This document shows, piece by piece, positions 1-64,000 of a stretch of 64,000 bases of DNA. This DNA is from a virus. Within the stretch, counting starts at the first letter, position 1; the number at the start of each line of letters is the position of its first letter. The notes beneath the pieces are model-generated. The model had not been told where the DNA came from and did no database searches. It worked only from the letters and a program-made list of their open reading frames with translations. Where the stretch lies: the IMG/VR virus record IMGVR_UViG_3300046387_001332; one strand, written 5' to 3'. The position numbers were made by a program, and so were the translations under genes.

Positions 1-333
1 GGTGCATATAAAATAGGTGATGTCGCAATTGGTGTATTTGGTATTTTTGATGATCCCAACGAATATGTACGTGGAACTGATATAACAGATAAATCTATTA
101 ATACAAAGATTGCAGTTTATCATGGTGCAGTAAAAAGAAGCAGAACTGATGTTGGTTATGTTGTTATGGGAGGTGACATTGAGTTGCCTATGTTCAATGG
201 ATATGATATAGTCATGTTGGGTGATATCCACAAATATCAAACACTACAAGAATACCAAACAGAGCATAGATTTATACCCGAATCTAAAGTTGATGAATAT
301 AAACTAGAAGGATGGGAACTTGCAGATGTCTAA
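1..333 (+). CDS. Mre11/SbcD-like metallophosphoesterase, N-terminal fragment (5' end outside window)
   Basis: Frame 1, translated by hand: ...KIAVYHGAV...YDIVMLGDIHKYQTLQEY...EGWELADV*. The YHG and LGDIH motifs match the SbcD/gp47 family. Stop TAA at 331-333. Confidence 0.85.
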   Translation, partial: GAYKIGDVAIGVFGIFDDPNEYVRGTDITDKSINTKIAVYHGAVKRSRTDVGYVVMGGDIELPMFNGYDIVMLGDIHKYQTLQEYQTEHRFIPESKVDEYKLEGWELADV

Positions 334-1258
334 ACGATTTTTAATAAAGTGCAACCACATTCACATTGGTGATATTTTATTTGCAAGCAGTGTTGCAAAA
401 AAATTAAATGAAGAACAAGGACCGTGTTCTGTCCATTTCTCAGTAAATTACTTGCAACCGATTGAGTTGCTCAATAATAATCCTTACATTGATAAAGTCT
501 TTTTTAATGAAAGTTTCGGAACATACGATGAAGTTTTCAATTTAATCGGAGACACAGACACACTAAATCCATATGAATCTGCGGTATCTCAATTTCAAAG
601 AATGTGTAATATAAAAAACTTCGATGATACCTTTGAAATTTATACAAACCCTTCTTTAGATTATTCAATTAGTGAAAGTTTTCGTGAACTTGTTAAAATA
701 GGAGATTGGCCAAACTCATTAATTAAAGTAGGTTATCAGTGTGACTGGGATAAAAAAAGTTTTTTATTTACCGAAGAACAATACGAACGTGCTGAACACG
801 GAGAAGACGGAACAGGATATGGTGATGGTTCTCGTAATGTATACGATATTATCAATTGTCTAGAAATTAATTCTAATATTATGTTATTTGCGTTGGGTCT
901 TGATGATAAAATTTCAAAAAGATATCCTGCTATCAATTCAACTAGCAAATTTACTTTTACTGCAAGTTTAATTAAGAATTGTGATTTTGTTATAGGAGCA
1001 GAGGGGTGTCTAACAAACATATCATCTGCGTTGGGTGTGAAAACAATAATTACCACAGATTACATACACCAAATGTTTGGACCCAAAGGAATTAAATGGC
1101 AACAAGAAGGTGGTGATTTAAATAACCTAGAATGTCGTAAACCTTTTTTAGGACCTTGTAATTATTTTCCGAAAGCAGATCACATCCACCTCAATCCATA
1201 TCTCACCGATCAACAAGTTGGAGAAGAAATTTTAAAAGTAGTTACACATGGAAGATAA
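326..1258 (+). CDS. Glycosyltransferase family 9 (heptosyltransferase-like, GT-B fold)
   Basis: N-terminal HIGDILF...ELLNNNPYIDKV and C-terminal ASLIKNCDFVIGAEGCLTNISSALGVKTI resemble GT9 motifs. ATG at 326 overlaps the upstream stop. Confidence 0.7.
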   Translation: MSKRFLIKCNHIHIGDILFASSVAKKLNEEQGPCSVHFSVNYLQPIELLNNNPYIDKVFFNESFGTYDEVFNLIGDTDTLNPYESAVSQFQRMCNIKNFDDTFEIYTNPSLDYSISESFRELVKIGDWPNSLIKVGYQCDWDKKSFLFTEEQYERAEHGEDGTGYGDGSRNVYDIINCLEINSNIMLFALGLDDKISKRYPAINSTSKFTFTASLIKNCDFVIGAEGCLTNISSALGVKTIITTDYIHQMFGPKGIKWQQEGGDLNNLECRKPFLGPCNYFPKADHIHLNPYLTDQQVGEEILKVVTHGR

Positions 1259-3848
1259 AGAGAGTTACGTAAAAATAAAAAGACACAACGGTCAGAAACC
1301 AGTTGTAGTGTATTCGGGAAGCATGATTCAACAAAATCATGGTGAAAAACCATTTGGTCATGGTTATGTTTTGTGGGACCTGAAATCACGTACACATAAG
1401 CACACAGAAGTATTCAATGAATATGGATATTATACCATTGAAGTAAGAGATGGAAAGTGTGTAAGTGACTTGGATAAACTTCCCACGAAAGCAAGATTGC
1501 GGGTAAAAGTATTTAACACAACTGCAACTGAAACTAAAGAAATAATTGCAGAGATACGAAAGAAAACAAGCATAACTGACTTAAATGTCACACGGTGCGA
1601 TGCAATATCTGAAGCAAAAAAGTTTGATCGTGACAATAAGTTTGATTTTGGTGACATATCACTTGTACAAGTACAAAATGACTTAATAGAAGATTATCTT
1701 CGCAGAAATTTTGTTGTTGATGATGACCAAGTAAAAACTGCTCTTGATATTAATAAAGAAATCAACGATAAACTTGTAGTAAAAGAAGTTCTTCGTAATT
1801 GCATCTGGAAACCAAAGAAGTTTGAATTCTCAAATATGTTTAGTTACGGTGATGGTAACATTGTAGATTTTTCAAATATGAAAAGTGTCATGGGATTGTT
1901 TGCTTCAAATGCAAGTGGAAAAAGCAGTGTAATGAGTGCATTGAGTTTTTGTTTGTTTGATAAATGTGATCGTGCTTTTAAGGCATCCCATGTTTTAAAC
2001 ACACAAACTGATTCATTTTATTGTAAACTAAATTTTGAAATAGGTGGAGTAGATTATTTTATTGACCGTCAAGCAACAACAAAGAAGAACGGTGACGTAA
2101 CTGTCGTGGTAGACTTCTGGAAGCATGATATCGATGGTAACACAATATCGTTAAACGGAGAACAGAGGGCTGGGACAAATGCTATAATTCGTGATCATGT
2201 GGGTTCGTATGATGACTTTGTTTTGACTACATTAAGTTTGCAAAATAATAATGCAATTTTTATAGATAAAAGTCAAAGTGAACGAAAAGATTTACTTGCA
2301 CAATTTATGGGCATAGATACATTTGATCAATTACACTCTACTGCTTCCGAAGACATTAAAGAAATAAATGCTTTACTTAAAAGATTTAATCGTGACGATT
2401 TTGATGAAACTCTTGCAGATGTAAAAGAAAAACTTGATAGAATAAATGAAGAGTATAATCAACAAGATAGTAAGACTAATGTAGCATTACTTGAACAGAA
2501 AAGATTAAATAAAGAATTGGCTGATAAAAATTCATTATTTAAAAATTGTTCGTTTGATGAAACCGCAGTTGATATTGATAAATTAGAATTTAATAAAAAT
2601 AATTTAAAAGAAAGACTTGAAATAGCAAAAGATAATCGTTCGGATGAATCCACAAGAAAGAAAAGTTTAACATTAGAAAAGAAAAATTGCTCACAACAAA
2701 TATCCGAACTAAAAGGTACAGAAGAAAAGTATATAAGTGTATTAAAAGTTCGTGAAGATATTACAAAAGTAGAAAAAGATTTGGCCGTACTGAGAACATC
2801 AGTTAATGCTAAGTTAGATAAATTAAAACATTATGATAGTCATCAATATGACCCAAAGTGTAAGTTTTGTGTTAACAATTCTAAAAATCTTATTGAAAGT
2901 GCAGAGCAAACTAAAACTGAACTTGATAAAGACAAAGCAGCGGCGGACGAGTTGGTAAAACAAAAAACTATTTTTAGTGATATACTTGAAGATAATAAAG
3001 ATGTAGAATCCAATTATGAATTGCTAAAAGATTTAAATAATAAATCTAATCAACTTGTGTTTGAAATAAACGAAGCAGATTCTAAAGTTCTTGCTTTGTC
3101 TAGTATGATTGAATCTCTTGAAAAAGATATTGTTTTAAATGATAAAAATATTAAAGAATATTATGAGTGCAAAGACATAATTGAGTTTAATAAAAATATA
3201 CAAAAAGAAGTTGGTGAATTAAATTTAAAATTAAATTCTGTAAATAAAATTGCAAATGATGAAAGTGAAAAACTTCAAACACTTTTCGGTGAAGTTAAAA
3301 TTGTAGAAAAAGAGCATGATGATGTAATCTCTTCAATTGAAGAAGCAAAAAGTTATGAAAGAAAAAAACGAGGATACGAGTTGTATCTCGATGCTGTCAA
3401 ACGAGATGGTATATCATACGAACTTATTTCCAAAACTATTCCAAGTATTGAAAGTGAAGTAAATAATATACTTTCTCAGATTGTTGATTTTGGTATGAAT
3501 CTTGAAATGGACGGAAAACATATTTACTCAAAAATAACCTACGAGGATCGGCATTGGCCATTAGAGATGTGTAGTGGTATGGAACGATTCATAAGCAGTA
3601 TTGCTATGCGTGTAGCACTTATTAATGTAAGTAGTCTTCCTCGTTCTAATTTCCTTGTTATTGACGAGGGGTGGGGTACATTAGACGGAGACAATATTAG
3701 TAGTGTATTTAACTTATTTACTTATCTAAAAGGTCAGTTTGAGTTTATCGTGGTCATTAGTCACTTGGATGTTATGCGAGATATGGTGGATGAAATTGTA
3801 GAAATTCAAAGAGAAGGTTCATTTAGTAAGATAAATTACGGAGCATAA
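1248..3848 (+). CDS. C-terminal part of SbcD/Mre11 fused to SbcC/Rad50 ATPase (gp47/gp46-like)
   Basis: N-terminal VYSGSMIQQNHGE (last SbcD motif), Walker A SNASGKSS, coiled coil with Zn-hook CKFC, signature CSGMERF, Walker B LVIDEGWGTLD, H-loop ISH. Confidence 0.92.
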   Translation: MEDKESYVKIKRHNGQKPVVVYSGSMIQQNHGEKPFGHGYVLWDLKSRTHKHTEVFNEYGYYTIEVRDGKCVSDLDKLPTKARLRVKVFNTTATETKEIIAEIRKKTSITDLNVTRCDAISEAKKFDRDNKFDFGDISLVQVQNDLIEDYLRRNFVVDDDQVKTALDINKEINDKLVVKEVLRNCIWKPKKFEFSNMFSYGDGNIVDFSNMKSVMGLFASNASGKSSVMSALSFCLFDKCDRAFKASHVLNTQTDSFYCKLNFEIGGVDYFIDRQATTKKNGDVTVVVDFWKHDIDGNTISLNGEQRAGTNAIIRDHVGSYDDFVLTTLSLQNNNAIFIDKSQSERKDLLAQFMGIDTFDQLHSTASEDIKEINALLKRFNRDDFDETLADVKEKLDRINEEYNQQDSKTNVALLEQKRLNKELADKNSLFKNCSFDETAVDIDKLEFNKNNLKERLEIAKDNRSDESTRKKSLTLEKKNCSQQISELKGTEEKYISVLKVREDITKVEKDLAVLRTSVNAKLDKLKHYDSHQYDPKCKFCVNNSKNLIESAEQTKTELDKDKAAADELVKQKTIFSDILEDNKDVESNYELLKDLNNKSNQLVFEINEADSKVLALSSMIESLEKDIVLNDKNIKEYYECKDIIEFNKNIQKEVGELNLKLNSVNKIANDESEKLQTLFGEVKIVEKEHDDVISSIEEAKSYERKKRGYELYLDAVKRDGISYELISKTIPSIESEVNNILSQIVDFGMNLEMDGKHIYSKITYEDRHWPLEMCSGMERFISSIAMRVALINVSSLPRSNFLVIDEGWGTLDGDNISSVFNLFTYLKGQFEFIVVISHLDVMRDMVDEIVEIQREGSFSKINYGA

Positions 3849-3864
3849 AACATATTTAGATATA

Positions 3865-3871
3865 TATTTAT
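3865..3871 (+). promoter_or_regulatory. TATTTAT putative late-promoter motif
   Basis: Intergenic TATATATTTAT upstream of ORF 3892; the same motif recurs before many genes. Confidence 0.55.
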
Positions 3872-3891
3872 TATGTACCTAAATTGTATTT

Positions 3892-4935
3892 ATGGAAAAT
3901 TCCGAAAAAAATCAAAAAGTCCAAGAAACCCTGATTAAAGCAGGATTGCGTAAAGGATACTTTACACTTGTAGAGGGTGTGTATGATCCTGGTATTTTAA
4001 AAGCAGTATTTCTAGCAGGAGGTCCTGGTTCGGGTAAATCTGCTACGGTTGATACATTATTCAATTTTCCACCAGATGCGGCTAATTTATCACCAAGTGG
4101 ATTGAAGATTGTTAATAGTGATCCTGCATTTGAGATATTACTTAAAAAAGCAGGATATGATCTGAATCTATCTAAAATGGATGATGAAACATTTGCCAAA
4201 GTAACAAGTGACGATCCAAATAGTATTCGTTCCCGTGCGAAGAAAATTATGCTTAAACAATTTGAGTTATTTAAAGATGGTCGTTTGGGTATTATCGTAG
4301 ATGGAACTGGTGATAATTATAACAAAATATCAAAGCAAAAGAAAGAACTTGAAAAACTTGGATACGATTGTTATATGGTATTTGTAAATACAACATTAGA
4401 TGTGGCACAACAAAGAAACGCAATGCGTAAAAGAAAACTTCCACGAAAAATAGTAAAAGATATTTGGACAGATGTACAAAAAAATCTTGGTAAGTTTCAA
4501 GGTTTGTTCAAAGCAAATTTCGTTATAGTAGACAATTCAGAAGATACTCGCAGTAAAACAAAACCTGGTAGATTAGATTTAGTTCCACGGTTAATGAAAG
4601 AAGTTGCAAGATTTATATCCAAACCAATTAAAAATCCAATTGGAAAGAAATGGATTAAAATGATGATGGCACATGATAAAATGAGTAAAAGTGGTGATAA
4701 ACGAAATCGTGTTACAGAAGAACTTGATTTAGTAAAGATGGAAGATGTTGTTCTTCCTATGGATTTAGAGAGACACTTAAGTCGTTCTATTCACGTAATT
4801 AAAAAATTTAATTTAAATGAAAGAAAGAATTTAGCAGTATTAACACGATTAGTGGAGAGTTTACAACTTAGCAGAAATCAGTTAGTAAAGTATTTTCATA
4901 AAATCCGTACCATGAAATTCAAAGGAGAAGATTGA
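3892..4935 (+). CDS. P-loop kinase (zeta toxin/AAA_33-like), probable virion protein
   Basis: KAVFLAGGPGSGKS Walker A, IVNSD, IIVDGTG and lid motif AQQRNAMRKR. Confidence 0.8.
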   Translation: MENSEKNQKVQETLIKAGLRKGYFTLVEGVYDPGILKAVFLAGGPGSGKSATVDTLFNFPPDAANLSPSGLKIVNSDPAFEILLKKAGYDLNLSKMDDETFAKVTSDDPNSIRSRAKKIMLKQFELFKDGRLGIIVDGTGDNYNKISKQKKELEKLGYDCYMVFVNTTLDVAQQRNAMRKRKLPRKIVKDIWTDVQKNLGKFQGLFKANFVIVDNSEDTRSKTKPGRLDLVPRLMKEVARFISKPIKNPIGKKWIKMMMAHDKMSKSGDKRNRVTEELDLVKMEDVVLPMDLERHLSRSIHVIKKFNLNERKNLAVLTRLVESLQLSRNQLVKYFHKIRTMKFKGED

Positions 4936-4936
4936 T

Positions 4937-5287
4937 ATGTTTGATGTTATTTTTGACGAACTAATCAAAGAAGATAAACTAGGAGAAACTTGGAGAATAG
5001 AACTTGCTCCAAATCATTCTCGTTATAGTTTTTCGTCAAAAAAGTCTGGAAATGAAAATTGGGCAAAATCACTTGCTATGAAGTTATTGAAACAAGATAA
5101 AGATGAATACAAGTTTATTGGAGTATTTAGTGAGGGTGAAACTGACGATGGACCAATTGTTGATGGTTATATTTTTCATTGTACAGAAGAGTACTTTAAA
5201 AATGTCCCTCACTTGCATCGTGATAAAAGAAAAGCAATTAAACAACATCTTAAAACAAATAAAATAATTGAATATTTTGAGGATTAA
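4937..5287 (+). CDS. Hypothetical protein
   Basis: 116-aa ORF packed against its neighbours, with GGAGA SD upstream. Confidence 0.7.
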   Translation: MFDVIFDELIKEDKLGETWRIELAPNHSRYSFSSKKSGNENWAKSLAMKLLKQDKDEYKFIGVFSEGETDDGPIVDGYIFHCTEEYFKNVPHLHRDKRKAIKQHLKTNKIIEYFED

Positions 5288-5288
5288 T

Positions 5289-5816
5289 ATGAGCATTAAA
5301 GAATATAACAGATATAAAGATGATCCTTTTTGGATGAAATCAAAATATGATGGAGTGTCGGGTGAACAAAGATTACCTGTTCAAAGAAGATTACGCAAGG
5401 GTGGGATTAAGTTTAAAAAAGGTGATGAGATTTTATATTACCCGAGGGGTAAAGTGATTATGGTAGGAAAAGAAGCAGAGCAAGCATGGAGAGATTTCCA
5501 ATCAGCTGCTTCTGATGAAGATTTTTATATGTCGCAATACGAGGAGTCAATTAATATGGAAAAAACAAATGAAATTAAATTAACAAGTCCAGAGTACAAA
5601 AAAGCAATTAACTTTATGTCTGATATGCATTCTAGTATTCTTAAAGCAAAAGATAAAGTTATAAGTTTTCTAAGAAGAAAAGGATATGACGATATGGCAG
5701 ATGAACTTGACGGAATGTCTAAGATTGAGTTCAATAAATTTGTTCAACGTAAAGTGTATGAAGAAAAGTTAAGAAAAGAAATAAGAAATATTCTTACTGA
5801 GATTTTAAACAAATAG
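5289..5816 (+). CDS. Hypothetical protein, probable head-associated
   Basis: Likely ATG at 5289 after GAGGA; C-terminal EEKLRKEIRNILTE helix motif. Confidence 0.7.
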   Translation: MSIKEYNRYKDDPFWMKSKYDGVSGEQRLPVQRRLRKGGIKFKKGDEILYYPRGKVIMVGKEAEQAWRDFQSAASDEDFYMSQYEESINMEKTNEIKLTSPEYKKAINFMSDMHSSILKAKDKVISFLRRKGYDDMADELDGMSKIEFNKFVQRKVYEEKLRKEIRNILTEILNK

Positions 5817-8335
5817 TGATCACAAAAAATACAGATATTTTAACCAAAAAACTTACTGATTATTTGGTTGAAGAAACTTTAGAGGAGGACTCTAAAGTAA
5901 AAACTATTCTTGGAATTTATCCTGGACGGTTTCAACCTGCTGGTATACACCACTATAAAACATACAAGCATTTAAAAAAGAAGTTTAGCAAATCTTTTGT
6001 TGCAACCAGTAATAAAACTAATACAACAGATAGTCCATTAAATTTCAAAGAGAAAAAAATGGTATGGTTAAAGCATGGAGTTAAAGATGTTGTTGCTGTT
6101 AAGAATCCATATGTATGCGATGAAATTACTAAACGTTACGACGAAGATACTACCGCAGTGGTTTTCATGTTTGGTGAAAAAGATGCAGGACGATTAAAAA
6201 CAACAAAGGCAGATGGTTCACCTGCTTATTACCAACCATACGAAGAAAATAAAAGAAACTTAAAAGGTTTTAAGCAACATGGTTATTTCATAGTTGCTCC
6301 TCATGTGAGTATTAAGGTGCTTGGCAAAGAAGTAAGTGGTACACGGATACGAGATTTACTTGGTTCTCCTAAACACGATGAAATGACAAAAATTCAAGCA
6401 TTTGAGGAATTGTTTGGTTGGTATGATGAAAAGATATTCAAATATTTGACAAAAAAATTCGGAACATTGTTTGAGAATAGAGAAATTTATGAAAGTTTCA
6501 TACATGAGTATCCAAACTTAGAAGGTTATATACATAATTTACCAAATGTATGTAATGAAATAAGTTCTGTGTTTGCACATGGAAAATCATTAGTAGATGA
6601 CGGACCTAGTATTTTTTATCCAGGAAAAACATACGAGAAAAATACATCCAATTATGCCGAGCAACTTGGGTACGAATTAATTGATCACATTGCTGGTAAA
6701 AACAATGAAGGAAGAAACACAAGTTACCGAGAGTGGGGAAACTACGCAGGACCAGTACCCGCAGTTAGTTTTTACACATCGGGTGTTTCAGATGAACAAA
6801 CTCCCAACAACCAAGTTGACACAGAATCTACGAGAACTGCACATGGCCAGTGGGAAAGTTTTATATCTCAGGTGGCAGAAACTGCTGGATATAAACTTGT
6901 AGACTTTATTGGTTCTGAAAAATCTATTCGTAAAAAAGATGAACAAGGTGACGAAGATTTGAAATCAGGTAATACTATTGACACCGATAAAGCAGAGGAA
7001 GGTGACAAAATAGACCAAGGTGTAAAGGGTCAAGTAGTAAACGAAAATTTATTAACAGAAGGAGGTGCGGCTGGACACATGAGTCATCCCTTTGATGATC
7101 GTGAGTTAACATTTGGTGATTTAAAAGAAATGATTCGTAGATCACTTGCAGGTGAATTAAATGTTGAAAAAGAAGTTACTGAAAAACTTGATGGACAAAA
7201 CTTAATGTTTTCTTGGAAAGATGGTCAGTTGGTGGCCGCAAGAAATCAAGGTCATCTAAAAAACGCAGGTGCGGCTGCTCCTAATGTAAAAGAATTTTCA
7301 AGTATATTTGCTGATCGTCCTGATAATATTCGTGACGCATTTGTAGGTGCAGTTGAAGATTTAGAAACTGCTATATCTGGTCTTACAGATGCACAAAAGA
7401 ATAAAGTATTTCGTGAAGGTGAACGTTTTATGAATATAGAGGTAATGACACCTGCGACACAAAATGTTATTCCTCAGAATGTAGATATGTTAGTATTCCA
7501 CGGAACACAAGCATATGATTCCGCAGGAAAAGCAGTATCAGAAGATTCCGAGGGAAACGATATAACAGGTGAACTTAAAGACTCTGCAAGAATGCTTAAA
7601 GGTATGTTGAAACAAATAAACGCAGATGTTCAAAAACGATATTCATTGAACGCACCAATTGTGGTGGAACTTCCTAAAAGTAAAACATTTGGAGATTCAT
7701 ATGCAAAGTATTCTGCTAAAATAGATAAACTTAAAAACAAATTTAGATTAAAAGATAACGATAAAGTAATGAAGTATCACGATTCTTGGTGGAGAAACTT
7801 GCTTGATAAACAACAAACAAAAAATAAAGAGATATTTCCCTCGAATGTATACGAAGCACTCGTTGGTCGTTGGGCATATAATGATAAGTCTAACAAAATC
7901 ACTACAATTAAAAAAGAATTATCTGATCATCCAAAACTACTTGCTTGGGTTACTAAATTTGAAAAAGAAGATATTACAAAACAATTTGAAGAAAATATGT
8001 GGCCATTTCAATTCATCTTTTTGAAATTGGGTGCGGAAGTATTAAAAAATGTAAAAGGATTCGTTGCGGCTGGTGGAAGTGATGATATTGCAAAAGCACT
8101 TGATTCTCACGTTAAAACACTTGAAGGCAAGAAGATAAGTTCGGTGGAATCACCTGATAAGTTTAAGAAAGACATGGAGAAACTAAATAAGAATCTTGCT
8201 CGTCTTAATTCTATTGGTGGAAGCAATGCAATTGCACCAACAGAAGGTGTAGTATTTCAATACAAAGGTGGAACATATAAACTCACAGGTACATTTGCTC
8301 CTATAAATCAAATTATGGGTATAATGAGGTTTTAA
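5816..8335 (+). CDS. Multidomain protein: cytidylyltransferase-like (HIGH-class) NTase + unknown domain + ATP-dependent ligase-fold domain
   Basis: N-terminal YPGRFQPAGIHH, SPLNFKEK and VSGTRIRD. C-terminal EGGAAGHMSHP, TEKLDGQN (KxDG motif I), EGVVF (motif IV) and YKLTG. Confidence 0.72.
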   Translation: MITKNTDILTKKLTDYLVEETLEEDSKVKTILGIYPGRFQPAGIHHYKTYKHLKKKFSKSFVATSNKTNTTDSPLNFKEKKMVWLKHGVKDVVAVKNPYVCDEITKRYDEDTTAVVFMFGEKDAGRLKTTKADGSPAYYQPYEENKRNLKGFKQHGYFIVAPHVSIKVLGKEVSGTRIRDLLGSPKHDEMTKIQAFEELFGWYDEKIFKYLTKKFGTLFENREIYESFIHEYPNLEGYIHNLPNVCNEISSVFAHGKSLVDDGPSIFYPGKTYEKNTSNYAEQLGYELIDHIAGKNNEGRNTSYREWGNYAGPVPAVSFYTSGVSDEQTPNNQVDTESTRTAHGQWESFISQVAETAGYKLVDFIGSEKSIRKKDEQGDEDLKSGNTIDTDKAEEGDKIDQGVKGQVVNENLLTEGGAAGHMSHPFDDRELTFGDLKEMIRRSLAGELNVEKEVTEKLDGQNLMFSWKDGQLVAARNQGHLKNAGAAAPNVKEFSSIFADRPDNIRDAFVGAVEDLETAISGLTDAQKNKVFREGERFMNIEVMTPATQNVIPQNVDMLVFHGTQAYDSAGKAVSEDSEGNDITGELKDSARMLKGMLKQINADVQKRYSLNAPIVVELPKSKTFGDSYAKYSAKIDKLKNKFRLKDNDKVMKYHDSWWRNLLDKQQTKNKEIFPSNVYEALVGRWAYNDKSNKITTIKKELSDHPKLLAWVTKFEKEDITKQFEENMWPFQFIFLKLGAEVLKNVKGFVAAGGSDDIAKALDSHVKTLEGKKISSVESPDKFKKDMEKLNKNLARLNSIGGSNAIAPTEGVVFQYKGGTYKLTGTFAPINQIMGIMRF

Positions 8336-8337
8336 TC

Positions 8338-9201
8338 ATGGAAGAGAAAAAGTTATCTAGAATTGCACGTAGAAAACTTTCACAGGCCGCAAGACGAACT
8401 GCAAAGAAACGTGCAACTAAAAAGAAACTATTTGCAAAAAGAATGAAGTCTCCTGCCAAATTAAAAGCAACTGCTGAGAAGGCGGCAAAGAATCTAATCG
8501 TAAAAAAAATGACAGGTGGAAAATCATATAGCAATCTTTCAGTTGGCCAAAAAGAACTTATAGATAAAAAGTTATCTAATAAAAAAGGTATTGTTGCAAA
8601 GGTTGCAAGAAAGATGCTTCCTATTGTGAAGAAAAAAGAAAAAGAACGAATTAAAAAAATTCGTGCAAAAAAGGTTGAATCTGAAAGTCTTTCAAACCAA
8701 GAAACTATATCTCATGGAGTGCTAACTTTGAATATAAATGGATCGCACCTTGAAGTATCGGCAAGAAAAAAAGATGGAAAACTAATTCCTTATACTTTTA
8801 AAGAATTAAACGATGCAAAAAAACATTGCAAAAAAGTTGGTGGAAAAACTTTTCAATCACCAAAAACAAATTTATATTATGTTGAGTTTACAAAACTGGA
8901 TGGACCAATGAGTGAAGACAAAGAAAAAGAAGAAAATTTAAAAGATTTAAAAGCAATACTTGATGTTGCAAAAATGCTGAGTGACAAAAGTCCTTATTTT
9001 AAAGGTCGTGGTAGTAAAAAAGAATATATTAAAATGCTAGTGCATAAAATAAAAAAATTGTCGGAAGCAAAACAGAAAAAAATAATTTCAACAATTGATG
9101 CATATAATAAAGTCAGAAAACCAACGATGCCTAAAAGTCGTGCAATGAAAAATAAAAAGGCATATGATAGAAAAGACTTTAAAAAAGGAAGGTATGATTA
9201 A
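8338..9201 (+). CDS. Highly basic K/R-rich protein, probable internal head/DNA-binding protein
   Basis: N-terminal ~110 aa are very K/R-rich; segments are separated by xSE motifs. Confidence 0.65.
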   Translation: MEEKKLSRIARRKLSQAARRTAKKRATKKKLFAKRMKSPAKLKATAEKAAKNLIVKKMTGGKSYSNLSVGQKELIDKKLSNKKGIVAKVARKMLPIVKKKEKERIKKIRAKKVESESLSNQETISHGVLTLNINGSHLEVSARKKDGKLIPYTFKELNDAKKHCKKVGGKTFQSPKTNLYYVEFTKLDGPMSEDKEKEENLKDLKAILDVAKMLSDKSPYFKGRGSKKEYIKMLVHKIKKLSEAKQKKIISTIDAYNKVRKPTMPKSRAMKNKKAYDRKDFKKGRYD

Positions 9202-9595
9202 GTTAAATGGAAATGTCTATTTAAAAACAAACGAAGTTGAAATTCAAATTGAAAAAGTAAGTAAACGATTTCGTACATCACACCGTGCTATTTTACCGCA
9301 ACAAGTTACTTATCTTGATCGTGAGTTTGTAGATTGCATAAGAGACGAAGCAAAGAATTTATCTTTATCTCTTTTTTATTTGTATGGGTATAATGAAGAT
9401 CACGCATCTACCAAAAAAATAATACAAGGTGTACACGATAGAATGAGAAATGAAGAAAGTTGTGATAGTCGTTTAAGATTTATGCAGTATGATTTATCTG
9501 ACTCACAACGTAAAAAGCACAGATTGAGATATGAAAACTTTTTAGTAAATGTTTTTTTAGATGAGTGCATAAAACTATTTGAAAATTTACATTAA
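9194..9595 (+). CDS. Hypothetical protein
   Basis: ATG at 9194 after AAGGAAGG; overlaps the upstream stop. Confidence 0.65.
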   Translation: MIKLNGNVYLKTNEVEIQIEKVSKRFRTSHRAILPQQVTYLDREFVDCIRDEAKNLSLSLFYLYGYNEDHASTKKIIQGVHDRMRNEESCDSRLRFMQYDLSDSQRKKHRLRYENFLVNVFLDECIKLFENLH

Positions 9596-9599
9596 TAGT

Positions 9600-9628
9600 T
9601 TGACAAACTTTATTTTAGGTGAGATAAT
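9600..9628 (+). promoter_or_regulatory. Sigma70-type promoter
   Basis: TTGACA-17nt-GATAAT, with ATG 6 nt downstream. Confidence 0.7.
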
Positions 9629-9634
9629 GCCAAT

Positions 9635-10261
9635 ATGGCTAAAATGGATAAAGATGATTTAAAGTACGTTATTAAACGATCAAAAAAACTATTCGCGGGT
9701 GAAGAAATACCAAAGGTACATGGATATGAAGGTGAAAAAGAAGAAGTAAAAGTTCGTGCAGTTGGAGAAATATGGACTGACAAAGACGGAAAAGAGTGGA
9801 AACAAATTGGTGCTAATACCAAAGTTAGAACCGAAACCGTGTTTGACAAGTTAAGAAAAATAGCAAGAACCGCTCCAAATTGTCCCAAAGAAGTTTGTAC
9901 CTGTGATACTACTAAATTTTTAGATAAACGAATGGTTGCTATGAAAGGATTGTGTTTTGATTGTGTTCAAGAACATGAGCAAAAGTTAAAAGACGAAGGA
10001 AAGTATGAAGACTACGAAAAAAAGACAATGCTTGAAAACGAAAAAAGTTTTTTGTTAGATGCTAAAATCAAAATGGGTGAATCTAAACATTACATTGAAA
10101 ATGATCCTCAATTTCTAAATGAAGATGGTTCTCTTGAAAAGTGGAATATACCCGAAAAGTCTAAATTATTAGATGAACTTAATGCCGACATCACAGAGGT
10201 TGATGATCGTATTAAGAGTATTGAAAAAGAACTTGAAAAATTTTCACAATGTGATTTTTAA
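9635..10261 (+). CDS. Hypothetical protein with putative Zn-binding Cys motifs
   Basis: CPKEVCTC and CFDC followed by a coiled coil; lies directly upstream of the terminase. Confidence 0.75.
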   Translation: MAKMDKDDLKYVIKRSKKLFAGEEIPKVHGYEGEKEEVKVRAVGEIWTDKDGKEWKQIGANTKVRTETVFDKLRKIARTAPNCPKEVCTCDTTKFLDKRMVAMKGLCFDCVQEHEQKLKDEGKYEDYEKKTMLENEKSFLLDAKIKMGESKHYIENDPQFLNEDGSLEKWNIPEKSKLLDELNADITEVDDRIKSIEKELEKFSQCDF

Positions 10262-10288
10262 AAGATTCAACGATACCTTGAAACTTTT
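10260..10288. repeat. 11-7-11 palindromic site, copy 1
   Basis: AAAAGATTCAA-CGATACC-TTGAAACTTTT; 28/29 identical to 45681-45709. Confidence 0.9.
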
Positions 10289-10315
10289 TATATTATAGAA
10301 AATTAAATACATATA

Positions 10316-10322
10316 TATTTAT
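10316..10322 (+). promoter_or_regulatory. TATTTAT putative late-promoter motif
   Basis: 5 nt before the terminase ATG; no SD. Confidence 0.55.
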
Positions 10323-10327
10323 CCTTA

Positions 10328-11929
10328 ATGGCAGGAAACCAAAAAGTACCATTAAGGGAAATAATAAAACAAGAGTATACAGAGTGCTTAAAGTCACCTA
10401 TATACTTTATGAAAAAGTATTGTAAAATCCAACATCCAACACTTGGTACTATACCTTTTCATTTATATGAATTTCAAGAAAAAACTTTAGAGAGTTTTAA
10501 AGACGAACAATTTAATATTGTTTTGAAGGCACGTCAGATGGGAATATCCACACTTGTATCTGGATATGCTCTGTGGTTAATGACCTTCTTCACCGACAAA
10601 TCAATTCTATGTATTGCCATTAACCAAGAAACTGCAAAGAATATCGTTACTAAAGTAACTCATATGGCAGATTTTCTACCTTCGTGGTTACGAAGTGAGT
10701 GTACAGAAAAAAACAAGTTAAGTATGAGGTTTAAAAACGGAAGTAATATACGTGCGGCCTCAAGTAGTGTGGATGCTTCTCGTTCATCCTCTCTGAGTTT
10801 ACTTATCGTGGACGAGTGTGCGTTTATTACAAACATGGAAGATATATGGACTGCATCGCAATCTACAATTACAACGGGTGGTCGTTCTATTCTATTATCA
10901 ACTCCAAATGGTATCGGTAACTTTTTCCACAAAACTTGGGTTGGTACTATGGACGGATCAAATGACTTCAATCCAATTAATTTGCATTGGTCATTACATC
11001 CTGATCGCGATCAAAAGTGGAGAGATTTACAAACAAAAGTTCTTGGTGAAAAAGACGCAGCCCAAGAATGTGATTGTGACTTTATTAGCAGTGGTCGTTC
11101 GGTGGTAGACGCAAGTTTAATTGAGTGGTACAAAGAAAATACAATGCGTGAACCTGTAGAAAAAAGAGGAGCAAACAAAGAATATTGGATATGGGAATAT
11201 CCAAACCACAACAAAGATTATGTAGTTGCGGCCGATGTTGCGAGAGGAGATGGACGAGATAAAAGTGCTTTTCATGTATTTGATGTGGAAGGTGTGAGAC
11301 AGGTTGCTGAGTTTAAGGGTGAAGTAGAAACAAAAGATTTTGGTAATTTATTGGTTGCAGTTGCAAGTGAGTTCAACGGAGCATTGTTGGTAGTGGAAAA
11401 TGCAAATATAGGTTGGGCGGTGTTACAACAGATTATAGATAAAGGATACAACAATTTATATTACACTCAAAGAGATTATCAATACATAGATGAGTTTTCA
11501 CAACATACAAATAAATTAAATAGAATGGAGAAGAAACAGGTTCCCGGATTCACAACATCTATTAAAACTCGTCCATTGATTATCAGTAAAATGGAACAAT
11601 ATGTTCGTGAAAAAGAAGTTGAAATTGTTTCAGAAAGAACATTAGAAGAACTTTTTACATTTGTATGGAACGGACAAAAAGCAGAAGCAATGCAAGGATA
11701 CAATGACGATTTGGTTATGAGTTTATGTATTGCACTTTGGGTTCGTGATACTGCATTACGATTTCGTTCGGAAAGTATTGAAACACAAAAAAGTTTATTT
11801 GATTATATGGGAAGTACAACTAACATGGATGTTGGTAAAAATTATCGTCAAAATGGACTTGAATCAAATCCATATGAAATGAAGAACCCACGTGGAGGAA
11901 CTGAAAGTTTAGATTGGTTGCTTCAATAA
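10328..11929 (+). CDS. terL: Terminase large subunit (T4 gp17-like)
   Basis: LKARQMGIST Walker A, LLIVDECAF Walker B, STPNG, nuclease motifs ADVARGDGRD and NDDLVM. Confidence 0.96.
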   Translation: MAGNQKVPLREIIKQEYTECLKSPIYFMKKYCKIQHPTLGTIPFHLYEFQEKTLESFKDEQFNIVLKARQMGISTLVSGYALWLMTFFTDKSILCIAINQETAKNIVTKVTHMADFLPSWLRSECTEKNKLSMRFKNGSNIRAASSSVDASRSSSLSLLIVDECAFITNMEDIWTASQSTITTGGRSILLSTPNGIGNFFHKTWVGTMDGSNDFNPINLHWSLHPDRDQKWRDLQTKVLGEKDAAQECDCDFISSGRSVVDASLIEWYKENTMREPVEKRGANKEYWIWEYPNHNKDYVVAADVARGDGRDKSAFHVFDVEGVRQVAEFKGEVETKDFGNLLVAVASEFNGALLVVENANIGWAVLQQIIDKGYNNLYYTQRDYQYIDEFSQHTNKLNRMEKKQVPGFTTSIKTRPLIISKMEQYVREKEVEIVSERTLEELFTFVWNGQKAEAMQGYNDDLVMSLCIALWVRDTALRFRSESIETQKSLFDYMGSTTNMDVGKNYRQNGLESNPYEMKNPRGGTESLDWLLQ

Positions 11930-11951
11930 CAAAACAAAACGGAGAAAACAA

Positions 11952-12560
11952 ATGAAGATAACGCAAAATATACTAATAACAATGGGATTATTATTTTTTA
12001 CTGGGGGATGTGCAACGCAATCATTATTACCAACACAAGGAGTATATACTGAATCATCATTTGAAACATATACGCAAGTTGAGGGTGTCGTTGAAAATAT
12101 AGAAATTGGAAAAACAAAGTATTCTGATTTAGTCAAACTGGGGTTAGACTTAGAAAATATTCCAAATGTAAAACGACTTACTTATCTTGATGTTATGAGT
12201 AAATTTAAATTAGATAGTCCATCAAGATATACATTGTTTAACAAAATAGAACTTCCGTCTGGTGTCTTAAAAACATTGGCAGCCAGAGAAGATGGACTTG
12301 CATATGAAATAAATTTAGAAAGAATAAAAAACCAAAGAGAAGGAAGTGTCATTTTAGATATACTAAACTTTAGAAAAAATGTACACACAACTGGATGGAA
12401 AATAAGTGTATTAATATTAATGGTAGATGATACTGTAGAGTATGTATTATACTCTGGTGAAAAAAATATTGATACTTTAAAACGAGAAAGAAATCCTCTT
12501 GGTCCATTTCAAGGATTTGATGGTGGTGACATCATCGGTGCGGCTAGTGATTTAAAGTAA
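11952..12560 (+). CDS. Putative lipoprotein
   Basis: Hydrophobic signal ending LFFTGG-C; GGAGA SD. Confidence 0.7.
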   Translation: MKITQNILITMGLLFFTGGCATQSLLPTQGVYTESSFETYTQVEGVVENIEIGKTKYSDLVKLGLDLENIPNVKRLTYLDVMSKFKLDSPSRYTLFNKIELPSGVLKTLAAREDGLAYEINLERIKNQREGSVILDILNFRKNVHTTGWKISVLILMVDDTVEYVLYSGEKNIDTLKRERNPLGPFQGFDGGDIIGAASDLK

Positions 12561-12568
12561 TATATCTA

Positions 12569-12597
12569 TTGACATATATGTATATATTTTGTAGAAT
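12569..12597 (+). promoter_or_regulatory. Sigma70-type promoter upstream of portal (TATTTAT motif at 12602-12608)
   Basis: TTGACA-17nt-TAGAAT. Confidence 0.65.
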
Positions 12598-12618
12598 CAA
12601 CTATTTATAAGAATTGTT

Positions 12619-14463
12619 ATGGCAGAAGAATCAAGAACAAAGAAACTTTTTGGTGGTCTTAGAAGATTATTTTCAACTGGTGTGGTTGTAAGAAATGTAG
12701 GTGGAAAAAAATTAAAAGTTGCCGATACAGATAATTTACAATACTCAAAAAGAATACGTGACAAGTATGACCGTATGCACACATTATATAGTGATTATGC
12801 AAATGGTTTTAATAATCTTGGATTTCAAAGTGCTAGATTAGAGTTATTTAGTGATTATGAAGTGATGGATACCGATCCTATTATTTCAAGTGCATTAGAT
12901 ATTTACTCAGATGAATCAACCACTAGAAGTGAATTTGGTGAAATTCTTAAAATTACAAGTTCGGATTCTAATGTTAAAGGTATCCTTGAAAATTTATTTT
13001 ATGATATATTAAATGTTGAATTTAATTTGTGGGGGTGGATTCGCAATATGTGCAAGTATGGAGATTTTTATTTACATTTAGAAATAGAACCTGAATATGG
13101 AGTTATGAATGTAAAACCAATTTCTACATATGAAATGACTCGCATAGAAGATTCTGATCCTGAAAACCCACAACTTGTAATTTTTAAACAAGAGGGTTCT
13201 ACTAGAGCAGATTATGAAAACTATGAAATTGCACACTTTAGATTATTAGGTGATACGAATTATTTACCATACGGTAAAAGTATGGTAGAGTCAGCAAGAC
13301 GTTCGTGGAAGCAACTTCAATTGATGGAAGATGCTATGTTGATTCACAGAATAATGAGAGCACCTGAAAAAAGAATGTTTTATATTGATATTGGTAATAT
13401 TCCACCAAATGAAGTTGATAACTTTATGCAAAAAGTTATTAATAAAATGAAAAAAGTTCCGTTTGTTGATGAAAAAACAGGTGACTATAATTTAAAATTC
13501 AATATGCAAAATATGACCGAAGACTTTTTTATGCCAGTTCGTGGTGGTGATAGTGGTACTCGTATTGAAAATCTTGGTGCAATGACCTATGATGGAACGG
13601 ATGATATAGAATATATTAAAAATAAAATGATGGCTGCACTTAAAGTTCCAAAAGCATTTTTAGGGTATGATGAAAGTATAACAGGTAAAGCAACTCTAGC
13701 CGCAGAAGATATAAGGTTTGCGAGAACAATTGAGAGATTGCAGAGAATTACGATAAGTGAATTAACCAAGATTGCAATAGTTCATCTTTATTCACAGGGG
13801 TATACAGATGCTAAGTTAGTAGATTTTAGTTTGAAGTTGACCAACCCTTCAACTATTTTTGAAGAAGAACGTGTAAGAATTCTTTCCGAAAAATTAAATA
13901 CTGCACGTGATATGATTGATGCTAAGATGTTTTCAAAGAATTGGGTATATGATAAAATATTTGGATTACCTGAAAACGAAATCAATGAAATTAGAAGTGA
14001 TTTCGTGGATGATGCAAAAGAATTTTTCCGACTTGAGAGTATTCAAAATGAAGGAAACGATCCGGCCGATCCGAATCAAGCAGTAGATGCGGATGAAGAG
14101 GATAGTTGGGGTTTTGGTAAAATGGATACTCAAACCGAAAAAGATGAAGATAAAATTCATCAAAGAAAGAAAGAAGAAAAGAAACGAAAAAATGTTAATA
14201 AAAAATACGATCATCCCGATGAAAAACCTATGGGTAGAGACCCACTTGGTGCAGATGAAAGACGTGTTAATGGAAGAGATTGGGGTGATTCCCCACTTAA
14301 ACTTGAATCAGACTTAAATAAATTAGATTTATTTTTAAATAAAAAGGCAAAAAAAGAATCAGAAATGTCTAAATTAATCTGCGAAAAAACTAAAGATGAA
14401 ACACAAACTACGGAAAAAAAAGAAGTAGATTATTTAGATGATAAGAATATTATTAAAAAATAA
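12619..14463 (+). CDS. Portal protein (T4 gp20-like)
   Basis: QLQLMEDAMLIHRIMRAPEKRMFYIDIGN, EDFFMPVRG and ALKVPKAFL are gp20-family motifs. Confidence 0.95.
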   Translation: MAEESRTKKLFGGLRRLFSTGVVVRNVGGKKLKVADTDNLQYSKRIRDKYDRMHTLYSDYANGFNNLGFQSARLELFSDYEVMDTDPIISSALDIYSDESTTRSEFGEILKITSSDSNVKGILENLFYDILNVEFNLWGWIRNMCKYGDFYLHLEIEPEYGVMNVKPISTYEMTRIEDSDPENPQLVIFKQEGSTRADYENYEIAHFRLLGDTNYLPYGKSMVESARRSWKQLQLMEDAMLIHRIMRAPEKRMFYIDIGNIPPNEVDNFMQKVINKMKKVPFVDEKTGDYNLKFNMQNMTEDFFMPVRGGDSGTRIENLGAMTYDGTDDIEYIKNKMMAALKVPKAFLGYDESITGKATLAAEDIRFARTIERLQRITISELTKIAIVHLYSQGYTDAKLVDFSLKLTNPSTIFEEERVRILSEKLNTARDMIDAKMFSKNWVYDKIFGLPENEINEIRSDFVDDAKEFFRLESIQNEGNDPADPNQAVDADEEDSWGFGKMDTQTEKDEDKIHQRKKEEKKRKNVNKKYDHPDEKPMGRDPLGADERRVNGRDWGDSPLKLESDLNKLDLFLNKKAKKESEMSKLICEKTKDETQTTEKKEVDYLDDKNIIKK

Positions 14464-14525
14464 TTAGTTAAAATCTAATTTATATTTATATTTATATTCA
14501 AATATATATTTTAAAGAACATTAAT

Positions 14526-15395
14526 GTGAAGAAACTCAAACATAGTAAATACAAAAATACTGGTATTTTATTCGAACTTTTGGTAAGGCAAATTACCGCT
14601 GATATACTAGATGGTAATGAAAAGTCGTCTGCTAATTCCTTATTAAAAAGACATTTCTGTGAAAATACTTGTTTGGGAAAAGAGCAAAGACTTTATCAAC
14701 TTTTAATAGAAGAATCAACGAATGATAAAGCAAAAGCAGAATCATTGTTGCACGAAGTAAAAGAAAGTCATCAAAAACTATCTAATAAAGATTTAGCAAC
14801 TGCTAGATATAATCTTGTAAAAGAAATAAAAGAAACATATCCGATTAATGACTTGTTTCGTGCCAAAATTAAAAATTACAAGACCTATGCTAGTATCTAC
14901 AAATTATTCGAGAGTCATAATCCGAATACTTATTGTGACCCGAAAGAAATTTTTGAATCAAAAAATACTATAATTGGAAATTTGGTTTCTGCTCACGATA
15001 AATCAAACGGTAATGTTGATGTAAGTGATTACGAAAAGCAAAATGAAGATTTAAGATTAATTACCTATAAACTTTTGGTTGACAATTTTAATAAGAAATA
15101 CAGTAAACTTGACGAATCACAACAGACTTTATTGAAAAATTATATTCACAATATTTCAAATACTAATAGTTTAAGAGAATACATAAACGAACAAGTACCT
15201 CAAATAAAGAAAAGTATTTCAAAGTATTCCAAGAATATAAATGACGAAGTTGTCAAAATAAAATTAAAAGAAGTGGTATCTCAGTTAGAAAAAACAACTG
15301 AAGGTCGTGTGGTTAGAGATTCTCAAGTGTCTACATTGCTTATGAGTTATGAGTTAATAAAGGAACTTAAGAAAAATGCCAACGACACGAAATGA
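14526..15395 (+). CDS. Hypothetical head-module protein
   Basis: 289-aa helical ORF after the portal; tandem TATTTAT at 14483-14495. Confidence 0.75.
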   Translation: MKKLKHSKYKNTGILFELLVRQITADILDGNEKSSANSLLKRHFCENTCLGKEQRLYQLLIEESTNDKAKAESLLHEVKESHQKLSNKDLATARYNLVKEIKETYPINDLFRAKIKNYKTYASIYKLFESHNPNTYCDPKEIFESKNTIIGNLVSAHDKSNGNVDVSDYEKQNEDLRLITYKLLVDNFNKKYSKLDESQQTLLKNYIHNISNTNSLREYINEQVPQIKKSISKYSKNINDEVVKIKLKEVVSQLEKTTEGRVVRDSQVSTLLMSYELIKELKKNANDTK

Positions 15396-15861
15396 ACTAA
15401 AGAATATAATTCGCAGTTTAGTATCAGAAATTTTAGAAGATGATTCTGATTTAAATGAAATGAATACCACTGCAAACGCAGATGGTTATCAAACGCCTCA
15501 TGCATTTGCGGGTACAGATGAAAAAACACACAAGAAAAAAATTAAATCACGTGCAGAAGTATTTGATTATAAGACAACAGAGGATGAAAAAAACAATACT
15601 GTAAAAATAAACGAGGGTAAGAGTTTATATCATATAATGAGAGATCATCCGGATTATAGTCCAACTCAAAAAGTTGGGGTGATGGTTAGAGAAATTAACA
15701 AAAATATAAATGAAATTGACAAATTAATAAATCTAGTTTCAAAATACAAATCCGAGAATAGTGTAAATTCACAAAAATACTGGAGAACAACTCGTAGGTT
15801 TCTTGAAAAAATAGACGAAAAGATTAAGACAATTTCACATAAAATGAAAGACCTAAAATAA
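15376..15861 (+). CDS. Hypothetical head-module protein
   Basis: N-terminal ELKNIIRSLVSEILE and LNE motifs. Confidence 0.72.
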   Translation: MPTTRNELKNIIRSLVSEILEDDSDLNEMNTTANADGYQTPHAFAGTDEKTHKKKIKSRAEVFDYKTTEDEKNNTVKINEGKSLYHIMRDHPDYSPTQKVGVMVREINKNINEIDKLINLVSKYKSENSVNSQKYWRTTRRFLEKIDEKIKTISHKMKDLK

Positions 15862-16247
15862 TGAAAAATTGTACAAGATTAGATGTAGTATCATCAAGCA
15901 CAATAAGCACCGAGCAAAAATTAAGAGAATTGGTAACAAAACAAAAGAATCCTAAAAAAGTAGTTGCTTCGTCTGAAGGAAAAGCACTTGCTTCAAAATT
16001 AGGAAAGAATTGGAAAGCAGTTGGAAACTCTGCCGAAATAACAAACACACTTGATGAAATTTCTGGAACAATCAAAGTCACCCGTGATCAAAAAACAAAT
16101 CATTATTCGTTTAATATTAGATTTGATATGAGTGTTTTAAATAAAAAACGTGCAATAAACACAGATACAATCAAGCAAGAAATAAGTAATGGGTTACTTG
16201 CATTGGTAAAGTCTTCTGCTGATTTAGGAAATCAATTGGGAGATTAA
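15861..16247 (+). CDS. Hypothetical protein
   Basis: TAATG-coupled ORF in the head module. Confidence 0.65.
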   Translation: MKNCTRLDVVSSSTISTEQKLRELVTKQKNPKKVVASSEGKALASKLGKNWKAVGNSAEITNTLDEISGTIKVTRDQKTNHYSFNIRFDMSVLNKKRAINTDTIKQEISNGLLALVKSSADLGNQLGD

Positions 16248-16251
16248 ACAA

Positions 16252-17088
16252 ATGTGCGAGTGTAGTTGTAATTCTCAATTAAACGAAGAAACTGATCCTG
16301 CACTTGAACAGTACAAAAAAGTTCTTAAAGACTTAGGTGATTCTGTAAAGTCTGCTCACAAATCAACTGAGGGTAAAAAACTTTCAATTGAATATTGGAA
16401 AGATGTAGTTAAACTTTTAAAAAAAGCAAAACTAGGAATTTCTATGATGGAATTGGGAATTGATGATGAAGAAGAACTAGAAACAGACCACGATGCAACA
16501 ACTAAAAAAGTAAAATCTAAATCTGATGGTGAAGCAGATTCTGAAGAGTCAGAGTCTAGTTCTGATGAAAACGAAGACGATGATACTTCTAAAAAATTAT
16601 CTGAATTGGGATTAAAAAACGAAGAAGCAAAATCAAAATCACAACAAAGATTATTTGGTATGGTTCATGCACTTAATAACGGTGAATTAAAAAAGTCAGA
16701 TGTAAGTGATGATTTATATCAAAAAATCAAAAAGATTTCTGATGGAATGACAAAAAAAGATGCAAAGAAGATGGCAAAAACAAACCATGATGATCTTCCT
16801 GAAAAAGTTCCATCAAATGAACACTATGATATACTTAATCATTTATCTATTTTGTTAACTGAAAGTGGATGTCGTGTAGGGGAATCTGATGGTGCTGAAT
16901 TTAAAATAGATAATAATAGTCGTATTCATACTATTAAATTTGACGATAAATTTTACTTAGTTTCTGAGAGTTATAATTTTGAACTTGGCACATCAAACGA
17001 TATTCAGAATGTAGTAGATACATTTGTGAAACTTACTTCAAATTCAGAAGACTCTCTTAAACACGAATATAATACATCTTTAAATTAA
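16252..17088 (+). CDS. Hypothetical protein containing a DUF3008-like segment
   Basis: AKSKSQQRLFGMVHA...MTKKDAKKMAKTNHDDLPEKV, preceded by an acidic linker and LKNEE. Confidence 0.65.
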   Translation: MCECSCNSQLNEETDPALEQYKKVLKDLGDSVKSAHKSTEGKKLSIEYWKDVVKLLKKAKLGISMMELGIDDEEELETDHDATTKKVKSKSDGEADSEESESSSDENEDDDTSKKLSELGLKNEEAKSKSQQRLFGMVHALNNGELKKSDVSDDLYQKIKKISDGMTKKDAKKMAKTNHDDLPEKVPSNEHYDILNHLSILLTESGCRVGESDGAEFKIDNNSRIHTIKFDDKFYLVSESYNFELGTSNDIQNVVDTFVKLTSNSEDSLKHEYNTSLN

Positions 17089-17145
17089 ATTGTTTTTGTA
17101 AAAATAGACAATTAAATCGTAATACGTATATACTTATTTATTGAT

Positions 17146-17775
17146 ATGGCAAAAAAAATATTAGTATCCACAATGCCCTTTGAATTCTCACCTGAACAAA
17201 TAAGTGAAAGTATAGATAAGAATTCGGGAAGATTGATTGTAAGAGGTATTTTACAAAAAGCATCCGAGCAAAATCAAAATGGTAGAGTTTACTCACGACC
17301 TTTGTTAGAACGGGAGGCAGGAAAATATCAACAATTAATTGATGATAGACGAGCACTTGGTGAATTAGACCATCCTGAAAGCAGTGTAGTGAATTTACAA
17401 AATGTAAGTCACAATGTAACTAAGATGTGGTGGGACGATAATAACCTTGTGGGCAATGTTGAAGTTCTTGGAACACCAAGTGGTAATATTTTGAAAGAGT
17501 TGTTTAAAAGTGGAATTACTTTAGGAATTAGTTCACGTGGAATGGGTACTACACGTGAACATGAAGGTAAAACAATGGTAAACGATGATTTTGAATTGGT
17601 TGCATTTGATTTTGTAAGCAACCCATCAACCCGTGGTGCATTCTTAGAACCTGTGAATCTAAATGAATCTGTTAATTCAGAAAACAAAGTTGTTACTGAA
17701 GGTCGTGTTTGCACAAAGTATTGTAAGGTAGAAGGAATTATACACGAAATTTTAGGTGAACTTGGAGAAATGTAA
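17146..17775 (+). CDS. Prohead maturation protease (T4 gp21-like)
   Basis: NQNGRVY, ALGELDHP, GISSRGMG and FDFVSNPS; TATTTAT at 17135-17141. Confidence 0.93.
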   Translation: MAKKILVSTMPFEFSPEQISESIDKNSGRLIVRGILQKASEQNQNGRVYSRPLLEREAGKYQQLIDDRRALGELDHPESSVVNLQNVSHNVTKMWWDDNNLVGNVEVLGTPSGNILKELFKSGITLGISSRGMGTTREHEGKTMVNDDFELVAFDFVSNPSTRGAFLEPVNLNESVNSENKVVTEGRVCTKYCKVEGIIHEILGELGEM

Positions 17776-17776
17776 A

Positions 17777-18238
17777 ATGAGTACTGAGATTAAAAAAGCA
17801 ATTAAGTCAGCAATTCTTGAAGTATTAAAGGAAGAAAAAGCAAAGCAATTAAATGAGTTTAATCCAGACACAGGTAGATTTGAAGATGACGGGTTGTCGT
17901 CTGAGCAAAAAAAACTTACATCAGAGAAGATTTCAAAGTTTGGTAATTATCAAAAGTATATAGCACACGAAGCAAAAGATATGGATGTAGCAAAAGATAT
18001 TTGTAACATCGTTGAAAATGCTTCTAAATATATTTTGAACGAAACTGATGATTGGTTTGATGCTATGAGTGTTAAAAGAAATCTTAAAGAAATTAAAACT
18101 ATGGCAAAGGAATTCTACAAAACTGCAAAAGAACGACAAGTTTATACACAACGAATGCAGAGTTTGTATGAAGATATGGGTAATATACTAAACAGATATT
18201 TTGAAATTAACGGAGAAATAACCGATGAACAAAAGTGA
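17777..18238 (+). CDS. Hypothetical head-module protein
   Basis: Likely ATG at 17777 after GGAGA; EIKKAIKSAILEVLKE and QLNE motifs. Confidence 0.72.
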   Translation: MSTEIKKAIKSAILEVLKEEKAKQLNEFNPDTGRFEDDGLSSEQKKLTSEKISKFGNYQKYIAHEAKDMDVAKDICNIVENASKYILNETDDWFDAMSVKRNLKEIKTMAKEFYKTAKERQVYTQRMQSLYEDMGNILNRYFEINGEITDEQK

Positions 18239-18959
18239 ACTTAAAAAATTTGTAAGAAAAGTTTTACTTGAAAAACTTGATTGCAAACCAAATGTACATG
18301 GTAAACTAATTAAGAAGACTATTAGTTTTCGTGGAATTAATAGAGAGTGCGTTGCCGAGGGAACAATTGAAGATGCTAATTTATACGCACATGAAAATAA
18401 TTTAGAATATGTAAACTCTGACGATTCATACTTTGGTGGTCACTTTATATGTGAAATGACATCGTATGAATTTCAACCTGATCCTGAGTTTTATGGTGAG
18501 ATCATGGAAACAAATATGACTGCACGTGAACAACTTGCAAGAATTTGTGGATCAAATGATCAAGTACTCACAGAAGTAGATGCGTGTAATGCAGAAAAGT
18601 TGGTAGAGTTTATATGTACATCTGAAGAATTTAAAAGTAACTACACAGACATAGTATTTGAGAACATAAACGAAAGTATCAATAATAAACTTCATGACAA
18701 ATCACAATTCAAAAAGTTATTTTCTTATCTAGTTGAACAATCAATAAAATGCTCAACTGAAGATGAATTTAATATGTCAGATGCTGAAGTTAATTATGCA
18801 ACTGAAGTTTTATCAAAGCATTTTTTCAAAGAGCACACATCTTCCACAGAAGAAACATTAGAACCAATTGAAACAAAATGTGGAAAAAAATCTTTTAAAC
18901 AAGGAAACGCATTTGAAAATATGCAAAGAATAGTATCAAACCATAGAATATTTCTATAA
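18225..18959 (+). CDS. Hypothetical head-module protein
   Basis: N-terminus MNKSELKKFVRKVLLE. Confidence 0.7.
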   Translation: MNKSELKKFVRKVLLEKLDCKPNVHGKLIKKTISFRGINRECVAEGTIEDANLYAHENNLEYVNSDDSYFGGHFICEMTSYEFQPDPEFYGEIMETNMTAREQLARICGSNDQVLTEVDACNAEKLVEFICTSEEFKSNYTDIVFENINESINNKLHDKSQFKKLFSYLVEQSIKCSTEDEFNMSDAEVNYATEVLSKHFFKEHTSSTEETLEPIETKCGKKSFKQGNAFENMQRIVSNHRIFL

Positions 18960-18971
18960 GGAAACAAAATA

Positions 18972-19742
18972 ATGAAAATAACAAAATCAGAATTAAGAGA
19001 AATAATCCAAGAAGTAGCAGACGAACTTGGTCTATTTGAAGGTCTTACGGCTGCTCAAGAAAAACTACCAGAACCATTAAAGAAAGCAATTCTTAAAAAG
19101 CAAGGAAAGTCCGATGACTCCGATGATGAAAAGAAGGATGTAGAAGAAGGTCTTACTAAAGCACAAGAAAAGTTACCCGAACCTCTCAAAAAAGCAATTC
19201 TTAAAAAGCAAGGAAAGCAAGAAGAATCTGATGAAGATTCTGAAGAAGAGAAAATTGAAGAAGGAAATGCGTTTGGTGCGGCCGTTAAGAAAGCAAGAGA
19301 AAACGGAGAAAAAGAATTTGAAGTGGGTGGAAAAAAATATAAACTCAAGGAAAAGAAAGAAATTACCGAACAAGAAGATACCGAAGAATTTGTAGGTGAT
19401 TCATCTGACGAAGAAGATGTGGAAGAAGGAAACGCATTTGGAGCAGCCGTCAAAAAAGCAAGAGAGGACGGAGAAGATGAATTCGAAGTAGATGGAAAAA
19501 CATACAAAGTAACCGAGCAATCAGATTCATCGGACATAGGAAAAAAAGATAATCATGTTGATGTAGCAGATTGTAAAGATTGTGATGATCCCGGAGAAGG
19601 TAAACTTACAAGTGAAGATGTTGACGAAAGTATTACTGAGATTGAAGTTGATGGAAAAACCTATAAAGTAGGACAAAATTGGTCAAAAATCACACTTGCT
19701 GAAAAACTAGATAGAATGCTTGGAAATCGTAAAATTTTGTAA
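18972..19742 (+). CDS. Acidic repeat-containing probable internal head protein
   Basis: N-terminus MKITKSELREIIQE; EGLTxAQEKLPEPLKKAILKKQGK twice; EEGNAFGAAVKKARExGExEFEVxGKxYK twice. Confidence 0.75.
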   Translation: MKITKSELREIIQEVADELGLFEGLTAAQEKLPEPLKKAILKKQGKSDDSDDEKKDVEEGLTKAQEKLPEPLKKAILKKQGKQEESDEDSEEEKIEEGNAFGAAVKKARENGEKEFEVGGKKYKLKEKKEITEQEDTEEFVGDSSDEEDVEEGNAFGAAVKKAREDGEDEFEVDGKTYKVTEQSDSSDIGKKDNHVDVADCKDCDDPGEGKLTSEDVDESITEIEVDGKTYKVGQNWSKITLAEKLDRMLGNRKIL

Positions 19743-19770
19743 AATATTACACCAAAAACACTTAAAAACG

Positions 19771-19800
19771 AAAAAAGGGAAGAAAATCTTCCCTTTTTTT
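19771..19800 (+). terminator. Rho-independent terminator (possibly bidirectional)
   Basis: AAAAAAGGGAAGA-AAA-TCTTCCCTTTTTTT. Confidence 0.85.
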
Positions 19801-19843
19801 ATATATTTTTATATATTTTTAAATATTTGTTTATGTAAGTATA

Positions 19844-19850
19844 TATTTAT
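19844..19850 (+). promoter_or_regulatory. TATTTAT putative late promoter of the scaffold-capsid operon
   Basis: Motif lies between the terminator and the scaffold ATG at 19959. Confidence 0.55.
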
Positions 19851-19958
19851 CTTTTCAAAATGTTCTTACTTTATTAAGAACAACTAAAAAAAGGTTTTAA
19901 TTATTTGAAGTCCTATTAAAATGACTTTATCAAACTAATCTATAAAGGATAATTAACC

Positions 19959-21299
19959 ATGAGTAAATTACTTAAAGAAGCTATTGCTGATGCGAAAGCA
20001 GTTCGTGAGACAGCCCTTGCCAACGCAAGACTTGCCCTCGAAGAAGCATTCGCACCACGTTTGCAAAGTATGCTTACCAAGAAACTCAGAGAAGAAGAAT
20101 TAGAATTAGACGACGAAGAATCAGAAGACGAAGTTTCTGATGAAGTTGAAGAAGGTTCTTACTCCGAAGATGACGAGGAAGTAGATATTGCAGATGAAGC
20201 ACCAGAAGAAGAACCCGCTGAAGAAGAAGCACCTGCTGAAGAAGCACCTGCTGAAGACGAAGTAGGGGGAGACGAAGAAATTGCTGACGAAATCGAAGAT
20301 CTTGAAGGAGACGACGAAGAAGCAGTTGAAGAAGATTCATTTGACCTTGATACTATTATTAGGGAACTTGAGCAAGAAATTGAAGAAGGTTCATACTCTG
20401 AGGAAGACGACGAGGTGGAACTTGATGAAGCATCATGTTCAGAAGACGATGAAGACGAAGCAATTGAAGAATCCGAAGAATCCGAAGAATCCGAAGAAGA
20501 AGAAGCAGTTGAAGAGCAATCTAAATCATCTGAACTTGGAAAAGGTGGAGACGAACACGTAGTTGTTGCTGATAGTGACGACGAAGAACTTCCTGCTGGA
20601 ACCGAGACTGTTGCTGGTGAACCAGGAACCGAAGGTGAAGAAGAAAAAGTTGCCGAAATTGACGAAGAAATTGATATTGAAATTGTTGAAGAATCCGAAG
20701 AATCCGAAGAATCTGAAGAATCTGAAGAAGAAGAAGCAGTTGAAGAATCAGTTGAAGGGTCAGACGAAGATGAAGAAGACGAAGAAATCAATCTTGAAGA
20801 AATCCTCAGAGAACTTGAGGAAGAAACCAATATTGAGGACGAAGAAGAAGAATCATCTGACGTTTCCGAACTTAAAAGTGCCAACGAAAAACTTCAAAAA
20901 GAAAATGATGAATACCGCAAAGTTTATAAATTTTTGCGAGGTAAGTTAAATGAAGTAAATCTCCTTAATGCAAAGTTACTTTACACAAATAAGTTGTTTA
21001 AGAAACACGCACTAAGTGAAGATCAAAAGTTGAAAGTCGTAGAAAGTTTTGACCTTACGAAGAATGTTCGCGAAGCAAAATTGGTATACGCAACACTTGG
21101 AGAGAGTTTTAGAACTCAAGCAACTGAAGTAGTGGAAGAATCAAAGTCTGCTCCTAAAAAGAAAAAGACAGAAAAGAATCCATTGACAGAAGGTATTGCA
21201 TCCAAGGCAATCAAATCAACAAAACCCTCCAAGAAGATTTTATCTGAAGGCAACGAACTTGCTGACAGATTCAAGAAACTTGCAGGCATTAAATCATAA
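19959..21299 (+). CDS. Prohead core/scaffolding protein (gp22-like position)
   Basis: Extremely acidic, coiled-coil C-terminus, located immediately before the major capsid gene. Confidence 0.82.
   Translation: MSKLLKEAIADAKAVRETALANARLALEEAFAPRLQSMLTKKLREEELELDDEESEDEVSDEVEEGSYSEDDEEVDIADEAPEEEPAEEEAPAEEAPAEDEVGGDEEIADEIEDLEGDDEEAVEEDSFDLDTIIRELEQEIEEGSYSEEDDEVELDEASCSEDDEDEAIEESEESEESEEEEAVEEQSKSSELGKGGDEHVVVADSDDEELPAGTETVAGEPGTEGEEEKVAEIDEEIDIEIVEESEESEESEESEEEEAVEESVEGSDEDEEDEEINLEEILRELEEETNIEDEEEESSDVSELKSANEKLQKENDEYRKVYKFLRGKLNEVNLLNAKLLYTNKLFKKHALSEDQKLKVVESFDLTKNVREAKLVYATLGESFRTQATEVVEESKSAPKKKKTEKNPLTEGIASKAIKSTKPSKKILSEGNELADRFKKLAGIKS
20466..20746 (+). repeat. Duplicated (GAAGAATCY)n low-complexity blocks in the scaffold gene
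   Basis: EESEESEESEEEEAVEE encoded at about 20466-20515 and 20688-20746. Confidence 0.8.
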
Positions 21300-21332
21300 C
21301 AAAAATTCAAATTATATTGAGGATAAATTAAA

Positions 21333-22790
21333 ATGAGTGAAATCAGTAAATTATTAAAGGAAAGTAGCAACCCTCAAGAACGTCTTATGGCAGAAACCCG
21401 TGGTTTGGTAAACAAATGGGAAAAAACAGGACTTCTTGAAGGAATTTCTACTGACACAGAAAAGAGTGGTATGTCCATTCTTTTAGAAAACCAAGCAAAG
21501 CAGTTGATCGACGAAGCAACACGCACAGGTACTTCTTCTGGATCAGAAGAGTGGAGTGGAGTAGCACTTCCACTTGTACGTCGTGTATTCGCAGAAATCG
21601 CATCAAAGGAATTCGTTTCCGTTCAACCAATGAATCTTCCATCTGGATTGATTTTCTACTTAGACTTTAAGTATGGAACAGCACAATCCCGTCAGGGTAG
21701 TGGAAGTCTCTTCGGTGGATCATCAGACGCAAAACTCGGTTCAACCGACAAAGCAGAAGGTGGTCTCTACGGAGAAGGACGTCATGGTTACTCAATCAAT
21801 GACGTAAGTGTATCATTGGCTGCAACCACCGAGAAAATCACACTTCCAAGTGATGCCGATCTTGATGGTGTTCGTGCATTCCAATTCACAGACTCTGCTG
21901 ATAACGTAGTATCAGTTGACGGTGAAGGTAATGTTAAAGGAGCAGCCGACGGAAATGGTACTCTTCAGTACCACAAGAAAACAAAAGACACCACCCGTGG
22001 TGATTTCGAAGACAATGATGTAAACGGAGGAGATTCCGATACAGATACAGGTCTTAGAAAAGATATCGGTATCCCAGAAATCAACTTGGAACTCAAAAGT
22101 GAACCAATCGTTGCTAAAACACGTAAGTTGAAAGCAGTTTGGACACCTGAGTTGGCACAAGACTTGAATGCTTATCATAGTATTGACGCAGAAGCAGAAT
22201 TGACTTCTCTTCTTTCCGAGTACGTTTCAATGGAAATTGATTTGGAAATTCTTGATATGCTTCTTGTTAACGCACATAGCACATCATCATTCGACGCCGC
22301 AACAGATGAATTAACTGGTGGTGAAACGCAAGGAACATACTTCCAACGTCTTGGCACACAAATCCAAGGAATGAGCAACAAAATTCATCAGTTGACTCTC
22401 CGTGGTGGTGCTAACTTCTTGGTATGTTCTCCACAAGTTGCAACAATCATTGAAAGTATTCCAGGATACTCAGCTGACACAGACGGAAATCAGTCTCAGT
22501 TTGCTATGGGAGTTACTAAGGTTGGTGCATTGAACAATCGTTTCCAAGTTTACAAGAACCCATACATGACAAGTGGTGACGTTCTCGTAGGTTTCCGTGG
22601 AACAAACTTCCTCGAAACAGGTGCGGTTTATGCTCCATACATTCCATTGATTCAAACACCATTAGTATACGATCCGGTAAACTTCACACCACGTCGTGGA
22701 GTTATGACTCGTTATGCTAAGAAAATGGTTCGTCCTGAATTCTACGGAAAGATTTCTGTATCAAACTTTGATGGTTACAACCCATCCTAA
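21333..22790 (+). CDS. Major capsid protein (T4 gp23-like)
   Basis: LPLVRRVF, VSVQPMNLPSGLIFYL, KTRKLKAVWTPELAQDL, YAPYIPL and FTPRRGVMTRY. Confidence 0.96.
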   Translation: MSEISKLLKESSNPQERLMAETRGLVNKWEKTGLLEGISTDTEKSGMSILLENQAKQLIDEATRTGTSSGSEEWSGVALPLVRRVFAEIASKEFVSVQPMNLPSGLIFYLDFKYGTAQSRQGSGSLFGGSSDAKLGSTDKAEGGLYGEGRHGYSINDVSVSLAATTEKITLPSDADLDGVRAFQFTDSADNVVSVDGEGNVKGAADGNGTLQYHKKTKDTTRGDFEDNDVNGGDSDTDTGLRKDIGIPEINLELKSEPIVAKTRKLKAVWTPELAQDLNAYHSIDAEAELTSLLSEYVSMEIDLEILDMLLVNAHSTSSFDAATDELTGGETQGTYFQRLGTQIQGMSNKIHQLTLRGGANFLVCSPQVATIIESIPGYSADTDGNQSQFAMGVTKVGALNNRFQVYKNPYMTSGDVLVGFRGTNFLETGAVYAPYIPLIQTPLVYDPVNFTPRRGVMTRYAKKMVRPEFYGKISVSNFDGYNPS

Positions 22791-22833
22791 GTTGTACAGA
22801 ACTCGTCTTAGTACGAAGTATAACAAAAAATTT

Positions 22834-22866
22834 AAGAGGGGTTCTTTTGAACCCCTCTTTTATTTT
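22834..22866 (+). terminator. Rho-independent terminator after the capsid gene
   Basis: AAGAGGGGTTC-TTTT-GAACCCCTCTT followed by a T-rich tail. Confidence 0.88.
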
Positions 22867-22900
22867 ATAAGATTAACTTTATTGCTTTATATTTATATTC

Positions 22901-24277
22901 ATGGAAGACGAGCAAACAAATAACGAAAAAGAAAACGACTTGGAAAATGAAAATTATGAACTAGAACGAGTTCGTTGGGAAGGAGAAGTTTCATCACCTG
23001 TGGGTAAGACTCCATTTGGTTTTTTTGATAAAGATGCTGAGTTTGTTTCGTTTGCTCCACGTGCAGCTGATTGGGCAGCCAGAAGATTGGGATACCCTAT
23101 TGTAGATGTTGAGATGATTGATATGCAATTTTATGCTTGCTTTGAAGAAGCAGTGACTGAGTATAGTGCTCAAATTAATCAGTTTTCCATAAAACAAAAT
23201 CTATATTCAATAAAAGGAACTTCAACTAGCATCAATTTAACAACAAGTGTACTGCAAACACAACCATTACCTTTTTATTTAAAATTATCCGAAGCATATG
23301 GGGCTGAAGTGGGAGTTGGTGGTAATGTAGACTGGAGAAAAGCAAGTCTTGAAGTAAAAGAAGGTGTACAAACATACGATTTACAAGGTTTGTTTAACAA
23401 TTACTATATCGACCCAAAAACGGGTGAAAAGAAAATAGAAAAAATAGAAGTCAAAAGAATCTTTCATCACCCACCACCTGCATTAAATAAAATTTACGAT
23501 CCAATGTCGAATTCAGGAATGTCACATTCTAATATGTTAAACGAGTTTAATTGGTCGGGAATGTCACCAGTTGGTACTCAGTTTTTATTACGTCCTGTGA
23601 ATGAGGATCTGATGAGATTGCAAGCAATTGAATTTAACGAGCAAGTACGAAGAAGTGCATACGGATTTGAGATTGTAAATAATAAACTTACAATTTTTCC
23701 TGTTCCCACTAAAGATTTCACATTGTGGTTTGATTATGTATTTAAACGTGAAAGAGACATCGCAGCCGTTCAAGGTTATGTAGATGCAGATGAATTTAAT
23801 GTGATACCAAAAACGCAGACAGAAGTGGTAGAAGAAACTAATCAACAAGTAGTAGTTGATAAAACTGTAAATGGATTAAATCCCGGTGATCCAATTCCAC
23901 AACCTGACAATTATCTAAATGAAACGGTTGATTCTGTAACTGATTTAAGTAATGCTCCTTATCAGTTTCATAGTTTTGGAACAATTAATGATGTAGGAAA
24001 ACGATGGATAATGAAATATTATCTAGCAACTTGTAAAGAATTGCTTGGTGCAGTAAGAGCAAAATATCAAAGTATTCCAATTCCTGGTGGTGAAACTTCT
24101 TTAGACGGAGATGCTTTGAGATCAGAAGCACAAGCAGAAAAAGAACAACTTATTACAGAACTACGAGAGGATTTAGAAGTAACAAGTCGTAGCACAACAA
24201 GTGAGCAACTAAATCAAGTATCTGATAATCTTCAAGAAAATCTAAGAAAGGTCCCTAACTTTCTGTATATAGGATAA
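22901..24277 (+). CDS. Neck/head-tail adaptor (T4 gp13-like)
   Basis: RRLGYPIVDVEM, RAKYQSIPIPGGETSLDG; follows the capsid gene; TATTTAT at 22890-22896. Confidence 0.8.
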   Translation: MEDEQTNNEKENDLENENYELERVRWEGEVSSPVGKTPFGFFDKDAEFVSFAPRAADWAARRLGYPIVDVEMIDMQFYACFEEAVTEYSAQINQFSIKQNLYSIKGTSTSINLTTSVLQTQPLPFYLKLSEAYGAEVGVGGNVDWRKASLEVKEGVQTYDLQGLFNNYYIDPKTGEKKIEKIEVKRIFHHPPPALNKIYDPMSNSGMSHSNMLNEFNWSGMSPVGTQFLLRPVNEDLMRLQAIEFNEQVRRSAYGFEIVNNKLTIFPVPTKDFTLWFDYVFKRERDIAAVQGYVDADEFNVIPKTQTEVVEETNQQVVVDKTVNGLNPGDPIPQPDNYLNETVDSVTDLSNAPYQFHSFGTINDVGKRWIMKYYLATCKELLGAVRAKYQSIPIPGGETSLDGDALRSEAQAEKEQLITELREDLEVTSRSTTSEQLNQVSDNLQENLRKVPNFLYIG

Positions 24278-24281
24278 TAAA

Positions 24282-24743
24282 ATGTCAAGAGGGAGGTATT
24301 TTAGTAGAAGAGATGTTCGTATGATGAACAGTCTAAATGGTGAATTACTTTCAAGTATCATTGAACAAACTGTTGTTATATACAGAATAGATGCAGAATC
24401 TACTCAGGAAAATATGTATGGTGAAAGTCTTAATAAATTTTATTTTGACGGAATTGAAATTCAATGCTTAGTTGAAAACGATCCTGAAAGTACTGTATAT
24501 GAAGGTTTTGGTCCAGATGTAAAGAAAGGCACGGTATTTAAATTTCACCAAAAATTGTGTGAAATAAAAGATATATACCCTCAAATTGGTGATATAGTAG
24601 CATGGGAAAATGCTTATTTTGAAATTGAGAACGTAGTAGAAAATCAATTTCTAGGTGGTCAACCAGAAAAGAATTATAGTTTATTGTGTAATGCACACAT
24701 AAGTAGAAATAGTAAAATAAATCTAAGGGAACGAAACATATAA
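24282..24743 (+). CDS. Neck/head closure protein (gp14-like)
   Basis: ENMYGES, YPQIGDIVAW..YFEI; synteny. Confidence 0.65.
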   Translation: MSRGRYFSRRDVRMMNSLNGELLSSIIEQTVVIYRIDAESTQENMYGESLNKFYFDGIEIQCLVENDPESTVYEGFGPDVKKGTVFKFHQKLCEIKDIYPQIGDIVAWENAYFEIENVVENQFLGGQPEKNYSLLCNAHISRNSKINLRERNI

Positions 24744-25990
24744 TGACTGACTACGATAAAGTTAATAATCCATTTATTACTTTGAAAAAGTTATCCGGAA
24801 GTGATGAAAAGAGTTTTACTGCTAAGTTAAATTCATCACCACCTTCCGTTGATAATGATGCTTATCGTTCTAATATGAAAAAATCAAAAGATTCTTTTTA
24901 TTCTGATAATCGTGCAGAAAAAATGAGAGATGATTCAAATGATGTTGATTACGATAAATACACTGTAACTTTAATGGATATTGATAATATATTGTATGAA
25001 TATTTTATTAATGTTATTAATCCACAAGTAGAAGATGCTAATAATTCAATAATAAGTGTACCTGTTCGTCATGCTTCACCTGAAAGATGGAGTGCAATTC
25101 AACGTGATGGAGTTTATCGTGATACCAAAGGAATGGTACAAAAACCCATGATTATATTCTCAAGAACATCTGTATCTAATGATGATTCTTTTGCTCATTT
25201 TAATAGACATTTAAATGTACCATTTGTAAAGAAGTTTACAAAGAAGAATATGTACGATAAATTCTCTGCGTTAACAGGTGCAAAACCAATTCAAGAAATA
25301 CATAACATTGCATTTCCTGATCACGTTATTTTAAATTATGATTTTACAATGACAACCGAATATGTTCAACAAATGAATACACTCGTTGAAATTGTTAATT
25401 GGGCAAGCAATGATTATTGGGGTGATCCTGGTAGATTAAAATTTAGAGCATCTGTTGATTCATTTACAAATAATGTTGAAACTCCAACTGACGATGATCG
25501 TGTTGTTACAACAACATTTAGTTTAACTGTAAATGCTTATTTGCTACCTGAAGTATTTAACAACACAAAAACAAAACAAAAAAGTCTTACAAATAGACGT
25601 GCTATATTCGGAACTGAACTTATCTCGGATACAACAAATATTCACGGAAAACCACAATCAGTTTTAAATAGTGGATTTTCTAAGAATATAATTCTGAACA
25701 GAAAAAATAGAGAACTATTTTTAGATGGGGATGTTGGTGATGAATACGAAGTGCGAGTGTGGAACGATGAAGAATTTTATACTTTATATATTGATGATAT
25801 TCCATATAAAATTTCATTTACAATTATAGATGAACAAGATATACTAATTTTTAATTATGAAACTGAAGAAGAAGTTCTTTTAAATAAAAACGAGTCAATT
25901 GAAATAAACTCCGAAAGAACAAATAAAAATATATTATTAAAAACACACGAAATGTCAGTTGACATTTTAACAATACAATATATTTCTTGA
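24743..25990 (+). CDS. Tail terminator/sheath stabiliser (gp15-like)
   Basis: VPVRHASPERW, PMIIFSRT, EYVQQMNTLVE; synteny before the sheath. Confidence 0.65.
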   Translation: MTDYDKVNNPFITLKKLSGSDEKSFTAKLNSSPPSVDNDAYRSNMKKSKDSFYSDNRAEKMRDDSNDVDYDKYTVTLMDIDNILYEYFINVINPQVEDANNSIISVPVRHASPERWSAIQRDGVYRDTKGMVQKPMIIFSRTSVSNDDSFAHFNRHLNVPFVKKFTKKNMYDKFSALTGAKPIQEIHNIAFPDHVILNYDFTMTTEYVQQMNTLVEIVNWASNDYWGDPGRLKFRASVDSFTNNVETPTDDDRVVTTTFSLTVNAYLLPEVFNNTKTKQKSLTNRRAIFGTELISDTTNIHGKPQSVLNSGFSKNIILNRKNRELFLDGDVGDEYEVRVWNDEEFYTLYIDDIPYKISFTIIDEQDILIFNYETEEEVLLNKNESIEINSERTNKNILLKTHEMSVDILTIQYIS

Positions 25991-26015
25991 TTTATGTGCG
26001 TAAATAACTTATTAT
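25987..26015 (+). promoter_or_regulatory. Sigma70-type promoter
   Basis: TTGATT-17nt-TATTAT, with ATG 7 nt downstream. Confidence 0.5.
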
Positions 26016-26022
26016 TAAACGC

Positions 26023-26307
26023 ATGGAAAAAAATAAAAATATTAAACTAACCTCAGACGAACTATCTGAACTCGTTATGTTAAATAATGAGTATCAAGAT
26101 GTTCTAATAAAATTAGGTCAGTTGTCTCTGAGAAAGAAGCAACTTAATATTGAACAGGATTCAATTCAAAAAAATGAAGAAGAATGTTTGACACTATATA
26201 AAGAGTTGGAAAAAACAGAATCAAACTTTAAAGAAAGAATTGTACGCAAATATGGTGAAGGAAGTCTCGATATAAATGCAGGTACTTATATTTTGTCAAA
26301 AAAATAA
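26023..26307 (+). CDS. Small coiled-coil hypothetical protein
   Basis: 94 aa, ending KYGEGSLDINAGTY. Confidence 0.72.
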   Translation: MEKNKNIKLTSDELSELVMLNNEYQDVLIKLGQLSLRKKQLNIEQDSIQKNEEECLTLYKELEKTESNFKERIVRKYGEGSLDINAGTYILSKK

Positions 26308-26404
26308 TAGATAAATATATGATTTTGAAATTTTCAAAACATATTTATGAATAAATATTAAATTTCCATATTCAACCCAAAAACCATAAAGGAGACAAAG
26401 CAAG

Positions 26405-29062
26405 ATGGCAGAAAGAACAGTAAGTCCAGCAGTATTCACCAAAGAAATCGATCAAACTTTTTTGACACAAGGTATCTCACAAATTGGTGGTGCGGTTGTA
26501 GGACCCTTCTCAAGAGGACCTGCATACTCACCCACAATTGTTAGAACCATAGCAGAATTGGAAGATTTGTTTGGGATTCCCGAAGGAAAATATTATCAAC
26601 CATTCACCGCACGTGAATATTTAAAGCATCAAGGTGTTGTAACCATCGTTCGTGTTGGTGATCTAGGTGGTTATCGTCAAGAAAATGCTTTGATTATTAA
26701 AGCAGTTGTAACTGACACCACAGATTATAGTGGAACACTTAGTGGTTCACTTACAGGATCACTTGATACACCAGAAGAAGGTGACGAAATTGTTATCGGT
26801 GTATTGGCAAACACATTATGGGCAGACAATGGTCAACCAGCAGTAGACGCAATTCGTGATGGATTTGAAAATACAACGGTTGACAAAGAAACTTCCTTAA
26901 TGTTTTATGAAGGTGAAATTATTGATGACGAAGGAAACGAAGTCGTTGTTGGTAATTTTGAATCAACACTTTATCTTAGAAGAACCGTTCGTACCGTTGA
27001 CGAAGATACAGGTGAGGTTATTGAAAGTATTCAAAGTTTAAAATCAAATTATGATTCTGACTATGTTTTCAGCATTGATCCAAAAGCACCTGATAGTCTT
27101 CAAAACATTTTCGGTAGAGCACCAAAGAAAAATATTGAACCAGCATACTTCTATTCATACTTTGAAAATGCACAAGAACGAATTTTCAATAACATCATGA
27201 ATGGTGTTAAGTATAAAGTTGAAGTTGAAACATCAAACGAAGCAATCGTATTTGAATACGAAGATTCAAAGACTGAAGAAATTTTAGATGATCCTTGGCA
27301 ACCAGGAGCAGTTTCATTTAGTTGTCGTCCTGCGGAAACTCCCTGGATTCAATCACAAAAAATTAGTGGAAGACGTTACAACTTGTTCAAAGTTTGGACA
27401 CGTAACATGGGTTCATCTGCTAATCGTGAAATCAAAATTGGTGTTTACAATGTAAGAACACCTGGATCAATTCAAGACTCGGACTACGGAACATTTAGTT
27501 TGATCGTTCGTGCGTTCAACGATTCTGATCGTGGTCAAAACGTTGTTGAGAATTATGATGCAGTTACTTTAGACCCACTTAGTCCTAGATACTTACCACG
27601 TGTTATTGGTGATCGTTTCACAACCATCAATAACAAAGGTAAATTAATCGACTATGGTGATTACATCAATCTCAGTAATTGGATTCGCATTGAAATGCCA
27701 TCTGATAGTACTCCTCCACCAAATGCAATGCCATATGGTCACGGATCATACTTCACACCAATTGCTGGATACGAAACTCCACCAATCCAATACTCTCATG
27801 CTTCTCAGTACGAAAGACAACCTGGAAGATACTTCAATGGAGCAGTGTTTAACCAAAGCAGTCCTGATGGAATTTTAGAACTTCCACGTACTGCACGTGA
27901 CACTTCTGAATTGTTTGCACCACTTCCTTATTTGTCTGACGATGCCGGAATGGGTTATTACATGGATGAACCTGGTCAAGTAGAAGAAGAAGTTGACGGA
28001 GAAACAACTTCATATGCTGTTGATTCAATTCCTGTTAATCCTCCCGCAGTTGACGAATTAGCAACTGCTAAGTTGAGAAGGTTCTTGGTAGGTTTCCAAG
28101 GTGGATTTGACGGAAAAGCACCAAATCATCCAATTTACTTAGGTAAACACATAACAGAAAATAACGTACAAGGTTTAGATTGTAGTAAACGATTCTCAAG
28201 TGGAACAAAGGGATATGTTCGTGCATTCGCTGCATTGAGCAACCAAGACGAGTTTGATATTAACTTGCTTGTAACACCTGGATTGAGTCTTGATCTTCAC
28301 AGAACTGTAATCAATCGTGGTGTTGATTTATGTGAAAGTCGTGAAGATTGTTTTTACATCCTTGACTGCGTAAGTGCTCACAACCAACCAGGTCGTGTTG
28401 ACGATGCAGTTCAACAAGTATCAACAATCGATAGTAACTATTGTGCAACATATTACCCTTGGGTTAAAATCATTGATCCAGCAACTAACGTATTGCAACC
28501 ATATCCACCATCAGCACTTATGATGTCTGTTTATGCTTCAAACGATAAGTCGGCTGCTGAGTGGTTTGCACCTGCCGGTTTAAATCGTGGTGGTATCGAA
28601 GCTGCGGTTACTGTTATGGATCGTCTTAACTTTGCTGAAAGAGATCAACTTTACGAAGGTAAGGTTAATCCAATCGCTGCGTTTCCTGGTCAAGGAATTG
28701 TTGCTTTCGGTCAAAAGACTCTACAACGTCGTGCAAGTGCATTGGACAGAGTTAACGTTCGTCGTTTGCTTATCAATCTTAAGAAATTCATTGCAAGTTC
28801 TTCAAGATTCCTACTTTTCGAGCAAAATGTAGCATCTACACGCAACCGTTTCTTGAATATTGTTAATCCGTTCTTGGAAAATGTTCAACAACGTCATGGT
28901 TTGTATGCCTTCCGTGTTATCATGGACGAGTCAAACAACACACCTGACCTTATTGACAGAAATATCCTCTACGGACAGATATTCTTGCAACCTGCACGTG
29001 CAGTTGAGTTTGTTATCCTTGACTTCAACCTTACACCAACTGGTGCAAGTTTCGAAGCATAA
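26405..29062 (+). CDS. Tail sheath protein (gp18-like)
   Basis: SPAVFTKEID, YYPWV, WFAPAGLNRG, GQKTL and ALDRVNVRRL; AAGGAGA SD; TATTTAT at 26342-26348. Confidence 0.95.
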   Translation: MAERTVSPAVFTKEIDQTFLTQGISQIGGAVVGPFSRGPAYSPTIVRTIAELEDLFGIPEGKYYQPFTAREYLKHQGVVTIVRVGDLGGYRQENALIIKAVVTDTTDYSGTLSGSLTGSLDTPEEGDEIVIGVLANTLWADNGQPAVDAIRDGFENTTVDKETSLMFYEGEIIDDEGNEVVVGNFESTLYLRRTVRTVDEDTGEVIESIQSLKSNYDSDYVFSIDPKAPDSLQNIFGRAPKKNIEPAYFYSYFENAQERIFNNIMNGVKYKVEVETSNEAIVFEYEDSKTEEILDDPWQPGAVSFSCRPAETPWIQSQKISGRRYNLFKVWTRNMGSSANREIKIGVYNVRTPGSIQDSDYGTFSLIVRAFNDSDRGQNVVENYDAVTLDPLSPRYLPRVIGDRFTTINNKGKLIDYGDYINLSNWIRIEMPSDSTPPPNAMPYGHGSYFTPIAGYETPPIQYSHASQYERQPGRYFNGAVFNQSSPDGILELPRTARDTSELFAPLPYLSDDAGMGYYMDEPGQVEEEVDGETTSYAVDSIPVNPPAVDELATAKLRRFLVGFQGGFDGKAPNHPIYLGKHITENNVQGLDCSKRFSSGTKGYVRAFAALSNQDEFDINLLVTPGLSLDLHRTVINRGVDLCESREDCFYILDCVSAHNQPGRVDDAVQQVSTIDSNYCATYYPWVKIIDPATNVLQPYPPSALMMSVYASNDKSAAEWFAPAGLNRGGIEAAVTVMDRLNFAERDQLYEGKVNPIAAFPGQGIVAFGQKTLQRRASALDRVNVRRLLINLKKFIASSSRFLLFEQNVASTRNRFLNIVNPFLENVQQRHGLYAFRVIMDESNNTPDLIDRNILYGQIFLQPARAVEFVILDFNLTPTGASFEA

Positions 29063-29084
29063 GAATAATAAAATTCTAAAATTT

Positions 29085-29117
29085 AAAAACCCCTCTGTTC
29101 GCAGAGGGGTTTTTTTT
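29085..29117 (+). terminator. Rho-independent terminator after the sheath gene
   Basis: AAAAACCCCTCTG-TTCG-CAGAGGGGTTTTTTTT. Confidence 0.9.
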
Positions 29118-29140
29118 GTGTAGATATATATTTATTAGAA

Positions 29141-29845
29141 ATGGATATGTCATTAACAGAAATTCTTCACGAACTTCAATACAAAGAGTTTTGTAAATTT
29201 GTAAAAGAAAATAAACTCGATGCAGATGAAAACCAACTGAATGAATTTGCTATTCCAGGAAAACTTAAAAAGATTTGGTCTTTTTTGACGGAACTAAAAG
29301 ATATAATAAAAGTCAAATTGAAAGACTTAGTAAAATTGTTTTTAAACAAAGTTGTATTTAAGTTTTTCGCAAAAATTAAATTCAGTTTAAGTTACTTATT
29401 TAATCTTGTTAAAAAAGGATTTAAAGCATACAAACAAGTAATAAAGGCAATAGGTGAGTATATAGCAAGCACCAAGGTTGGTCGTTGGACTGAGGATAAA
29501 CTAAAAGACTTAGATGCGTTTCTAGCAAAGCATCCTAAAACAAAAAGAATTGCAGGATTGGCAGTTGCGGGTATTTTGATTTACATTTGGTTAAATATGA
29601 CATTTACGGGTAATGCAGATTACGACTTTGATATGGGAGATATGATTATGGCACTTGGTGGGGGTTTTACATTATCAACATTATTTGCAGGACCAGAGGG
29701 CATGGCTTTGTTGACATTATTTGCAACTGGTGTCATTGGACTATCATTTCCTTGGCCCGGACCACAACACCTACAATTTATTGGTGCAGTTGTATATGGT
29801 TCTGCAAAATTAGTGGGACAAAAACTAACAAAGGACAAAACATAA
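29141..29845 (+). CDS. Hypothetical protein with C-terminal hydrophobic segments
   Basis: IAGLAVAGILIYIWL and further hydrophobic stretches; TATTTAT at 29129-29135. Confidence 0.72.
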   Translation: MDMSLTEILHELQYKEFCKFVKENKLDADENQLNEFAIPGKLKKIWSFLTELKDIIKVKLKDLVKLFLNKVVFKFFAKIKFSLSYLFNLVKKGFKAYKQVIKAIGEYIASTKVGRWTEDKLKDLDAFLAKHPKTKRIAGLAVAGILIYIWLNMTFTGNADYDFDMGDMIMALGGGFTLSTLFAGPEGMALLTLFATGVIGLSFPWPGPQHLQFIGAVVYGSAKLVGQKLTKDKT

Positions 29846-29962
29846 ATAAATATATTTTTTAATTTACACACTATTTATATTAGTTGGTTGAAAAAATGAA
29901 TTTTCAGATTTTTGATCAATATTTATACTAAAAGTTAATCATTAAACTGGAGAACAAAAAAA

Positions 29963-30454
29963 ATGGCACAAGTTATTTCAACCGAAGAAATGTTTTTTAC
30001 GGCATTTGAACCGAAAACAGCAAATCGTTTTATCATGTATATGGACGGAGTTCCTGCTTATCTTATTAAGAGTGTTACTCGTCCCAACCTTACTATTGAT
30101 GTACAAACAATGGACCACATCAATATCAAAAGAAAGTTAAGAGCTGGTAAGGCAGAATGGCAAGACATCACAATGACACTTTATGATCCAGTAGTTCCTA
30201 GTGCGGCTCAGACTGCAATGGAATGGATTCGTCTTTCTCACGAATCTGTAACCGGAAGAAATGGTTATGCCGACTTCTATAAAAAAGACCTTGTTATTAA
30301 CACTTTGGGTCCTGTGGGTGACCTTGTTGAAGAATGGACAATCAAAGGTGCATTCTGTAACTCAACAAACTTTGGTACACTTGATTGGGAAACCGGTGAC
30401 AAATTGACCGTTGAATTGACAATATCTTACGATTACGCAATTCTTCAATTCTAA
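29963..30454 (+). CDS. Tail tube protein (gp19-like)
   Basis: FEPKTANRF, WQDITMTLYD, EEWTIKGAF and LTISYDY; GGAGA SD; TATTTAT at 29920-29926. Confidence 0.92.
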   Translation: MAQVISTEEMFFTAFEPKTANRFIMYMDGVPAYLIKSVTRPNLTIDVQTMDHINIKRKLRAGKAEWQDITMTLYDPVVPSAAQTAMEWIRLSHESVTGRNGYADFYKKDLVINTLGPVGDLVEEWTIKGAFCNSTNFGTLDWETGDKLTVELTISYDYAILQF

Positions 30455-30484
30455 TTGTATAACCAAAACATTCAGTTTAATGTT

Positions 30485-30517
30485 AAAAAAAACTTCCGAA
30501 AGGAAGTTTTTTTTTTT
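30485..30517 (+). terminator. Rho-independent terminator after the tube gene
   Basis: AAAAAAAACTTCC-GAAA-GGAAGTTTTTTTTTTT. Confidence 0.88.
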
Positions 30518-30539
30518 GCTTATATATATTTATTCTTAC

Positions 30540-30881
30540 ATGAAGTCTGATAAATTAAAAACACAAATTCTTTCCATCTTTGAGGAAATAAAACAAGAAA
30601 CCCAATCTGAACTACAATTAGAAGGATTGTCCGCTGCGTATGCAAAACTTGCAAAATATTTAATGCAACAAGTAAAAGCAGGTAAGTTCCTAAGAAATTA
30701 TGATATTGATACAAATGCAGGAAGAATGGTGTTTCAGACGGGTAGTGGTAAAAAAATAGTATTCAATGATATGAAATTGGGTGTTACTGCTAATAAAACC
30801 TGGAAAGGAAAAAAAGATGCTGGATTCTTTGACTATAAAGATCACAAGGGAATTTTAAAATTTTCTCTTGCGGATATCTAA
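30540..30881 (+). CDS. Hypothetical protein
   Basis: Likely ATG at 30540, 6 nt after TATTTAT (30527-30533). Confidence 0.68.
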   Translation: MKSDKLKTQILSIFEEIKQETQSELQLEGLSAAYAKLAKYLMQQVKAGKFLRNYDIDTNAGRMVFQTGSGKKIVFNDMKLGVTANKTWKGKKDAGFFDYKDHKGILKFSLADI

Positions 30882-30960
30882 TAAAAAAAGTCAAAAAATT
30901 TAATTCTTGTATATGTATATATATCAGTTTATACTGATGTAATTAAATAAAGGTTATAAT

Positions 30961-31878
30961 ATGGAAGAAGACAACAAATCAATAGATATGCCCGATGAGG
31001 TCAAGCAGGCTCTCAAACGGGATGCAGATAAAAAGACTGCAACACAAACAACGCAAGAAACTGCTATACCTAGACAATCGGGTCCTGTGTTTACTCAGCA
31101 ATCTGACCAAGCACAAAAGTTTGAATACCCAAGTGAAGTAGTTGATTTACCAAGTCAAGGTCACTTCTATGATCCGACATCTCCACTTGCATCTGGTAAG
31201 ATAGACATCAAATACATGACTGCAAAAGAGGAAGATATTTTAACAAGTCAGAATTTGATTAAAAAGGGTGTAGTTTTGGATAAGTTGCTTGAAGCACTTA
31301 TCATAACACCTGGTGTTAAACTGGATGAAATCTTAGTCGGAGATAAAAATGCGATATTTGTGGCTTCACGGATTCTTGCTTATGGAAAAGATTATAAGAT
31401 TAAGTTTAAAGACCCATCAAATAACGAAGATGTTGAGGACACAATAGATTTATCACAAGTTGAACCAAAAGAATTTGACTTTGATAAATACGAAAGAGGT
31501 AGTAATTTATTTAGTTTTGAACTTCCGTTTAGCAAGAAGAATATCCATTGGAGTCTTCTCACTCATCAAGATGAGCAAAACATTGATGCAGAACTAAAAA
31601 GTCTTAAGAAATTTACCAAGAATAAAAATGAAACTGCCGAGGTCACTACTCGTTTAAAGTATGTCATAAAAGCAATTGATGGAGAAGAAGACAGAGCAAA
31701 AATTAAAAGTTTTGTTGATCGTCAACTCCTTGCACGTGATAGTTTGGCATTTCGTGAGCATATCAAGGAAAACACTCCGGACTTAGATATGACATTTAAT
31801 TTTGAATCTGAAGATACTGGATATACTGAAAGGATGACGATCCCACTTGGGGTCGACTTTTTTTACCCTTCCAACTGA
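30961..31878 (+). CDS. Baseplate hub/tail assembly chaperone (gp26-like)
   Basis: VDLPSQGHFY, YMTAKEEDIL, ASRILAYGKDY and IPLGVDFF; lies upstream of the tape measure. Confidence 0.78.
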   Translation: MEEDNKSIDMPDEVKQALKRDADKKTATQTTQETAIPRQSGPVFTQQSDQAQKFEYPSEVVDLPSQGHFYDPTSPLASGKIDIKYMTAKEEDILTSQNLIKKGVVLDKLLEALIITPGVKLDEILVGDKNAIFVASRILAYGKDYKIKFKDPSNNEDVEDTIDLSQVEPKEFDFDKYERGSNLFSFELPFSKKNIHWSLLTHQDEQNIDAELKSLKKFTKNKNETAEVTTRLKYVIKAIDGEEDRAKIKSFVDRQLLARDSLAFREHIKENTPDLDMTFNFESEDTGYTERMTIPLGVDFFYPSN

Positions 31879-32128
31879 TTACAAAATTCAACTACACGAA
31901 GAAATTTTTAACCTTGCATATTATAGTCAAGGTGGTTTTACCCAAGATATTGCGTACAACCTTCCTGTCTACTTGAGAAGATTCTACTTACGAAAACTTG
32001 TTGACGTTCGTAAGAAAGAAAACGAAGAAGCAGAAAAAGCACAGGCAAAGGCAAAATCTGGAGCAAAAACTCCATCAAGACCCACCGTTTCAAAACCAAG
32101 TATGCCAAGTAAAAGAACTTATAGATAG
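31859..32128 (+). CDS. gp51-like chaperone extension, probably made by a +1/-2 frameshift from the upstream ORF
   Basis: No ATG start or SD; frame reads FFTLPTDYKIQLHEEIF...YNLPVYLRRFY from a T7 run (31858-31864). Confidence 0.65.
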   Translation, partial: FFTLPTDYKIQLHEEIFNLAYYSQGGFTQDIAYNLPVYLRRFYLRKLVDVRKKENEEAEKAQAKAKSGAKTPSRPTVSKPSMPSKRTYR

Positions 32129-32152
32129 TCTTCCATAAACTAACTTAAATTA

Positions 32153-32190
32153 CAGAAGTCGTATATTTATCAATATATACGACTTTTTGT
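32153..32190 (+). terminator. Hairpin/terminator overlapping a TATTTAT motif
   Basis: AAGTCGTATAT...ATATACGACTT followed by a T tract; TATTTAT at 32164-32170. Confidence 0.55.
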
Positions 32191-32215
32191 ATTTATAACC
32201 TACATTTAAATTATT

Positions 32216-32518
32216 ATGAAAAAGAAACACCTGATAGAAGAGCAACAATTAAATGAATTTGTTGGAAAAATTGCAGCCGCAATGTTTACCAAGAAAGCAG
32301 AAAAAATTGTAAAAGCAACAAAAAACAATCCAAAAATTTATAATGCCTTATCACAATATAAAAAAGACCTTGAAGATTTCCGTGCGAGAATGAAAAAATT
32401 AGGAGTAAGTAGTTCAGAGGATTTGATAGCTGCCGTTAATAAAGATCCAAATATTCAAAATATAGAAGACCCAAGAGATGCACGAAAAAGAATAAGACGA
32501 GAACTTGGTCTTGACTAA
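32216..32518 (+). CDS. Hypothetical protein
   Basis: 100 aa with N-terminal LIEEQQLNE motif. Confidence 0.7.
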   Translation: MKKKHLIEEQQLNEFVGKIAAAMFTKKAEKIVKATKNNPKIYNALSQYKKDLEDFRARMKKLGVSSSEDLIAAVNKDPNIQNIEDPRDARKRIRRELGLD

Positions 32519-32535
32519 TTTAAAGTAATTAAGTT

Positions 32536-35500
32536 GTGGCAGATTTAGATGACATCAAGGATGATTTAAAGGATGTAGTAGATATATCCAAAATGATTTC
32601 TGGTGTCATGGCAGGTGACGTAGAAACTTCCTTGGGTGGAGTCGATGACAAAGTAAGAGAAATTCAAGGTGCGTTATCCGATGCCTACGAAACAGGTCAA
32701 ACATTTACTGTTGAAAATACTACATTTGATACAATGCAAAGAATGCTTGGGAATTCACAAACAATACTTGCGAATACAATTCCACTAGCAACTGAATTTA
32801 CAGAAAATCTAATGAATGCTTCTGATACAGCAGAAATGCTTACAAGTATTCAGGATGCAGGAAATCAGTTTCAACAACAAAAAGTTGATTTACAAAATGA
32901 ATTAACTACAAATACAGGACTTACGGCAAATAAAGTCGATGAAATACAAGCAAAACTTGCTCAATTTAGTGAAGTTGAAAAATTTCTTAAATCGTTAGAA
33001 TCATCGGTATCTGCGACAAGTAATTTAGATGATGCTATAAATGTTGCGTATGGTTCTATGATAGACTTTATAGATACTCAATCTACATCACTTGAAAAAG
33101 TAAATGCATTACACGAAGAATTGAGTCGCATAGAATCAGCTGTAAATGATATGAGTTCAAAAACAATTTCATTTAATCCAGTGGTAGATACAAGTTCATT
33201 GGCCAATGCTTCGGAAAAAATAAAAGAAATTGAGGGCAATGTGGCGGGTGGTAATATTATGGCAAACCTGGAAATAACAGGTGATAATGAAATTGCAAAA
33301 TTAAAAGGAGATTTAGCAGCCGCACAAAATGGAGCAACTGCACTTTCAGACGCCGCACAAGATTTTCGTAAAAGTTTAATAGGAGTATCAACAGAAAGTG
33401 AGGCACTTTCTAAAATTGAAGATGCTAGAAAAATTGCAAACCAAAGAATAAGTGAAATTACCGCTGCTATGCCAACACAAAAGGCCAATGTAGATACTGC
33501 AAGCAAAGCACTTGAAATTGAAAAAGCAAGACTTGATGCTTTACCCGCAGGAACATTAGCATACGAAACACAAAAAGCACGAATGGAAGAGGTGGAATCA
33601 ACCCACATCCGTGCAGTTAATGCGGTAAAATCCCAACAAGCAGAATTAGCAGAGGTTACACGTTTCGGAGAAGAGTATCTTAATCAACAATTCATGTCTT
33701 TGGCAAATGCAGATGATATTGCATCTGGTATTGAAGAAATAAAAGGAAATACATCTGATTTAATTTCTGAGACGAGTAATTATCAAAACGAACTACAACA
33801 ATCTCAAGATAAACTAGATCAATATGGAGAGCAATATCGTAAACTTGTTAAAGAACTAGGTCCTACATTTGATTCAGCTGCAAAAGGAATAGATTCCGCA
33901 AAAGAAAGCATATTAGGTATTGCTGGTAGTATTCCAATATTTGGTGGACTTATAGAAAACAATTTAAGAGGACCATTTGAAGCTGCATCTAAAGAAATAA
34001 CACTTGGATTGGGAGAAGGATTTAAGGCATTTACACAAGTTATAGCAGACAAAGGTACGGTGACAGATGCAATGACTGCCGGTTTTGGTCATATGGGTAA
34101 AGCAATCAAAGACGCAGGTGCGGCTTTGAAAGCTGCTTTCTCTGGTCCTGTGTTGTTAATTGGTAGTATATTGTTATTAATTGGAATGGCAGTAAAACGA
34201 TTCATGGATTTGGAAGCAAAATCTCTTGAATTTCGTCAAGAACTTGGATTGGCTGCATCGTCCACGAAAGATATAGAATCAGCAGCTGCTGATGTAAACC
34301 GAGAATTGGCAGGATTTGGTGTAACTCTTGATCACGCATACGAAGCTGCAAATGCGTTAACAAGTGAACTTGGTTCTACAATGCTTGTCACTCAAGAGCA
34401 AATAAAGATGGTTTCAATGATGAATGCTGGACTTGGAATATCTGCCGAAAGTGCAGTTGGAGTTTATGAGGTATTTAAAAATCTAAGTGGTGGTTCATCT
34501 GAGGTTGCAAAGAATTTAAGTTTAACAACTGTTGCATTAAGTACGGCTGCGGGAGTACCATTGGATCAGGTAATGGGTGACATTGCAAATGCTTCCGAGA
34601 CTGTATATTCTATGTCTCGTGGAACTGGTGTTGAAATGGCAGTTGCGGCCATCGAGGCACGTCGTTTGGGAACTAACATTGAAAGCATTTCAAGTGCAAT
34701 GGAACAACAACTTGATTTTGAAAGCAGTATTACCAACGAAATGAAAATGGCAAGTATGTTGGGTAGGCATATAAATATGAATGCTATGAGGGAAGCAGCT
34801 TTTGCAGGAGACCAAACAAGATATCTGGCAGAACAACAAAAAGTCATGGCAGATATTGGTGATCTGTCGGAGATGAATATGTATCAAAGAAAATCAATCG
34901 CAGCTGCTATGGGCATGGAAGTTGGTGAATTGATGAAAATGCAAACTCAAACCAAAGCATTGGCTGCATTAGAAAACGGAACTGCGGAACAAAGAAAAGC
35001 ACTTGCGGAATACCAAAAACAAAGAAATGCGGCCTTGGCAGGAGAAACAAAAAGTCTTGCAGAGCAAGGCATGGAAATTTTAAAACAACAACAAGCAGAA
35101 AATGTTCGTACAAGAATGGCAGCCGCATTCAATGAATTGGTAACAGAACTTGGAAGTGTATTGTTACCGGTGGTTGAATCTGCAATGAATATTCTCGTTC
35201 CAATTGTTTCTACATTGATTTCTGGATTCGCAAAATTATTGAAGGTAGTTGAATTTTTAATGCAACCATTTATTTTTATAGGGAATATTATAAGTGCAAT
35301 TACAGGTGACACAGAGGGACTGAAAAAACAATTTGATGGTGTAGGTGCTTCGTTATTCGCAATCGGTGGAATTATATTAGGAACACTTGCAATTTTTAAT
35401 CAAGGTTTGATCTCGGGTGTTCTTGGGAAGATACCTTTAATTGGAGGGGGTCTTAAAAAAGTTTTTGAAAGTTCAACTGGTTTTATGAAAAAACATTTAT

Positions 35501-38500
35501 TTGATCCTTTTAAAGATGGAATAAGTGGTATGTTCGGAGATGCGGAGGGTGCATCTGACGGATTTTTCGGTAAAATGAAAGACAAAGTAAAAGGTATGTT
35601 TGGTGGAGCAAAACCGGATGTACCAGGACCTTTAAAGAAAGATGGCACACCTGATATGCGTTTCAAAGCAAATAAAGAAGCATTGAAACCTGGAGTACCA
35701 GATATATCAGACGATGTTGTACCTGATGTTGATCCTAAAAAGGGTGATAAATTCAAGGACTTTATAGAAAAATTTAATCAAATAGATATGACACAAGTTA
35801 TTAAAGCAGCCGCAGCTTTAGTAATATTATCAGCCGCACTTTATGTAACCGCAAAGGCATTAAATGAATTTAATACGGTAGAGTGGAGTTCACTGGTAAA
35901 AGGAACTCTTGCATTGGGAATATTAATAGGTGGATTATATGCATTGTCACAAGTTTTGGATAAAGCAAAAAGTTCGTTAATTAAAGGAGCAGCTGCGTTG
36001 CTAATTATGGGTGCGGCCTTGATACCAGCTGCATATGCGTTTAATTTAATGGGGTCAATTGATTTTGTTTCTGTTTTACTAGCAGGTATTGCGATTGCTG
36101 GTTTTGCAGTAATGGCTGCGGTACTTGGTTATGTTGCACCTTATATAATAGCAGGTTCCGTTGCATTAGCAGTTTTAGGAGTGGCATTAATACCTGCGGC
36201 TATTGCATTTAATTTATTCGGTGCAGTTAATTGGGGAAGTGTGTTCCTTGGAATTCTTGCAATCGGTGTTTTAGCAGTTGCGGCTGCTTTCATGGGAAGT
36301 GTAGCACCTTTAATTATCGCAGGTGCTATTGCAATCGGTGCATTGGGTCTTTCATTAATTCCATTTGGGATTGCGGCCATACTTGCAGGTGCAGGAATGG
36401 CATTAATAGGATTTGGAATACAATTGATGGTTACGGGTCTTGATCAATTAACTATGGGTCATATATTAATGCTATATGGACTGGCAGGTGCTATATTAGC
36501 ATTTGCTTTATTGTCACCTGTTGTGTTAGTGGCAGGATTCAGTATGCTTGTATTCTCCGCAGCCTTGGCATTGGCAGGTGTCGGTGTTATGATTTTTGGA
36601 TTTGCATTAAGTTTAGTAAACGAAACATTAAAAGAATTACCAGCCGCTGCTGGAGGTTTATTTGTATTTGCGATGGCAATTGCAATGCTTGCACCACTTA
36701 CACCATTAATTTTATTAACTGCTGGTGCATTGTTATTTTTGGGAGTGGCAATGCTTCCACTTGCGGTGAGTATGGTAATTTTAGGAGCAGGTATTGCTTT
36801 ACTTGGACTTGGATTTCAGATGCTTAGAGACTCAAATGCAGCCGGAATGTTAATTGAGTTAGGATTTGCAATGTCATTTATTGCAATGATGGCACCGTTC
36901 ATTACAATAGGTGCAGCTGTACTGGCAGTCCTCACGGCTGTATTAATACCATTCAGTATTGCAGTTGCGGTTGCTGGAATTGGAATGATGTTATTTGGTA
37001 TTGGCTTGAATTTGACTGCAAGTGCTTTGGAAAAACTTGGAGCAAATTCAGTTTATTTAATTGGGTTTGCGATAGCAGTAAGCATGGTAGGTGCAATGCT
37101 TCCATTAATTATATTAGGTGCAATTGCTATGGTAATATTGGCAACTGCTTTAATACCACTTGGAGTGGCTGCCATGATTGCAGGTGTAGGTCTTATGGCA
37201 GTGGGTGTAGGTATGAATTTGATGGCATCGGCACTTGAAAAAATGGATGTAGGAAAATTACTAGGACTTGTGTTTACATTTGCAATTGTTGGTGCTATGA
37301 TTCCACTGATAATACTTGGTGCAATTGCAATGGGTATAATGGCATCTGCAATGATACCACTTGCAGTAGCTGCGGCGGTTGCCGGAGTCGGTTTATATAT
37401 GTTTGCATCGGCATTTGAAATACTTGCAAATTCACTAACTAAAATAACCGCAGAGTCTGTATTATCTTTACTAGGTATTGGGGTAGCAATGATGTTCTTG
37501 GGAGCAATGGCACCGTTTGCAATACTTGCTTCGTTGGCACTTGCGGTATTTGCAATAGGTTTGGGTGCGTTTGGAATTGCAGCCGCAATTGTTGCTCCAT
37601 CTATAGATATTTTAGCAAAGGGTATGGTTATTTTGGCATTATCACTTGAACATATAGCAAAAACTGCGATGCCTGCAATAGCAGGATTAACTTTACTTGG
37701 TTTGATAAGTCCATTATTATTCGTAGCCGCTGCGGGTATGGCTGCATTGGCAATTCCAACTTTATTATTTGGAATGGCAGCTGGCATAGCTGCCCCTGGA
37801 GTTGTAATGTTATCGGGAGCATTTAGTTTACTTGCAACTGCATTATCTTCTATGGGAGAAACTGCAATGGCAACTATAATAGCACTTGGCGTACTTGCCG
37901 TTTTTTCACCAATGTTGTTTGTTGCGGCTGCTGGTATATTAGCATTATCTGCATCAATGTTAGCATTGGGGATTGGAATGTTGTTTATAAGTGATAAATC
38001 AGCATCAATACTAATAGGAATTGCAGGTGCAATAGAAGCAATAGGAAAATCAACATCTAAAGTTGATTTAGTTGGATTTGTTGGTCAATTATTATTACTT
38101 GCGGCTTCTGCACCTTTACTTGTAGCTGCCGGAATCGGTTTATTAGCAATAACAGGACCTCTGGTTCTATTCGGAATGGCATCATTGGTAGCAAGTGTAG
38201 GTGTAGGTGCGTTGGCTGTGTCGTTTAATTTATTGTCTGTTGCAATTACCGCGATTGGTGAACAAGGAGCAGCCGTAATTGCTTCGTTAATGGGTCTTGC
38301 GTTAGTAGCACCATTATTATTAGGAGCGGCTGCTGGTATAATGGCAGTGGGTGCATCATTGGCTGCACTTGCAGTTGGGTTATTTTTCTTGGACGAGGAT
38401 GATGTTTCTATCCTGGCAACACTCGGAGAGGCAATGGCAAATATAGGTAAAGGTGCTAAGGATTTGGATATAGGAACATTTTCAGAAGCATTGACCTCTT

Positions 38501-39129
38501 TAGTTGATGATTCATTTTTATCAGGTATTTATTTACTCGGTGATGCAATAATATATTTAGCATCTGCGTTGGGTCAGTTACCGACTGCACCTATGCAATT
38601 ATTAGTAGATTTGAGTTCATCTGGTGGAATTGGTGGTGGGGCAGAATCCGGAGGGGGGTCAGTTGGTTCATCTGTAACACCTCCTGCAAGTGGACTTGGT
38701 GCTAATTCAGTTGGTACATCGGTTTCACCAACAACGGATGGTGCTGGTGGTGGAGGTGGGGGTTTTCTTGGAGGTCTATTTGATGGGATTTTTGGTGCAG
38801 AAGACAAAACCTCCGAGGCATCAACCGTAATTCAAACTCAGAAGGCAATAGTGATGTCAGAAGGTGGTGGGGGTGAATCTCCACAGGAACAACTTGATAT
38901 GCCAGGTGGAGTGGAAGGTGGGGGTGGTGATTCTGCACTAGCAGAGATTATTGCACAAATAGTAAATGCACCTACCCAAAACAATGCAGCTGGTGATAGT
39001 GGGGGTGGTGATAATTCAGGAGTCGAAGCAAAACTTGATGAACTCATTGGTCTAATGAAGTCAGGTAAAATCGGTGTATACATGGATGGAAGAAAAGTTG
39101 AACAACAACTTGCAAGAGTAGCACCATAA
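32536..39129 (+). CDS. Tape measure protein
   Basis: 2197 aa; coiled-coil N-half, long Ala/Gly/Leu-rich hydrophobic repeats, C-terminal VYMDGRKV; follows tube and chaperones. Confidence 0.9.
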   Translation: MADLDDIKDDLKDVVDISKMISGVMAGDVETSLGGVDDKVREIQGALSDAYETGQTFTVENTTFDTMQRMLGNSQTILANTIPLATEFTENLMNASDTAEMLTSIQDAGNQFQQQKVDLQNELTTNTGLTANKVDEIQAKLAQFSEVEKFLKSLESSVSATSNLDDAINVAYGSMIDFIDTQSTSLEKVNALHEELSRIESAVNDMSSKTISFNPVVDTSSLANASEKIKEIEGNVAGGNIMANLEITGDNEIAKLKGDLAAAQNGATALSDAAQDFRKSLIGVSTESEALSKIEDARKIANQRISEITAAMPTQKANVDTASKALEIEKARLDALPAGTLAYETQKARMEEVESTHIRAVNAVKSQQAELAEVTRFGEEYLNQQFMSLANADDIASGIEEIKGNTSDLISETSNYQNELQQSQDKLDQYGEQYRKLVKELGPTFDSAAKGIDSAKESILGIAGSIPIFGGLIENNLRGPFEAASKEITLGLGEGFKAFTQVIADKGTVTDAMTAGFGHMGKAIKDAGAALKAAFSGPVLLIGSILLLIGMAVKRFMDLEAKSLEFRQELGLAASSTKDIESAAADVNRELAGFGVTLDHAYEAANALTSELGSTMLVTQEQIKMVSMMNAGLGISAESAVGVYEVFKNLSGGSSEVAKNLSLTTVALSTAAGVPLDQVMGDIANASETVYSMSRGTGVEMAVAAIEARRLGTNIESISSAMEQQLDFESSITNEMKMASMLGRHINMNAMREAAFAGDQTRYLAEQQKVMADIGDLSEMNMYQRKSIAAAMGMEVGELMKMQTQTKALAALENGTAEQRKALAEYQKQRNAALAGETKSLAEQGMEILKQQQAENVRTRMAAAFNELVTELGSVLLPVVESAMNILVPIVSTLISGFAKLLKVVEFLMQPFIFIGNIISAITGDTEGLKKQFDGVGASLFAIGGIILGTLAIFNQGLISGVLGKIPLIGGGLKKVFESSTGFMKKHLFDPFKDGISGMFGDAEGASDGFFGKMKDKVKGMFGGAKPDVPGPLKKDGTPDMRFKANKEALKPGVPDISDDVVPDVDPKKGDKFKDFIEKFNQIDMTQVIKAAAALVILSAALYVTAKALNEFNTVEWSSLVKGTLALGILIGGLYALSQVLDKAKSSLIKGAAALLIMGAALIPAAYAFNLMGSIDFVSVLLAGIAIAGFAVMAAVLGYVAPYIIAGSVALAVLGVALIPAAIAFNLFGAVNWGSVFLGILAIGVLAVAAAFMGSVAPLIIAGAIAIGALGLSLIPFGIAAILAGAGMALIGFGIQLMVTGLDQLTMGHILMLYGLAGAILAFALLSPVVLVAGFSMLVFSAALALAGVGVMIFGFALSLVNETLKELPAAAGGLFVFAMAIAMLAPLTPLILLTAGALLFLGVAMLPLAVSMVILGAGIALLGLGFQMLRDSNAAGMLIELGFAMSFIAMMAPFITIGAAVLAVLTAVLIPFSIAVAVAGIGMMLFGIGLNLTASALEKLGANSVYLIGFAIAVSMVGAMLPLIILGAIAMVILATALIPLGVAAMIAGVGLMAVGVGMNLMASALEKMDVGKLLGLVFTFAIVGAMIPLIILGAIAMGIMASAMIPLAVAAAVAGVGLYMFASAFEILANSLTKITAESVLSLLGIGVAMMFLGAMAPFAILASLALAVFAIGLGAFGIAAAIVAPSIDILAKGMVILALSLEHIAKTAMPAIAGLTLLGLISPLLFVAAAGMAALAIPTLLFGMAAGIAAPGVVMLSGAFSLLATALSSMGETAMATIIALGVLAVFSPMLFVAAAGILALSASMLALGIGMLFISDKSASILIGIAGAIEAIGKSTSKVDLVGFVGQLLLLAASAPLLVAAGIGLLAITGPLVLFGMASLVASVGVGALAVSFNLLSVAITAIGEQGAAVIASLMGLALVAPLLLGAAAGIMAVGASLAALAVGLFFLDEDDVSILATLGEAMANIGKGAKDLDIGTFSEALTSLVDDSFLSGIYLLGDAIIYLASALGQLPTAPMQLLVDLSSSGGIGGGAESGGGSVGSSVTPPASGLGANSVGTSVSPTTDGAGGGGGGFLGGLFDGIFGAEDKTSEASTVIQTQKAIVMSEGGGGESPQEQLDMPGGVEGGGGDSALAEIIAQIVNAPTQNNAAGDSGGGDNSGVEAKLDELIGLMKSGKIGVYMDGRKVEQQLARVAP

Positions 39130-39166
39130 TCTTCAAAAAAAATATATTTGTATATTTATATTTTGC

Positions 39167-41557
39167 ATGGCATCGTGGATAACAGATATGTTCGGTGGGT
39201 TATTTGACAAAGGTGACTCAACTGATTTTGCTGAGTTCAAAACAGGAGCAGATAGGCAAAAAAGAAAACCACTCGAAAAAAGATGGTTGTTTGATAATAG
39301 TGCTTATCGTACTGCAATGCCTGCACCTATTGCTGGTTCGGCACCTGGTATAGATGAACAACATAAAAAGACTCCGACTACATGGTCGAACTCAATGGAT
39401 ACGGATAATGGCCAGGGTGTAAATTTCTTTGGGTATGGGAACACAACTAATCAAAATAGATTTAGTACAGATGGTGTTAAAATTGATACAAATAAAAACG
39501 CAACTGGACAAGTTAAAGTAAGTGGTTTTAGAACATTTAAAAAACAAATGTCCGAATCAGATTACGGATTGGGTGATACATCAGCTGCTTCAGATGGTTC
39601 GTTTTACAGAAACAATTTAGAAACAGATCGTTACGGAGCAATGTATGCTACAAATATTATTGGACCAAAAGGTGGTGGAACTAATGTTGTATCATATACA
39701 ACACTTGGTGCAGAAATTGCATTTGGTCGGGAGTCAAAAAAAGTTCAAGATAAAATTACACAAATAAATGCAGGTGACCCCAAACGAACAAATAACGATC
39801 CAACTATAACAGGAAACAACAAAGATACATTAACATCAGGGTATTCAGACTCCAATCCAGACCCACTTGCACAAGTTCCACGCAGATTGCCATCAAATGA
39901 AACCGAAAAAGATTTATTTCTTAAAAAATATTTAACTGATAAACACCAAATTATATATAAACCACGTGGAGAATTACCTCAAGGTGGTAGTTTACCAAAT
40001 AGTGCAAATCCAGTTGATGGAAAATTTCTAAGATTCAGTGAATCTTTTGAAGCATTATCAAATGTATCCCAAAACTCAACAGGAGAATCTGATCAAGGAC
40101 AACGATCATCTTTATTCAGCAGTATTTATCAAGACGGAGATGGAAAAGAACTTAAAGATATTTCAAATGATCATTCTCATTTAATTTTTTCAGACAGATC
40201 ATACAAAAAAACATTATTCAATAGAAGAAAGTTTGTTTACGATCCACCGTCTATAACGTTTGATGTAAATCAAGCAAGCATAGATGAAACACGATATAGA
40301 CGTGCAGAAACATTAAGTGGAGGAAGTGATTTCTCTGTTGATGCACAAAGTGATCAAGCATTTACAACAGACGGAACTAATGCAAACATTGATCGCAGAA
40401 TAGATTCTAGATACCACAATAAGGGTAAATTACCCGAATCTGACGAGAGGTTTCAGGGAACTCAAATTCATCCAAAAAATACTATAATGGATAGATTGGG
40501 TATTAAGAATGTAAAGGAAGATGCCAACGATGATGCAAATATAGAATTGGCACGACATCGTGATTCAACAACTAAGTACGATGAATCCTATACAACGTCT
40601 TTAAAAAACATAGGAGCAGATTCTGATAATAAAGCAATCAAGAATATTAAAAACTATAATTTATTATCAAAATTAGCAGAAGATGGTCTAACCACACCCG
40701 GAAAAAGATCAATAGGTGCGGACCCTAAATCAGGTGAGTTAACATATGAACAATTATTTAAAGATAACCCATTTAAATTAGGAAGAAAAAAAGTACCAAA
40801 CTATAATTTACCCGGATCAGTTGAAGTGGGTAATGACAATCCACGTGCTGATGCATTTAACTTAAAAGGAGTTCTTGATGCAGCCGATGCAACCAATGAC
40901 GGTTCAATGCCCGAGTGGGCAAAAGAAGATTTTGTTCCTTTGTATTTTCATGATCTAGTAAACAAAAAATATGTTCCATTTCGTTCGTTTATAAACTCGT
41001 TATCAGATCAATCAGATGCAGAGTGGACAAATACTCGTTATTTAGGTCGTGCGGATGAAGTATCAGTATATAATGGTTTTACACGAACAATGTCTATTGA
41101 TTTTAATGTTGTTGCATTTAGTATAGAAGAGTTATTACCAATGTGGCAAAGAATTAACTACATGACAGGATTAACAAAACCTGCAAAGTATACAGATAAT
41201 GGATTCATTATACCACCCTTAGTAAAATTTAATTTAGGAGACATTTATAGAAACCAACCTGTAACAATTACATCAGTTTCCACTACAATTCCACAAGAAG
41301 CAACTTGGGAACTTTTAAATGCGGACAAAAATTATGGTTCATATAAAAAGAATCAGTATATGTTTGCAAACGGAGTTATTAAAAAAGAAGGAGTAAAAGT
41401 TGCACGTTATCCGACTATGTGTACAATGAGTGTATCTATGAAGGTATTGGAAAAACAAACTCCAGAAACAATTCAAAATCATTTTGGAACACTTGTAAAA
41501 AATTCAAATGATGAAACAAAACCTGCGGAATTTAACAAAAATCTAAGTAAAGTATAA
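39167..41557 (+). CDS. Baseplate/tail tube initiator (gp48/gp54-like C-terminal domain)
   Basis: FRSFINSLSDQSDAEW..YLGRADEVSVYNGFTRTMSIDF; follows the tape measure; TATTTAT at 39153-39159. Confidence 0.65.
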   Translation: MASWITDMFGGLFDKGDSTDFAEFKTGADRQKRKPLEKRWLFDNSAYRTAMPAPIAGSAPGIDEQHKKTPTTWSNSMDTDNGQGVNFFGYGNTTNQNRFSTDGVKIDTNKNATGQVKVSGFRTFKKQMSESDYGLGDTSAASDGSFYRNNLETDRYGAMYATNIIGPKGGGTNVVSYTTLGAEIAFGRESKKVQDKITQINAGDPKRTNNDPTITGNNKDTLTSGYSDSNPDPLAQVPRRLPSNETEKDLFLKKYLTDKHQIIYKPRGELPQGGSLPNSANPVDGKFLRFSESFEALSNVSQNSTGESDQGQRSSLFSSIYQDGDGKELKDISNDHSHLIFSDRSYKKTLFNRRKFVYDPPSITFDVNQASIDETRYRRAETLSGGSDFSVDAQSDQAFTTDGTNANIDRRIDSRYHNKGKLPESDERFQGTQIHPKNTIMDRLGIKNVKEDANDDANIELARHRDSTTKYDESYTTSLKNIGADSDNKAIKNIKNYNLLSKLAEDGLTTPGKRSIGADPKSGELTYEQLFKDNPFKLGRKKVPNYNLPGSVEVGNDNPRADAFNLKGVLDAADATNDGSMPEWAKEDFVPLYFHDLVNKKYVPFRSFINSLSDQSDAEWTNTRYLGRADEVSVYNGFTRTMSIDFNVVAFSIEELLPMWQRINYMTGLTKPAKYTDNGFIIPPLVKFNLGDIYRNQPVTITSVSTTIPQEATWELLNADKNYGSYKKNQYMFANGVIKKEGVKVARYPTMCTMSVSMKVLEKQTPETIQNHFGTLVKNSNDETKPAEFNKNLSKV

Positions 41558-41558
41558 A

Positions 41559-41849
41559 ATGAGATATTCATATACCAAAAAAACTAAAAACGGAGACGAA
41601 AAAAAAATTGTAACTACCACACTATTAAATCGTGTAAAACCAAGACCAAACGATTCATTTATTAGAGTAGTAGAAAAAACAAGACTTGATCACCTTGCAT
41701 ACAAGTTTTACGACAATCCAACATATTGGTGGGTAATTGCATCGGCAAACGGAATTGCGGGAAAAATGTACGCAGATCCTGGTATGCAATTAAGAATTCC
41801 AAAAAATATAAGTGAGGTAATTCAGGATCATATTAAAATTAATACATAG
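41559..41849 (+). CDS. LysM-like baseplate wedge protein (gp53/tail X-like)
   Basis: RLDHLAYKFYDNPTYWWVIASAN...PGMQLRIP. Confidence 0.8.
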   Translation: MRYSYTKKTKNGDEKKIVTTTLLNRVKPRPNDSFIRVVEKTRLDHLAYKFYDNPTYWWVIASANGIAGKMYADPGMQLRIPKNISEVIQDHIKINT

Positions 41850-41863
41850 TAGAAAGTAATTCA

Positions 41864-44827
41864 ATGGCAATAGGTGACGATTTAATCAATAAAGCAAAAG
41901 GATTATTTCCAGAAAAAAATACAGGTAAAAAAAATATAGATAGTTTTCTAGGAGGTAATTCAAACTCGGGAGGTGGTCTTGGTGGTAAACTTGCTGGTAT
42001 GTTTGGAAACTCGTCGGACGGAGGTGCTGGTGGTGGTAATCCGTTATCGGGTGGTTTAGGAGGTTTGTTGGGAGGTGGATTTCCTCCTGGTGGAGATGGA
42101 GGTTCTGGTGGAAATGAAATAGCAGATGCATTGAAGGATACTACATCAGCAACTGGAAAAGAAAAACCATTATTTGAGTCAAAAGAAGCTGCTAAAAACG
42201 ATTTAAAAACTAAGGACGCAAAACCTCCACCAAAAGGTTCTTTCATGGACGAGACATCTAGTATTGGTGAATCAAGTGCTTTTGGTACAACCCACGTTCG
42301 TCCCTGGGTCAGAAATGAGTTTACACGACGTGAAAAAAACTTTGGAATGTATTATACAACAGGAGGAGAATTTGCAAATGATACCTCCATACAAATGAGC
42401 AATGATGCTACCTTTGATGATGAGTATAGTGAAACTATTTATAGAGGTCCAAAAGCACCTTGGATGCGTGTCATATCCAATGCGATTGGGGAAAATCCAG
42501 AAACAAGTTTACCAATCTATGGATTTGAAATGCATGGTTTTAATAGAAAAGATGAAGATGGGAATTACAAAAATGGATTCCATGAGCAATATGGATTTGA
42601 TCCAACCACCGGTCAGGGGGGTGGTAAAACATATTTGGGAAGAGGTTGGAGTGGAGAAGGAAGTGATAAATTTACACCACCATCCGTTGATCATACAATA
42701 GAAGAAGAAGATTTTAAACATCGTCCGTCTCCTGGAATTACATCGATTAAATCAGAAGATAAGGAACCTGGACGAAATTTTAGAGAAACTACGGTTACAT
42801 TTGTGGTTCATAGTCGTGATCAATTAGATTACATGGATGATTATTTTTTTAAACTAGGTATATCATGTATAGTTGAGTGGGGTTGGAATACTTATCCGAG
42901 AGAATGTTTAATTGATTCTACAAATTTAGGTAAACCTATTAAAATTGCCAAAGGTGATTATATAAAAGGAAACCCACAGAGATTAAACAAAGTAAATAAT
43001 TTAAGAGCAGATGAAGGAAAAGACCCATTATCTGATGAAGATATAGACGAGAGTGCAAAATACAGATTCGGTCCTGGAGAAGGTATGGTAGGGTATTTTA
43101 CCGATCCGGTTCTTTCTAACAATCATTTAAAAAAAGGAAAAGGAAATTATTCGTTTGCCATTGGAATTATAAATAATTATAGTTACAATTTAAGAGAGGA
43201 CGGTGGATATGATTGTGAAATCAAAATATCAACAACATCAAAAATTTCAGCATCTCTTGATAATCAAGCAACAAAAGAAAAAACAGGTGATGATGACAAC
43301 CCAGACACAAGAGTTAAAGATTTTAAATTATTTGTGGAAACAAAACTGGATGAAATTTTGGGAGGGGATGAAGACCCCCACGAATGGTATGATATGGGTG
43401 AAGATTCTATTGCAGAAATAAGTGGAGAAGTGGGTGCGATGAGTGTATCTAAAGGAAGATTTTTTCAATTTGATCAAAGTGCATCGGGTAAAGAAACATA
43501 TCATTCAGATAAAGAAGATGCATATATAACAATAGGTTATTTAGTAGATATAGTAAATAAATTTTTTACCAAAAAAACCGAGGAGACTAATATAGGTTTG
43601 TTTGAGTTTAAAGTTGATAATTCACGTTGTGTTGCACATCCAAATATTAAATCTACCGATGGTAAAGTATTATTGATACCCAATGCAATGTCTCCAAGAA
43701 GAAATCAAAAAATAAGTGAAAGAAACAGTGGAACTACTGATCAAGTAGTAACTCAAATACGAAAAGATTTACAACTTGGAAATTCTGACAATGCCTCTGC
43801 TGTATTAGCAGTTATAAATTCCGAACTTGGAAGAAAATTAACAAATATAAATACTGCCTTGAAACAATCACCACGTGATAATTTATATGAAATTTTATCA
43901 GGATATGTTCCAGCTGAATACCCGGATGCAGTAAAGCCTTTTCCTGATTTTGCAACTTTATCTGGTGGAGTTAAAACCGAGGGATATAGTGGTAGATTGC
44001 AAGATCTATATGTGAACTATAATGTGGTAAAAGATGCAGTATTAAATGGATCAAATATTACAGAAATGCTAAAAGATATTCTAAAGAAAGTTTCAGAAGC
44101 AGCCGGAGGTATTTGGGATTTTGATTTAGTTGGACCAAATACATCGGTTTCAAATGATACCAATGTACAAATAGTTGATAGAAGATATCCTGGATTAGTA
44201 ACTGCGTATGATGTACAACGAGAAGATCAAGCATATAGATTTAAATCTCATACAAAAAATAGTATAGTAAAAAGTTTATCACTTGATGTATCGTGTTCAA
44301 GTGAAGTGCAAGGTATGGTTTTGTTTGGTGAAAAGGACGCAAAAGATAATTCACAGGCCGCATTTTATGCAAGAGGACGTGAAGATAGGTTGCTTAAAGA
44401 TGCAAAGCCGGTTGTATTAAAAGGTGAACCGTCAAGTCCGACGGGTGAAGCAGAAGATGAAGAAGACGAAATAGAATCTGAAGAAAAGTTTATAGTTGCG
44501 GCTGATAATGATTGGAGTGCATTTGATTATGATATTGAAATGGTCGATCCAAATAAAAATCGTGTATTAAAAAGTATGAAACTTGATGATCATAAGTTAA
44601 ATTGCGTAAAAAACAATATGCCATTGGATGGATGTGAACTCACAATGGAACTTGATGGAATTGAAGGTCTTCGTCTGTTAGATGTGTTTGCGTGTACAGG
44701 TGTACCAACACACTATTTTATTAATGGTCATTGGAGAATACAATCTGTTGCACATGATATATCTGATAATAATTGGATAACAACAATTGGTTCGGAATAT
44801 ATACCTAGTGTAAACGGTAGTGAATAA
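41864..44827 (+). CDS. Probable baseplate hub protein
   Basis: RPSPGITSI, VEWGWN and LDGIEGLRLLDVF..WRIQSVAHDISDNNWITTI; follows the LysM gene. Confidence 0.6.
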   Translation: MAIGDDLINKAKGLFPEKNTGKKNIDSFLGGNSNSGGGLGGKLAGMFGNSSDGGAGGGNPLSGGLGGLLGGGFPPGGDGGSGGNEIADALKDTTSATGKEKPLFESKEAAKNDLKTKDAKPPPKGSFMDETSSIGESSAFGTTHVRPWVRNEFTRREKNFGMYYTTGGEFANDTSIQMSNDATFDDEYSETIYRGPKAPWMRVISNAIGENPETSLPIYGFEMHGFNRKDEDGNYKNGFHEQYGFDPTTGQGGGKTYLGRGWSGEGSDKFTPPSVDHTIEEEDFKHRPSPGITSIKSEDKEPGRNFRETTVTFVVHSRDQLDYMDDYFFKLGISCIVEWGWNTYPRECLIDSTNLGKPIKIAKGDYIKGNPQRLNKVNNLRADEGKDPLSDEDIDESAKYRFGPGEGMVGYFTDPVLSNNHLKKGKGNYSFAIGIINNYSYNLREDGGYDCEIKISTTSKISASLDNQATKEKTGDDDNPDTRVKDFKLFVETKLDEILGGDEDPHEWYDMGEDSIAEISGEVGAMSVSKGRFFQFDQSASGKETYHSDKEDAYITIGYLVDIVNKFFTKKTEETNIGLFEFKVDNSRCVAHPNIKSTDGKVLLIPNAMSPRRNQKISERNSGTTDQVVTQIRKDLQLGNSDNASAVLAVINSELGRKLTNINTALKQSPRDNLYEILSGYVPAEYPDAVKPFPDFATLSGGVKTEGYSGRLQDLYVNYNVVKDAVLNGSNITEMLKDILKKVSEAAGGIWDFDLVGPNTSVSNDTNVQIVDRRYPGLVTAYDVQREDQAYRFKSHTKNSIVKSLSLDVSCSSEVQGMVLFGEKDAKDNSQAAFYARGREDRLLKDAKPVVLKGEPSSPTGEAEDEEDEIESEEKFIVAADNDWSAFDYDIEMVDPNKNRVLKSMKLDDHKLNCVKNNMPLDGCELTMELDGIEGLRLLDVFACTGVPTHYFINGHWRIQSVAHDISDNNWITTIGSEYIPSVNGSE

Positions 44828-45246
44828 TGGACACGGACGAATATCTTAATAAAAAAATATATACTGATCTCTTATCAAGAAAAGGTTCATTGAAGGCAGC
44901 CACTTTTAGTGAGTTTCCTGAGCAGATCAAAATAAAACCAGAAGTAGATGACTACAAGAATAAATACTTTACTCGTTACTTCGTAATAAAAGCAAGTGAT
45001 AAAAATGGGGTAATTTTTGAAGTAGATGTAGCAAAGTATAATGAACTTAAAAAAAATCCCTTTTATAGATGCGAACTTTTGCGTTGGAAAATCTCAGGTG
45101 TGTATAGAAGTGAGTATGATAATGGCATTATGATAGAAGAGGGTGTAGTAGATTTTAATGAAAAGGCATTTAATCGTCTTCGCAAAAAAATGCCAGATGT
45201 ACAAAATAAAATAAAAAGTCTTACAGAATTTTATAAAGCAAATTGA
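44827..45246 (+). CDS. Hypothetical protein
   Basis: TAATG-coupled; DYKNKYFTRYFV...LRWKISG. Confidence 0.7.
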   Translation: MDTDEYLNKKIYTDLLSRKGSLKAATFSEFPEQIKIKPEVDDYKNKYFTRYFVIKASDKNGVIFEVDVAKYNELKKNPFYRCELLRWKISGVYRSEYDNGIMIEEGVVDFNEKAFNRLRKKMPDVQNKIKSLTEFYKAN

Positions 45247-45271
45247 CAAATTGAAAATATTATTATATTAT
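45243..45271 (+). promoter_or_regulatory. Sigma70-type promoter
   Basis: TTGACA-17nt-TATTAT. Confidence 0.72.
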
Positions 45272-45281
45272 ATTTTTCAAG

Positions 45282-46583
45282 ATGTTTTTGTGTATTGAAA
45301 CAAAAGAGGATGTAAAGTTATTGAGTAATACTTTAAAAAGTGGGACTGCACTTTTTTATTATTTGTTTGAACCAAACTATCATCCTGTTACTAAGAAGGT
45401 TTGTGTTGTGTTCATTTACCATTTAGAGACTGATTCTCTTTTTTTGATTTCGTTTAGTCATCCCGATGTAGTTTTAATGGATAAAAACATATTAAACTAT
45501 ATCAATAATAGTAATTGTAAAAAATACATACTAAATAAAAAAGATTCAATGTATGTCAGTGATGTCAGTTCGTATACTGATTTATTATTTGAAATGTATT
45601 GTAAGACAGGTAATTTATTTGAATACAAATTACCACTTAATAATTCTGATATTCGTTCAATACCAATAATGTTAATTAAAAAAAGTTTCAACGATACCTT
45701 GAAACTTTTAAAACCTCATTTAAACACATACGAAAATTGCAACTTTTCGAGTGATTTATGTAAAGCATTTTATGAAATTGAAAAGAATGGAATTTATATA
45801 AATCATGAAGTATATAATTTAGGATCAACTGATTTAATTCACGATAACGGATGTGTGTATAGTCAATATAACTATTATACTCCAACTACTCGTCCAAGTA
45901 ATAGATTTGGAAAAATAAACTTTGCGGCTTTGAATTCAAAGAAAAATGAAAAAGATTCCATTGAGAGTAGATTTGGTGAAGATGGTATTTTGTTTATGGT
46001 TGATTATGAAAGTTATCACTTGAGATTGTTTGCTAACCATATAAACTTTTCATTACCTGAATCTTCTTTGCATGAATATTTTGGAAAGTTTTATTACGAT
46101 AAAGAAGAGTTAACTGAAGAAGAATACGAGATGTCCAAAAAAATTACATTTAACTTAATTTACGGTGGAATCTCTGATGATGTAAAAGAACACATCCCCT
46201 TTATGGCCGAGGTTGTAAAATATGTAGAATCGTGTTGGGCATCATTTAATAAAAACGAATACATTGAAACTTGGTTATACAATCGTAAATTATACAAAAA
46301 AAACTATGATTCAATGAATTCATATAAACTTTTTAATTACTTACTACAAAGTGCAGAAACTGAAAGAAATACAAAATTAGCATTATATCTTAATGGCGAA
46401 TTTTCAAAATTAAAAAGCAAAGTAATTTTATATCATTATGATGCATTTATAGTTGATTTACATAAGTCTGAAATTTCACATACCAAAAAAATTATTGAAA
46501 AACTTACAGATAATAACAAATTTCCACTGAGAGTATATGTCGGTAAAAATTATGGAGATATGTCTAAGTTAAGTGTTTGCTAA
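45282..46583 (+). CDS. Divergent short family-A DNA polymerase
   Basis: TTRPSN, motif A DYESYHLRL, motif B KKITFNLIYGG, NYLLQS and motif C HYDA. Confidence 0.8.
   Translation: MFLCIETKEDVKLLSNTLKSGTALFYYLFEPNYHPVTKKVCVVFIYHLETDSLFLISFSHPDVVLMDKNILNYINNSNCKKYILNKKDSMYVSDVSSYTDLLFEMYCKTGNLFEYKLPLNNSDIRSIPIMLIKKSFNDTLKLLKPHLNTYENCNFSSDLCKAFYEIEKNGIYINHEVYNLGSTDLIHDNGCVYSQYNYYTPTTRPSNRFGKINFAALNSKKNEKDSIESRFGEDGILFMVDYESYHLRLFANHINFSLPESSLHEYFGKFYYDKEELTEEEYEMSKKITFNLIYGGISDDVKEHIPFMAEVVKYVESCWASFNKNEYIETWLYNRKLYKKNYDSMNSYKLFNYLLQSAETERNTKLALYLNGEFSKLKSKVILYHYDAFIVDLHKSEISHTKKIIEKLTDNNKFPLRVYVGKNYGDMSKLSVC
45681..45709. repeat. 11-7-11 palindromic site, copy 2 (perfect arms)
   Basis: AAAAGTTTCAA-CGATACC-TTGAAACTTTT inside the polymerase CDS. 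Confidence 0.9.
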
Positions 46584-46621
46584 AATTAATGTATATTTAT
46601 CTGTAAAAGGTTATATACAAT

Positions 46622-47020
46622 ATGAATACACAACTGCTATGCACATTTACGGACATTCTCAATTATGAAAGAGAAATTAAAAGTATCTGTCATTTTTACA
46701 CGGTTGTTTTTGGAAAAATATATTGTTTGCAAAATTTAGATAATTTAGACCAGATATATTTGACATATAATGTAAATTCCAATAATATAAGGGAAGATGG
46801 ATTTTACAAAAACACAATTAGTGTTCACAGAAAAAAAGATTCTAACTCAATCTATACAATAAATTCTATGAATACATTAATTAAACACTTAAACAATGGA
46901 GTCCTTGATAAATCATATGCAATCAACTGGAACGATTATTCTAACTCAATTATGTTGACTGACGGTAATTCCGATGTTAAGTTAATTTCAACAAAGTTAT
47001 TTAAAATACTTAACATCTAA
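46622..47020 (+). CDS. Hypothetical protein
   Basis: MNTQLLCTF..SVHRKKDSNSIYTINSMN; TATTTAT at 46594-46600. Confidence 0.75.
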   Translation: MNTQLLCTFTDILNYEREIKSICHFYTVVFGKIYCLQNLDNLDQIYLTYNVNSNNIREDGFYKNTISVHRKKDSNSIYTINSMNTLIKHLNNGVLDKSYAINWNDYSNSIMLTDGNSDVKLISTKLFKILNI

Positions 47021-47028
47021 TTTAATAT

Positions 47029-47057
47029 TTGACTCACTAACAAAAAAAATATAAGGT
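47029..47057 (+). promoter_or_regulatory. Possible sigma70-type promoter of the prkA operon
   Basis: TTGACT-17nt-TAAGGT; a second ATG (47065) lies 7 nt downstream. Confidence 0.45.
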
Positions 47058-47058
47058 A

Positions 47059-49155
47059 ATGGTTATGGAAAATAAAAAACGACAAAAAGAAAAAACAAAT
47101 TCACTTGAATCTTTAATCAGATCAGAAAATGACGATTCGGTAAAAACATACAAGTCTCTTAATTGGACAGGATCATTTTGGGATTATTTGCAGATGATTG
47201 AAGAAAGTCCACGTGTTGCAAGAAATTCATATCAAAGACTTTATGATATGGTAATGTCACATGGAACAGAAGAATTTAAATATTGCAAAAGGCAATATGT
47301 TAAATATAAGTTTTTTCAAGGTCTTGGTGACATCTCTATTTATGGTCTTGAAGAAAACTTGATGGAATTTATGGACATTTTAAAAAGTGCAAGTAGACAC
47401 TATGGTCCAGAACGAAGAGTGATATTACTACACGGACCAGTTGGTAGTAGTAAATCAACAATTGTAACTGCACTCAAAAAAGGACTTGAAGAGTATACAA
47501 CAACAGAAGATGGTGCGTTGTATTCTTTTAGTTGGAAAATCGCAGATAAAAATGGTGAAGAGCAATTAGTTCCATGTCCAATGAACGAAGAACCATTAAA
47601 ATTACTTCCTACTAAAGTCCGTAATGAAGTAATTAGTAATTTAAATAAAAATATTTCCAGTGATGATTATAAGTTAAAACTTGATGGAGCATTGAATCCT
47701 GTAAACGAGTATTACTATAATCAACTAATGGAAATGCACGGGGGTGATTACCGCAGGGTTCTAGACCATGTCGTTGTTAGAAGAGTCGTTTTATCAGAAA
47801 AGAACCGTGTGGGAATCGGAACATTTCAACCCAAGGATGAAAAATCACAAGATGCAACCGAGTTAACCGGTGATATTAATTATCGTAAGTTAGCAGAGTA
47901 TGGTAGTGAAAGTGATCCCCGTGCATTTGATTTTGACGGAGAATTTTTAGTCTCTAATCGTGGTCTTATTGAGTTCCAAGAAATTCTTAAACTTCAAACA
48001 GAATTCTTGTATGATCTACTTGGAGCAACTCAAGAGCATCGTGTAAAACCACGTCGTTTTAACCAAGTACCAATTGATGAGGTTATTCTTGGGCATACTA
48101 ATAATGCTGAGTTTGAAAAATTAACCAATAATAAATTCATGGAAGCACTGCGTGATAGAACTATCAAAATCGATATTCCTTATCTTCTTAAAATTTCTGA
48201 AGAAAAGAAAATTTATGATCACTTCTATAATACAAGTACCGTAAACAAACACATTGCACCTCACACAACATACTTGGCTGCATTGTTCGCAGTAGTAAGT
48301 CGTTTAGAAGAAAGTTCAAAGCAAGACATGAGCATTATTCAAAAAGCAAAACTTTACAATGGTCAGAGTGTACATGGATTCACAGATGAACACGTAAAAG
48401 AAATGCAAGAAGAATCTCCAAAAGAAGGATTGTATGGTGGAGTATCTGCTCGTTTCATTCAAAATCAGTTTTCCAATGCAATCGTTAATCCAAGAATGGG
48501 TGCTAAAAGTTTAAATCCATTTATGTTGTTTGCACAAATTCGTGAAGGACTTAAAAGTTATAGTGGGTTCTTAAACGAAGATGATAAAAAGTCTATGTTT
48601 GAACGTCTTGAACTTGTAGAAAAGGAATATGATAGAATTGTGAAACGAGAAGTACAACAAGCACTTAGTAGTAGTGAAGAAGCAATAAAAGCACTTTGCA
48701 CCAACTACATTGATAACATCGTTGCATATATTCAAGATGAAAAAGTTACAAATCCTGTAACTGGAAAAGAAGAAACTGCAAACGAAACTTTGATGCGTAG
48801 TATTGAAGAAAAAATTGGTATTTCTACTGGAATGAAAGATGATTTTCGTAGAGAAATTATGAACTATATGGGTGGACTTGCCGCCAAGGGTAAAGAGTTT
48901 AAGTATGACTCAAACGAGCAACTTTACAAAGCACTTGAAAAGAAGTTGTTCGAAGATACTAAAGATAGTATCAAGTTGTCTGCTCTTGCACAAGATACTG
49001 CAACTGTAGTTGATAAGGAACTTCTTGAAAAGATAGACGCATTGAAGCAACGTCTTATTGTTTCGTTTGGATACGATGAAGATAGTGCGTCAGATGTTCT
49101 TACTTATGTTGGAAGTATATTCGCACGTGGTGACGCAGACGATGACGAAGAGTAA
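47059..49155 (+). CDS. prkA: PrkA/YeaG family AAA+ ATPase / Ser kinase
   Basis: LLHGPVGSSKST, CPMNEEPL, GIGTFQPKDEKSQD, SDPRAFDFDGE, NRGLIEF, HTNNAEF, EALRDR and GVSARF. Confidence 0.95.
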   Translation: MVMENKKRQKEKTNSLESLIRSENDDSVKTYKSLNWTGSFWDYLQMIEESPRVARNSYQRLYDMVMSHGTEEFKYCKRQYVKYKFFQGLGDISIYGLEENLMEFMDILKSASRHYGPERRVILLHGPVGSSKSTIVTALKKGLEEYTTTEDGALYSFSWKIADKNGEEQLVPCPMNEEPLKLLPTKVRNEVISNLNKNISSDDYKLKLDGALNPVNEYYYNQLMEMHGGDYRRVLDHVVVRRVVLSEKNRVGIGTFQPKDEKSQDATELTGDINYRKLAEYGSESDPRAFDFDGEFLVSNRGLIEFQEILKLQTEFLYDLLGATQEHRVKPRRFNQVPIDEVILGHTNNAEFEKLTNNKFMEALRDRTIKIDIPYLLKISEEKKIYDHFYNTSTVNKHIAPHTTYLAALFAVVSRLEESSKQDMSIIQKAKLYNGQSVHGFTDEHVKEMQEESPKEGLYGGVSARFIQNQFSNAIVNPRMGAKSLNPFMLFAQIREGLKSYSGFLNEDDKKSMFERLELVEKEYDRIVKREVQQALSSSEEAIKALCTNYIDNIVAYIQDEKVTNPVTGKEETANETLMRSIEEKIGISTGMKDDFRREIMNYMGGLAAKGKEFKYDSNEQLYKALEKKLFEDTKDSIKLSALAQDTATVVDKELLEKIDALKQRLIVSFGYDEDSASDVLTYVGSIFARGDADDDEE

Positions 49156-49172
49156 TCTCAACGGACTTAGTT

Positions 49173-50330
49173 ATGCCATCACGCAGAATAAGAGAAGATC
49201 ACGGTGAGTATAGGGATATCGTCAAGGGAAATGTTGATGATAAACTTAAAAAACACATTAAGAGTGGTCAAAGAATATCACGACGTGGGAAAGATTTCGT
49301 TGTGGTGCGAGTTCCTCATGTAGAACTTCCAAGTTTTCGTTACGGACAACCTGCCGATGGAAGTGGAATCGGCAACGGAGAAGCCGGTGTTGGTGACGAA
49401 GTCGGTGAAGGACCCCAACAACAAGGTAGTGGTCAAGGTGGTCAACCTGGTGAAGGGGGTGAGGGTGAAGGAGATGGTCACGAAATTGATGTCGGAATTA
49501 GCATGGATGCTTATTTTGATATGATAGGAGAAGAACTTCAATTACCAAATCTAAAACCAAAGGATAATGGAGAAATGGTAAAAGAAAAAATCAAATGGAA
49601 TCGTATTGCAAAAGTTGGAAACAATAGTTTGCTTCACAAACGCAAAACTCTGAAAAATGCGTTTAAACGTTTGATTTCTTCCGAAGACTACAATCCTGAA
49701 GATTTATCTAATTTTTATCCTATTAAAGACGACAAAGAATTCAGAAGTTGGAGTTCAGTTGAAGTACCTGATACTAATGCGGCCATATTTTTCGTGTCCG
49801 ACATTTCTGCGAGTATGGACGACGAAAAACGAGGTTTGGTTCGTGAGTTGTGTTGGTACTTAGACAATTGGGTTCGTAGATTTTATCAAGAAACTCAAGT
49901 TAAGTATATTGTTCATGATCACCACGCACAAGAAGTAGATCAAGAAAAGTTCTATAAATATAAAAGTGGTGGTGGTACTCAAATAAGTAGTGCGTTTCAT
50001 TTAGTCAATGATGTAGTAGAAAAAGCATTTCCATTAAACGAGTGGAACATTTATGTATTTTATCTAAGTGACGGAGAAAACTTTGGTTCTGATAATGATT
50101 TATGTGTTGAGTATTTGAAAAAAATGCAAACATATGCAAATTTAATAGGAATTACAGAGGTTAAAGCAATCAGAAGTTGGGCAACATTTATACCAGCAAT
50201 TCAAGCACAATTATCAACTGGTGATCTTGATCCAAAAACAATTGTTACTGCATCAATGGATTCAGCATCCGATGTATTTAAAACACTTCAAAAATTATTA
50301 ACACCTGCTGAAGAGGAGGTACCGTTCTAA
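49173..50330 (+). CDS. yeaH: YeaH/YhbH (DUF444) VWA-domain protein
   Basis: Gly-rich linker, ELQLPNLKPK, MIDAS DISASM, SGGGTQISSA and WNIYVFYLSDGEN. Confidence 0.92.
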   Translation: MPSRRIREDHGEYRDIVKGNVDDKLKKHIKSGQRISRRGKDFVVVRVPHVELPSFRYGQPADGSGIGNGEAGVGDEVGEGPQQQGSGQGGQPGEGGEGEGDGHEIDVGISMDAYFDMIGEELQLPNLKPKDNGEMVKEKIKWNRIAKVGNNSLLHKRKTLKNAFKRLISSEDYNPEDLSNFYPIKDDKEFRSWSSVEVPDTNAAIFFVSDISASMDDEKRGLVRELCWYLDNWVRRFYQETQVKYIVHDHHAQEVDQEKFYKYKSGGGTQISSAFHLVNDVVEKAFPLNEWNIYVFYLSDGENFGSDNDLCVEYLKKMQTYANLIGITEVKAIRSWATFIPAIQAQLSTGDLDPKTIVTASMDSASDVFKTLQKLLTPAEEEVPF

Positions 50331-51895
50331 TGGGAATTGCATGGGAAAGTCATAGTTTAAATGAAGGAGTTTGTCCAGAGTTGGCTGCTCTTATACCTGA
50401 GTGTTTACAGGCTTGTTACGATAATGGACTCGATCCATACCCTTTGTGTATTGAAGAATTTGATGCAGATGAAATAGTTGAGATTGCGGCGTATGGTGGA
50501 TTTCCAGTTCGTTATCCTCATTTTAATTTCGGGCAACAATTTGAACAACTTCATTATCAGTATCATCATGGTATGGGTAAGATTTATGAAATGGTTGTAA
50601 ATACTGATCCAACATATATGTACCTACAACGAAACAATCCTATCGTTGATAATCTAACTGTTGTTGCACACGCAACTGCACATAGTGATTTCTTTAAGAA
50701 CAATATTATGTTCAAGCATACTAATCGTAACATGATGAATGTTATGGCAAATCATAGTGATAAGATTCGTATGTACATGGATAGATTTGGTCGTAAAAAA
50801 GTAAAAGACTTTTTGAATGCGGCTCTTGCTATTGATGATTTAATTGATCCATCACTTTGTTATCGTGAAAGTAATTTAAAGAAAGCAACTAAATTCAACT
50901 TTGAAGATCGTCAACCACGTGAACACGTAACTCGTCTTGATACAAAAGAATATATGGACAAGTATGTGAATCCTTCTCATTATATTGAAAAGCAAAGAAG
51001 GGAACGTGAAGAACGACAAAAGTTAGCAGAAAATAAATTTCCATTGCAACCTGAACGTGATATTATGTTAATGATCATAAATCATTGTCGGTTAGAACCT
51101 TGGCAACAAAACATACTAAGTATGATCCGTGACGAAGCAATTTATTATCGTCCACAGGGAATGACAAAGGTTCTTAACGAAGGTTGGGCAAGTTATTGGG
51201 ATTCTTATATTATGGCAACTTGTAATTTTGCAGGAGACGATGGGATATTTGATTATGCAAAACACCATGCAGGAGTTTTAGGTGGAAAATACAATATGAA
51301 CAATCCATATAAACTCGGAAATACATTGTTGCGTGATATTGAAGACCGTTGGAACAAAGGAAGATTCGGTAAAGAATATGAAATGTGTGACAATGGTGAT
51401 GAAAAAAGATATTGGAATAAGAACTTAAATCTTGGTCGTGAAAAACTTTATGAAGTTCGTGAGAACTATAATGATGTTACATTTCTCAATGAGTTTTTTA
51501 CAAAAGATTTTTGCGAAAAACATGAATACTTTGAATATGCATTAGATAAATCAAAAAACAAGTATGTTGTTGTTAGCAAAGATTACAAAAAGATAAAAGA
51601 AAAACTTATCAATCGTCATATCAATATGGGAAGACCTGTAATTTATATGGAAAATATGAAATATAAGAACACAGAGATTTTATTAAGACACGACTTCGAA
51701 GGCAGACCCTTAGATATTAAGTATGCAACTGGTACAATGGCCTATTTACATGAAATAATGAAGAGACCCATAAATCTGTTAACATACGATGTTGAAGAAG
51801 AAGGATATGGTTCTTCAAAAGAAATTGTTGAAGTTGAAGTCCGTTATCGATACAATAACGGAGAAATGAAAAGATTTGAAGGCAGTAAGATTTAA
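50330..51895 (+). CDS. spoVR: SpoVR/YcgB family protein
   Basis: GFPVRYPHFNFG, KIYEMVVN, VVAHATAHSDFFKNN, TKVLNEGWASYW and NPYKLG. Confidence 0.94.
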   Translation: MGIAWESHSLNEGVCPELAALIPECLQACYDNGLDPYPLCIEEFDADEIVEIAAYGGFPVRYPHFNFGQQFEQLHYQYHHGMGKIYEMVVNTDPTYMYLQRNNPIVDNLTVVAHATAHSDFFKNNIMFKHTNRNMMNVMANHSDKIRMYMDRFGRKKVKDFLNAALAIDDLIDPSLCYRESNLKKATKFNFEDRQPREHVTRLDTKEYMDKYVNPSHYIEKQRREREERQKLAENKFPLQPERDIMLMIINHCRLEPWQQNILSMIRDEAIYYRPQGMTKVLNEGWASYWDSYIMATCNFAGDDGIFDYAKHHAGVLGGKYNMNNPYKLGNTLLRDIEDRWNKGRFGKEYEMCDNGDEKRYWNKNLNLGREKLYEVRENYNDVTFLNEFFTKDFCEKHEYFEYALDKSKNKYVVVSKDYKKIKEKLINRHINMGRPVIYMENMKYKNTEILLRHDFEGRPLDIKYATGTMAYLHEIMKRPINLLTYDVEEEGYGSSKEIVEVEVRYRYNNGEMKRFEGSKI

Positions 51896-51899
51896 GTAA

Positions 51900-52658
51900 G
51901 TGAAACCTTCGGGTAACCAAATTTATCATTGTGATAATTTATCACTTCTAAAAAAATTAGATTCAGAGTCAATCAATTTAATATATTGCGATATATTATA
52001 CGGAACTGGAAAAAAATTTAAGGATTATGACGATCTACAACCAGTTCGTTCCGAAATAGATTCTCATTATATTCCTCGTTTGTACGAAATGAAACGAGTA
52101 CTCTCAAAAACTGGAACAATCTATCTACAAATGGATTTGCGAATTGTGCATTGGATACGGATATTGATGGACAATATATTTGGTTATGAAAATTTTAGAA
52201 ATCAAATTGTAATAAAATTCAATATAGGTGGTCGTGGTAAACGTGAGTTTGCAAAAAAACATGACTATATAATTGTCTATACAAAAACAGATGATTTCGT
52301 ATTTAATGATAAAGATATCCGTGTGCCATATAAATCAGTAGTAAGTAAAAAGCAAGATAGACCTAACATTACACCAGAAAAACTTGCCCTTGGTACAATC
52401 CCAACTAATATATGGGATGACATTCCATCTGGACTTAAAGTAAAAAAGCAAACAGATTATTATTCAGAAAAACATCCAAAGATACTTGAACGAATTATTA
52501 AAGCAAGTAGTAATGAAGGTGATTTGGTTGCTGATTTCTACTGCGGAAGTGGTACAACATTAGATGTTGCTAAGAGTCTAAATCGGTGTTACTTAGGATG
52601 TGACATTAACCCAAATGCAGTCAAAATTTCCAAACAAAGATTGAGCAAAAAAAGTTAA
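51900..52658 (+). CDS. DNA methyltransferase (N6-A/N4-C, beta class) with atypical catalytic motif
   Basis: LIYCDILYGTG at the DPPY position; FRNQI, KHP..LERII and motif I ADFYCGSGTT. Confidence 0.85.
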   Translation: MKPSGNQIYHCDNLSLLKKLDSESINLIYCDILYGTGKKFKDYDDLQPVRSEIDSHYIPRLYEMKRVLSKTGTIYLQMDLRIVHWIRILMDNIFGYENFRNQIVIKFNIGGRGKREFAKKHDYIIVYTKTDDFVFNDKDIRVPYKSVVSKKQDRPNITPEKLALGTIPTNIWDDIPSGLKVKKQTDYYSEKHPKILERIIKASSNEGDLVADFYCGSGTTLDVAKSLNRCYLGCDINPNAVKISKQRLSKKS

Positions 52659-52742
52659 TTTTTTTACCTTGAAATGTGCTTAAAATTCAAGTAAAATATA
52701 TTTATATATAGTAAATAAAACTGATTAAATAATAATTGAAAA

Positions 52743-52973
52743 ATGGATAATGAAAATGAAAAATACGATGCCTACGGCATTCGATTGCAAGTATTAAAAA
52801 GTGCAAAAGAGATGGTATGGGAAGCATGGCACATGGAAAAAGAAGAGTTGGAAAGTCGTGCCACTTTTGAAAATACTCCCCTGGAAATACCACCAATTCC
52901 AACCACACGTGAAGTATTAGAAATTGCTTCTGACTTTTACAATTTCGTTGAAAATGGCGGAAAATCTTCTTAA
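52743..52973 (+). CDS. Small hypothetical phage protein
   Basis: YGIRLQVLKSAKE..PTTREVLEIASDFYNFV; TATTTAT at 52699-52705. Confidence 0.72.
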   Translation: MDNENEKYDAYGIRLQVLKSAKEMVWEAWHMEKEELESRATFENTPLEIPPIPTTREVLEIASDFYNFVENGGKSS

Positions 52974-52988
52974 TTAATATCATTCTGA

Positions 52989-53017
52989 TTGACGAAATTC
53001 AAATTGAGTTGTATTAT
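52989..53017 (+). promoter_or_regulatory. Sigma70-type promoter
   Basis: TTGACG-17nt-TATTAT upstream of the SSB gene. Confidence 0.7.
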
Positions 53018-53059
53018 ATTAAGAATAATAATAACAAATACTAAATTAAGGAATAAAAA

Positions 53060-53896
53060 ATGGCAATTGACCTAGATAAAATCAAAGCAAAATTAAATAA
53101 TTTGTCACAGACAAATAATCGTAAGAATTATCAATGGAAACCTCAACCTGGTAAGCAACAGGTTCGCATCGTACCTTACAAGCATCAACCGGATAATCCT
53201 TTTATCGAGTTGTTTTTCCACTACGGAATCAACAATCGGACTTATCTTTCTCCCAAGTCTTTTGGTCGTCCTGATCCAATTGTGGAGTTTGCAGAAAAGT
53301 TGACTCGCAGTGGAGATAAAGATGATTATCGTATGGGGCGTTCTTTGATGCCAAAGATGAGAACTTTTGTTCCTGTTATCGTTCGTGGTGAAGAAGCAGA
53401 AGGAGTTCGGTTTTGGGGTTTTGGTAAAGAAGTTTATCAAGAACTTCTCGGTGTAATCGCAGACCCCGATTATGGAGACATTACCGATGCAACTAATGGA
53501 AGAGACATTACAATAGAATTTCTTTCAGCAGAAGAAGCCGGAAGATCATTTCCAAAAACAAACATCCGTGTTAAACCCAACACATCCCCAATATCCGAAA
53601 ACAAAAATATTGTTGACGGAGTTGCTAATAATCAAGCAGAAATCACAGAGATTTATCAAGAACTTAGTTACGATGAATTGAAAGATGCTCTTGAAAAATG
53701 GGTTAGTGGTGAATCAGAAGAAGATGCACCTCCACCTGAATCGGTAGATGACCAATCTTCCAATTCCAATAAGCAAGTTGTTGTTGAAGAAACACAAACA
53801 GAAGTCAAGGCAAGTCCGACTTCTGAAAAGAGTAAACCAAATGCAACATCTACTGAAGATGTAGAGGCTGCGTTTGAAGAGTTATTCAAGCAGTAA
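53060..53896 (+). CDS. Single-stranded DNA-binding protein (gp32-like)
   Basis: WKPQPGKQQVRIVP, PFIELFFHY, WGFGKEVY, DITDATNGRDI and an acidic tail ending AFEELF. Confidence 0.85.
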   Translation: MAIDLDKIKAKLNNLSQTNNRKNYQWKPQPGKQQVRIVPYKHQPDNPFIELFFHYGINNRTYLSPKSFGRPDPIVEFAEKLTRSGDKDDYRMGRSLMPKMRTFVPVIVRGEEAEGVRFWGFGKEVYQELLGVIADPDYGDITDATNGRDITIEFLSAEEAGRSFPKTNIRVKPNTSPISENKNIVDGVANNQAEITEIYQELSYDELKDALEKWVSGESEEDAPPPESVDDQSSNSNKQVVVEETQTEVKASPTSEKSKPNATSTEDVEAAFEELFKQ

Positions 53897-53900
53897 TAAT

Positions 53901-53932
53901 AAAGGGTGAGGGGCAAAATCCCTCACCCTTTT
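53901..53932 (+). terminator. Rho-independent terminator after SSB
   Basis: AAAGGGTGAGGG...CCCTCACCCTTTT. Confidence 0.82.
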
Positions 53933-53947
53933 AAACATTTAATTTTT

Positions 53948-55102
53948 ATGGCAAGAAAAAAAGAAGAAAAAACAAAATCAGAAGATTTAGCATCTGTACT
54001 TGCAGAAAGTCTAAACTCTGCGTATAAGGATGAAGGTAAAGTAGCATTCTTTTTAAATGAAGGAGATGATCCTTCTTTAATTTCCGATTGGATTCCAACA
54101 GGTAGTAGTTTACTTGATTTGGCAATTTCAAATCGTCCGAATGGTGGAATTCCAACAGGAAGAATCACAGAACTAACTGGACTTGAACAAAGTGGAAAAA
54201 GTTTAGTATCTGGACACATTCTTGCGGAAACTCAAAAGAAAGGGGGTGTTGCGGTATTAATAGATACCGAGACAAGTGTGTCCGTTGAGTATCTAAAAGC
54301 AATTGGTGTTGATACCGAAAAGTTATTGTATGTCCATGTTGACACGGTAGAAGACATTTTTGCAACGATTGACAACATCATCGCAACTATTCGTAAAAGC
54401 AACAAAGATAAACTTGTAACGATTGTAACAGATAGTGTATCAGCTGCGTCAACTAAAATTGAAATGGCGGCAGATTACGCAAAAGATGGATATGCAACGA
54501 CCAAGGCAATTTTAATTAGTAAGGCAATGCGTAAGTTAACTTCAACAATTGGAAGGCAAAAAATTGCATTGGTATTCACTAACCAACTCCGTCAAAAGAT
54601 GGGAGTTATGTTTGGTGATCCGTGGACAACGAGTGGTGGTAAAGCAATTGCGTTTCACGCAAGTGTTCGTATTCGTTTGAAAAGTATGGGTCAAATTAAA
54701 AAAGGTGCAACCACAGAAGTCATCGGTGGAAAGTGTGAAGCAACTATTGTAAAAAATAGAATGGGTCCTCCACAACGAAAAGCATCGTTTGAAATTTATT
54801 TTAATCGTGGTGTTGATGATGTCGGAAGTTGGATAACAACATTGAAAACATACAAAGTTTTAAAACAAGGTGGTGCGTATTATTCATTTACAGATTCCAA
54901 CGGAAAAGACTATAAGTTTATGGCAAAAGAATTTCCAGAAATGCTAAAGGATGAAAATCTCAAAAAAGAGTTATATCAACATATATGCGATAACATCATA
55001 ATGGAATATGAATCAGCAAACAGTGTAGTAGATGAAGATGTTGAATTCACGGATAATGCAGAAATCGAAGACGCAGAATTAGCATCTGTTTCAAATGAGT
55101 GA
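53948..55102 (+). CDS. recA: RecA/UvsX recombinase
   Basis: IPTGSSLLDLA, GRITELTGLEQSGKS, FTNQLR, TTSGGKAIAFHASVR and VKNRMGPP; ATG at 53948. Confidence 0.93.
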   Translation: MARKKEEKTKSEDLASVLAESLNSAYKDEGKVAFFLNEGDDPSLISDWIPTGSSLLDLAISNRPNGGIPTGRITELTGLEQSGKSLVSGHILAETQKKGGVAVLIDTETSVSVEYLKAIGVDTEKLLYVHVDTVEDIFATIDNIIATIRKSNKDKLVTIVTDSVSAASTKIEMAADYAKDGYATTKAILISKAMRKLTSTIGRQKIALVFTNQLRQKMGVMFGDPWTTSGGKAIAFHASVRIRLKSMGQIKKGATTEVIGGKCEATIVKNRMGPPQRKASFEIYFNRGVDDVGSWITTLKTYKVLKQGGAYYSFTDSNGKDYKFMAKEFPEMLKDENLKKELYQHICDNIIMEYESANSVVDEDVEFTDNAEIEDAELASVSNE

Positions 55103-56174
55103 TAAAAAAAAGATATTTAGTTTATTTCAAGAATTCTCTCAGGAACAAAAAGAAGAACTGGATGTAGACCGGAATATAAATTCTGATACCCTTTTAATTG
55201 ATGGTATGAATACATTTATGCGTGTTTGGAGTATGTATCCAACCACTAACGACAATGGTGATCACATAGGTGGTTACACTGGTTTCCTCAAAAGCATAGG
55301 ACACGCAATTCGTTTACGTAAACCCACACGATGTATTGTTATATTTGATGGAAAGGGTGGAAGTGCAAGAAGACGCAAAATTTTTTCCGACTATAAAATG
55401 AAAAAGAATGTTCGGTTTCGGGTAAATCGTGCATTGAGTTTAGACTTGGATCAAACCGAAGAATCAAGTTCAATGAAGTTTCAGATAGTTAAATTGATAC
55501 AATACTTGAATATGCTTCCTGTTACTACTATATGCATGGATAATGTAGAAGCAGATGACGTTATAGCATTACTTGCTCGTTCTTATTTTAGTGGACTTGG
55601 CAAACAGTGTACTATAATGAGTACCGATAAGGATTTCCTCCAACTTGTAGACGAAGACGTAACGGTTTATAGTCCTACTAAAAGAACGGTTTACACTCCC
55701 GAAAAAGTATCACTTGAATACGGAATACATCCTAATAACTTTTTATTGTACAGAACAATAGATGGAGACCGGGGTGATAATATAGAGGGAATGAAAGGTG
55801 TCGGTGAGAAAAAACTAAAAACTGCATTTCCTGAATTATCAACAGAAGCAAAATTATCAGTTGATGATTTACTAAAAATTTCCGAAGAAAAGAAAAAAGA
55901 AATGCCATTGTATAAAAATTTTCTTAAAGAAGAAAATCAAAGTTTGTTGAAACGAAATTATGATTTGATGCAATTGGTAGATTCTATTCTTCCTGCGAGT
56001 ATGCAGACAAAAATATTCGACCATGTCGATTCACCGGTAACAGAATTAAACAAGTTTGAATTTAGTAAAAAATTTGCCGAAGATCAATTGTGGGCCGCAT
56101 TTCCAAATCACCACACTTGGTTAATGGAAACGTGGACAATTCTGAATAACTATGCGATTTCTTCACAATCGTAA
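55095..56174 (+). CDS. 5'-3' exonuclease / RNase H (FEN family)
   Basis: LLIDGMN, IFDGKG, VEADDVI, STDKDFLQL and GDRGDNIEGMKGVG. Confidence 0.92.
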   Translation: MSDKKKIFSLFQEFSQEQKEELDVDRNINSDTLLIDGMNTFMRVWSMYPTTNDNGDHIGGYTGFLKSIGHAIRLRKPTRCIVIFDGKGGSARRRKIFSDYKMKKNVRFRVNRALSLDLDQTEESSSMKFQIVKLIQYLNMLPVTTICMDNVEADDVIALLARSYFSGLGKQCTIMSTDKDFLQLVDEDVTVYSPTKRTVYTPEKVSLEYGIHPNNFLLYRTIDGDRGDNIEGMKGVGEKKLKTAFPELSTEAKLSVDDLLKISEEKKKEMPLYKNFLKEENQSLLKRNYDLMQLVDSILPASMQTKIFDHVDSPVTELNKFEFSKKFAEDQLWAAFPNHHTWLMETWTILNNYAISSQS

Positions 56175-56230
56175 TTTTTTTAAAAAAAGTCTTGATTGGA
56201 TTCCAATCATTTGATAATCTATTTTAATAT

Positions 56231-57643
56231 ATGACGGAGACAAATAATAATGTAGATACTCTACAAAAGTTCGGTACTGCATTTCAAAGTAAAACCATTC
56301 GTGCTTTAATTGACGATAAAAAGTTCTTGGAAAGAACTCACGATATCATTGAAACTGAATATTGGGAAAGTGAAGCACATAAATGGATTGTAGATGAAAT
56401 TTTAACGCACTACGATAAGTATAAAAGAACAACTACACTTGATGTATTTAAAATTAAGTGTGATGATGTAAACATTGATTCATTAAAGGCCGCAATCGTT
56501 GACCAACTTAGAAGTATATTTACACAAGTTGACACAAATGATGCGGAGTTTGTTAAAAATGAGTTTTTGAACTTTTGTAAAAATCAAAAACTTAAAAATG
56601 CAATTATGCAAAGTGTTGACTTTCTTAAAGGTGGTCAATACGACTCCATTAAACGAATTGTAGATGATGCACTAAAAGCAGGAACAGAACGTGATATTGG
56701 TCACGATTATGCACGTGACATTGATTTAAGAATGTCTGAAACTGCCCGTGATACAATTAATACTGGTTGGGAAGTAATTGATGATTTAACGAATGGTGGA
56801 TTAGGACCCGGAGAACTTGGTGTTATTATCAGTAGTGCGGGGGGTGGTAAAAGTTGGTGTTTAGCATCACTTGGTAAATCAGCAATGCAAAGTGGTAAAA
56901 ATGTATTGCATTATACTTTAGAACTTAATGAGTGTTATGTTGGACTTCGTTATGATAGTTGTTTCACAGGTATCCCTTTCCAAGATATTATGGAACATGA
57001 AGATAAAGTTAAAAGTTTAGTTTCAACTATCAAGGGAAAACTTCTTATTAAAGAATATCCAACAAAAAGTGTGGGAGTTAGTACAATTCTTGCACACGCA
57101 AATTTAGCAAATACAATGGGGTATCCTGTTGATATGGTGGTAATTGATTATGCAGATATTTTATCTCCGGGTAAAGTGTCTAATAATGCAAATACCTATG
57201 TAGAACAAGGTGGTATTTACGAGGACTTACGAGGCCTTGCGGGCGAACTCGGAGTACCTGTATGGACTGCATCTCAAGCAAGTCGTTCGTCATTAGATGA
57301 TAATATTATTGAAGCACAAAAAGTTGCCGATAGTTATCGTAAAATAATGACGGCAGACTTTGTTATGAGTTTGTCGAGAAAAGCAACTGACAAGGTTAGT
57401 AATACAGGAAGATTTCATGTTATCAAAAATCGTTTTGGAGCAGATGGCATGACTTTTCCAAGTAGAGTAGACACATCTTCGGGTGTTATTGAAATATATG
57501 ATGAGCAAAGTACAAAGGGTGCGGAAATAATGGTGGAAATGAATGATTCTGATAATGGAGCAAAGAATCTTTTAAAATCTAAGTACGACCAAATGAACAA
57601 TAAAAATTCATATAATAACGAAGATAGTGTTGATATTGGTTAA
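56231..57643 (+). CDS. Replicative helicase (DnaB/gp41-like)
   Basis: GGLGPGEL, SAGGGKSW, YTLEL, VIDYAD, WTASQ and KNRFG. Confidence 0.92.
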   Translation: MTETNNNVDTLQKFGTAFQSKTIRALIDDKKFLERTHDIIETEYWESEAHKWIVDEILTHYDKYKRTTTLDVFKIKCDDVNIDSLKAAIVDQLRSIFTQVDTNDAEFVKNEFLNFCKNQKLKNAIMQSVDFLKGGQYDSIKRIVDDALKAGTERDIGHDYARDIDLRMSETARDTINTGWEVIDDLTNGGLGPGELGVIISSAGGGKSWCLASLGKSAMQSGKNVLHYTLELNECYVGLRYDSCFTGIPFQDIMEHEDKVKSLVSTIKGKLLIKEYPTKSVGVSTILAHANLANTMGYPVDMVVIDYADILSPGKVSNNANTYVEQGGIYEDLRGLAGELGVPVWTASQASRSSLDDNIIEAQKVADSYRKIMTADFVMSLSRKATDKVSNTGRFHVIKNRFGADGMTFPSRVDTSSGVIEIYDEQSTKGAEIMVEMNDSDNGAKNLLKSKYDQMNNKNSYNNEDSVDIG

Positions 57644-57745
57644 AAAATTCTGTATATATAGTATGTATGTTTACGACAAAAATCGTAAATATATTTATAT
57701 AATTAAATTATAATGATAATATAAAAATCTAACAAAAGGTTACAC

Positions 57746-60229
57746 GTGAAAGTAAAGAAAAGAAATGGCAGACTAGAAGAATTTAATGTTGATAAAATCA
57801 ACAAATGTGCCGAGAGAGCCGCAAAAAATTTAGATAACGTTAGTGCAAGTGAAGTTCTGATTGATGCCAAAATCAAGTTGTATGATAAAGTTACAACGGT
57901 AGAAATAGACAAATCACTTATTATGAGTGCTAGGTCTAAAATTGAATTTGAACCGAATTATGCTTATATGGCTGCAAGAATGCTTTTGAATACAATTTAT
58001 AAAGAAGTATTCGGAGAAGGAGTAGATAGTGATGCATTTGAACTTCAGTATCGTAAAAGTTTTATTACGAATATGCGTAGATTAGTCCGTGAAGAAATTT
58101 TGGACGAACAACTTCTTGAGTGTTTTGATTTGCGTGAGTTGAGTGACAAACTAAATATTGAACGAGAAAAAGATTGGAAGTATCTTGGTATTCAAACGAT
58201 ATACGATAGGTATCTTCTTCATATAAACAATCGTAGAATGGAAACACCACAAGCAATGTGGATGCGTATTGCTATGGGTCTTGCTTTGAATGAGAAACCC
58301 GAAGAACGTCAAGCATACGCAATTAAGTTTTATGAAACACTTAGTTGCTTTGATGTAGTAAGTTCCACTCCAACTTTGTTTAATAGTGGAACAACTCATA
58401 GTCAATTAAGTAGTTGTTATCTAAATACTTTTGATGATTCTATTGATGGAATATTTGATGGCATTTGGCAAGAAGCAAGAAAAAGTAAATTTGCAGGTGG
58501 TCTTGGATTTGATATTACCAATTTCCGTGCAAGAGGAAGTTACATTAAAGGAACAAACGGAATCAACCAAGGACCCGTTTACTTTTGGAAACTTTACAAT
58601 GATATGCTTGTTGCAGTTAATCAAGGTGGTAAAAGAAAAGGTGCAGGATGTGCATATCTTGAAACCTGGCACGCAGACATTGAAGACTTTTTATCATTAA
58701 GAAAAACTGTAGGTGATGACAGAATGCGTTGTCACGATATGAATACGGCAAATTGGATTCCTGATTTGTTTATGAAACAAGTTGAATCAGATGGACCATG
58801 GTATTTGTTTAGTCCAAATGAAACACCTGAGTTGCACGAAATTTTTGGTGAAAAGTTTGAAACAAAATATTGGGAATATGTTAAAAAAGGTCAAGAAGGT
58901 GAACTTAGTGTTTTTCGTGAAGTAAAAGCAAAAGACCTTTGGAAGAAGATGTTGAAAAGTATTTTTGAAACTGGTCATCCGTGGGTTACATTCAAAGACC
59001 CAAGTAACATTCGTTATAGCAATCAACACGAAGGAACTGTTCATAGTAGTAATCTGTGTACAGAAATTCTTCTTCACACAAAACCAACTATTCACGATAA
59101 CGAAGGAACTCGTTCAGTAAAAGAATACGGAGAAACTGCAACTTGTAATTTGGCAAGTGTGAATTTGAAACGTCATGTTGGTGTAAATAAACACGGAGAA
59201 AAATTTATTGATTACAAGAAACTTGGAAGTAGTGTAAAAACTGCAATGCGTATGTTGGATAATGTTATTGATCTTAATTATTATCCAACCGAAGAGTCAC
59301 GTAAAAGTAATATGAATCATCGTCCTGTTGGTCTTGGAACAATGGGTTGGCATGATATGTTTTACGAATTTAATGTCAATTACGAAAGTGATGATGCAAT
59401 TCGTATTTCAGATGAAATTTACGAAAACATTTCTTATTTCGCAATTGAAGCATCTTCTGATATGGCACTTGATCGTGAAACTTATAGTTCATATTCAGGA
59501 AGTCTTTGGAGTCAAGGAACATTTCCAATTGATACTTGGAAACAAGTTATGAAACTTCGTGGAAATTCTGATGAAGTTGAACTTAGAAAAGATTGGGACA
59601 AACTCAAAAAGAAAGTTGCTAAACAAGGAATGCGTAATTCTAATACAATGGCAATCGCACCGACTGCAACAATCAGTTACATTGCAGGATGTTCACAAAG
59701 CATTGAACCAAACTTCGGAGTTATTTTCGTATACTCTACATTAAGTGGTGAATTCACAATGATGAATGAATATTTTGTAAATGATATGAAAGCAGAAGGA
59801 TTGTGGACAAAAGAACTTAGTAATCTTGTTAAAAGTGTAGACGGAGATTTACAGAAACTAAATGGAGCAATTCCACCTTGGATCAAAGAGAAGTATAAAA
59901 CTGCATTCCAACAAGATCAATTCAAACTTATTGATTGTGCGGCTTCTCGTCAAAAGTGGATTGACCAAGGACAAAGTCTAAATCTTTACAACGACAAAAG
60001 TAGCATGAAGTTTCTTAACGACGTTTATTTTCACGCATGGAGAAGTGGTTTGAAAACAACTTACTATCTTCGTAATCTGGCTGCAAGTGCTATTGAAAAA
60101 AGTACAGGGGTCAATGTAGAAGAACATAGTTCAGAAAAACCTACCGAGCAAACTGAGGGTGAACCGTCTGCATCATTGTGCAGTTTAGAAGCAAAAATGC
60201 GTGGTGAAGTTTGCGAAAGTTGTCAATAA
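57746..60229 (+). CDS. nrdA: Ribonucleotide reductase class I alpha subunit with ATP cone
   Basis: VKKRNG ATP cone, TPTLFN, SSCYL, SNLCTEI, CNLAS, APTA, KTTYY and C-terminal CESCQ. Confidence 0.96.
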   Translation: MKVKKRNGRLEEFNVDKINKCAERAAKNLDNVSASEVLIDAKIKLYDKVTTVEIDKSLIMSARSKIEFEPNYAYMAARMLLNTIYKEVFGEGVDSDAFELQYRKSFITNMRRLVREEILDEQLLECFDLRELSDKLNIEREKDWKYLGIQTIYDRYLLHINNRRMETPQAMWMRIAMGLALNEKPEERQAYAIKFYETLSCFDVVSSTPTLFNSGTTHSQLSSCYLNTFDDSIDGIFDGIWQEARKSKFAGGLGFDITNFRARGSYIKGTNGINQGPVYFWKLYNDMLVAVNQGGKRKGAGCAYLETWHADIEDFLSLRKTVGDDRMRCHDMNTANWIPDLFMKQVESDGPWYLFSPNETPELHEIFGEKFETKYWEYVKKGQEGELSVFREVKAKDLWKKMLKSIFETGHPWVTFKDPSNIRYSNQHEGTVHSSNLCTEILLHTKPTIHDNEGTRSVKEYGETATCNLASVNLKRHVGVNKHGEKFIDYKKLGSSVKTAMRMLDNVIDLNYYPTEESRKSNMNHRPVGLGTMGWHDMFYEFNVNYESDDAIRISDEIYENISYFAIEASSDMALDRETYSSYSGSLWSQGTFPIDTWKQVMKLRGNSDEVELRKDWDKLKKKVAKQGMRNSNTMAIAPTATISYIAGCSQSIEPNFGVIFVYSTLSGEFTMMNEYFVNDMKAEGLWTKELSNLVKSVDGDLQKLNGAIPPWIKEKYKTAFQQDQFKLIDCAASRQKWIDQGQSLNLYNDKSSMKFLNDVYFHAWRSGLKTTYYLRNLAASAIEKSTGVNVEEHSSEKPTEQTEGEPSASLCSLEAKMRGEVCESCQ

Positions 60230-60239
60230 TTTAATGTAA

Positions 60240-60268
60240 TTGACTAAAAACCCTCGGTGGGGTAATAT
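60240..60268 (+). promoter_or_regulatory. Sigma70-type promoter overlapping an RBS-occluding hairpin
   Basis: TTGACT-17nt-TAATAT; AGGAGG SD at 60298-60303. Confidence 0.55.
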
Positions 60269-60311
60269 ATATAGATATATTATTAATCAATCAACCCAGG
60301 AGGGTAAATAA

Positions 60312-61340
60312 ATGAATTCAAGCAAGATTTTCGCAATCGTGGCCTTTATGGCAATTTCCGTCAATGTTATTTTCGGAGCACCAAATTACAAACAATTAAG
60401 GGAAGTTGCGGATCACTTGCAAGATGTTTCTGTTACAATTAAAGCAAAAGCACGATATAGTAGTTCAGAAGGTTCTGGTGCAATGATTATTCGTGAAGTT
60501 GACGGAAAAAAAGTTACATTTGTTTGGACGGCTGCTCACGTTGTAGACAATCTTCGCAAAGTTCGTAGTGTTATTGAAGGTGGTGCTCCTGTAAAAATTG
60601 TTGAGTTTGATGACGCATCAATTGTGAAGGAACTTGTAGAAAAAGGTCGTAGAGTTGGTGAAATGAAAATGGATGCTAAGATCATCAAGTATTCAAATGC
60701 TGAAGATGGTCATGATTTGGCACTTCTAATGGTTCGTGCAAAGGATTATGCAAAAGACGGGGTTGATTTTTATCTTAAAGAAGAAAATGATAGAATCATT
60801 CCAATTGGAACTGATTTATTTCATGTTGGTTCGTTGCTTGGTCAAATGGGTGCAAATTCAATGACAACCGGAATTATTTCACAAGTCGGAAGAACTCTTG
60901 ATAAGTTTGAATATGATCAAACAACCGTTACTGCTTTTCCAGGAAGTTCTGGTGGTGGAGTTTATTTGCAAAATGGACAATATGTTGGCATGATTGTGCG
61001 TGGTGCGGGTGAAGGATTTAATTTAATGGTTCCTGTGCGTAGAATGATTCGTTGGGCAGAAAAGAATGATATTATGTGGGCAATTGATCCTAAAGTTGAA
61101 ATGCCTCCTATGGAAGAAATTTTAAGTATGCAAATCGAAGATACAGGTGTTATTCGCAAGGATGAAGATGAAGATGAGGATGAGTACGGTGCAAAGTCTA
61201 CATTTCCTTATAGAATTAAAACTGAGTATAAATTTGATGATAAATTGTTAAATGGATTTGATAAATCTGACGAGTTTGAAAAAGAATTAAAGATTATGCC
61301 ATTTGACGGAATGAATCCTTACAGAATTGAGCATAGATAA
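60312..61340 (+). CDS. Secreted trypsin-like serine protease
   Basis: Signal peptide; catalytic triad motifs WTAAHV, DLALL and PGSSGGG. Confidence 0.9.
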   Translation: MNSSKIFAIVAFMAISVNVIFGAPNYKQLREVADHLQDVSVTIKAKARYSSSEGSGAMIIREVDGKKVTFVWTAAHVVDNLRKVRSVIEGGAPVKIVEFDDASIVKELVEKGRRVGEMKMDAKIIKYSNAEDGHDLALLMVRAKDYAKDGVDFYLKEENDRIIPIGTDLFHVGSLLGQMGANSMTTGIISQVGRTLDKFEYDQTTVTAFPGSSGGGVYLQNGQYVGMIVRGAGEGFNLMVPVRRMIRWAEKNDIMWAIDPKVEMPPMEEILSMQIEDTGVIRKDEDEDEDEYGAKSTFPYRIKTEYKFDDKLLNGFDKSDEFEKELKIMPFDGMNPYRIEHR

Positions 61341-61798
61341 TGCAATTTTTTGTTAGGTTTTTAATTGTTACATATTTTATTTTATTATCACCCTTGGTTA
61401 CTTCATGTGCCGAGGGTGATGGGTATATAAAAGCACCACCTCTGAATAAAAAATTTGAAGGTTGGCAGAATTTAATTAATCCTGTTCTTCAAAAATCATA
61501 TGACGAATATCAAAAAAATAAATTGTTAAAAGAGGAATTTAATAAAGACATTCGCAGATATGGAACATTAACAAAAGATGAGTTGAATCTTGCTATGTTG
61601 ATACATCGTTTTAATTTAAAACAAAATGATGTTGATCAATATACATACAATGAATGTACAAAGTGGATGAAAATATACGAGAAAGAAATTGAAATAGCAA
61701 GAGAAAATTACGATGGCCCTGCATATGTTTTCTTTTTTGAAGAGTTTGTTAAACTCACTTTTATTCGTGCGGGTGTCAATAAATTTGGGAGTCTATAA
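61340..61798 (+). CDS. Exported/lipoprotein hypothetical
   Basis: Hydrophobic N-terminus ending LVTS-C. Confidence 0.65.
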   Translation: MQFFVRFLIVTYFILLSPLVTSCAEGDGYIKAPPLNKKFEGWQNLINPVLQKSYDEYQKNKLLKEEFNKDIRRYGTLTKDELNLAMLIHRFNLKQNDVDQYTYNECTKWMKIYEKEIEIARENYDGPAYVFFFEEFVKLTFIRAGVNKFGSL

Positions 61799-61809
61799 TA
61801 TTTATTATA

Positions 61810-61911
61810 ATGGAATTGTTAAAAAAACTATTGTGTAAAATAAAATGCTTTTTTATTTCTTGTTGTGATGATAGCAAAAAATGTGATTGTAAATGTCACA
61901 CTAAAAAATAA
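61810..61911 (+). CDS. 33-aa Cys-rich peptide (not in the ORF track)
   Basis: MELLKKLLCKIKCFFISCCDDSKKCDCKCHTKK*, with 7 Cys. Confidence 0.5.
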   Translation: MELLKKLLCKIKCFFISCCDDSKKCDCKCHTKK

Positions 61912-61974
61912 TTTAATTACTTTACAACAAAACTTATATATGATATATTTCTTCTATACTAAAGGAGAAATATT

Positions 61975-62292
61975 ATGAAATACATTATACTTGTAACTAC
62001 TCTACTATTATCATCATGTGGAGTAAAAAATAAAATATTAAAATGGAATAATTCAGGAGAACTCGGAGTTCCCAAACAAACCATTGAAAGAACTGACTTC
62101 CTTTTAAATGATACAGAGAAAGAAACTTCCAATATACCAACTACAACTGTAATTGAAACTACATATACAGAACAATCAACTGATGTTGATGATGAAACTA
62201 ATTATTATTTTTATTTGATTCCGTTTGTTATTTTGGGTATACTTGCAATGTTAGTATTTCGTTTGAAAAAACAAAATATGAATTCTTTATAA
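61975..62292 (+). CDS. Lipoprotein with C-terminal TM helix (u-spanin-like topology)
   Basis: Lipobox LLSS-C; C-terminal YFYLIPFVILGILAMLVF followed by RLKK; AAGGAGA SD. Confidence 0.65.
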   Translation: MKYIILVTTLLLSSCGVKNKILKWNNSGELGVPKQTIERTDFLLNDTEKETSNIPTTTVIETTYTEQSTDVDDETNYYFYLIPFVILGILAMLVFRLKKQNMNSL

Positions 62293-62327
62293 ACTTTATT
62301 TGAAATTAAATCGTTATATATATTGAT

Positions 62328-63335
62328 ATGAAAACTGGAGAATTATTAGGTAATGAAACAGAGGGAGTAAATCAAATTCTTCCTCATAAACATAAATGGG
62401 CATGGGATCTGTATGAACAGGGTGTGAAAAATAACTGGGTTCCTACTGATGTGCCGATGACAAAAGATGTGCAGAATTGGAAATCTGCTCCTGAAGCATC
62501 TTTGAGTGAAGATGAACGATTGGTGATCAAGAGATGTCTTGGTTTCTTTGCAGGTAGTGAAAGTTTGGTAGCAAATAATTTGATGACATTATCAAAGTAC
62601 ATTACTGACCCTGAGTGCCGTCAATATATGGCAAGGCAGATGTACGAAGAGTGTTTACACAATCATACTGTAGTTTACATTTGCGATAGTCTTGATTTAG
62701 ATATTGGTGAGGTATACGAAGCATATCAAACCGTGCCTTCTATTAAAGCAAAAGATGATTTTCTTATGAAAGTAACGGGTGGACTCAATGATGCTGAAAT
62801 TGATACATCAACAAAACAAGGTCGAAGAGAATTATACAAGGCTGCATTTACATATTGGGTTGTGTGCGAAGGAACATTCTTTTTCAGTGGATTTGCAATG
62901 CTTCTTGCTTTGAGTGATAAAATACCTGGAATTGCGGAACAAATTCAATACACACTTCGTGATGAAAGTATTCACATTAAATTTGGAACGAATCTTCTTA
63001 ATAAACTAAGAGAGCAATATACAGATATAATGGATGACTCATTTGAACAAGAATTGACTGATGTGTTAAAGCAAGCAGTTGAACTTGAAATTCAATATGC
63101 ACAGGATGTGCTTCCACGTGGAATTCTTGGTCTGAATTCAAGTATGTTTGTTGAGTATATGCAGTTTATCGCAAATCGTAGATTGGAAAATCTTAATATG
63201 AAATTTCGTTATGATAGTGACAATAATCCGTTTCCTTGGTTAAGTGAGGTTATTGACATTCGCAAACAAAAGAACTTTTTTGAAACTAGAGTCATTGATT
63301 ATCAGGATGAATCTGCATTAGTTGACGATTTTTGA
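62328..63335 (+). CDS. nrdB: Ribonucleotide reductase beta subunit, class Ic-like
   Basis: FFAGSESLV, EECLHNHTV, EGTFFFSGF, RDESIH and KNFFETRVIDYQ. Confidence 0.93.
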   Translation: MKTGELLGNETEGVNQILPHKHKWAWDLYEQGVKNNWVPTDVPMTKDVQNWKSAPEASLSEDERLVIKRCLGFFAGSESLVANNLMTLSKYITDPECRQYMARQMYEECLHNHTVVYICDSLDLDIGEVYEAYQTVPSIKAKDDFLMKVTGGLNDAEIDTSTKQGRRELYKAAFTYWVVCEGTFFFSGFAMLLALSDKIPGIAEQIQYTLRDESIHIKFGTNLLNKLREQYTDIMDDSFEQELTDVLKQAVELEIQYAQDVLPRGILGLNSSMFVEYMQFIANRRLENLNMKFRYDSDNNPFPWLSEVIDIRKQKNFFETRVIDYQDESALVDDF

Positions 63336-63351
63336 TAATAGATACATATAT

Positions 63352-63570
63352 ATGTATGTGGATTACGATAAGGAATTATACGAAAAAAGTTTGTATTATC
63401 GTCATGTAGTAGACGAAAATGAAGAAATAAATGTCCATAAATGGTTAGAGTCTGAAAAAGAAGGCACTGATATTGGAGTTGATAAAGCACGACGTTCGTG
63501 GATCATGAATCATAAGAACCAATGGCATTCTCACTGGATCAAACAAAATTTAGATAATTTAGAAAAATAA
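63352..63570 (+). CDS. Small DUF4032-like protein
   Basis: EEINVHKWLESEKEGTDIG...W pattern. Confidence 0.6.
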   Translation: MYVDYDKELYEKSLYYRHVVDENEEINVHKWLESEKEGTDIGVDKARRSWIMNHKNQWHSHWIKQNLDNLEK

Positions 63571-63598
63571 AATAAAATAGTTTTTATATTTATTTTAT

Positions 63599-64000
63599 AT
63601 GGATCAAAAAGAAAACATAACAGAACCCTCAGACGAAAAAAGGTTTCTAAAGTTTTTGCCTACAAATCCATTGAAGCATTTAAAACTACTGATAGTTGTT
63701 TTATTGCATTGGATGGTTGTGATTGGTAATTTTTGTGCATTCTTTATTTTAGCATTTCAAGGATTTACTCCTTATGGATTTCCGTGGTATGTATGTTTAC
63801 CATTATGTTCTTTTATTGCTTTAATTTCTTTTTCGAGAGTGTTGGATTGTCCAATGACTCGGTACGAAAATAAAATGAGGGTAAAACTCGGAAAACCAAC
63901 AATCAAAGGATTCATAGGTCATTATTTTTTAAAACCATATGTTCGTAGAAAAGTGAGAAAGGCAAGAGAGAAACGAGAAGCATCTGGAAAAACAAAATGA
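63599..64000 (+). CDS. DUF2784-like membrane protein
   Basis: VLLHW plus hydrophobic segments and CPMTRYENKMR...GFIGHY; TATTTAT at 63587-63593. Confidence 0.65.
   Translation: MDQKENITEPSDEKRFLKFLPTNPLKHLKLLIVVLLHWMVVIGNFCAFFILAFQGFTPYGFPWYVCLPLCSFIALISFSRVLDCPMTRYENKMRVKLGKPTIKGFIGHYFLKPYVRRKVRKAREKREASGKTK

Follow-up and report, generated by a model that had tools for sequence, protein, structure and literature searches.

A conserved 29-nucleotide palindrome anchored before the terminase gene in a clade of uncultured marine T4-like phages

Uncultured marine T4-like phages are abundant in seawater metagenomes and, to our knowledge, their cis-acting sites (origins, packaging signals and operators) are almost unknown. 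Short inverted repeats that recur in a genome can belong to very different systems. The core sites of tyrosine recombinases (dif, loxP, FRT and the att core) consist of inverted arms of 11-13 bp around an asymmetric spacer of 6-8 bp. PeSL cassettes, described in T4-type phages, (promoter-early stem-loops) are numerous and lie between genes; each includes an early promoter, and they mark where indels break in hyperplastic regions (Arbiol et al. 2010, PMC2839356; Comeau et al. 2014, PMC4122927). The phage SPP1 carries oriL, located in gene 38, and oriR, which are bound by the origin-binding protein gp38 and consist of direct-repeat arrays with an unwinding element (PMC6316719). Finally, the small terminase of T4, gp16, prefers a site at the 3' end of gene 16, in a region of ~200 bp, with synapsis of homologous sites (PMC3012670).

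Here we describe a 29-nt palindrome found in a 64,000-nt stretch of viral DNA (IMG/VR record IMGVR_UViG_3300046387_001332, hereafter the window). Comparison with related sequences indicates that it is a cis-acting element conserved within a single clade of uncultured marine T4-like phages, whose genomes are estimated at ~200 kb. One copy, which we call the anchor, lies at the gap before terL, the gene for the large terminase subunit; the others are embedded in genes. As in PeSL cassettes, a short and highly conserved stem-loop forms a composite with a promoter between T4-like phage genes (the anchor gap, 10262-10327), and one sequence recurs at several places in the genome; unlike PeSL cassettes, the motif has a single intergenic copy, associated with a late-type TATATTTAT box, its other copies lie in frame inside genes, and the module breakpoints (for the divergent polymerase block, similarity breaks at ~39.1 and 47.0 kb) miss it. 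The arrangement also recalls oriL and oriR of SPP1, in that a replication gene holds one occurrence of the recognition sequence, an A+T-rich gap interrupting the virion-assembly genes holds another, and sites are kept in coding sequence, although the sites are here single palindromes that lack repeat arrays, number at least three and come without a known initiator. With the gp16 site of T4 the anchor shares its place at the 3' boundary of the gene before a T4-type terL, as well as a second homologous sequence elsewhere in direct orientation, whereas the motif is a defined palindrome and the upstream gene is not recognisably a small terminase; the likeness is one of position.

A sequence-only reading of the window had reported a near-identical pair of 29-mers at 10260-10288 and 45681-45709, and we verified both coordinates and the direct orientation, on the + strand. 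The two sequences follow the 11-7-11 palindrome AAAAG(A/T)TTCAA-CGATACC-TTGAAACTTTT and match at 28 of 29 positions, the sole mismatch being position 6 (A at 10265, T at 45686); the arms around the asymmetric 7-nt spacer are perfect at 45681-45709 and carry one mismatch at 10260-10288. The window contains no other long dispersed repeat of high identity; a pattern search allowing up to 3 mismatches returned no further match there, and 100 dinucleotide shuffles yielded none (chance expectation ~0). The description of the pair as bracketing the virion module is correct for the window, but it misleads because further copies of the 29-mer exist. An assembly artefact, which the same reading had allowed for, is refuted by the dozens of independent IMG/VR contigs that carry motif sequences, together with sequencing runs of 17 studies that contain all or part of the anchor surroundings (9000-12000). 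Contigs assembled from two DNA and two RNA runs show breaks at 10303 and starts at 10312 in this interval, attributable to de Bruijn branching at a T/C polymorphism at 10303 and to a k-1 overhang from the first variable terL codons; no joints or loose ends at the motif were listed in this comparison, which covers contigs only and is silent on RNA ends and recombination. Among GenBank phages, neither the region nor the 66-nt gap before terL had a nucleotide match. A match at 144768 in contig G001 and 11 of the 39 exact 17-mer matches were set aside as chance or unrelated coding matches.

The anchor (10260-10288, + strand) opens within the TAA stop codon of an ORF at 9635-10261 and closes 39 nt before the terL ATG at 10328. 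Its arm mismatch at 10265 is private to the window, and the form with T at position 6 occupies the same place in 19 IMG/VR contigs. The intervening 39 nt are 90% A+T and start with a run of five T; they contain the TATATATTTAT box (10312-10322, + strand), a recurrent late-promoter-like motif of the phage that precedes many genes in the window. The centre of the TATATTTAT box lies ~44 nt downstream of the palindrome centre, a spacing that is constant in all close relatives. From stop to ATG, the palindrome, the T-run, the A+T stretch and the box up to the terL start thus make up an ultra-conserved intergenic control region of 66 nt (10262-10327, + strand). In 10 relatives it is 95-98% identical at the nucleotide level, where the flanking coding sequences reach 72-82% and other intergenic gaps 50-75%. 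This degree of conservation exceeds the needs of a plain terminator and promoter. In contigs L093 and L094 the TATATATTTAT box is retained despite divergence of the remaining gap.

The genes on either side place the anchor in a recognisable context. terL (10328-11929, + strand) encodes a T4-type large terminase subunit (Pfam Terminase_6N, E 1.5e-11) that is 52% identical to the terminases of Flavobacterium phage immuto and Microcystis phage Mel-JY01; in immuto, a cultured relative, an ordinary GC-rich terminator and a TATTTAT box occupy the anchor's position. The ORF upstream (9635-10261, + strand) encodes a 208-aa protein that, from an alignment, combines a Cys4 zinc ribbon with a coiled coil. 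It matched no family in Pfam, PHROG or PDB, and no terminase family; its AF2 model is weak (pLDDT 61.6). Homologues with 24-36% identity adjoin or neighbour terL in 22 distant loci, so that the anchor abuts a gene whose proximity to terL persists in distant relatives. A sigma-70-like promoter (TTGACA-17-GATAAT with a TG, 11 of 12 consensus matches; 9600-9628, + strand) precedes this ORF, and promoter and hairpin may frame it as a one-gene unit. A +1 frameshift at TTT-TAA would extend the 208-aa protein by KRFNDTLKLFIL; we rejected it, since many relatives have TTC-TAA and contig L090 has a different phase.

The second copy (45681-45709, + strand) is a perfect palindrome read in frame as KSFNDTLKL inside a 433-aa gene (45282-46583, + strand). 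Assignment of this ORF to the family A DNA polymerases is weak but credible, with a Pfam DNA_pol_A score of 27 bits (below the cut-off), a match to PDB 8jrb at E 3.7e-4 and the motifs DYESYHLR and KKITFNLIYGG. Across several lineages at 45-54% protein identity the copy shows 0-3 nucleotide changes, while neighbouring conserved codons vary, and it keeps the rare codons TTC AAC ACC TTG CTT AGT where nearby conserved residues vary freely. The proposal to examine synonymous-site conservation here was informative: synonymous identity reaches 0.71-0.74, where the mean is 0.55, and places the copy at about rank 3 among the 10-codon windows listed. Contigs G011 and G012, which span terL to the polymerase, carry the anchor alone and lack the polymerase copy.

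A look-alike at about 613-642, which had been described as weak, is present but proved to be a true third copy. This diverged sequence, AAAAACTTCGATGATACCTTTGAAATTTA (614-642, + strand), matches the motif at 20-22 of 29 positions and is read KNFDDTFEI, in the same reading frame as the polymerase copy, within a 312-aa ORF (320-1258, + strand) with weak DUF354 or glycosyltransferase-like similarity. It has the highest synonymous identity of its gene (0.86 versus 0.57; rank 1 of 305 windows). The homologous position in relatives reads GACGATACCTTTGAA, and contig G016 carries the motif there with two 1-nt insertions. Homology between the host genes does not account for the copies, the ORF at 320-1258 and the polymerase being non-homologous, and a common peptide KxF[ND]DT... 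was rejected as their cause because the anchor does not encode protein, and copies elsewhere are read in other frames or lie on other strands. The substitution patterns indicate that all three copies (anchor, polymerase and 614-642) are under nucleotide-level selection, and all three sit on the sense strand; the embedded two clearly exemplify how a nucleic-acid signal can be superimposed on protein-coding sequence. In relatives, motif-like sites with up to 7 mismatches number 6-8 per 150-170 kb, against 0.1 expected. In look-alikes that are antisense or in another frame (sites a and b), synonymous constraint is not raised.

Across the clade the consensus is AAAAGTTTC(A/G)A-CGATACC-TTGAAACTTTT. 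The 7-nt centre of the anchor has been inverted in place in at least two lineages (L080 and L081/L092), the polymerase copy remaining unflipped. L081 and L092 share exactly the same flipped form although their upstream genes are just 84.5% identical, which argues that orientation is immaterial at the anchor. The motif is an example of a palindrome whose centre inverts during evolution. Complementarity of the arms is 8.68 within copies and 8.71 between copies (p 0.63), without statistical covariation: the arms are conserved by sequence, not by co-varying. At the anchor alone, a statistical comparison does not place the loop above the arms in conservation; the asymmetric centre is conserved as much as they are. 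Arm changes compatible with G-U pairing on the sense strand occur in L043, L044, L045, L051, L085 and L089, and a compensatory arm pair in L090/L094. At the level of sequence, the pair belongs to a small family of sites, and the control region before the terminase gene holds its anchor. The element is precisely defined, by its consensus, three selected copies and the 66-nt ultra-conserved control region before terL, and is therefore testable with a 29-mer probe.

The explanation that we place first, tentatively, is a sequence-specific DNA recognition site for a putative phage protein, of the origin or packaging-site type. Such a protein would read the palindrome and its GATACC centre, either as a duplex or as an extruded hairpin, and we infer that its binding would mark the starts of a DNA transaction: origin firing, as at oriL and oriR of SPP1, or terminase recognition, as in the pac region of T4 gene 16. 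The anchor would be the master copy, placed at the junction of the sigma-70-type gene and the late terL promoter and forming one functional unit with the adjacent 90% A+T stretch and the promoter, and the two further copies would have been written into the coding sequence of the glycosyltransferase-like and polymerase-like genes. The conserved, non-co-varying arms fit a palindrome read by protein, and the tolerated flip at the anchor fits duplex DNA better than an RNA loop. The arms resemble the parS half-site GTTTCA, yet neither ParB_N nor a ParB-like protein was found in five relatives, and a ParB/parS system was rejected.

Observations bearing on a DNA site fall on both sides. The pair is non-random and recurs in many independent contigs, the 66-nt gap is conserved well beyond its flanking genes and other gaps, synonymous conservation is in excess at both embedded copies, relatives are enriched in motif-like sites, and the terL-proximal upstream gene persists at 24-36% identity; all of these favour it. 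Proteins are also known to bind DNA sites within genes or in a gap of the late region, precedents being oriL in gene 38 with oriR in SPP1 and the gp16 site of T4. Counting against it, the constrained copies are confined to the sense strand and sites a and b are unconstrained, which also fits an RNA element, and the same direction is taken by the G-U compatible changes with the L090/L094 pair and by the GC-rich terminator at the same spot in immuto; in addition, one lineage has lost the polymerase copy, and no binding protein was found, the 208-aa neighbour being without a family and having a weak fold model.

The main rival, possible though somewhat unlikely in our estimate, is an RNA terminator or regulatory hairpin. 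The anchor would then be either an intrinsic terminator of low strength or an element that stabilises 3' ends; it would close the one-gene unit 9600-10289 and shield the late terL promoter. The intragenic copies would serve as attenuators or as sites for an RNA-binding regulator (nut/boxB-like or translational-operator-like). Like Rho-independent terminators and lambda boxB hairpins, the motif combines a hairpin and a T-run after a stop codon, and it recurs as nearly the same hairpin at a few points within transcription units. The anchor hairpin starts at the stop codon and is followed by T5 and a promoter box, at the very place where immuto has its canonical terminator and TATTTAT box. Folding is predicted at -7.3 kcal/mol for the anchor and -8.9 kcal/mol for the polymerase copy (z -2.2 and -4.2), and the sense-strand location of the constrained copies, the six contigs with G-U compatible changes and the compensatory pair point the same way. 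However, the 11-bp stem, followed by T5 in the anchor and T4 in the polymerase copy, holds only 2 G-C pairs, unlike the GC-rich terminators elsewhere in the window, and the anchor was not called by a terminator scan. Only the anchor lies at the end of a transcription unit, with a stop codon and a promoter box after it; the other two copies are internal to ORFs, and a terminator within two genes would be costly. The motif matched no Rfam family, the arms lack statistical covariation, and the flipped loop persists, which makes a loop-specific RNA reader unlikely. The 9-mer ACGATACCT has a strand polarity of 23 versus 1 across five contigs, which we discounted as evidence: its occurrences are partly coding and non-hairpin, homologous positions are counted in several genomes, and sites a and b are unconstrained.

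A more ambitious form of the DNA-site explanation, which we consider improbable, would make the motif the recognition hairpin of a new DNA-transaction system, with multiple origins, or packaging or nicking sites, that an extruded CGATACC-loop hairpin would define. If this were true, the in-place loop flip would be a trace left by hairpins extruding in vivo, and sites written into protein-coding sequence would be held there by selection on synonymous positions.

Two further explanations seem to us quite improbable, to an equal degree. In the first, a dimeric phage regulator would time terminase expression from the palindrome, which it would bind ~40-55 nt ahead of the late terL promoter; the gene-internal copies would be secondary sites. 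The fixed distance between the perfect palindrome and the TATATTTAT box in all close relatives and the independence of orientation would suit such an operator, whereas the embedded copies have no TATATTTAT box downstream, conservation of an asymmetric centre to the same degree as the arms is atypical of a site for a homodimer, and no regulator was found. In the second, the motif would serve no function of its own: template switching would maintain a quasi-palindrome in perfect form, and short-patch gene conversion would spread it to part-similar sequences, in the manner of the recombination-promoting PeSL-type regulatory cassettes of T4-type phages, which are recombining composites of terminator and promoter (PMC4122927). 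Loop flips and arm 'corrections' are classic outcomes of template switching; a coding sequence in contig G006 has become a 24-nt exact match where relatives are only partly motif-like (G008: AAAAACTTTCAACGCATCGTAGAG); and diverged look-alikes are free of synonymous constraint. Such a process leaves unexplained both the 95-98% conservation of the full 66-nt gap and the fact that two embedded copies rank at the top for synonymous constraint despite deep divergence, and the breakpoints of the polymerase block lie away from the motif.

A pair of tyrosine-recombinase core sites (dif/loxP/att-like) that excises or resolves the 35-kb segment, suggested by the 11-7-11 inverted arms, the identical asymmetric spacer and the direct orientation in the window, is very improbable: Pfam scans for tyrosine (PF00589) and serine (PF00239) recombinases found none in the window ORFs or in the contigs of five relatives (95-170 kb; control genomes positive), leaving a host Xer enzyme as a candidate, the partner is not obligatory (G011 and G012 are single-copy), a third copy exists, excision would split an intact, conserved polymerase gene, and the spacer of the anchor alone is flipped in L080, L081 and L092, which would turn excision into inversion and yet persists. 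We found no support for a recombination site by which the virion genes would be excised, and the tempting but wrong picture of an excisable virion module can be removed; of the functions first offered for the pair, the recombinase site fails, while a protein-binding site and an RNA hairpin are both still live. A weak look-alike in the portal gene (12968-12996, - strand; 8 of 29 positions mismatched) is probably not a member of the motif family; it recurs in contigs G001 and G008 within a well-conserved coding region.

The two 29-nt palindromes, each with 11-nt arms around an asymmetric 7-nt centre (CGATACC), were confirmed on the + strand: an anchor copy, AAAAGATTCAACGATACCTTGAAACTTTT, at 10260-10288 and a polymerase copy, AAAAGTTTCAACGATACCTTGAAACTTTT, at 45681-45709, which are identical at 28/29 positions, as the sequence-only reading had described. 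They are the only matches at ≤3 mismatches in the window (shuffled sequences gave none) and the sole long high-identity dispersed repeat across the 64 kb. Every gene of the window lies on the + strand, and the G+C content is ~33%. Pfam recognized a Rad50-like protein, portal, prohead protease, gp23 capsid, sheath, gp19 tube and baseplate proteins; PrkA, a DUF444 protein (YeaH-like) and SpoVR, followed by a DNA methylase; gp32, RecA/UvsX, a 5'-3' exonuclease, a DnaB-like helicase and ribonucleotide reductase; and the polymerase-like gene. A 2197-aa protein had no Pfam match. Among named phages, Flavobacterium phage immuto and Microcystis phage Mel-JY01 are the closest (terminase identity 52%), and a nucleotide-level search of GenBank phages gave no match. 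Since IMG/VR relatives reach 152-170 kb at an estimated completeness of 75-84%, the genome size is probably near 200 kb. The phage was detected in seawater metagenome runs belonging to many studies.

The anchor starts within the TAA stop codon of ORF 9635-10261 and ends 39 nt 5' of the ATG of terL, which encodes a T4-type large terminase. An exact search of IMG/VR with the 17-nt core returned 39 loci (19 pre-terL, 8 in the polymerase, 1 at a new site in a relative and 11 unrelated). Across the 19 pre-terL loci the stop-to-ATG gap is near-invariant; variation is seen in the gene upstream and in the opening codons of terL. Nucleotide identity to ten relatives is 95-98% in this gap (10262-10327), 72% in the upstream gene, 82% in terL and 50-75% in other intergenic gaps. 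The gap consists of the palindrome, T5, a 39-nt stretch of 90% A+T and a TATATATTTAT box, which is found 5' of many window genes and is likely a late promoter. Because a separate sigma-70-like promoter (9600-9628) precedes the upstream gene, the palindrome appears to lie where a one-gene early-type unit meets the late terL unit; in phage immuto, a conventional GC-rich terminator and a TATTTAT box occupy the corresponding place. Judged from an unbiased set of terL relatives, the element is found where terL identity is 83-98% and is missing at 55-60%. Arm position 10 has changed from A to G in three more distant carriers (loci L085, L089 and L095) and the arms of L090 and L094 hold a compensatory pair (AGA...TCT), while the CGATACC centre is unchanged in distant carriers with arm changes.

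The polymerase copy is translated in frame as KSFNDTLKL, residues 134-142 of a 433-aa protein (ORF 45282-46583) with weak yet coherent family A polymerase signals. Among orthologues gathered by peptide seeds lying outside the motif, five (L044, L045, L047, L051 and L052) retain it with 0-3 changes in proteins only 45-54% identical to that of the window, and the 17-nt centre TTCAACGATACCTTGAA is exact in L053 too. Motif-keeping lineages preserve the codons TTC AAC GAT ACC TTG AAA CTT and AGT, and use varied codons for the neighbouring conserved residues DIRSxPIM. At 45681-45709, ten-codon windows on the motif have a synonymous identity of 0.71-0.74, compared with 0.55 on average for the gene, which places them about third of the windows listed. 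L043 (71% protein identity) has a palindrome reduced to weaker G-T pairs through two synonymous substitutions and one replacement. The motif is entirely absent from a polymerase lineage reading KHFK(K/E)LC, two contigs of which (G011 and G012, spanning terL to polymerase) carry the anchor only. The gene lies in a divergent block with breakpoints at ~39.1 and 47.0 kb, away from the motif. This stretch (39167-47020) is a hyper-divergent or exchanged block: its six genes, including the polymerase-like one, have a protein identity of only 31-56% in L011 and L013, and its flanks (32536-39129; PrkA, 47059-49155) are 89-92% identical.

What had been noted as a weak look-alike at 613-642, in ORF 320-1258, proved to be a third copy (614-642). 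Relatives read GACGATACCTTTGAA at the homologous place, G016 reads AAAAGCTTTCGACGATACCTTTGAAATTTTT (the motif plus two single-base insertions), and the ten codons beginning exactly at the copy rank 1/305 in synonymous identity (0.86 vs 0.57; nine non-redundant homologues, 66-69% identity). The polymerase-like protein and the product of ORF 320-1258 are not related to each other. The whole contigs of five relatives were also scanned at a cut-off of 7/29 mismatches, and further look-alikes exceeded the expectation from order-2 Markov simulations, with 6-8 sites in each of the three largest contigs (150-170 kb) vs ~0.1 expected. They are mostly intragenic, in several frames and in both coding senses. 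Excess synonymous constraint was not seen at either of two recurrent look-alikes, one (site a) within a 299-aa gene and the other (site b, missing from the window) within the methylase gene. Contig G006 has a 24-nt exact match (locus L082, G006:52000-58500, core 3161-3177) on the opposite strand near the start of a 286-aa gene, read as EIKRFQGIVETFEN; the orthologues of G008, G016 and G001 have no such match and resemble the motif only partially there. We take the look-alikes to be decaying or newly made copies, their function being unproven.

In three pre-terL gaps (L080, L081 and L092) GGTATCC or GGTATCG replaces CGATACC, the centre being inverted in place, together with the inner arm position in L081 and L092. 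These two loci have the identical flipped form despite upstream genes only 84.5% identical, so it is stable. Template switching in a hairpin would be expected to yield such in-place inversions. In genomes with a flipped anchor, the polymerase and third copies keep the usual orientation. From the flips it follows that the anchor's orientation is irrelevant.

Overall, the motif is a real, well-defined element, and the evidence is consistent with sequence-specific recognition. T4-type phages are known to carry repeated regulatory palindromes and terminator-promoter cassettes (PeSLs; PMC4122927). The motif departs from these in occurring in few copies, in having two of them embedded in coding sequence with synonymous constraint, in the ultra-conservation of its 66-nt master region and in tolerating a flip. 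No Rfam family matched it. Both fallback proposals of the sequence-only reading, a binding site and an RNA hairpin, are supported as readings, evidence of DNA type and of RNA type being present. We tentatively favour a DNA recognition site, at somewhat less than an even chance. In favour of this, the arms are conserved as sequence, with no measurable covariation; the site would work in either orientation, as the flips suggest; and the entire A+T-rich gap is kept along with it. Protein-bound DNA sites within coding regions and in a gap of the late region have precedents in SPP1 oriL/oriR (PMC6316719) and the T4 gene 16 site (PMC3012670). The first candidate binder is the 208-aa product of ORF 9635-10261, which has a Cys4 zinc ribbon (C83, C88, C107, C110) and a C-terminal coiled coil and belongs to no family; since its gene adjoins or neighbours terL even in relatives with as little as 24% identity, it is a candidate for a small terminase or a packaging factor.

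An RNA hairpin is somewhat less likely than a DNA site, though the anchor is placed and built like a terminator, all three constrained copies lie on the sense strand, and several changes are G-U compatible, with one compensatory pair. A promoter operator is improbable, and so is a self-propagating quasi-palindrome with no dedicated function. The headline proposal of a recombinase site is very doubtful: searches of the window and of five relatives' large contigs gave no tyrosine or serine recombinase, and, with a dispensable pair and one partner that flips, the conserved function is not recombination between two fixed sites. No ParB was found in five relatives. A frameshift reading was rejected on comparison of the relatives' sequences, and a shared-peptide reading on the contexts of the motif.

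Besides the DNA recognition site favoured here, several features of the region are of note. A window-private T-to-A change in the anchor makes GATTC, a GANTC site, at 10264-10268. The window encodes an N6/N4 DNA methylase at 51900-52658; the methylase gene of relatives holds a diverged motif copy (G001 140115, G008 149620, G007 9939), which that of the window lacks. Canonical terminators (GC-rich hairpin and T-run) lie 3' of major structural genes (19743-19958, 22791-22900, 29063-29140, 31879-32215) and are quite unlike the A+T-rich palindrome. Promoter-like boxes, both sigma-70-like (TTGACA-17-GATAAT/TAGAAT; 9600-9628, 12569-12597) and late-type (TATATTTAT, e.g. 10312-10322, 29118-29132, 39145-39160), finish merely 6-20 nt 5' of start codons; the leaders would be very short or absent, with no visible Shine-Dalgarno sequence. 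Finally, ORF 8338-9201 is mosaic in relatives (L006, L020, L033 and L081), some of which contain in it a segment like residues 120-190 (DUF3008) of ORF 16252-17088.

Follow-up and report, generated by a model that had tools for sequence, protein, structure and literature searches.

A conserved prkA-yeaH-spoVR cassette in a sublineage of large uncultured T4-capsid-type myoviruses and its possible action on host proteins

Introduction

The PrkA-YeaH-SpoVR module is encoded by an operon that is among the most widespread in bacteria yet has no settled biochemistry. In Escherichia coli and Bacillus subtilis, its genes are controlled by RpoS/NtrC or sigmaE. E. coli yeaG is needed for starvation-induced, largely nonspecific proteolysis, which links YeaG to a programme of global, autophagy-like protein breakdown during starvation (PMC13684143, October 2026); this PNAS study shows dependence on YeaG rather than YeaG being a protease, and YeaH and YcgB are unmentioned. 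In six bacteria, the strongest cofitness of yeaG, yeaH, and ycgB is with one another, and the phenotypes differ from species to species and concern mainly the use of nitrogen and amino acids (10.1101/072470). A complete copy of this module lies among the replication genes of a virus (IMG/VR record IMGVR_UViG_3300046387_001332), of which a stretch of 64,000 nucleotides, hereafter the window, was analysed. This raises the question of whether the phage owns a working module, where it came from, and what it would gain from it.

Organization of the locus

The window derives from a genuine myovirus, encoding a T4-type terminase and portal, a major head protein, and a tail sheath, along with gp32, UvsX, exonuclease, DnaB, and RNR. 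A megablast comparison of its 40-60 kb portion with cultured and deposited phages gave no match. The trio occupies positions 47059-51895 as three full-length, contiguous, and densely packed + strand open reading frames, so that prkA, yeaH, and spoVR are all present, adjacent, and co-directional (Table 1). A gap of 17 nt separates prkA from yeaH, the yeaH stop and spoVR start codons overlap as TAATG (gap -1 nt), and a DNA methyltransferase gene begins 4 nt after the end of spoVR. The GC content of the trio (0.30-0.37) agrees with the remaining window. A first-pass annotation, made from the sequence alone, had described three intact contiguous genes, the TAATG coupling, an AT-rich composition like that of the genome, and Walker A, MIDAS, HATAH, and NEGWA motifs; the open reading frame coordinates, Pfam matches, and composition agree with this description, and all of the quoted motifs were found to be invariant in phage and cellular homologues. 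It had also placed the trio between a polymerase and a single-stranded DNA-binding protein, of which the gp32-type SSB downstream stands, but the upstream 'polymerase' (45282-46583) has just a weak, sub-threshold DNA_pol_A match in Pfam (E 2.6e-6, 27 bits against a cut-off of 34.3).

Table 1. Features of the cassette and its edges in the window
Feature	Coordinates	Strand	Evidence
Small conserved gene, 132 aa, without family; left edge of insertion	46622..47020	+	Homologue mostly directly before gp32 in trio-less relatives
Promoter-like element TTGACT-N17-TAAGGT	47029..47057	+	Conserved in relatives
prkA/yeaG, AAA+ ATPase of 'long PrkA' type, 698 aa	47059..49155	+	Pfam AAA_PrkA (PF08298) 8.8e-86, PrkA C-domain (PF06798) 3.5e-70
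yeaH/yhbH (DUF444), 385 aa	49173..50330	+	Pfam DUF444 (PF04285) 2e-65
spoVR/ycgB, 521 aa	50330..51895	+	Pfam SpoVR (PF04293) 1e-106
N6/N4 DNA methyltransferase	51900..52658	+	Pfam N6_N4_Mtase 1.7e-43
gp32-type SSB; right edge of insertion	53060..53896	+	Pfam gp32 8.2e-13, phrog_1192

The promoter-like element finishes 2 nt before the prkA start codon. Its pattern, TTGAC[TG]-N17-TA[AG]GGT, is kept in all 12 relatives examined, in which the protein identity of the upstream gene is only 52-72%. Five copies of the pattern occur in the window against 1.5 expected, and only the copy before prkA is intergenic and directly precedes a + strand gene. Generic scans of the window for sigma70 promoters (51 found vs 48.4 expected) and for terminators (3 found vs 3.0 expected) were not above chance. 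The earlier proposal that the trio may have its own promoter thus draws on the conservation of this specific element but gains nothing from the generic scan, and judged from its sequence the element may act as a sigma70-like promoter.

Architecture and predicted interactions of the three proteins

PrkA carries the AAA_PrkA domain and the PrkA C-terminal domain, both near full length, and its residues 25-690 match the solved chain 9xip_A (E 1.1e-211); no paper describing PDB entries 9xip, 9xiq, and 9xir turned up in a literature search. When 11 phage and cellular homologues are aligned, G126-P127-V128-G129, K132, and S133 of the Walker A motif (GPVGSSKST, residues 126-134) are invariant, as are E305, E308, N348, and R367, while R365 is conserved in at least 90% of rows. 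From their positions and general knowledge of AAA+ proteins, we take E305/E308 to be the Walker B residues, N348 the sensor, and R365/R367 the Arg fingers.

YeaH consists of a conserved N-terminal docking segment, a Gly/acidic linker, and a C-terminal VWA domain with MIDAS (D210-I-S-A-S214, T269, D300-G301), and the DUF444 match covers residues 5-178 and 184-377 in two stretches. Residues P53, F55, G67, D210, S212, S214, T269, and D300 are invariant, E. coli YeaH included. The AF2 model of YeaH had 298 Foldseek matches in the PDB at E<=0.001 (top 8e-9, probability 1.00), and those listed were predominantly VWA domains, with Rea1-MIDAS and BatB among them; at the level of the predicted structure, the C-terminal part is shown to be a VWA fold with a complete MIDAS.

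SpoVR combines a putatively zincin-like helical domain (about residues 1-400) with an alpha/beta C-terminal domain that is folded at residues 402-520 in an AF2 model with pLDDT 81.9. The PF04293 match spans residues 18-432. The C-terminal family PF24755 is annotated on cellular SpoVR relatives, not on the phage clade, in which the match is weak (13.7-16.6 bits against a cut-off of 27.6). H64, E87, H114, H118, and E284 are invariant, E. coli YcgB included; H114 and H118 belong to H114-A-T-A-H118 and E284 to N283-E-G-W-A, and the conservation of these His and Glu residues suggests a metal site. The first-pass annotation had called the protein metalloprotease-like, which finds some structural support: VIA-align returned 20 chains at Z>=8 (top Z 11.5), nearly all gluzincin/zincin peptidases, including the DUF885, M1, M32, M4, M3, and M9 families, over 170-205 residues at an rmsd of about 4-5 A. 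However, helical models can by chance attain Z values of 8-11.5, and the catalytic Glu of HExxH is absent, the motif being HxxxH with A or V at position 115 throughout the family. A Foldseek search of the PDB with the SpoVR model yielded no match at E<=0.001, hhalign between the SpoVR profile and E. coli PepN was negative (probability 0.5%), and Pfam scans of segments of SpoVR and YeaH at a low threshold found no peptidase or other informative family. A possible likeness of the NEGWASY stretch to the M1 aminopeptidase motif is a lead that was not counted as evidence.

A complex model of YeaH with SpoVR reached an ipSAE of 0.80 (runs 0.82, 0.80, and 0.80) against 0.00 for the best control, with at least 86% of contacts agreeing between runs and a partner pLDDT of at least 74. 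In calibration, 58 of 80 solved complexes and 2 of 110 mismatched pairs attained this ipSAE, counts that hold only roughly because the alignments used here were own-made. Memory of a solved complex is unlikely, since no relative of YeaH or SpoVR is in the PDB by sequence. The predicted interface includes the invariant YeaH residues P53, F55, and G67, and SpoVR residues 56-70, disordered in the monomer model, become ordered in the complex model. The model thus supports binding of the YeaH N-terminus to SpoVR.

Distribution and evolutionary history of the cassette

The trio and the methyltransferase gene form a cassette of about 6 kb, inserted between the small conserved gene and gp32. In a presence/absence survey with gp32 as the anchor gene, the order prkA-yeaH-spoVR-methyltransferase occupied the same slot in all 28 relatives whose gp32 is >=80% identical and whose upstream sequence is long enough. 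Where the identity of gp32 falls to 43-65%, the trio is never found in this slot and the small gene usually lies right next to gp32; in one such relative, for example, the small-gene homologue starts at 9545 and gp32 at 10001, with no trio between. The methyltransferase follows spoVR in all close relatives and is in that slot neither in trio-less relatives nor in a second trio-bearing phage group; it travels with the trio in the window lineage only. The locus has the features of an accessory cassette of the moron/AMG type, being inserted between otherwise adjacent genes and preceded by its own promoter-like element, and it is fixed in one sublineage of large uncultured T4-capsid-type myoviruses. 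Among related records, the two largest each have a pair of neighbouring glutamate dehydrogenase genes and, 2-3 kb from these, a ClpP-like gene; PhoH occurs in four of five records.

Linkage of the trio to its phage flanks was judged by synteny across independent assemblies. About 40 independent IMG/VR contigs from different samples share the same gene order and flanks, and the order prkA-yeaH-spoVR is kept in all of the approximately 75 viral loci that reach far enough. The dN/dS values of the trio genes are 0.00-0.085 (prkA 0.02-0.085, yeaH 0.00-0.084, and spoVR 0.009-0.074), like those of gp32, exonuclease, and DnaB, while for the same pairs of genomes the dN of upstream genes is 0.3-0.8; the trio is under strong purifying selection. 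Together with the intact motifs and the conserved promoter-like element, this upholds the earlier view that the phage carries a whole intact AAA+/VWA/SpoVR module.

Phylogenies against cellular homologues and phage contigs, as the first-pass annotation had proposed, recovered the window clade with support 100 in all three gene trees, and a long stem (0.51) separates it from every cellular sequence sampled. Among cells, the nearest homologues are just 57% (PrkA), 48% (SpoVR), and 37% (YeaH) identical. A recent host origin was rejected on these identities, the low dN/dS, and the shared synteny. A Bacteroidota derivation was likewise rejected, as a single Bacteroidota sequence, not the closest, is found among the 80 nearest cellular PrkA proteins. 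A chimeric assembly with host DNA, or near-identity of the genes to those of a host combined with lack of expression during infection, had been named as grounds for abandoning the phage interpretation; the shared synteny speaks against a chimera, and the cellular identities speak against near-identity to a host. Although IMG/VR labels several related records 'provirus' and the trio genes are of cellular type, the notion of a host-DNA assembly chimera or a recently captured, unselected host fragment is effectively refuted and has next to no probability left, given the identical flanks in independent assemblies, the phage-like composition, the distant cellular homologues, the purifying selection, and the long stem. 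As for a possible single transfer behind all 'long-type' viral trios, the YeaH tree unites all 29 viral rows (support 99), and the PrkA tree places a huge-phage group outside the cells and the window clade with support of only 83.

Relationship to known operons and previously deposited phage trios

The nearest cellular relatives are bacterial 'long PrkA' operons of Myxococcota (e.g., Kofleriaceae and Haliangium), Bdellovibrionota, Planctomycetota, and Calditrichota, which encode the three families in an identical order, at similar lengths and with every invariant motif present; identities are 52-57% for PrkA, 43-48% for SpoVR, and 32-37% for YeaH. In contrast to these operons, the phage trio belongs to a lytic-type phage, has a phage-specific promoter-like element in place of a stress-regulated promoter, forms its own long-stem clade, and matches PF24755 weakly in SpoVR. 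The E. coli yeaG-yeaH and ycgB genes and B. subtilis prkA-yhbH and spoVR are homologous but represent a distant subfamily (22-28% identity); they have the catalytic or metal residues of the phage trio, as well as the P-x-F docking motif of YeaH. These bacterial genes are split over two loci, whereas the phage trio is contiguous with two genes translationally coupled.

Complete three-gene sets in large myoviruses, like that of the window, have already been deposited for the Thermus phages phiYS40, TMA, and YS40_Isch (YS40_056/057/059 in phiYS40), the Ralstonia jumbo phage RsoM2USA (ORF28-30), and huge phages such as LR756511 (595 kb), which shares its capsid type with the window phage (MCP 38.7%); phiYS40 and RsoM2USA are cultured phages. 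They differ from the window trio in that PrkA is only 26-49% identical and the genomic slots are other ones, and in the phiYS40 group the order is permuted to yeaH-spoVR-x-prkA. The trio is also present in a 222-kb record rated 100% complete and in a 572-kb record with terminal repeats and a T4-type capsid gene. In addition, spoVR has been reported to be an abundant viral AMG in ocean viromes (PMC8940887). The first-pass annotation had singled out the locus as a candidate for an undescribed system, which does not hold: it is a known cellular operon, annotated in the phages above, and its genes have PHROG families. Phage trios have thus been seen before, and a functional study of one has never been reported. 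New here are the cassette with the methyltransferase, the conserved element before prkA, the YeaH-SpoVR binding model, and the zincin-like SpoVR model without the HExxH glutamate.

Proposed function and alternative explanations

Tentatively, and at somewhat less than even probability, the whole is best explained by a functional, phage-owned module that remodels or degrades host protein for phage growth. PrkA would form an ATP-driven AAA+ ring, and YeaH would serve as an adaptor whose conserved N-terminal segment clamps SpoVR, a zincin-like, metal-dependent subunit, leaving the VWA/MIDAS domain free to engage PrkA or client proteins. Probably expressed with the replication genes, the complex would unfold, remodel, or degrade host cytoplasmic proteins as a phage-timed version of the YeaG-dependent, starvation-induced proteolysis of E. 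coli, and the amino acids and energy so freed could feed phage synthesis, assuming nutrient-poor hosts. Several large phage lineages keep the complete trio under selection as strong as that on replication genes, which suggests that the activity of the module is directly useful for virion production. Phages in nutrient-poor waters may themselves trigger turnover of the host proteome. The first-pass annotation had envisaged a rewiring of host sporulation or dormancy, for which no support emerged here; the cellular evidence points instead to starvation-induced bulk proteolysis (PMC13684143) and to a conserved three-gene pathway (10.1101/072470), and the treatment of viral spoVR as a 'sporulation' gene in the literature is corrected accordingly.

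A bolder version, which we regard as unlikely though worth stating, holds that PrkA-YeaH-SpoVR is a three-part ATP-dependent protease and the missing effector of starvation bulk proteolysis, run by the phage for conversion of the host proteome. Here PrkA would be an FtsH-like AAA+ unfoldase ring, YeaH the VWA/MIDAS adaptor with its N-terminus clamping SpoVR, and SpoVR an atypical zincin-like hydrolase using H114, H118, and E284 with E87 as base; the phage glutamate dehydrogenases and ClpP-like gene might help turn host protein into amino acids, carbon skeletons, and energy. FtsH/YME1-type AAA+ metalloproteases, which resemble the trio only in how they work, likewise join an AAA+ ring of the FtsH-like clade (PMC13001217) to a zincin-like subunit, but in one polypeptide rather than three, and SpoVR is without the HExxH glutamate. 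For either version, it is contested that PrkA has protease activity at all: a weak ATP-dependent protease activity was reported for B. subtilis PrkA but may have come from a contaminant, and purified B. anthracis PrkA had no detectable protease or kinase activity (PMC13001217).

About equally improbable is a regulatory or signalling role, in which the module would remodel or modify a few regulators, with no bulk degradation, and hold the host in or out of starvation or growth arrest for replication. YeaG/PrkA has historically been seen as a signalling protein, the cofitness phenotypes are species-dependent and centred on nitrogen and amino-acid use, B. anthracis PrkA influences transcription of sporulation genes without detectable enzymatic activity (PMC13001217), and the cassette lies among early/middle-type replication genes behind a sigma70-like element. 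Nevertheless, PrkA has PrkA-specific domains only, with no Pkinase-type Pfam match at E<=0.001 that would indicate a Hanks-type kinase, and the purified B. anthracis protein showed no kinase activity. Moreover, targets conserved across hosts would be needed, yet the phage carries a whole module and not a single interfering subunit.

Assembly chaperones offer a further comparison, as AAA+/VWA pairs such as RavA-ViaA, CbbQ-CbbO, NorQ-NorD, and BchI-BchD act in this way. The trio could, although we consider this rather improbable, mature or metallate one phage or host replication enzyme complex, e.g., a nucleotide-metabolism enzyme, with SpoVR as the metal-binding partner. The VWA fold of YeaH with its complete MIDAS and its structural matches to Rea1-MIDAS and BatB, the putative metal site of SpoVR, and the position of the cassette in a replication and nucleotide-metabolism region, with RNR genes about 6 kb downstream, would all fit. 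The likeness to MoxR-VWA pairs is nevertheless confined to mode of action, i.e., the pairing of AAA+ with VWA-MIDAS: the Pfam matches of PrkA are to PrkA-specific families only, which puts it outside the MoxR family, and PrkA is reportedly closest to clade III FtsH/YME1-type unfoldases (PMC13001217). No obligate client is apparent, since relatives without the cassette also keep these replication genes, and the phenotypes of the cellular module are those of pleiotropic starvation, not of a single enzyme.

A counter-defence machine, which would eliminate or inactivate host proteins of defence or abortive infection or bring the cell out of dormancy induced by defence, is improbable by a wide margin. 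Unfoldase-adaptor systems could conceptually target defence proteins, and the cassette is accessory at the scale of the broader phage group and has been transferred between phage lineages. However, none of the neighbouring genes is defence-related, in cells the module is an ancient housekeeping/stress operon, and the trio is highly conserved, its dN/dS being very low, whereas anti-defence genes typically evolve fast.

For the favoured reading of a phage-owned module acting on host protein, the phage copies offer testable handles in the predicted YeaH/SpoVR interface of invariant residues and the candidate SpoVR metal site, and sister phage lineages with and without the cassette provide a natural presence/absence contrast.

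Organization and genomic context of the trio

The first-pass annotation described contiguous, full-length PrkA, YeaH and SpoVR genes in a phage replication region, and this description holds: Pfam models match all three open reading frames (ORFs), every motif quoted for the proteins is found in them, and the TAATG overlap of the yeaH stop with the spoVR start, by which the two genes are coupled, is present in the window sequence. The trio lies between a weak PolA-like ORF with the 132-aa gene (hereafter the small gene) on one side and gp32 on the other, and a DNA methyltransferase (MTase) gene starts 4 nt past spoVR, giving a cassette of ~6 kb. Judging from its genes, the window belongs to a large myovirus; the stretch is co-directional and carries, besides the genes listed in the table, a gp32-type SSB, a UvsX/RecA recombinase, a 5'-3' exonuclease, a DnaB helicase and both RNR subunits farther along. 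Related IMG/VR records are 152-170 kb long, with completeness ratings of 75-84%. The nearest cultured phages by capsid protein are Flavobacterium phage vB_FspM_immuto (54%), Microcystis phage Mel-JY01 (52%) and Rhodothermus phage RM378 (36%), for none of which did a PrkA search of deposited phages return a match. IMG/VR classes the T4-like related records L013, L034, L037 and L023 as 'provirus', yet the window gene set is of lytic type; the label may have been triggered by the many cellular-type genes.

Coordinates of the trio, neighboring elements and related features (window positions unless another record is named)
Feature	Record	Coordinates	Strand	Evidence
T4-type large terminase	window	10328-11929		Pfam/PHROG match
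T4-type portal	window	12619-14463		Pfam/PHROG match
Major head protein	window	21333-22790		Pfam/PHROG match
Tail sheath	window	26405-29062		Pfam/PHROG match
Sigma70-like site before PolA-like gene	window	45243-45271		TTGACA-17-TATTAT, 11/12 positions
Small gene (132 aa)	window	46622-47020	+	
Promoter-like element	window	47029-47057		TTGACT-N17-TAAGGT
prkA	window	47059-49155	+	Pfam AAA_PrkA 8.8e-86; PrkA C-domain 3.5e-70
yeaH (DUF444)	window	49173-50330	+	Pfam 2e-65
spoVR	window	50330-51895	+	Pfam SpoVR 1e-106
Sigma70-like site before gp32	window	52989-53017		TTGACG-17-TATTAT, 10/12 positions
gp32-type SSB	window	53060-53896	+	
Tandem glutamate dehydrogenase + ClpP-like, within ~4 kb	G006 (L034, 161 kb)	10350-14702		
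Tandem glutamate dehydrogenase + ClpP-like, within ~4 kb	G007 (L037, 170 kb)	148942-153293		

The ORF previously named as a flanking polymerase exists, but it resembles a polymerase only weakly: over its 433 aa it scores 27.1 bits (E 2.6e-6) with DNA_pol_A, below the cut-off of 34.3. Neither of the two ORFs 5' of it (987 aa and 139 aa) has a Pfam or PHROG match, and the region 41864-46583 may represent a very divergent or split polymerase. A sharp mosaic boundary, separating 41864-47020 from 47029-57643, coincides with the promoter-like element of prkA: relatives that match the window at 84-100% identity in the trio, gp32, exonuclease and DnaB show only 30-72% identity, with dN of 0.3-0.8, in the four genes upstream (987 aa, 139 aa, PolA-like and 132 aa), a pattern that points to allelic replacement or recombination in this block. 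The cassette ends on the right with a 400-nt stretch between the MTase gene and gp32 (52659-53059), where the only ORFs are short and overlap one another on the two strands (52702-52983, minus; 52743-52973, plus) and a single weak terminator-like hairpin lies on the minus strand (52780-52768).

Conservation and evolutionary history of the cassette

A PrkA scan of IMG/VR yielded 169 viral contigs, among which the window lineage comprises ~35 loci with PrkA identities of 80-99% and a gene order kept throughout (small gene, prkA, yeaH, spoVR, MTase, gp32, uvsX, exo, dnaB). Compared with 12 relatives by the Nei-Gojobori method, dN/dS is 0.02-0.085 for prkA, 0.00-0.084 for yeaH and 0.009-0.074 for spoVR, ratios that are rough for the more distant pairs, where dS is near 1; in the closest pairs (dS 0.06-0.36) the range is 0.00-0.04. 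The trio values are indistinguishable from those of gp32, exonuclease and DnaB in the same relatives.

Phylogenies, which had been proposed as a check, were built for all three genes. In a FastTree analysis of 97 PrkA sequences, the window clade has a support of 100 and a long stem (0.51) and is separate from all sampled cellular sequences, and the YeaH and SpoVR trees recover the same six-row clade, each with a support of 100. The nearest cellular homologs, from Myxococcota, Bdellovibrionota, Planctomycetota, Calditrichota and others, are only distantly related (PrkA 52-57%, SpoVR 43-48% and YeaH 32-37% identity). Such distances, together with the conserved gene order, the low dN/dS and the fully supported clade on its long stem, exclude an assembly chimera or a recent capture from a host.

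A second IMG/VR scan, anchored on gp32, surveyed the presence and absence of the cassette. In 28 of 28 relatives with gp32 identity of at least 80% whose contigs extend 6.1 kb or more upstream, prkA-yeaH-spoVR-MTase lies between the small gene and gp32, and in shorter contigs the cassette is visible as far as the sequence extends. In relatives with gp32 identities of 43-65%, a small-gene homolog is mostly found directly 5' of gp32 (the two start at 9545 and 10001 in viral record L225), and the trio lies between them in none. This pattern indicates that the ~6-kb block is an insertion fixed in one sublineage. The closest relatives of the trio (PrkA 74-77%, YeaH 44-52%, SpoVR 56-64%) occur in a different phage type with other flanks, one record of which is 222 kb, rated complete, and has a capsid protein just 30% identical, a distribution that favors exchange of the trio among phage lineages. 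The third viral group is larger, with PrkA identity of ~50%; among its members are a 572-kb record that has terminal repeats and the 595-kb huge phage LR756511. All 29 viral rows form one clade in the YeaH tree (99), whereas the PrkA tree does not join them and supports an alternative at 83; with the trees disagreeing, either one or several cell-phage transfers may have occurred. Enterobacter phage LAU1 (MN688132.1, 30.8 kb) carries a 'YeaG' gene at its very start (190-1821) that is 28.5% identical to the window PrkA and may be host-derived sequence at the record end rather than a phage trio.

Promoter-like element

The suggestion that the trio has a promoter of its own stood in part: a generic sigma70 scan of the window was uninformative in such AT-rich DNA, but a specific element is conserved. 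The 38-nt spacer 5' of prkA contains this element, which ends 2 nt ahead of the ATG, and the pattern TTGAC[TG]-N17-TA[AG]GGT is kept in 12 of 12 relatives inspected, in which protein identity of the gene upstream of it falls to 52-72%. Few copies of the pattern occur in the window (5, vs 1.5 expected). We infer the element to be the cassette's own promoter, probably used by unmodified host RNA polymerase. Together with the sigma70-like sites before the PolA-like gene and gp32, it suggests host-polymerase promoters of the TTGACA type, which would be unusual for a Bacteroidota host, though the nearest cultured relative by capsid protein infects Flavobacterium.

Predicted proteins and the YeaH-SpoVR complex

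In the alignment, PrkA has intact Walker A residues and matches its family at the conserved acidic, Asn and Arg positions, and a Pfam scan found no protein kinase domain in it. Its residues 25-690 align (E 1.1e-211) with a recently deposited 692-aa 'Serine protein kinase' (PDB 9xip, 9xiq and 9xir; 3 entries, 30 chains), for which a literature search found no publication; these structures should show the oligomeric state of this PrkA subfamily. The C-terminal domain of the YeaH AF2 model is unambiguously a VWA domain (298 PDB matches at E<=0.001), with a complete, invariant MIDAS (D210, S212, S214, T269 and D300).

The SpoVR AF2 model is confident (pLDDT 81.9), and Foldseek found nothing significant for it in the PDB. 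Exhaustive structural alignment gave 20 chains at Z>=8, nearly all zincin or gluzincin peptidases, with DUF885 at Z 11.5, M1 aminopeptidases and LTA4 hydrolase at Z 9-10 and YbeY at Z 6.6, values of a size that can occur by chance with helical models; M32, M30, M3, thermolysin and collagenases are also among the neighbors. The modeled topology fits a zincin, with strands leading to a helix bearing H114-x3-H118 and a later helix with the invariant N283-E284-G-W-A; H64 and E87 are likewise invariant, out to E. coli YcgB and the Thermus and Ralstonia phage proteins. The earlier label 'metalloprotease-like' gains some structural support: from its model SpoVR is described as zincin-like and is not filed as a peptidase, because it lacks the HExxH glutamate, helical models can reach such Z values by chance and comparing its profile with that of PepN gave a negative result.

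Complex modeling, also proposed for the trio, supported the YeaH-SpoVR pair. Co-folding of the full-length proteins, each with its own separate alignment, gave an ipSAE of 0.80 (runs 0.82, 0.80 and 0.80), whereas the highest of three controls scored 0.00. In calibration, 58 of 80 solved complexes reached this mark, as did 2 of 110 mismatched pairs, counts that apply only roughly here because custom alignments were used for the pair. The runs share at least 86% of contacts, with partner pLDDT of at least 74. Since no PDB relative of YeaH or SpoVR is found by sequence, the score is unlikely to reflect a solved complex already known to the predictor. The model supports, but does not show, binding of YeaH to SpoVR. 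The YeaH side of the interface (residues 2-16, 42-83 and 105-108) corresponds to its conserved N-terminal segment, in which P53, F55 and G67 are invariant across the family, and the SpoVR side comprises residues 48-80, 163-171 and 321-324 along with a large part of the C-terminal domain (398-472); SpoVR 56-70 is disordered in the monomer model and ordered in the complex. The VWA domain of YeaH is left free, which fits the translational coupling and suggests that YeaH may bridge SpoVR to PrkA or to clients.

Possible role during infection and relation to known systems

In six bacteria, yeaG, yeaH and ycgB are mutually best cofitness partners, and one conserved pathway tied to nitrogen and amino-acid use has been proposed (Price et al., 10.1101/072470). 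Weak ATP-dependent protease activity was reported for Bacillus subtilis PrkA by Zhang et al. (2022; via PMC13001217). A 2026 study classed B. anthracis PrkA as a clade III, FtsH/YME1-like AAA+ protein and found protease and kinase activity undetectable after stringent purification (PMC13001217). In E. coli, starvation-induced, largely nonspecific degradation of cytoplasmic proteins requires yeaG and supplies amino acids and ATP; this work neither mentions YeaH or YcgB nor identifies the protease itself (Manzanarez et al., PNAS, October 2026; PMC13684143).

The most economical explanation for the phage genes is that the phage would run its own copy of the machine from its own promoter, remodeling or degrading host protein that would feed phage synthesis. 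Rival explanations are that the trio acts as a regulatory switch without bulk proteolysis, as a MoxR-like assembly chaperone for one client, or in counter-defence. The gene context in relatives fits the use of host protein without proving it: in each of the lineage's two largest records, a pair of adjacent glutamate dehydrogenase genes lies 2-3 kb from a ClpP-like gene, and PhoH is present in 4 of 5 related records.

The trio cannot be regarded as an 'undescribed system', for which it was originally put forward as the best candidate. It has PHROG families, annotations exist in Thermus phage phiYS40 and relatives of that phage, in permuted order, and it is present in the Ralstonia jumbo phage RsoM2USA (ORF28-30) and in huge phages; a literature search turned up no functional work on a phage copy. 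The analysis adds for this window a map of the insertion, estimates of selection, a conserved promoter-like element, a model of the YeaH-SpoVR complex and a fold assignment for SpoVR. In an oxygen-minimum-zone virome, viral spoVR was the most abundant 'sporulation' AMG and was interpreted as serving sporulation control (PMC8940887).
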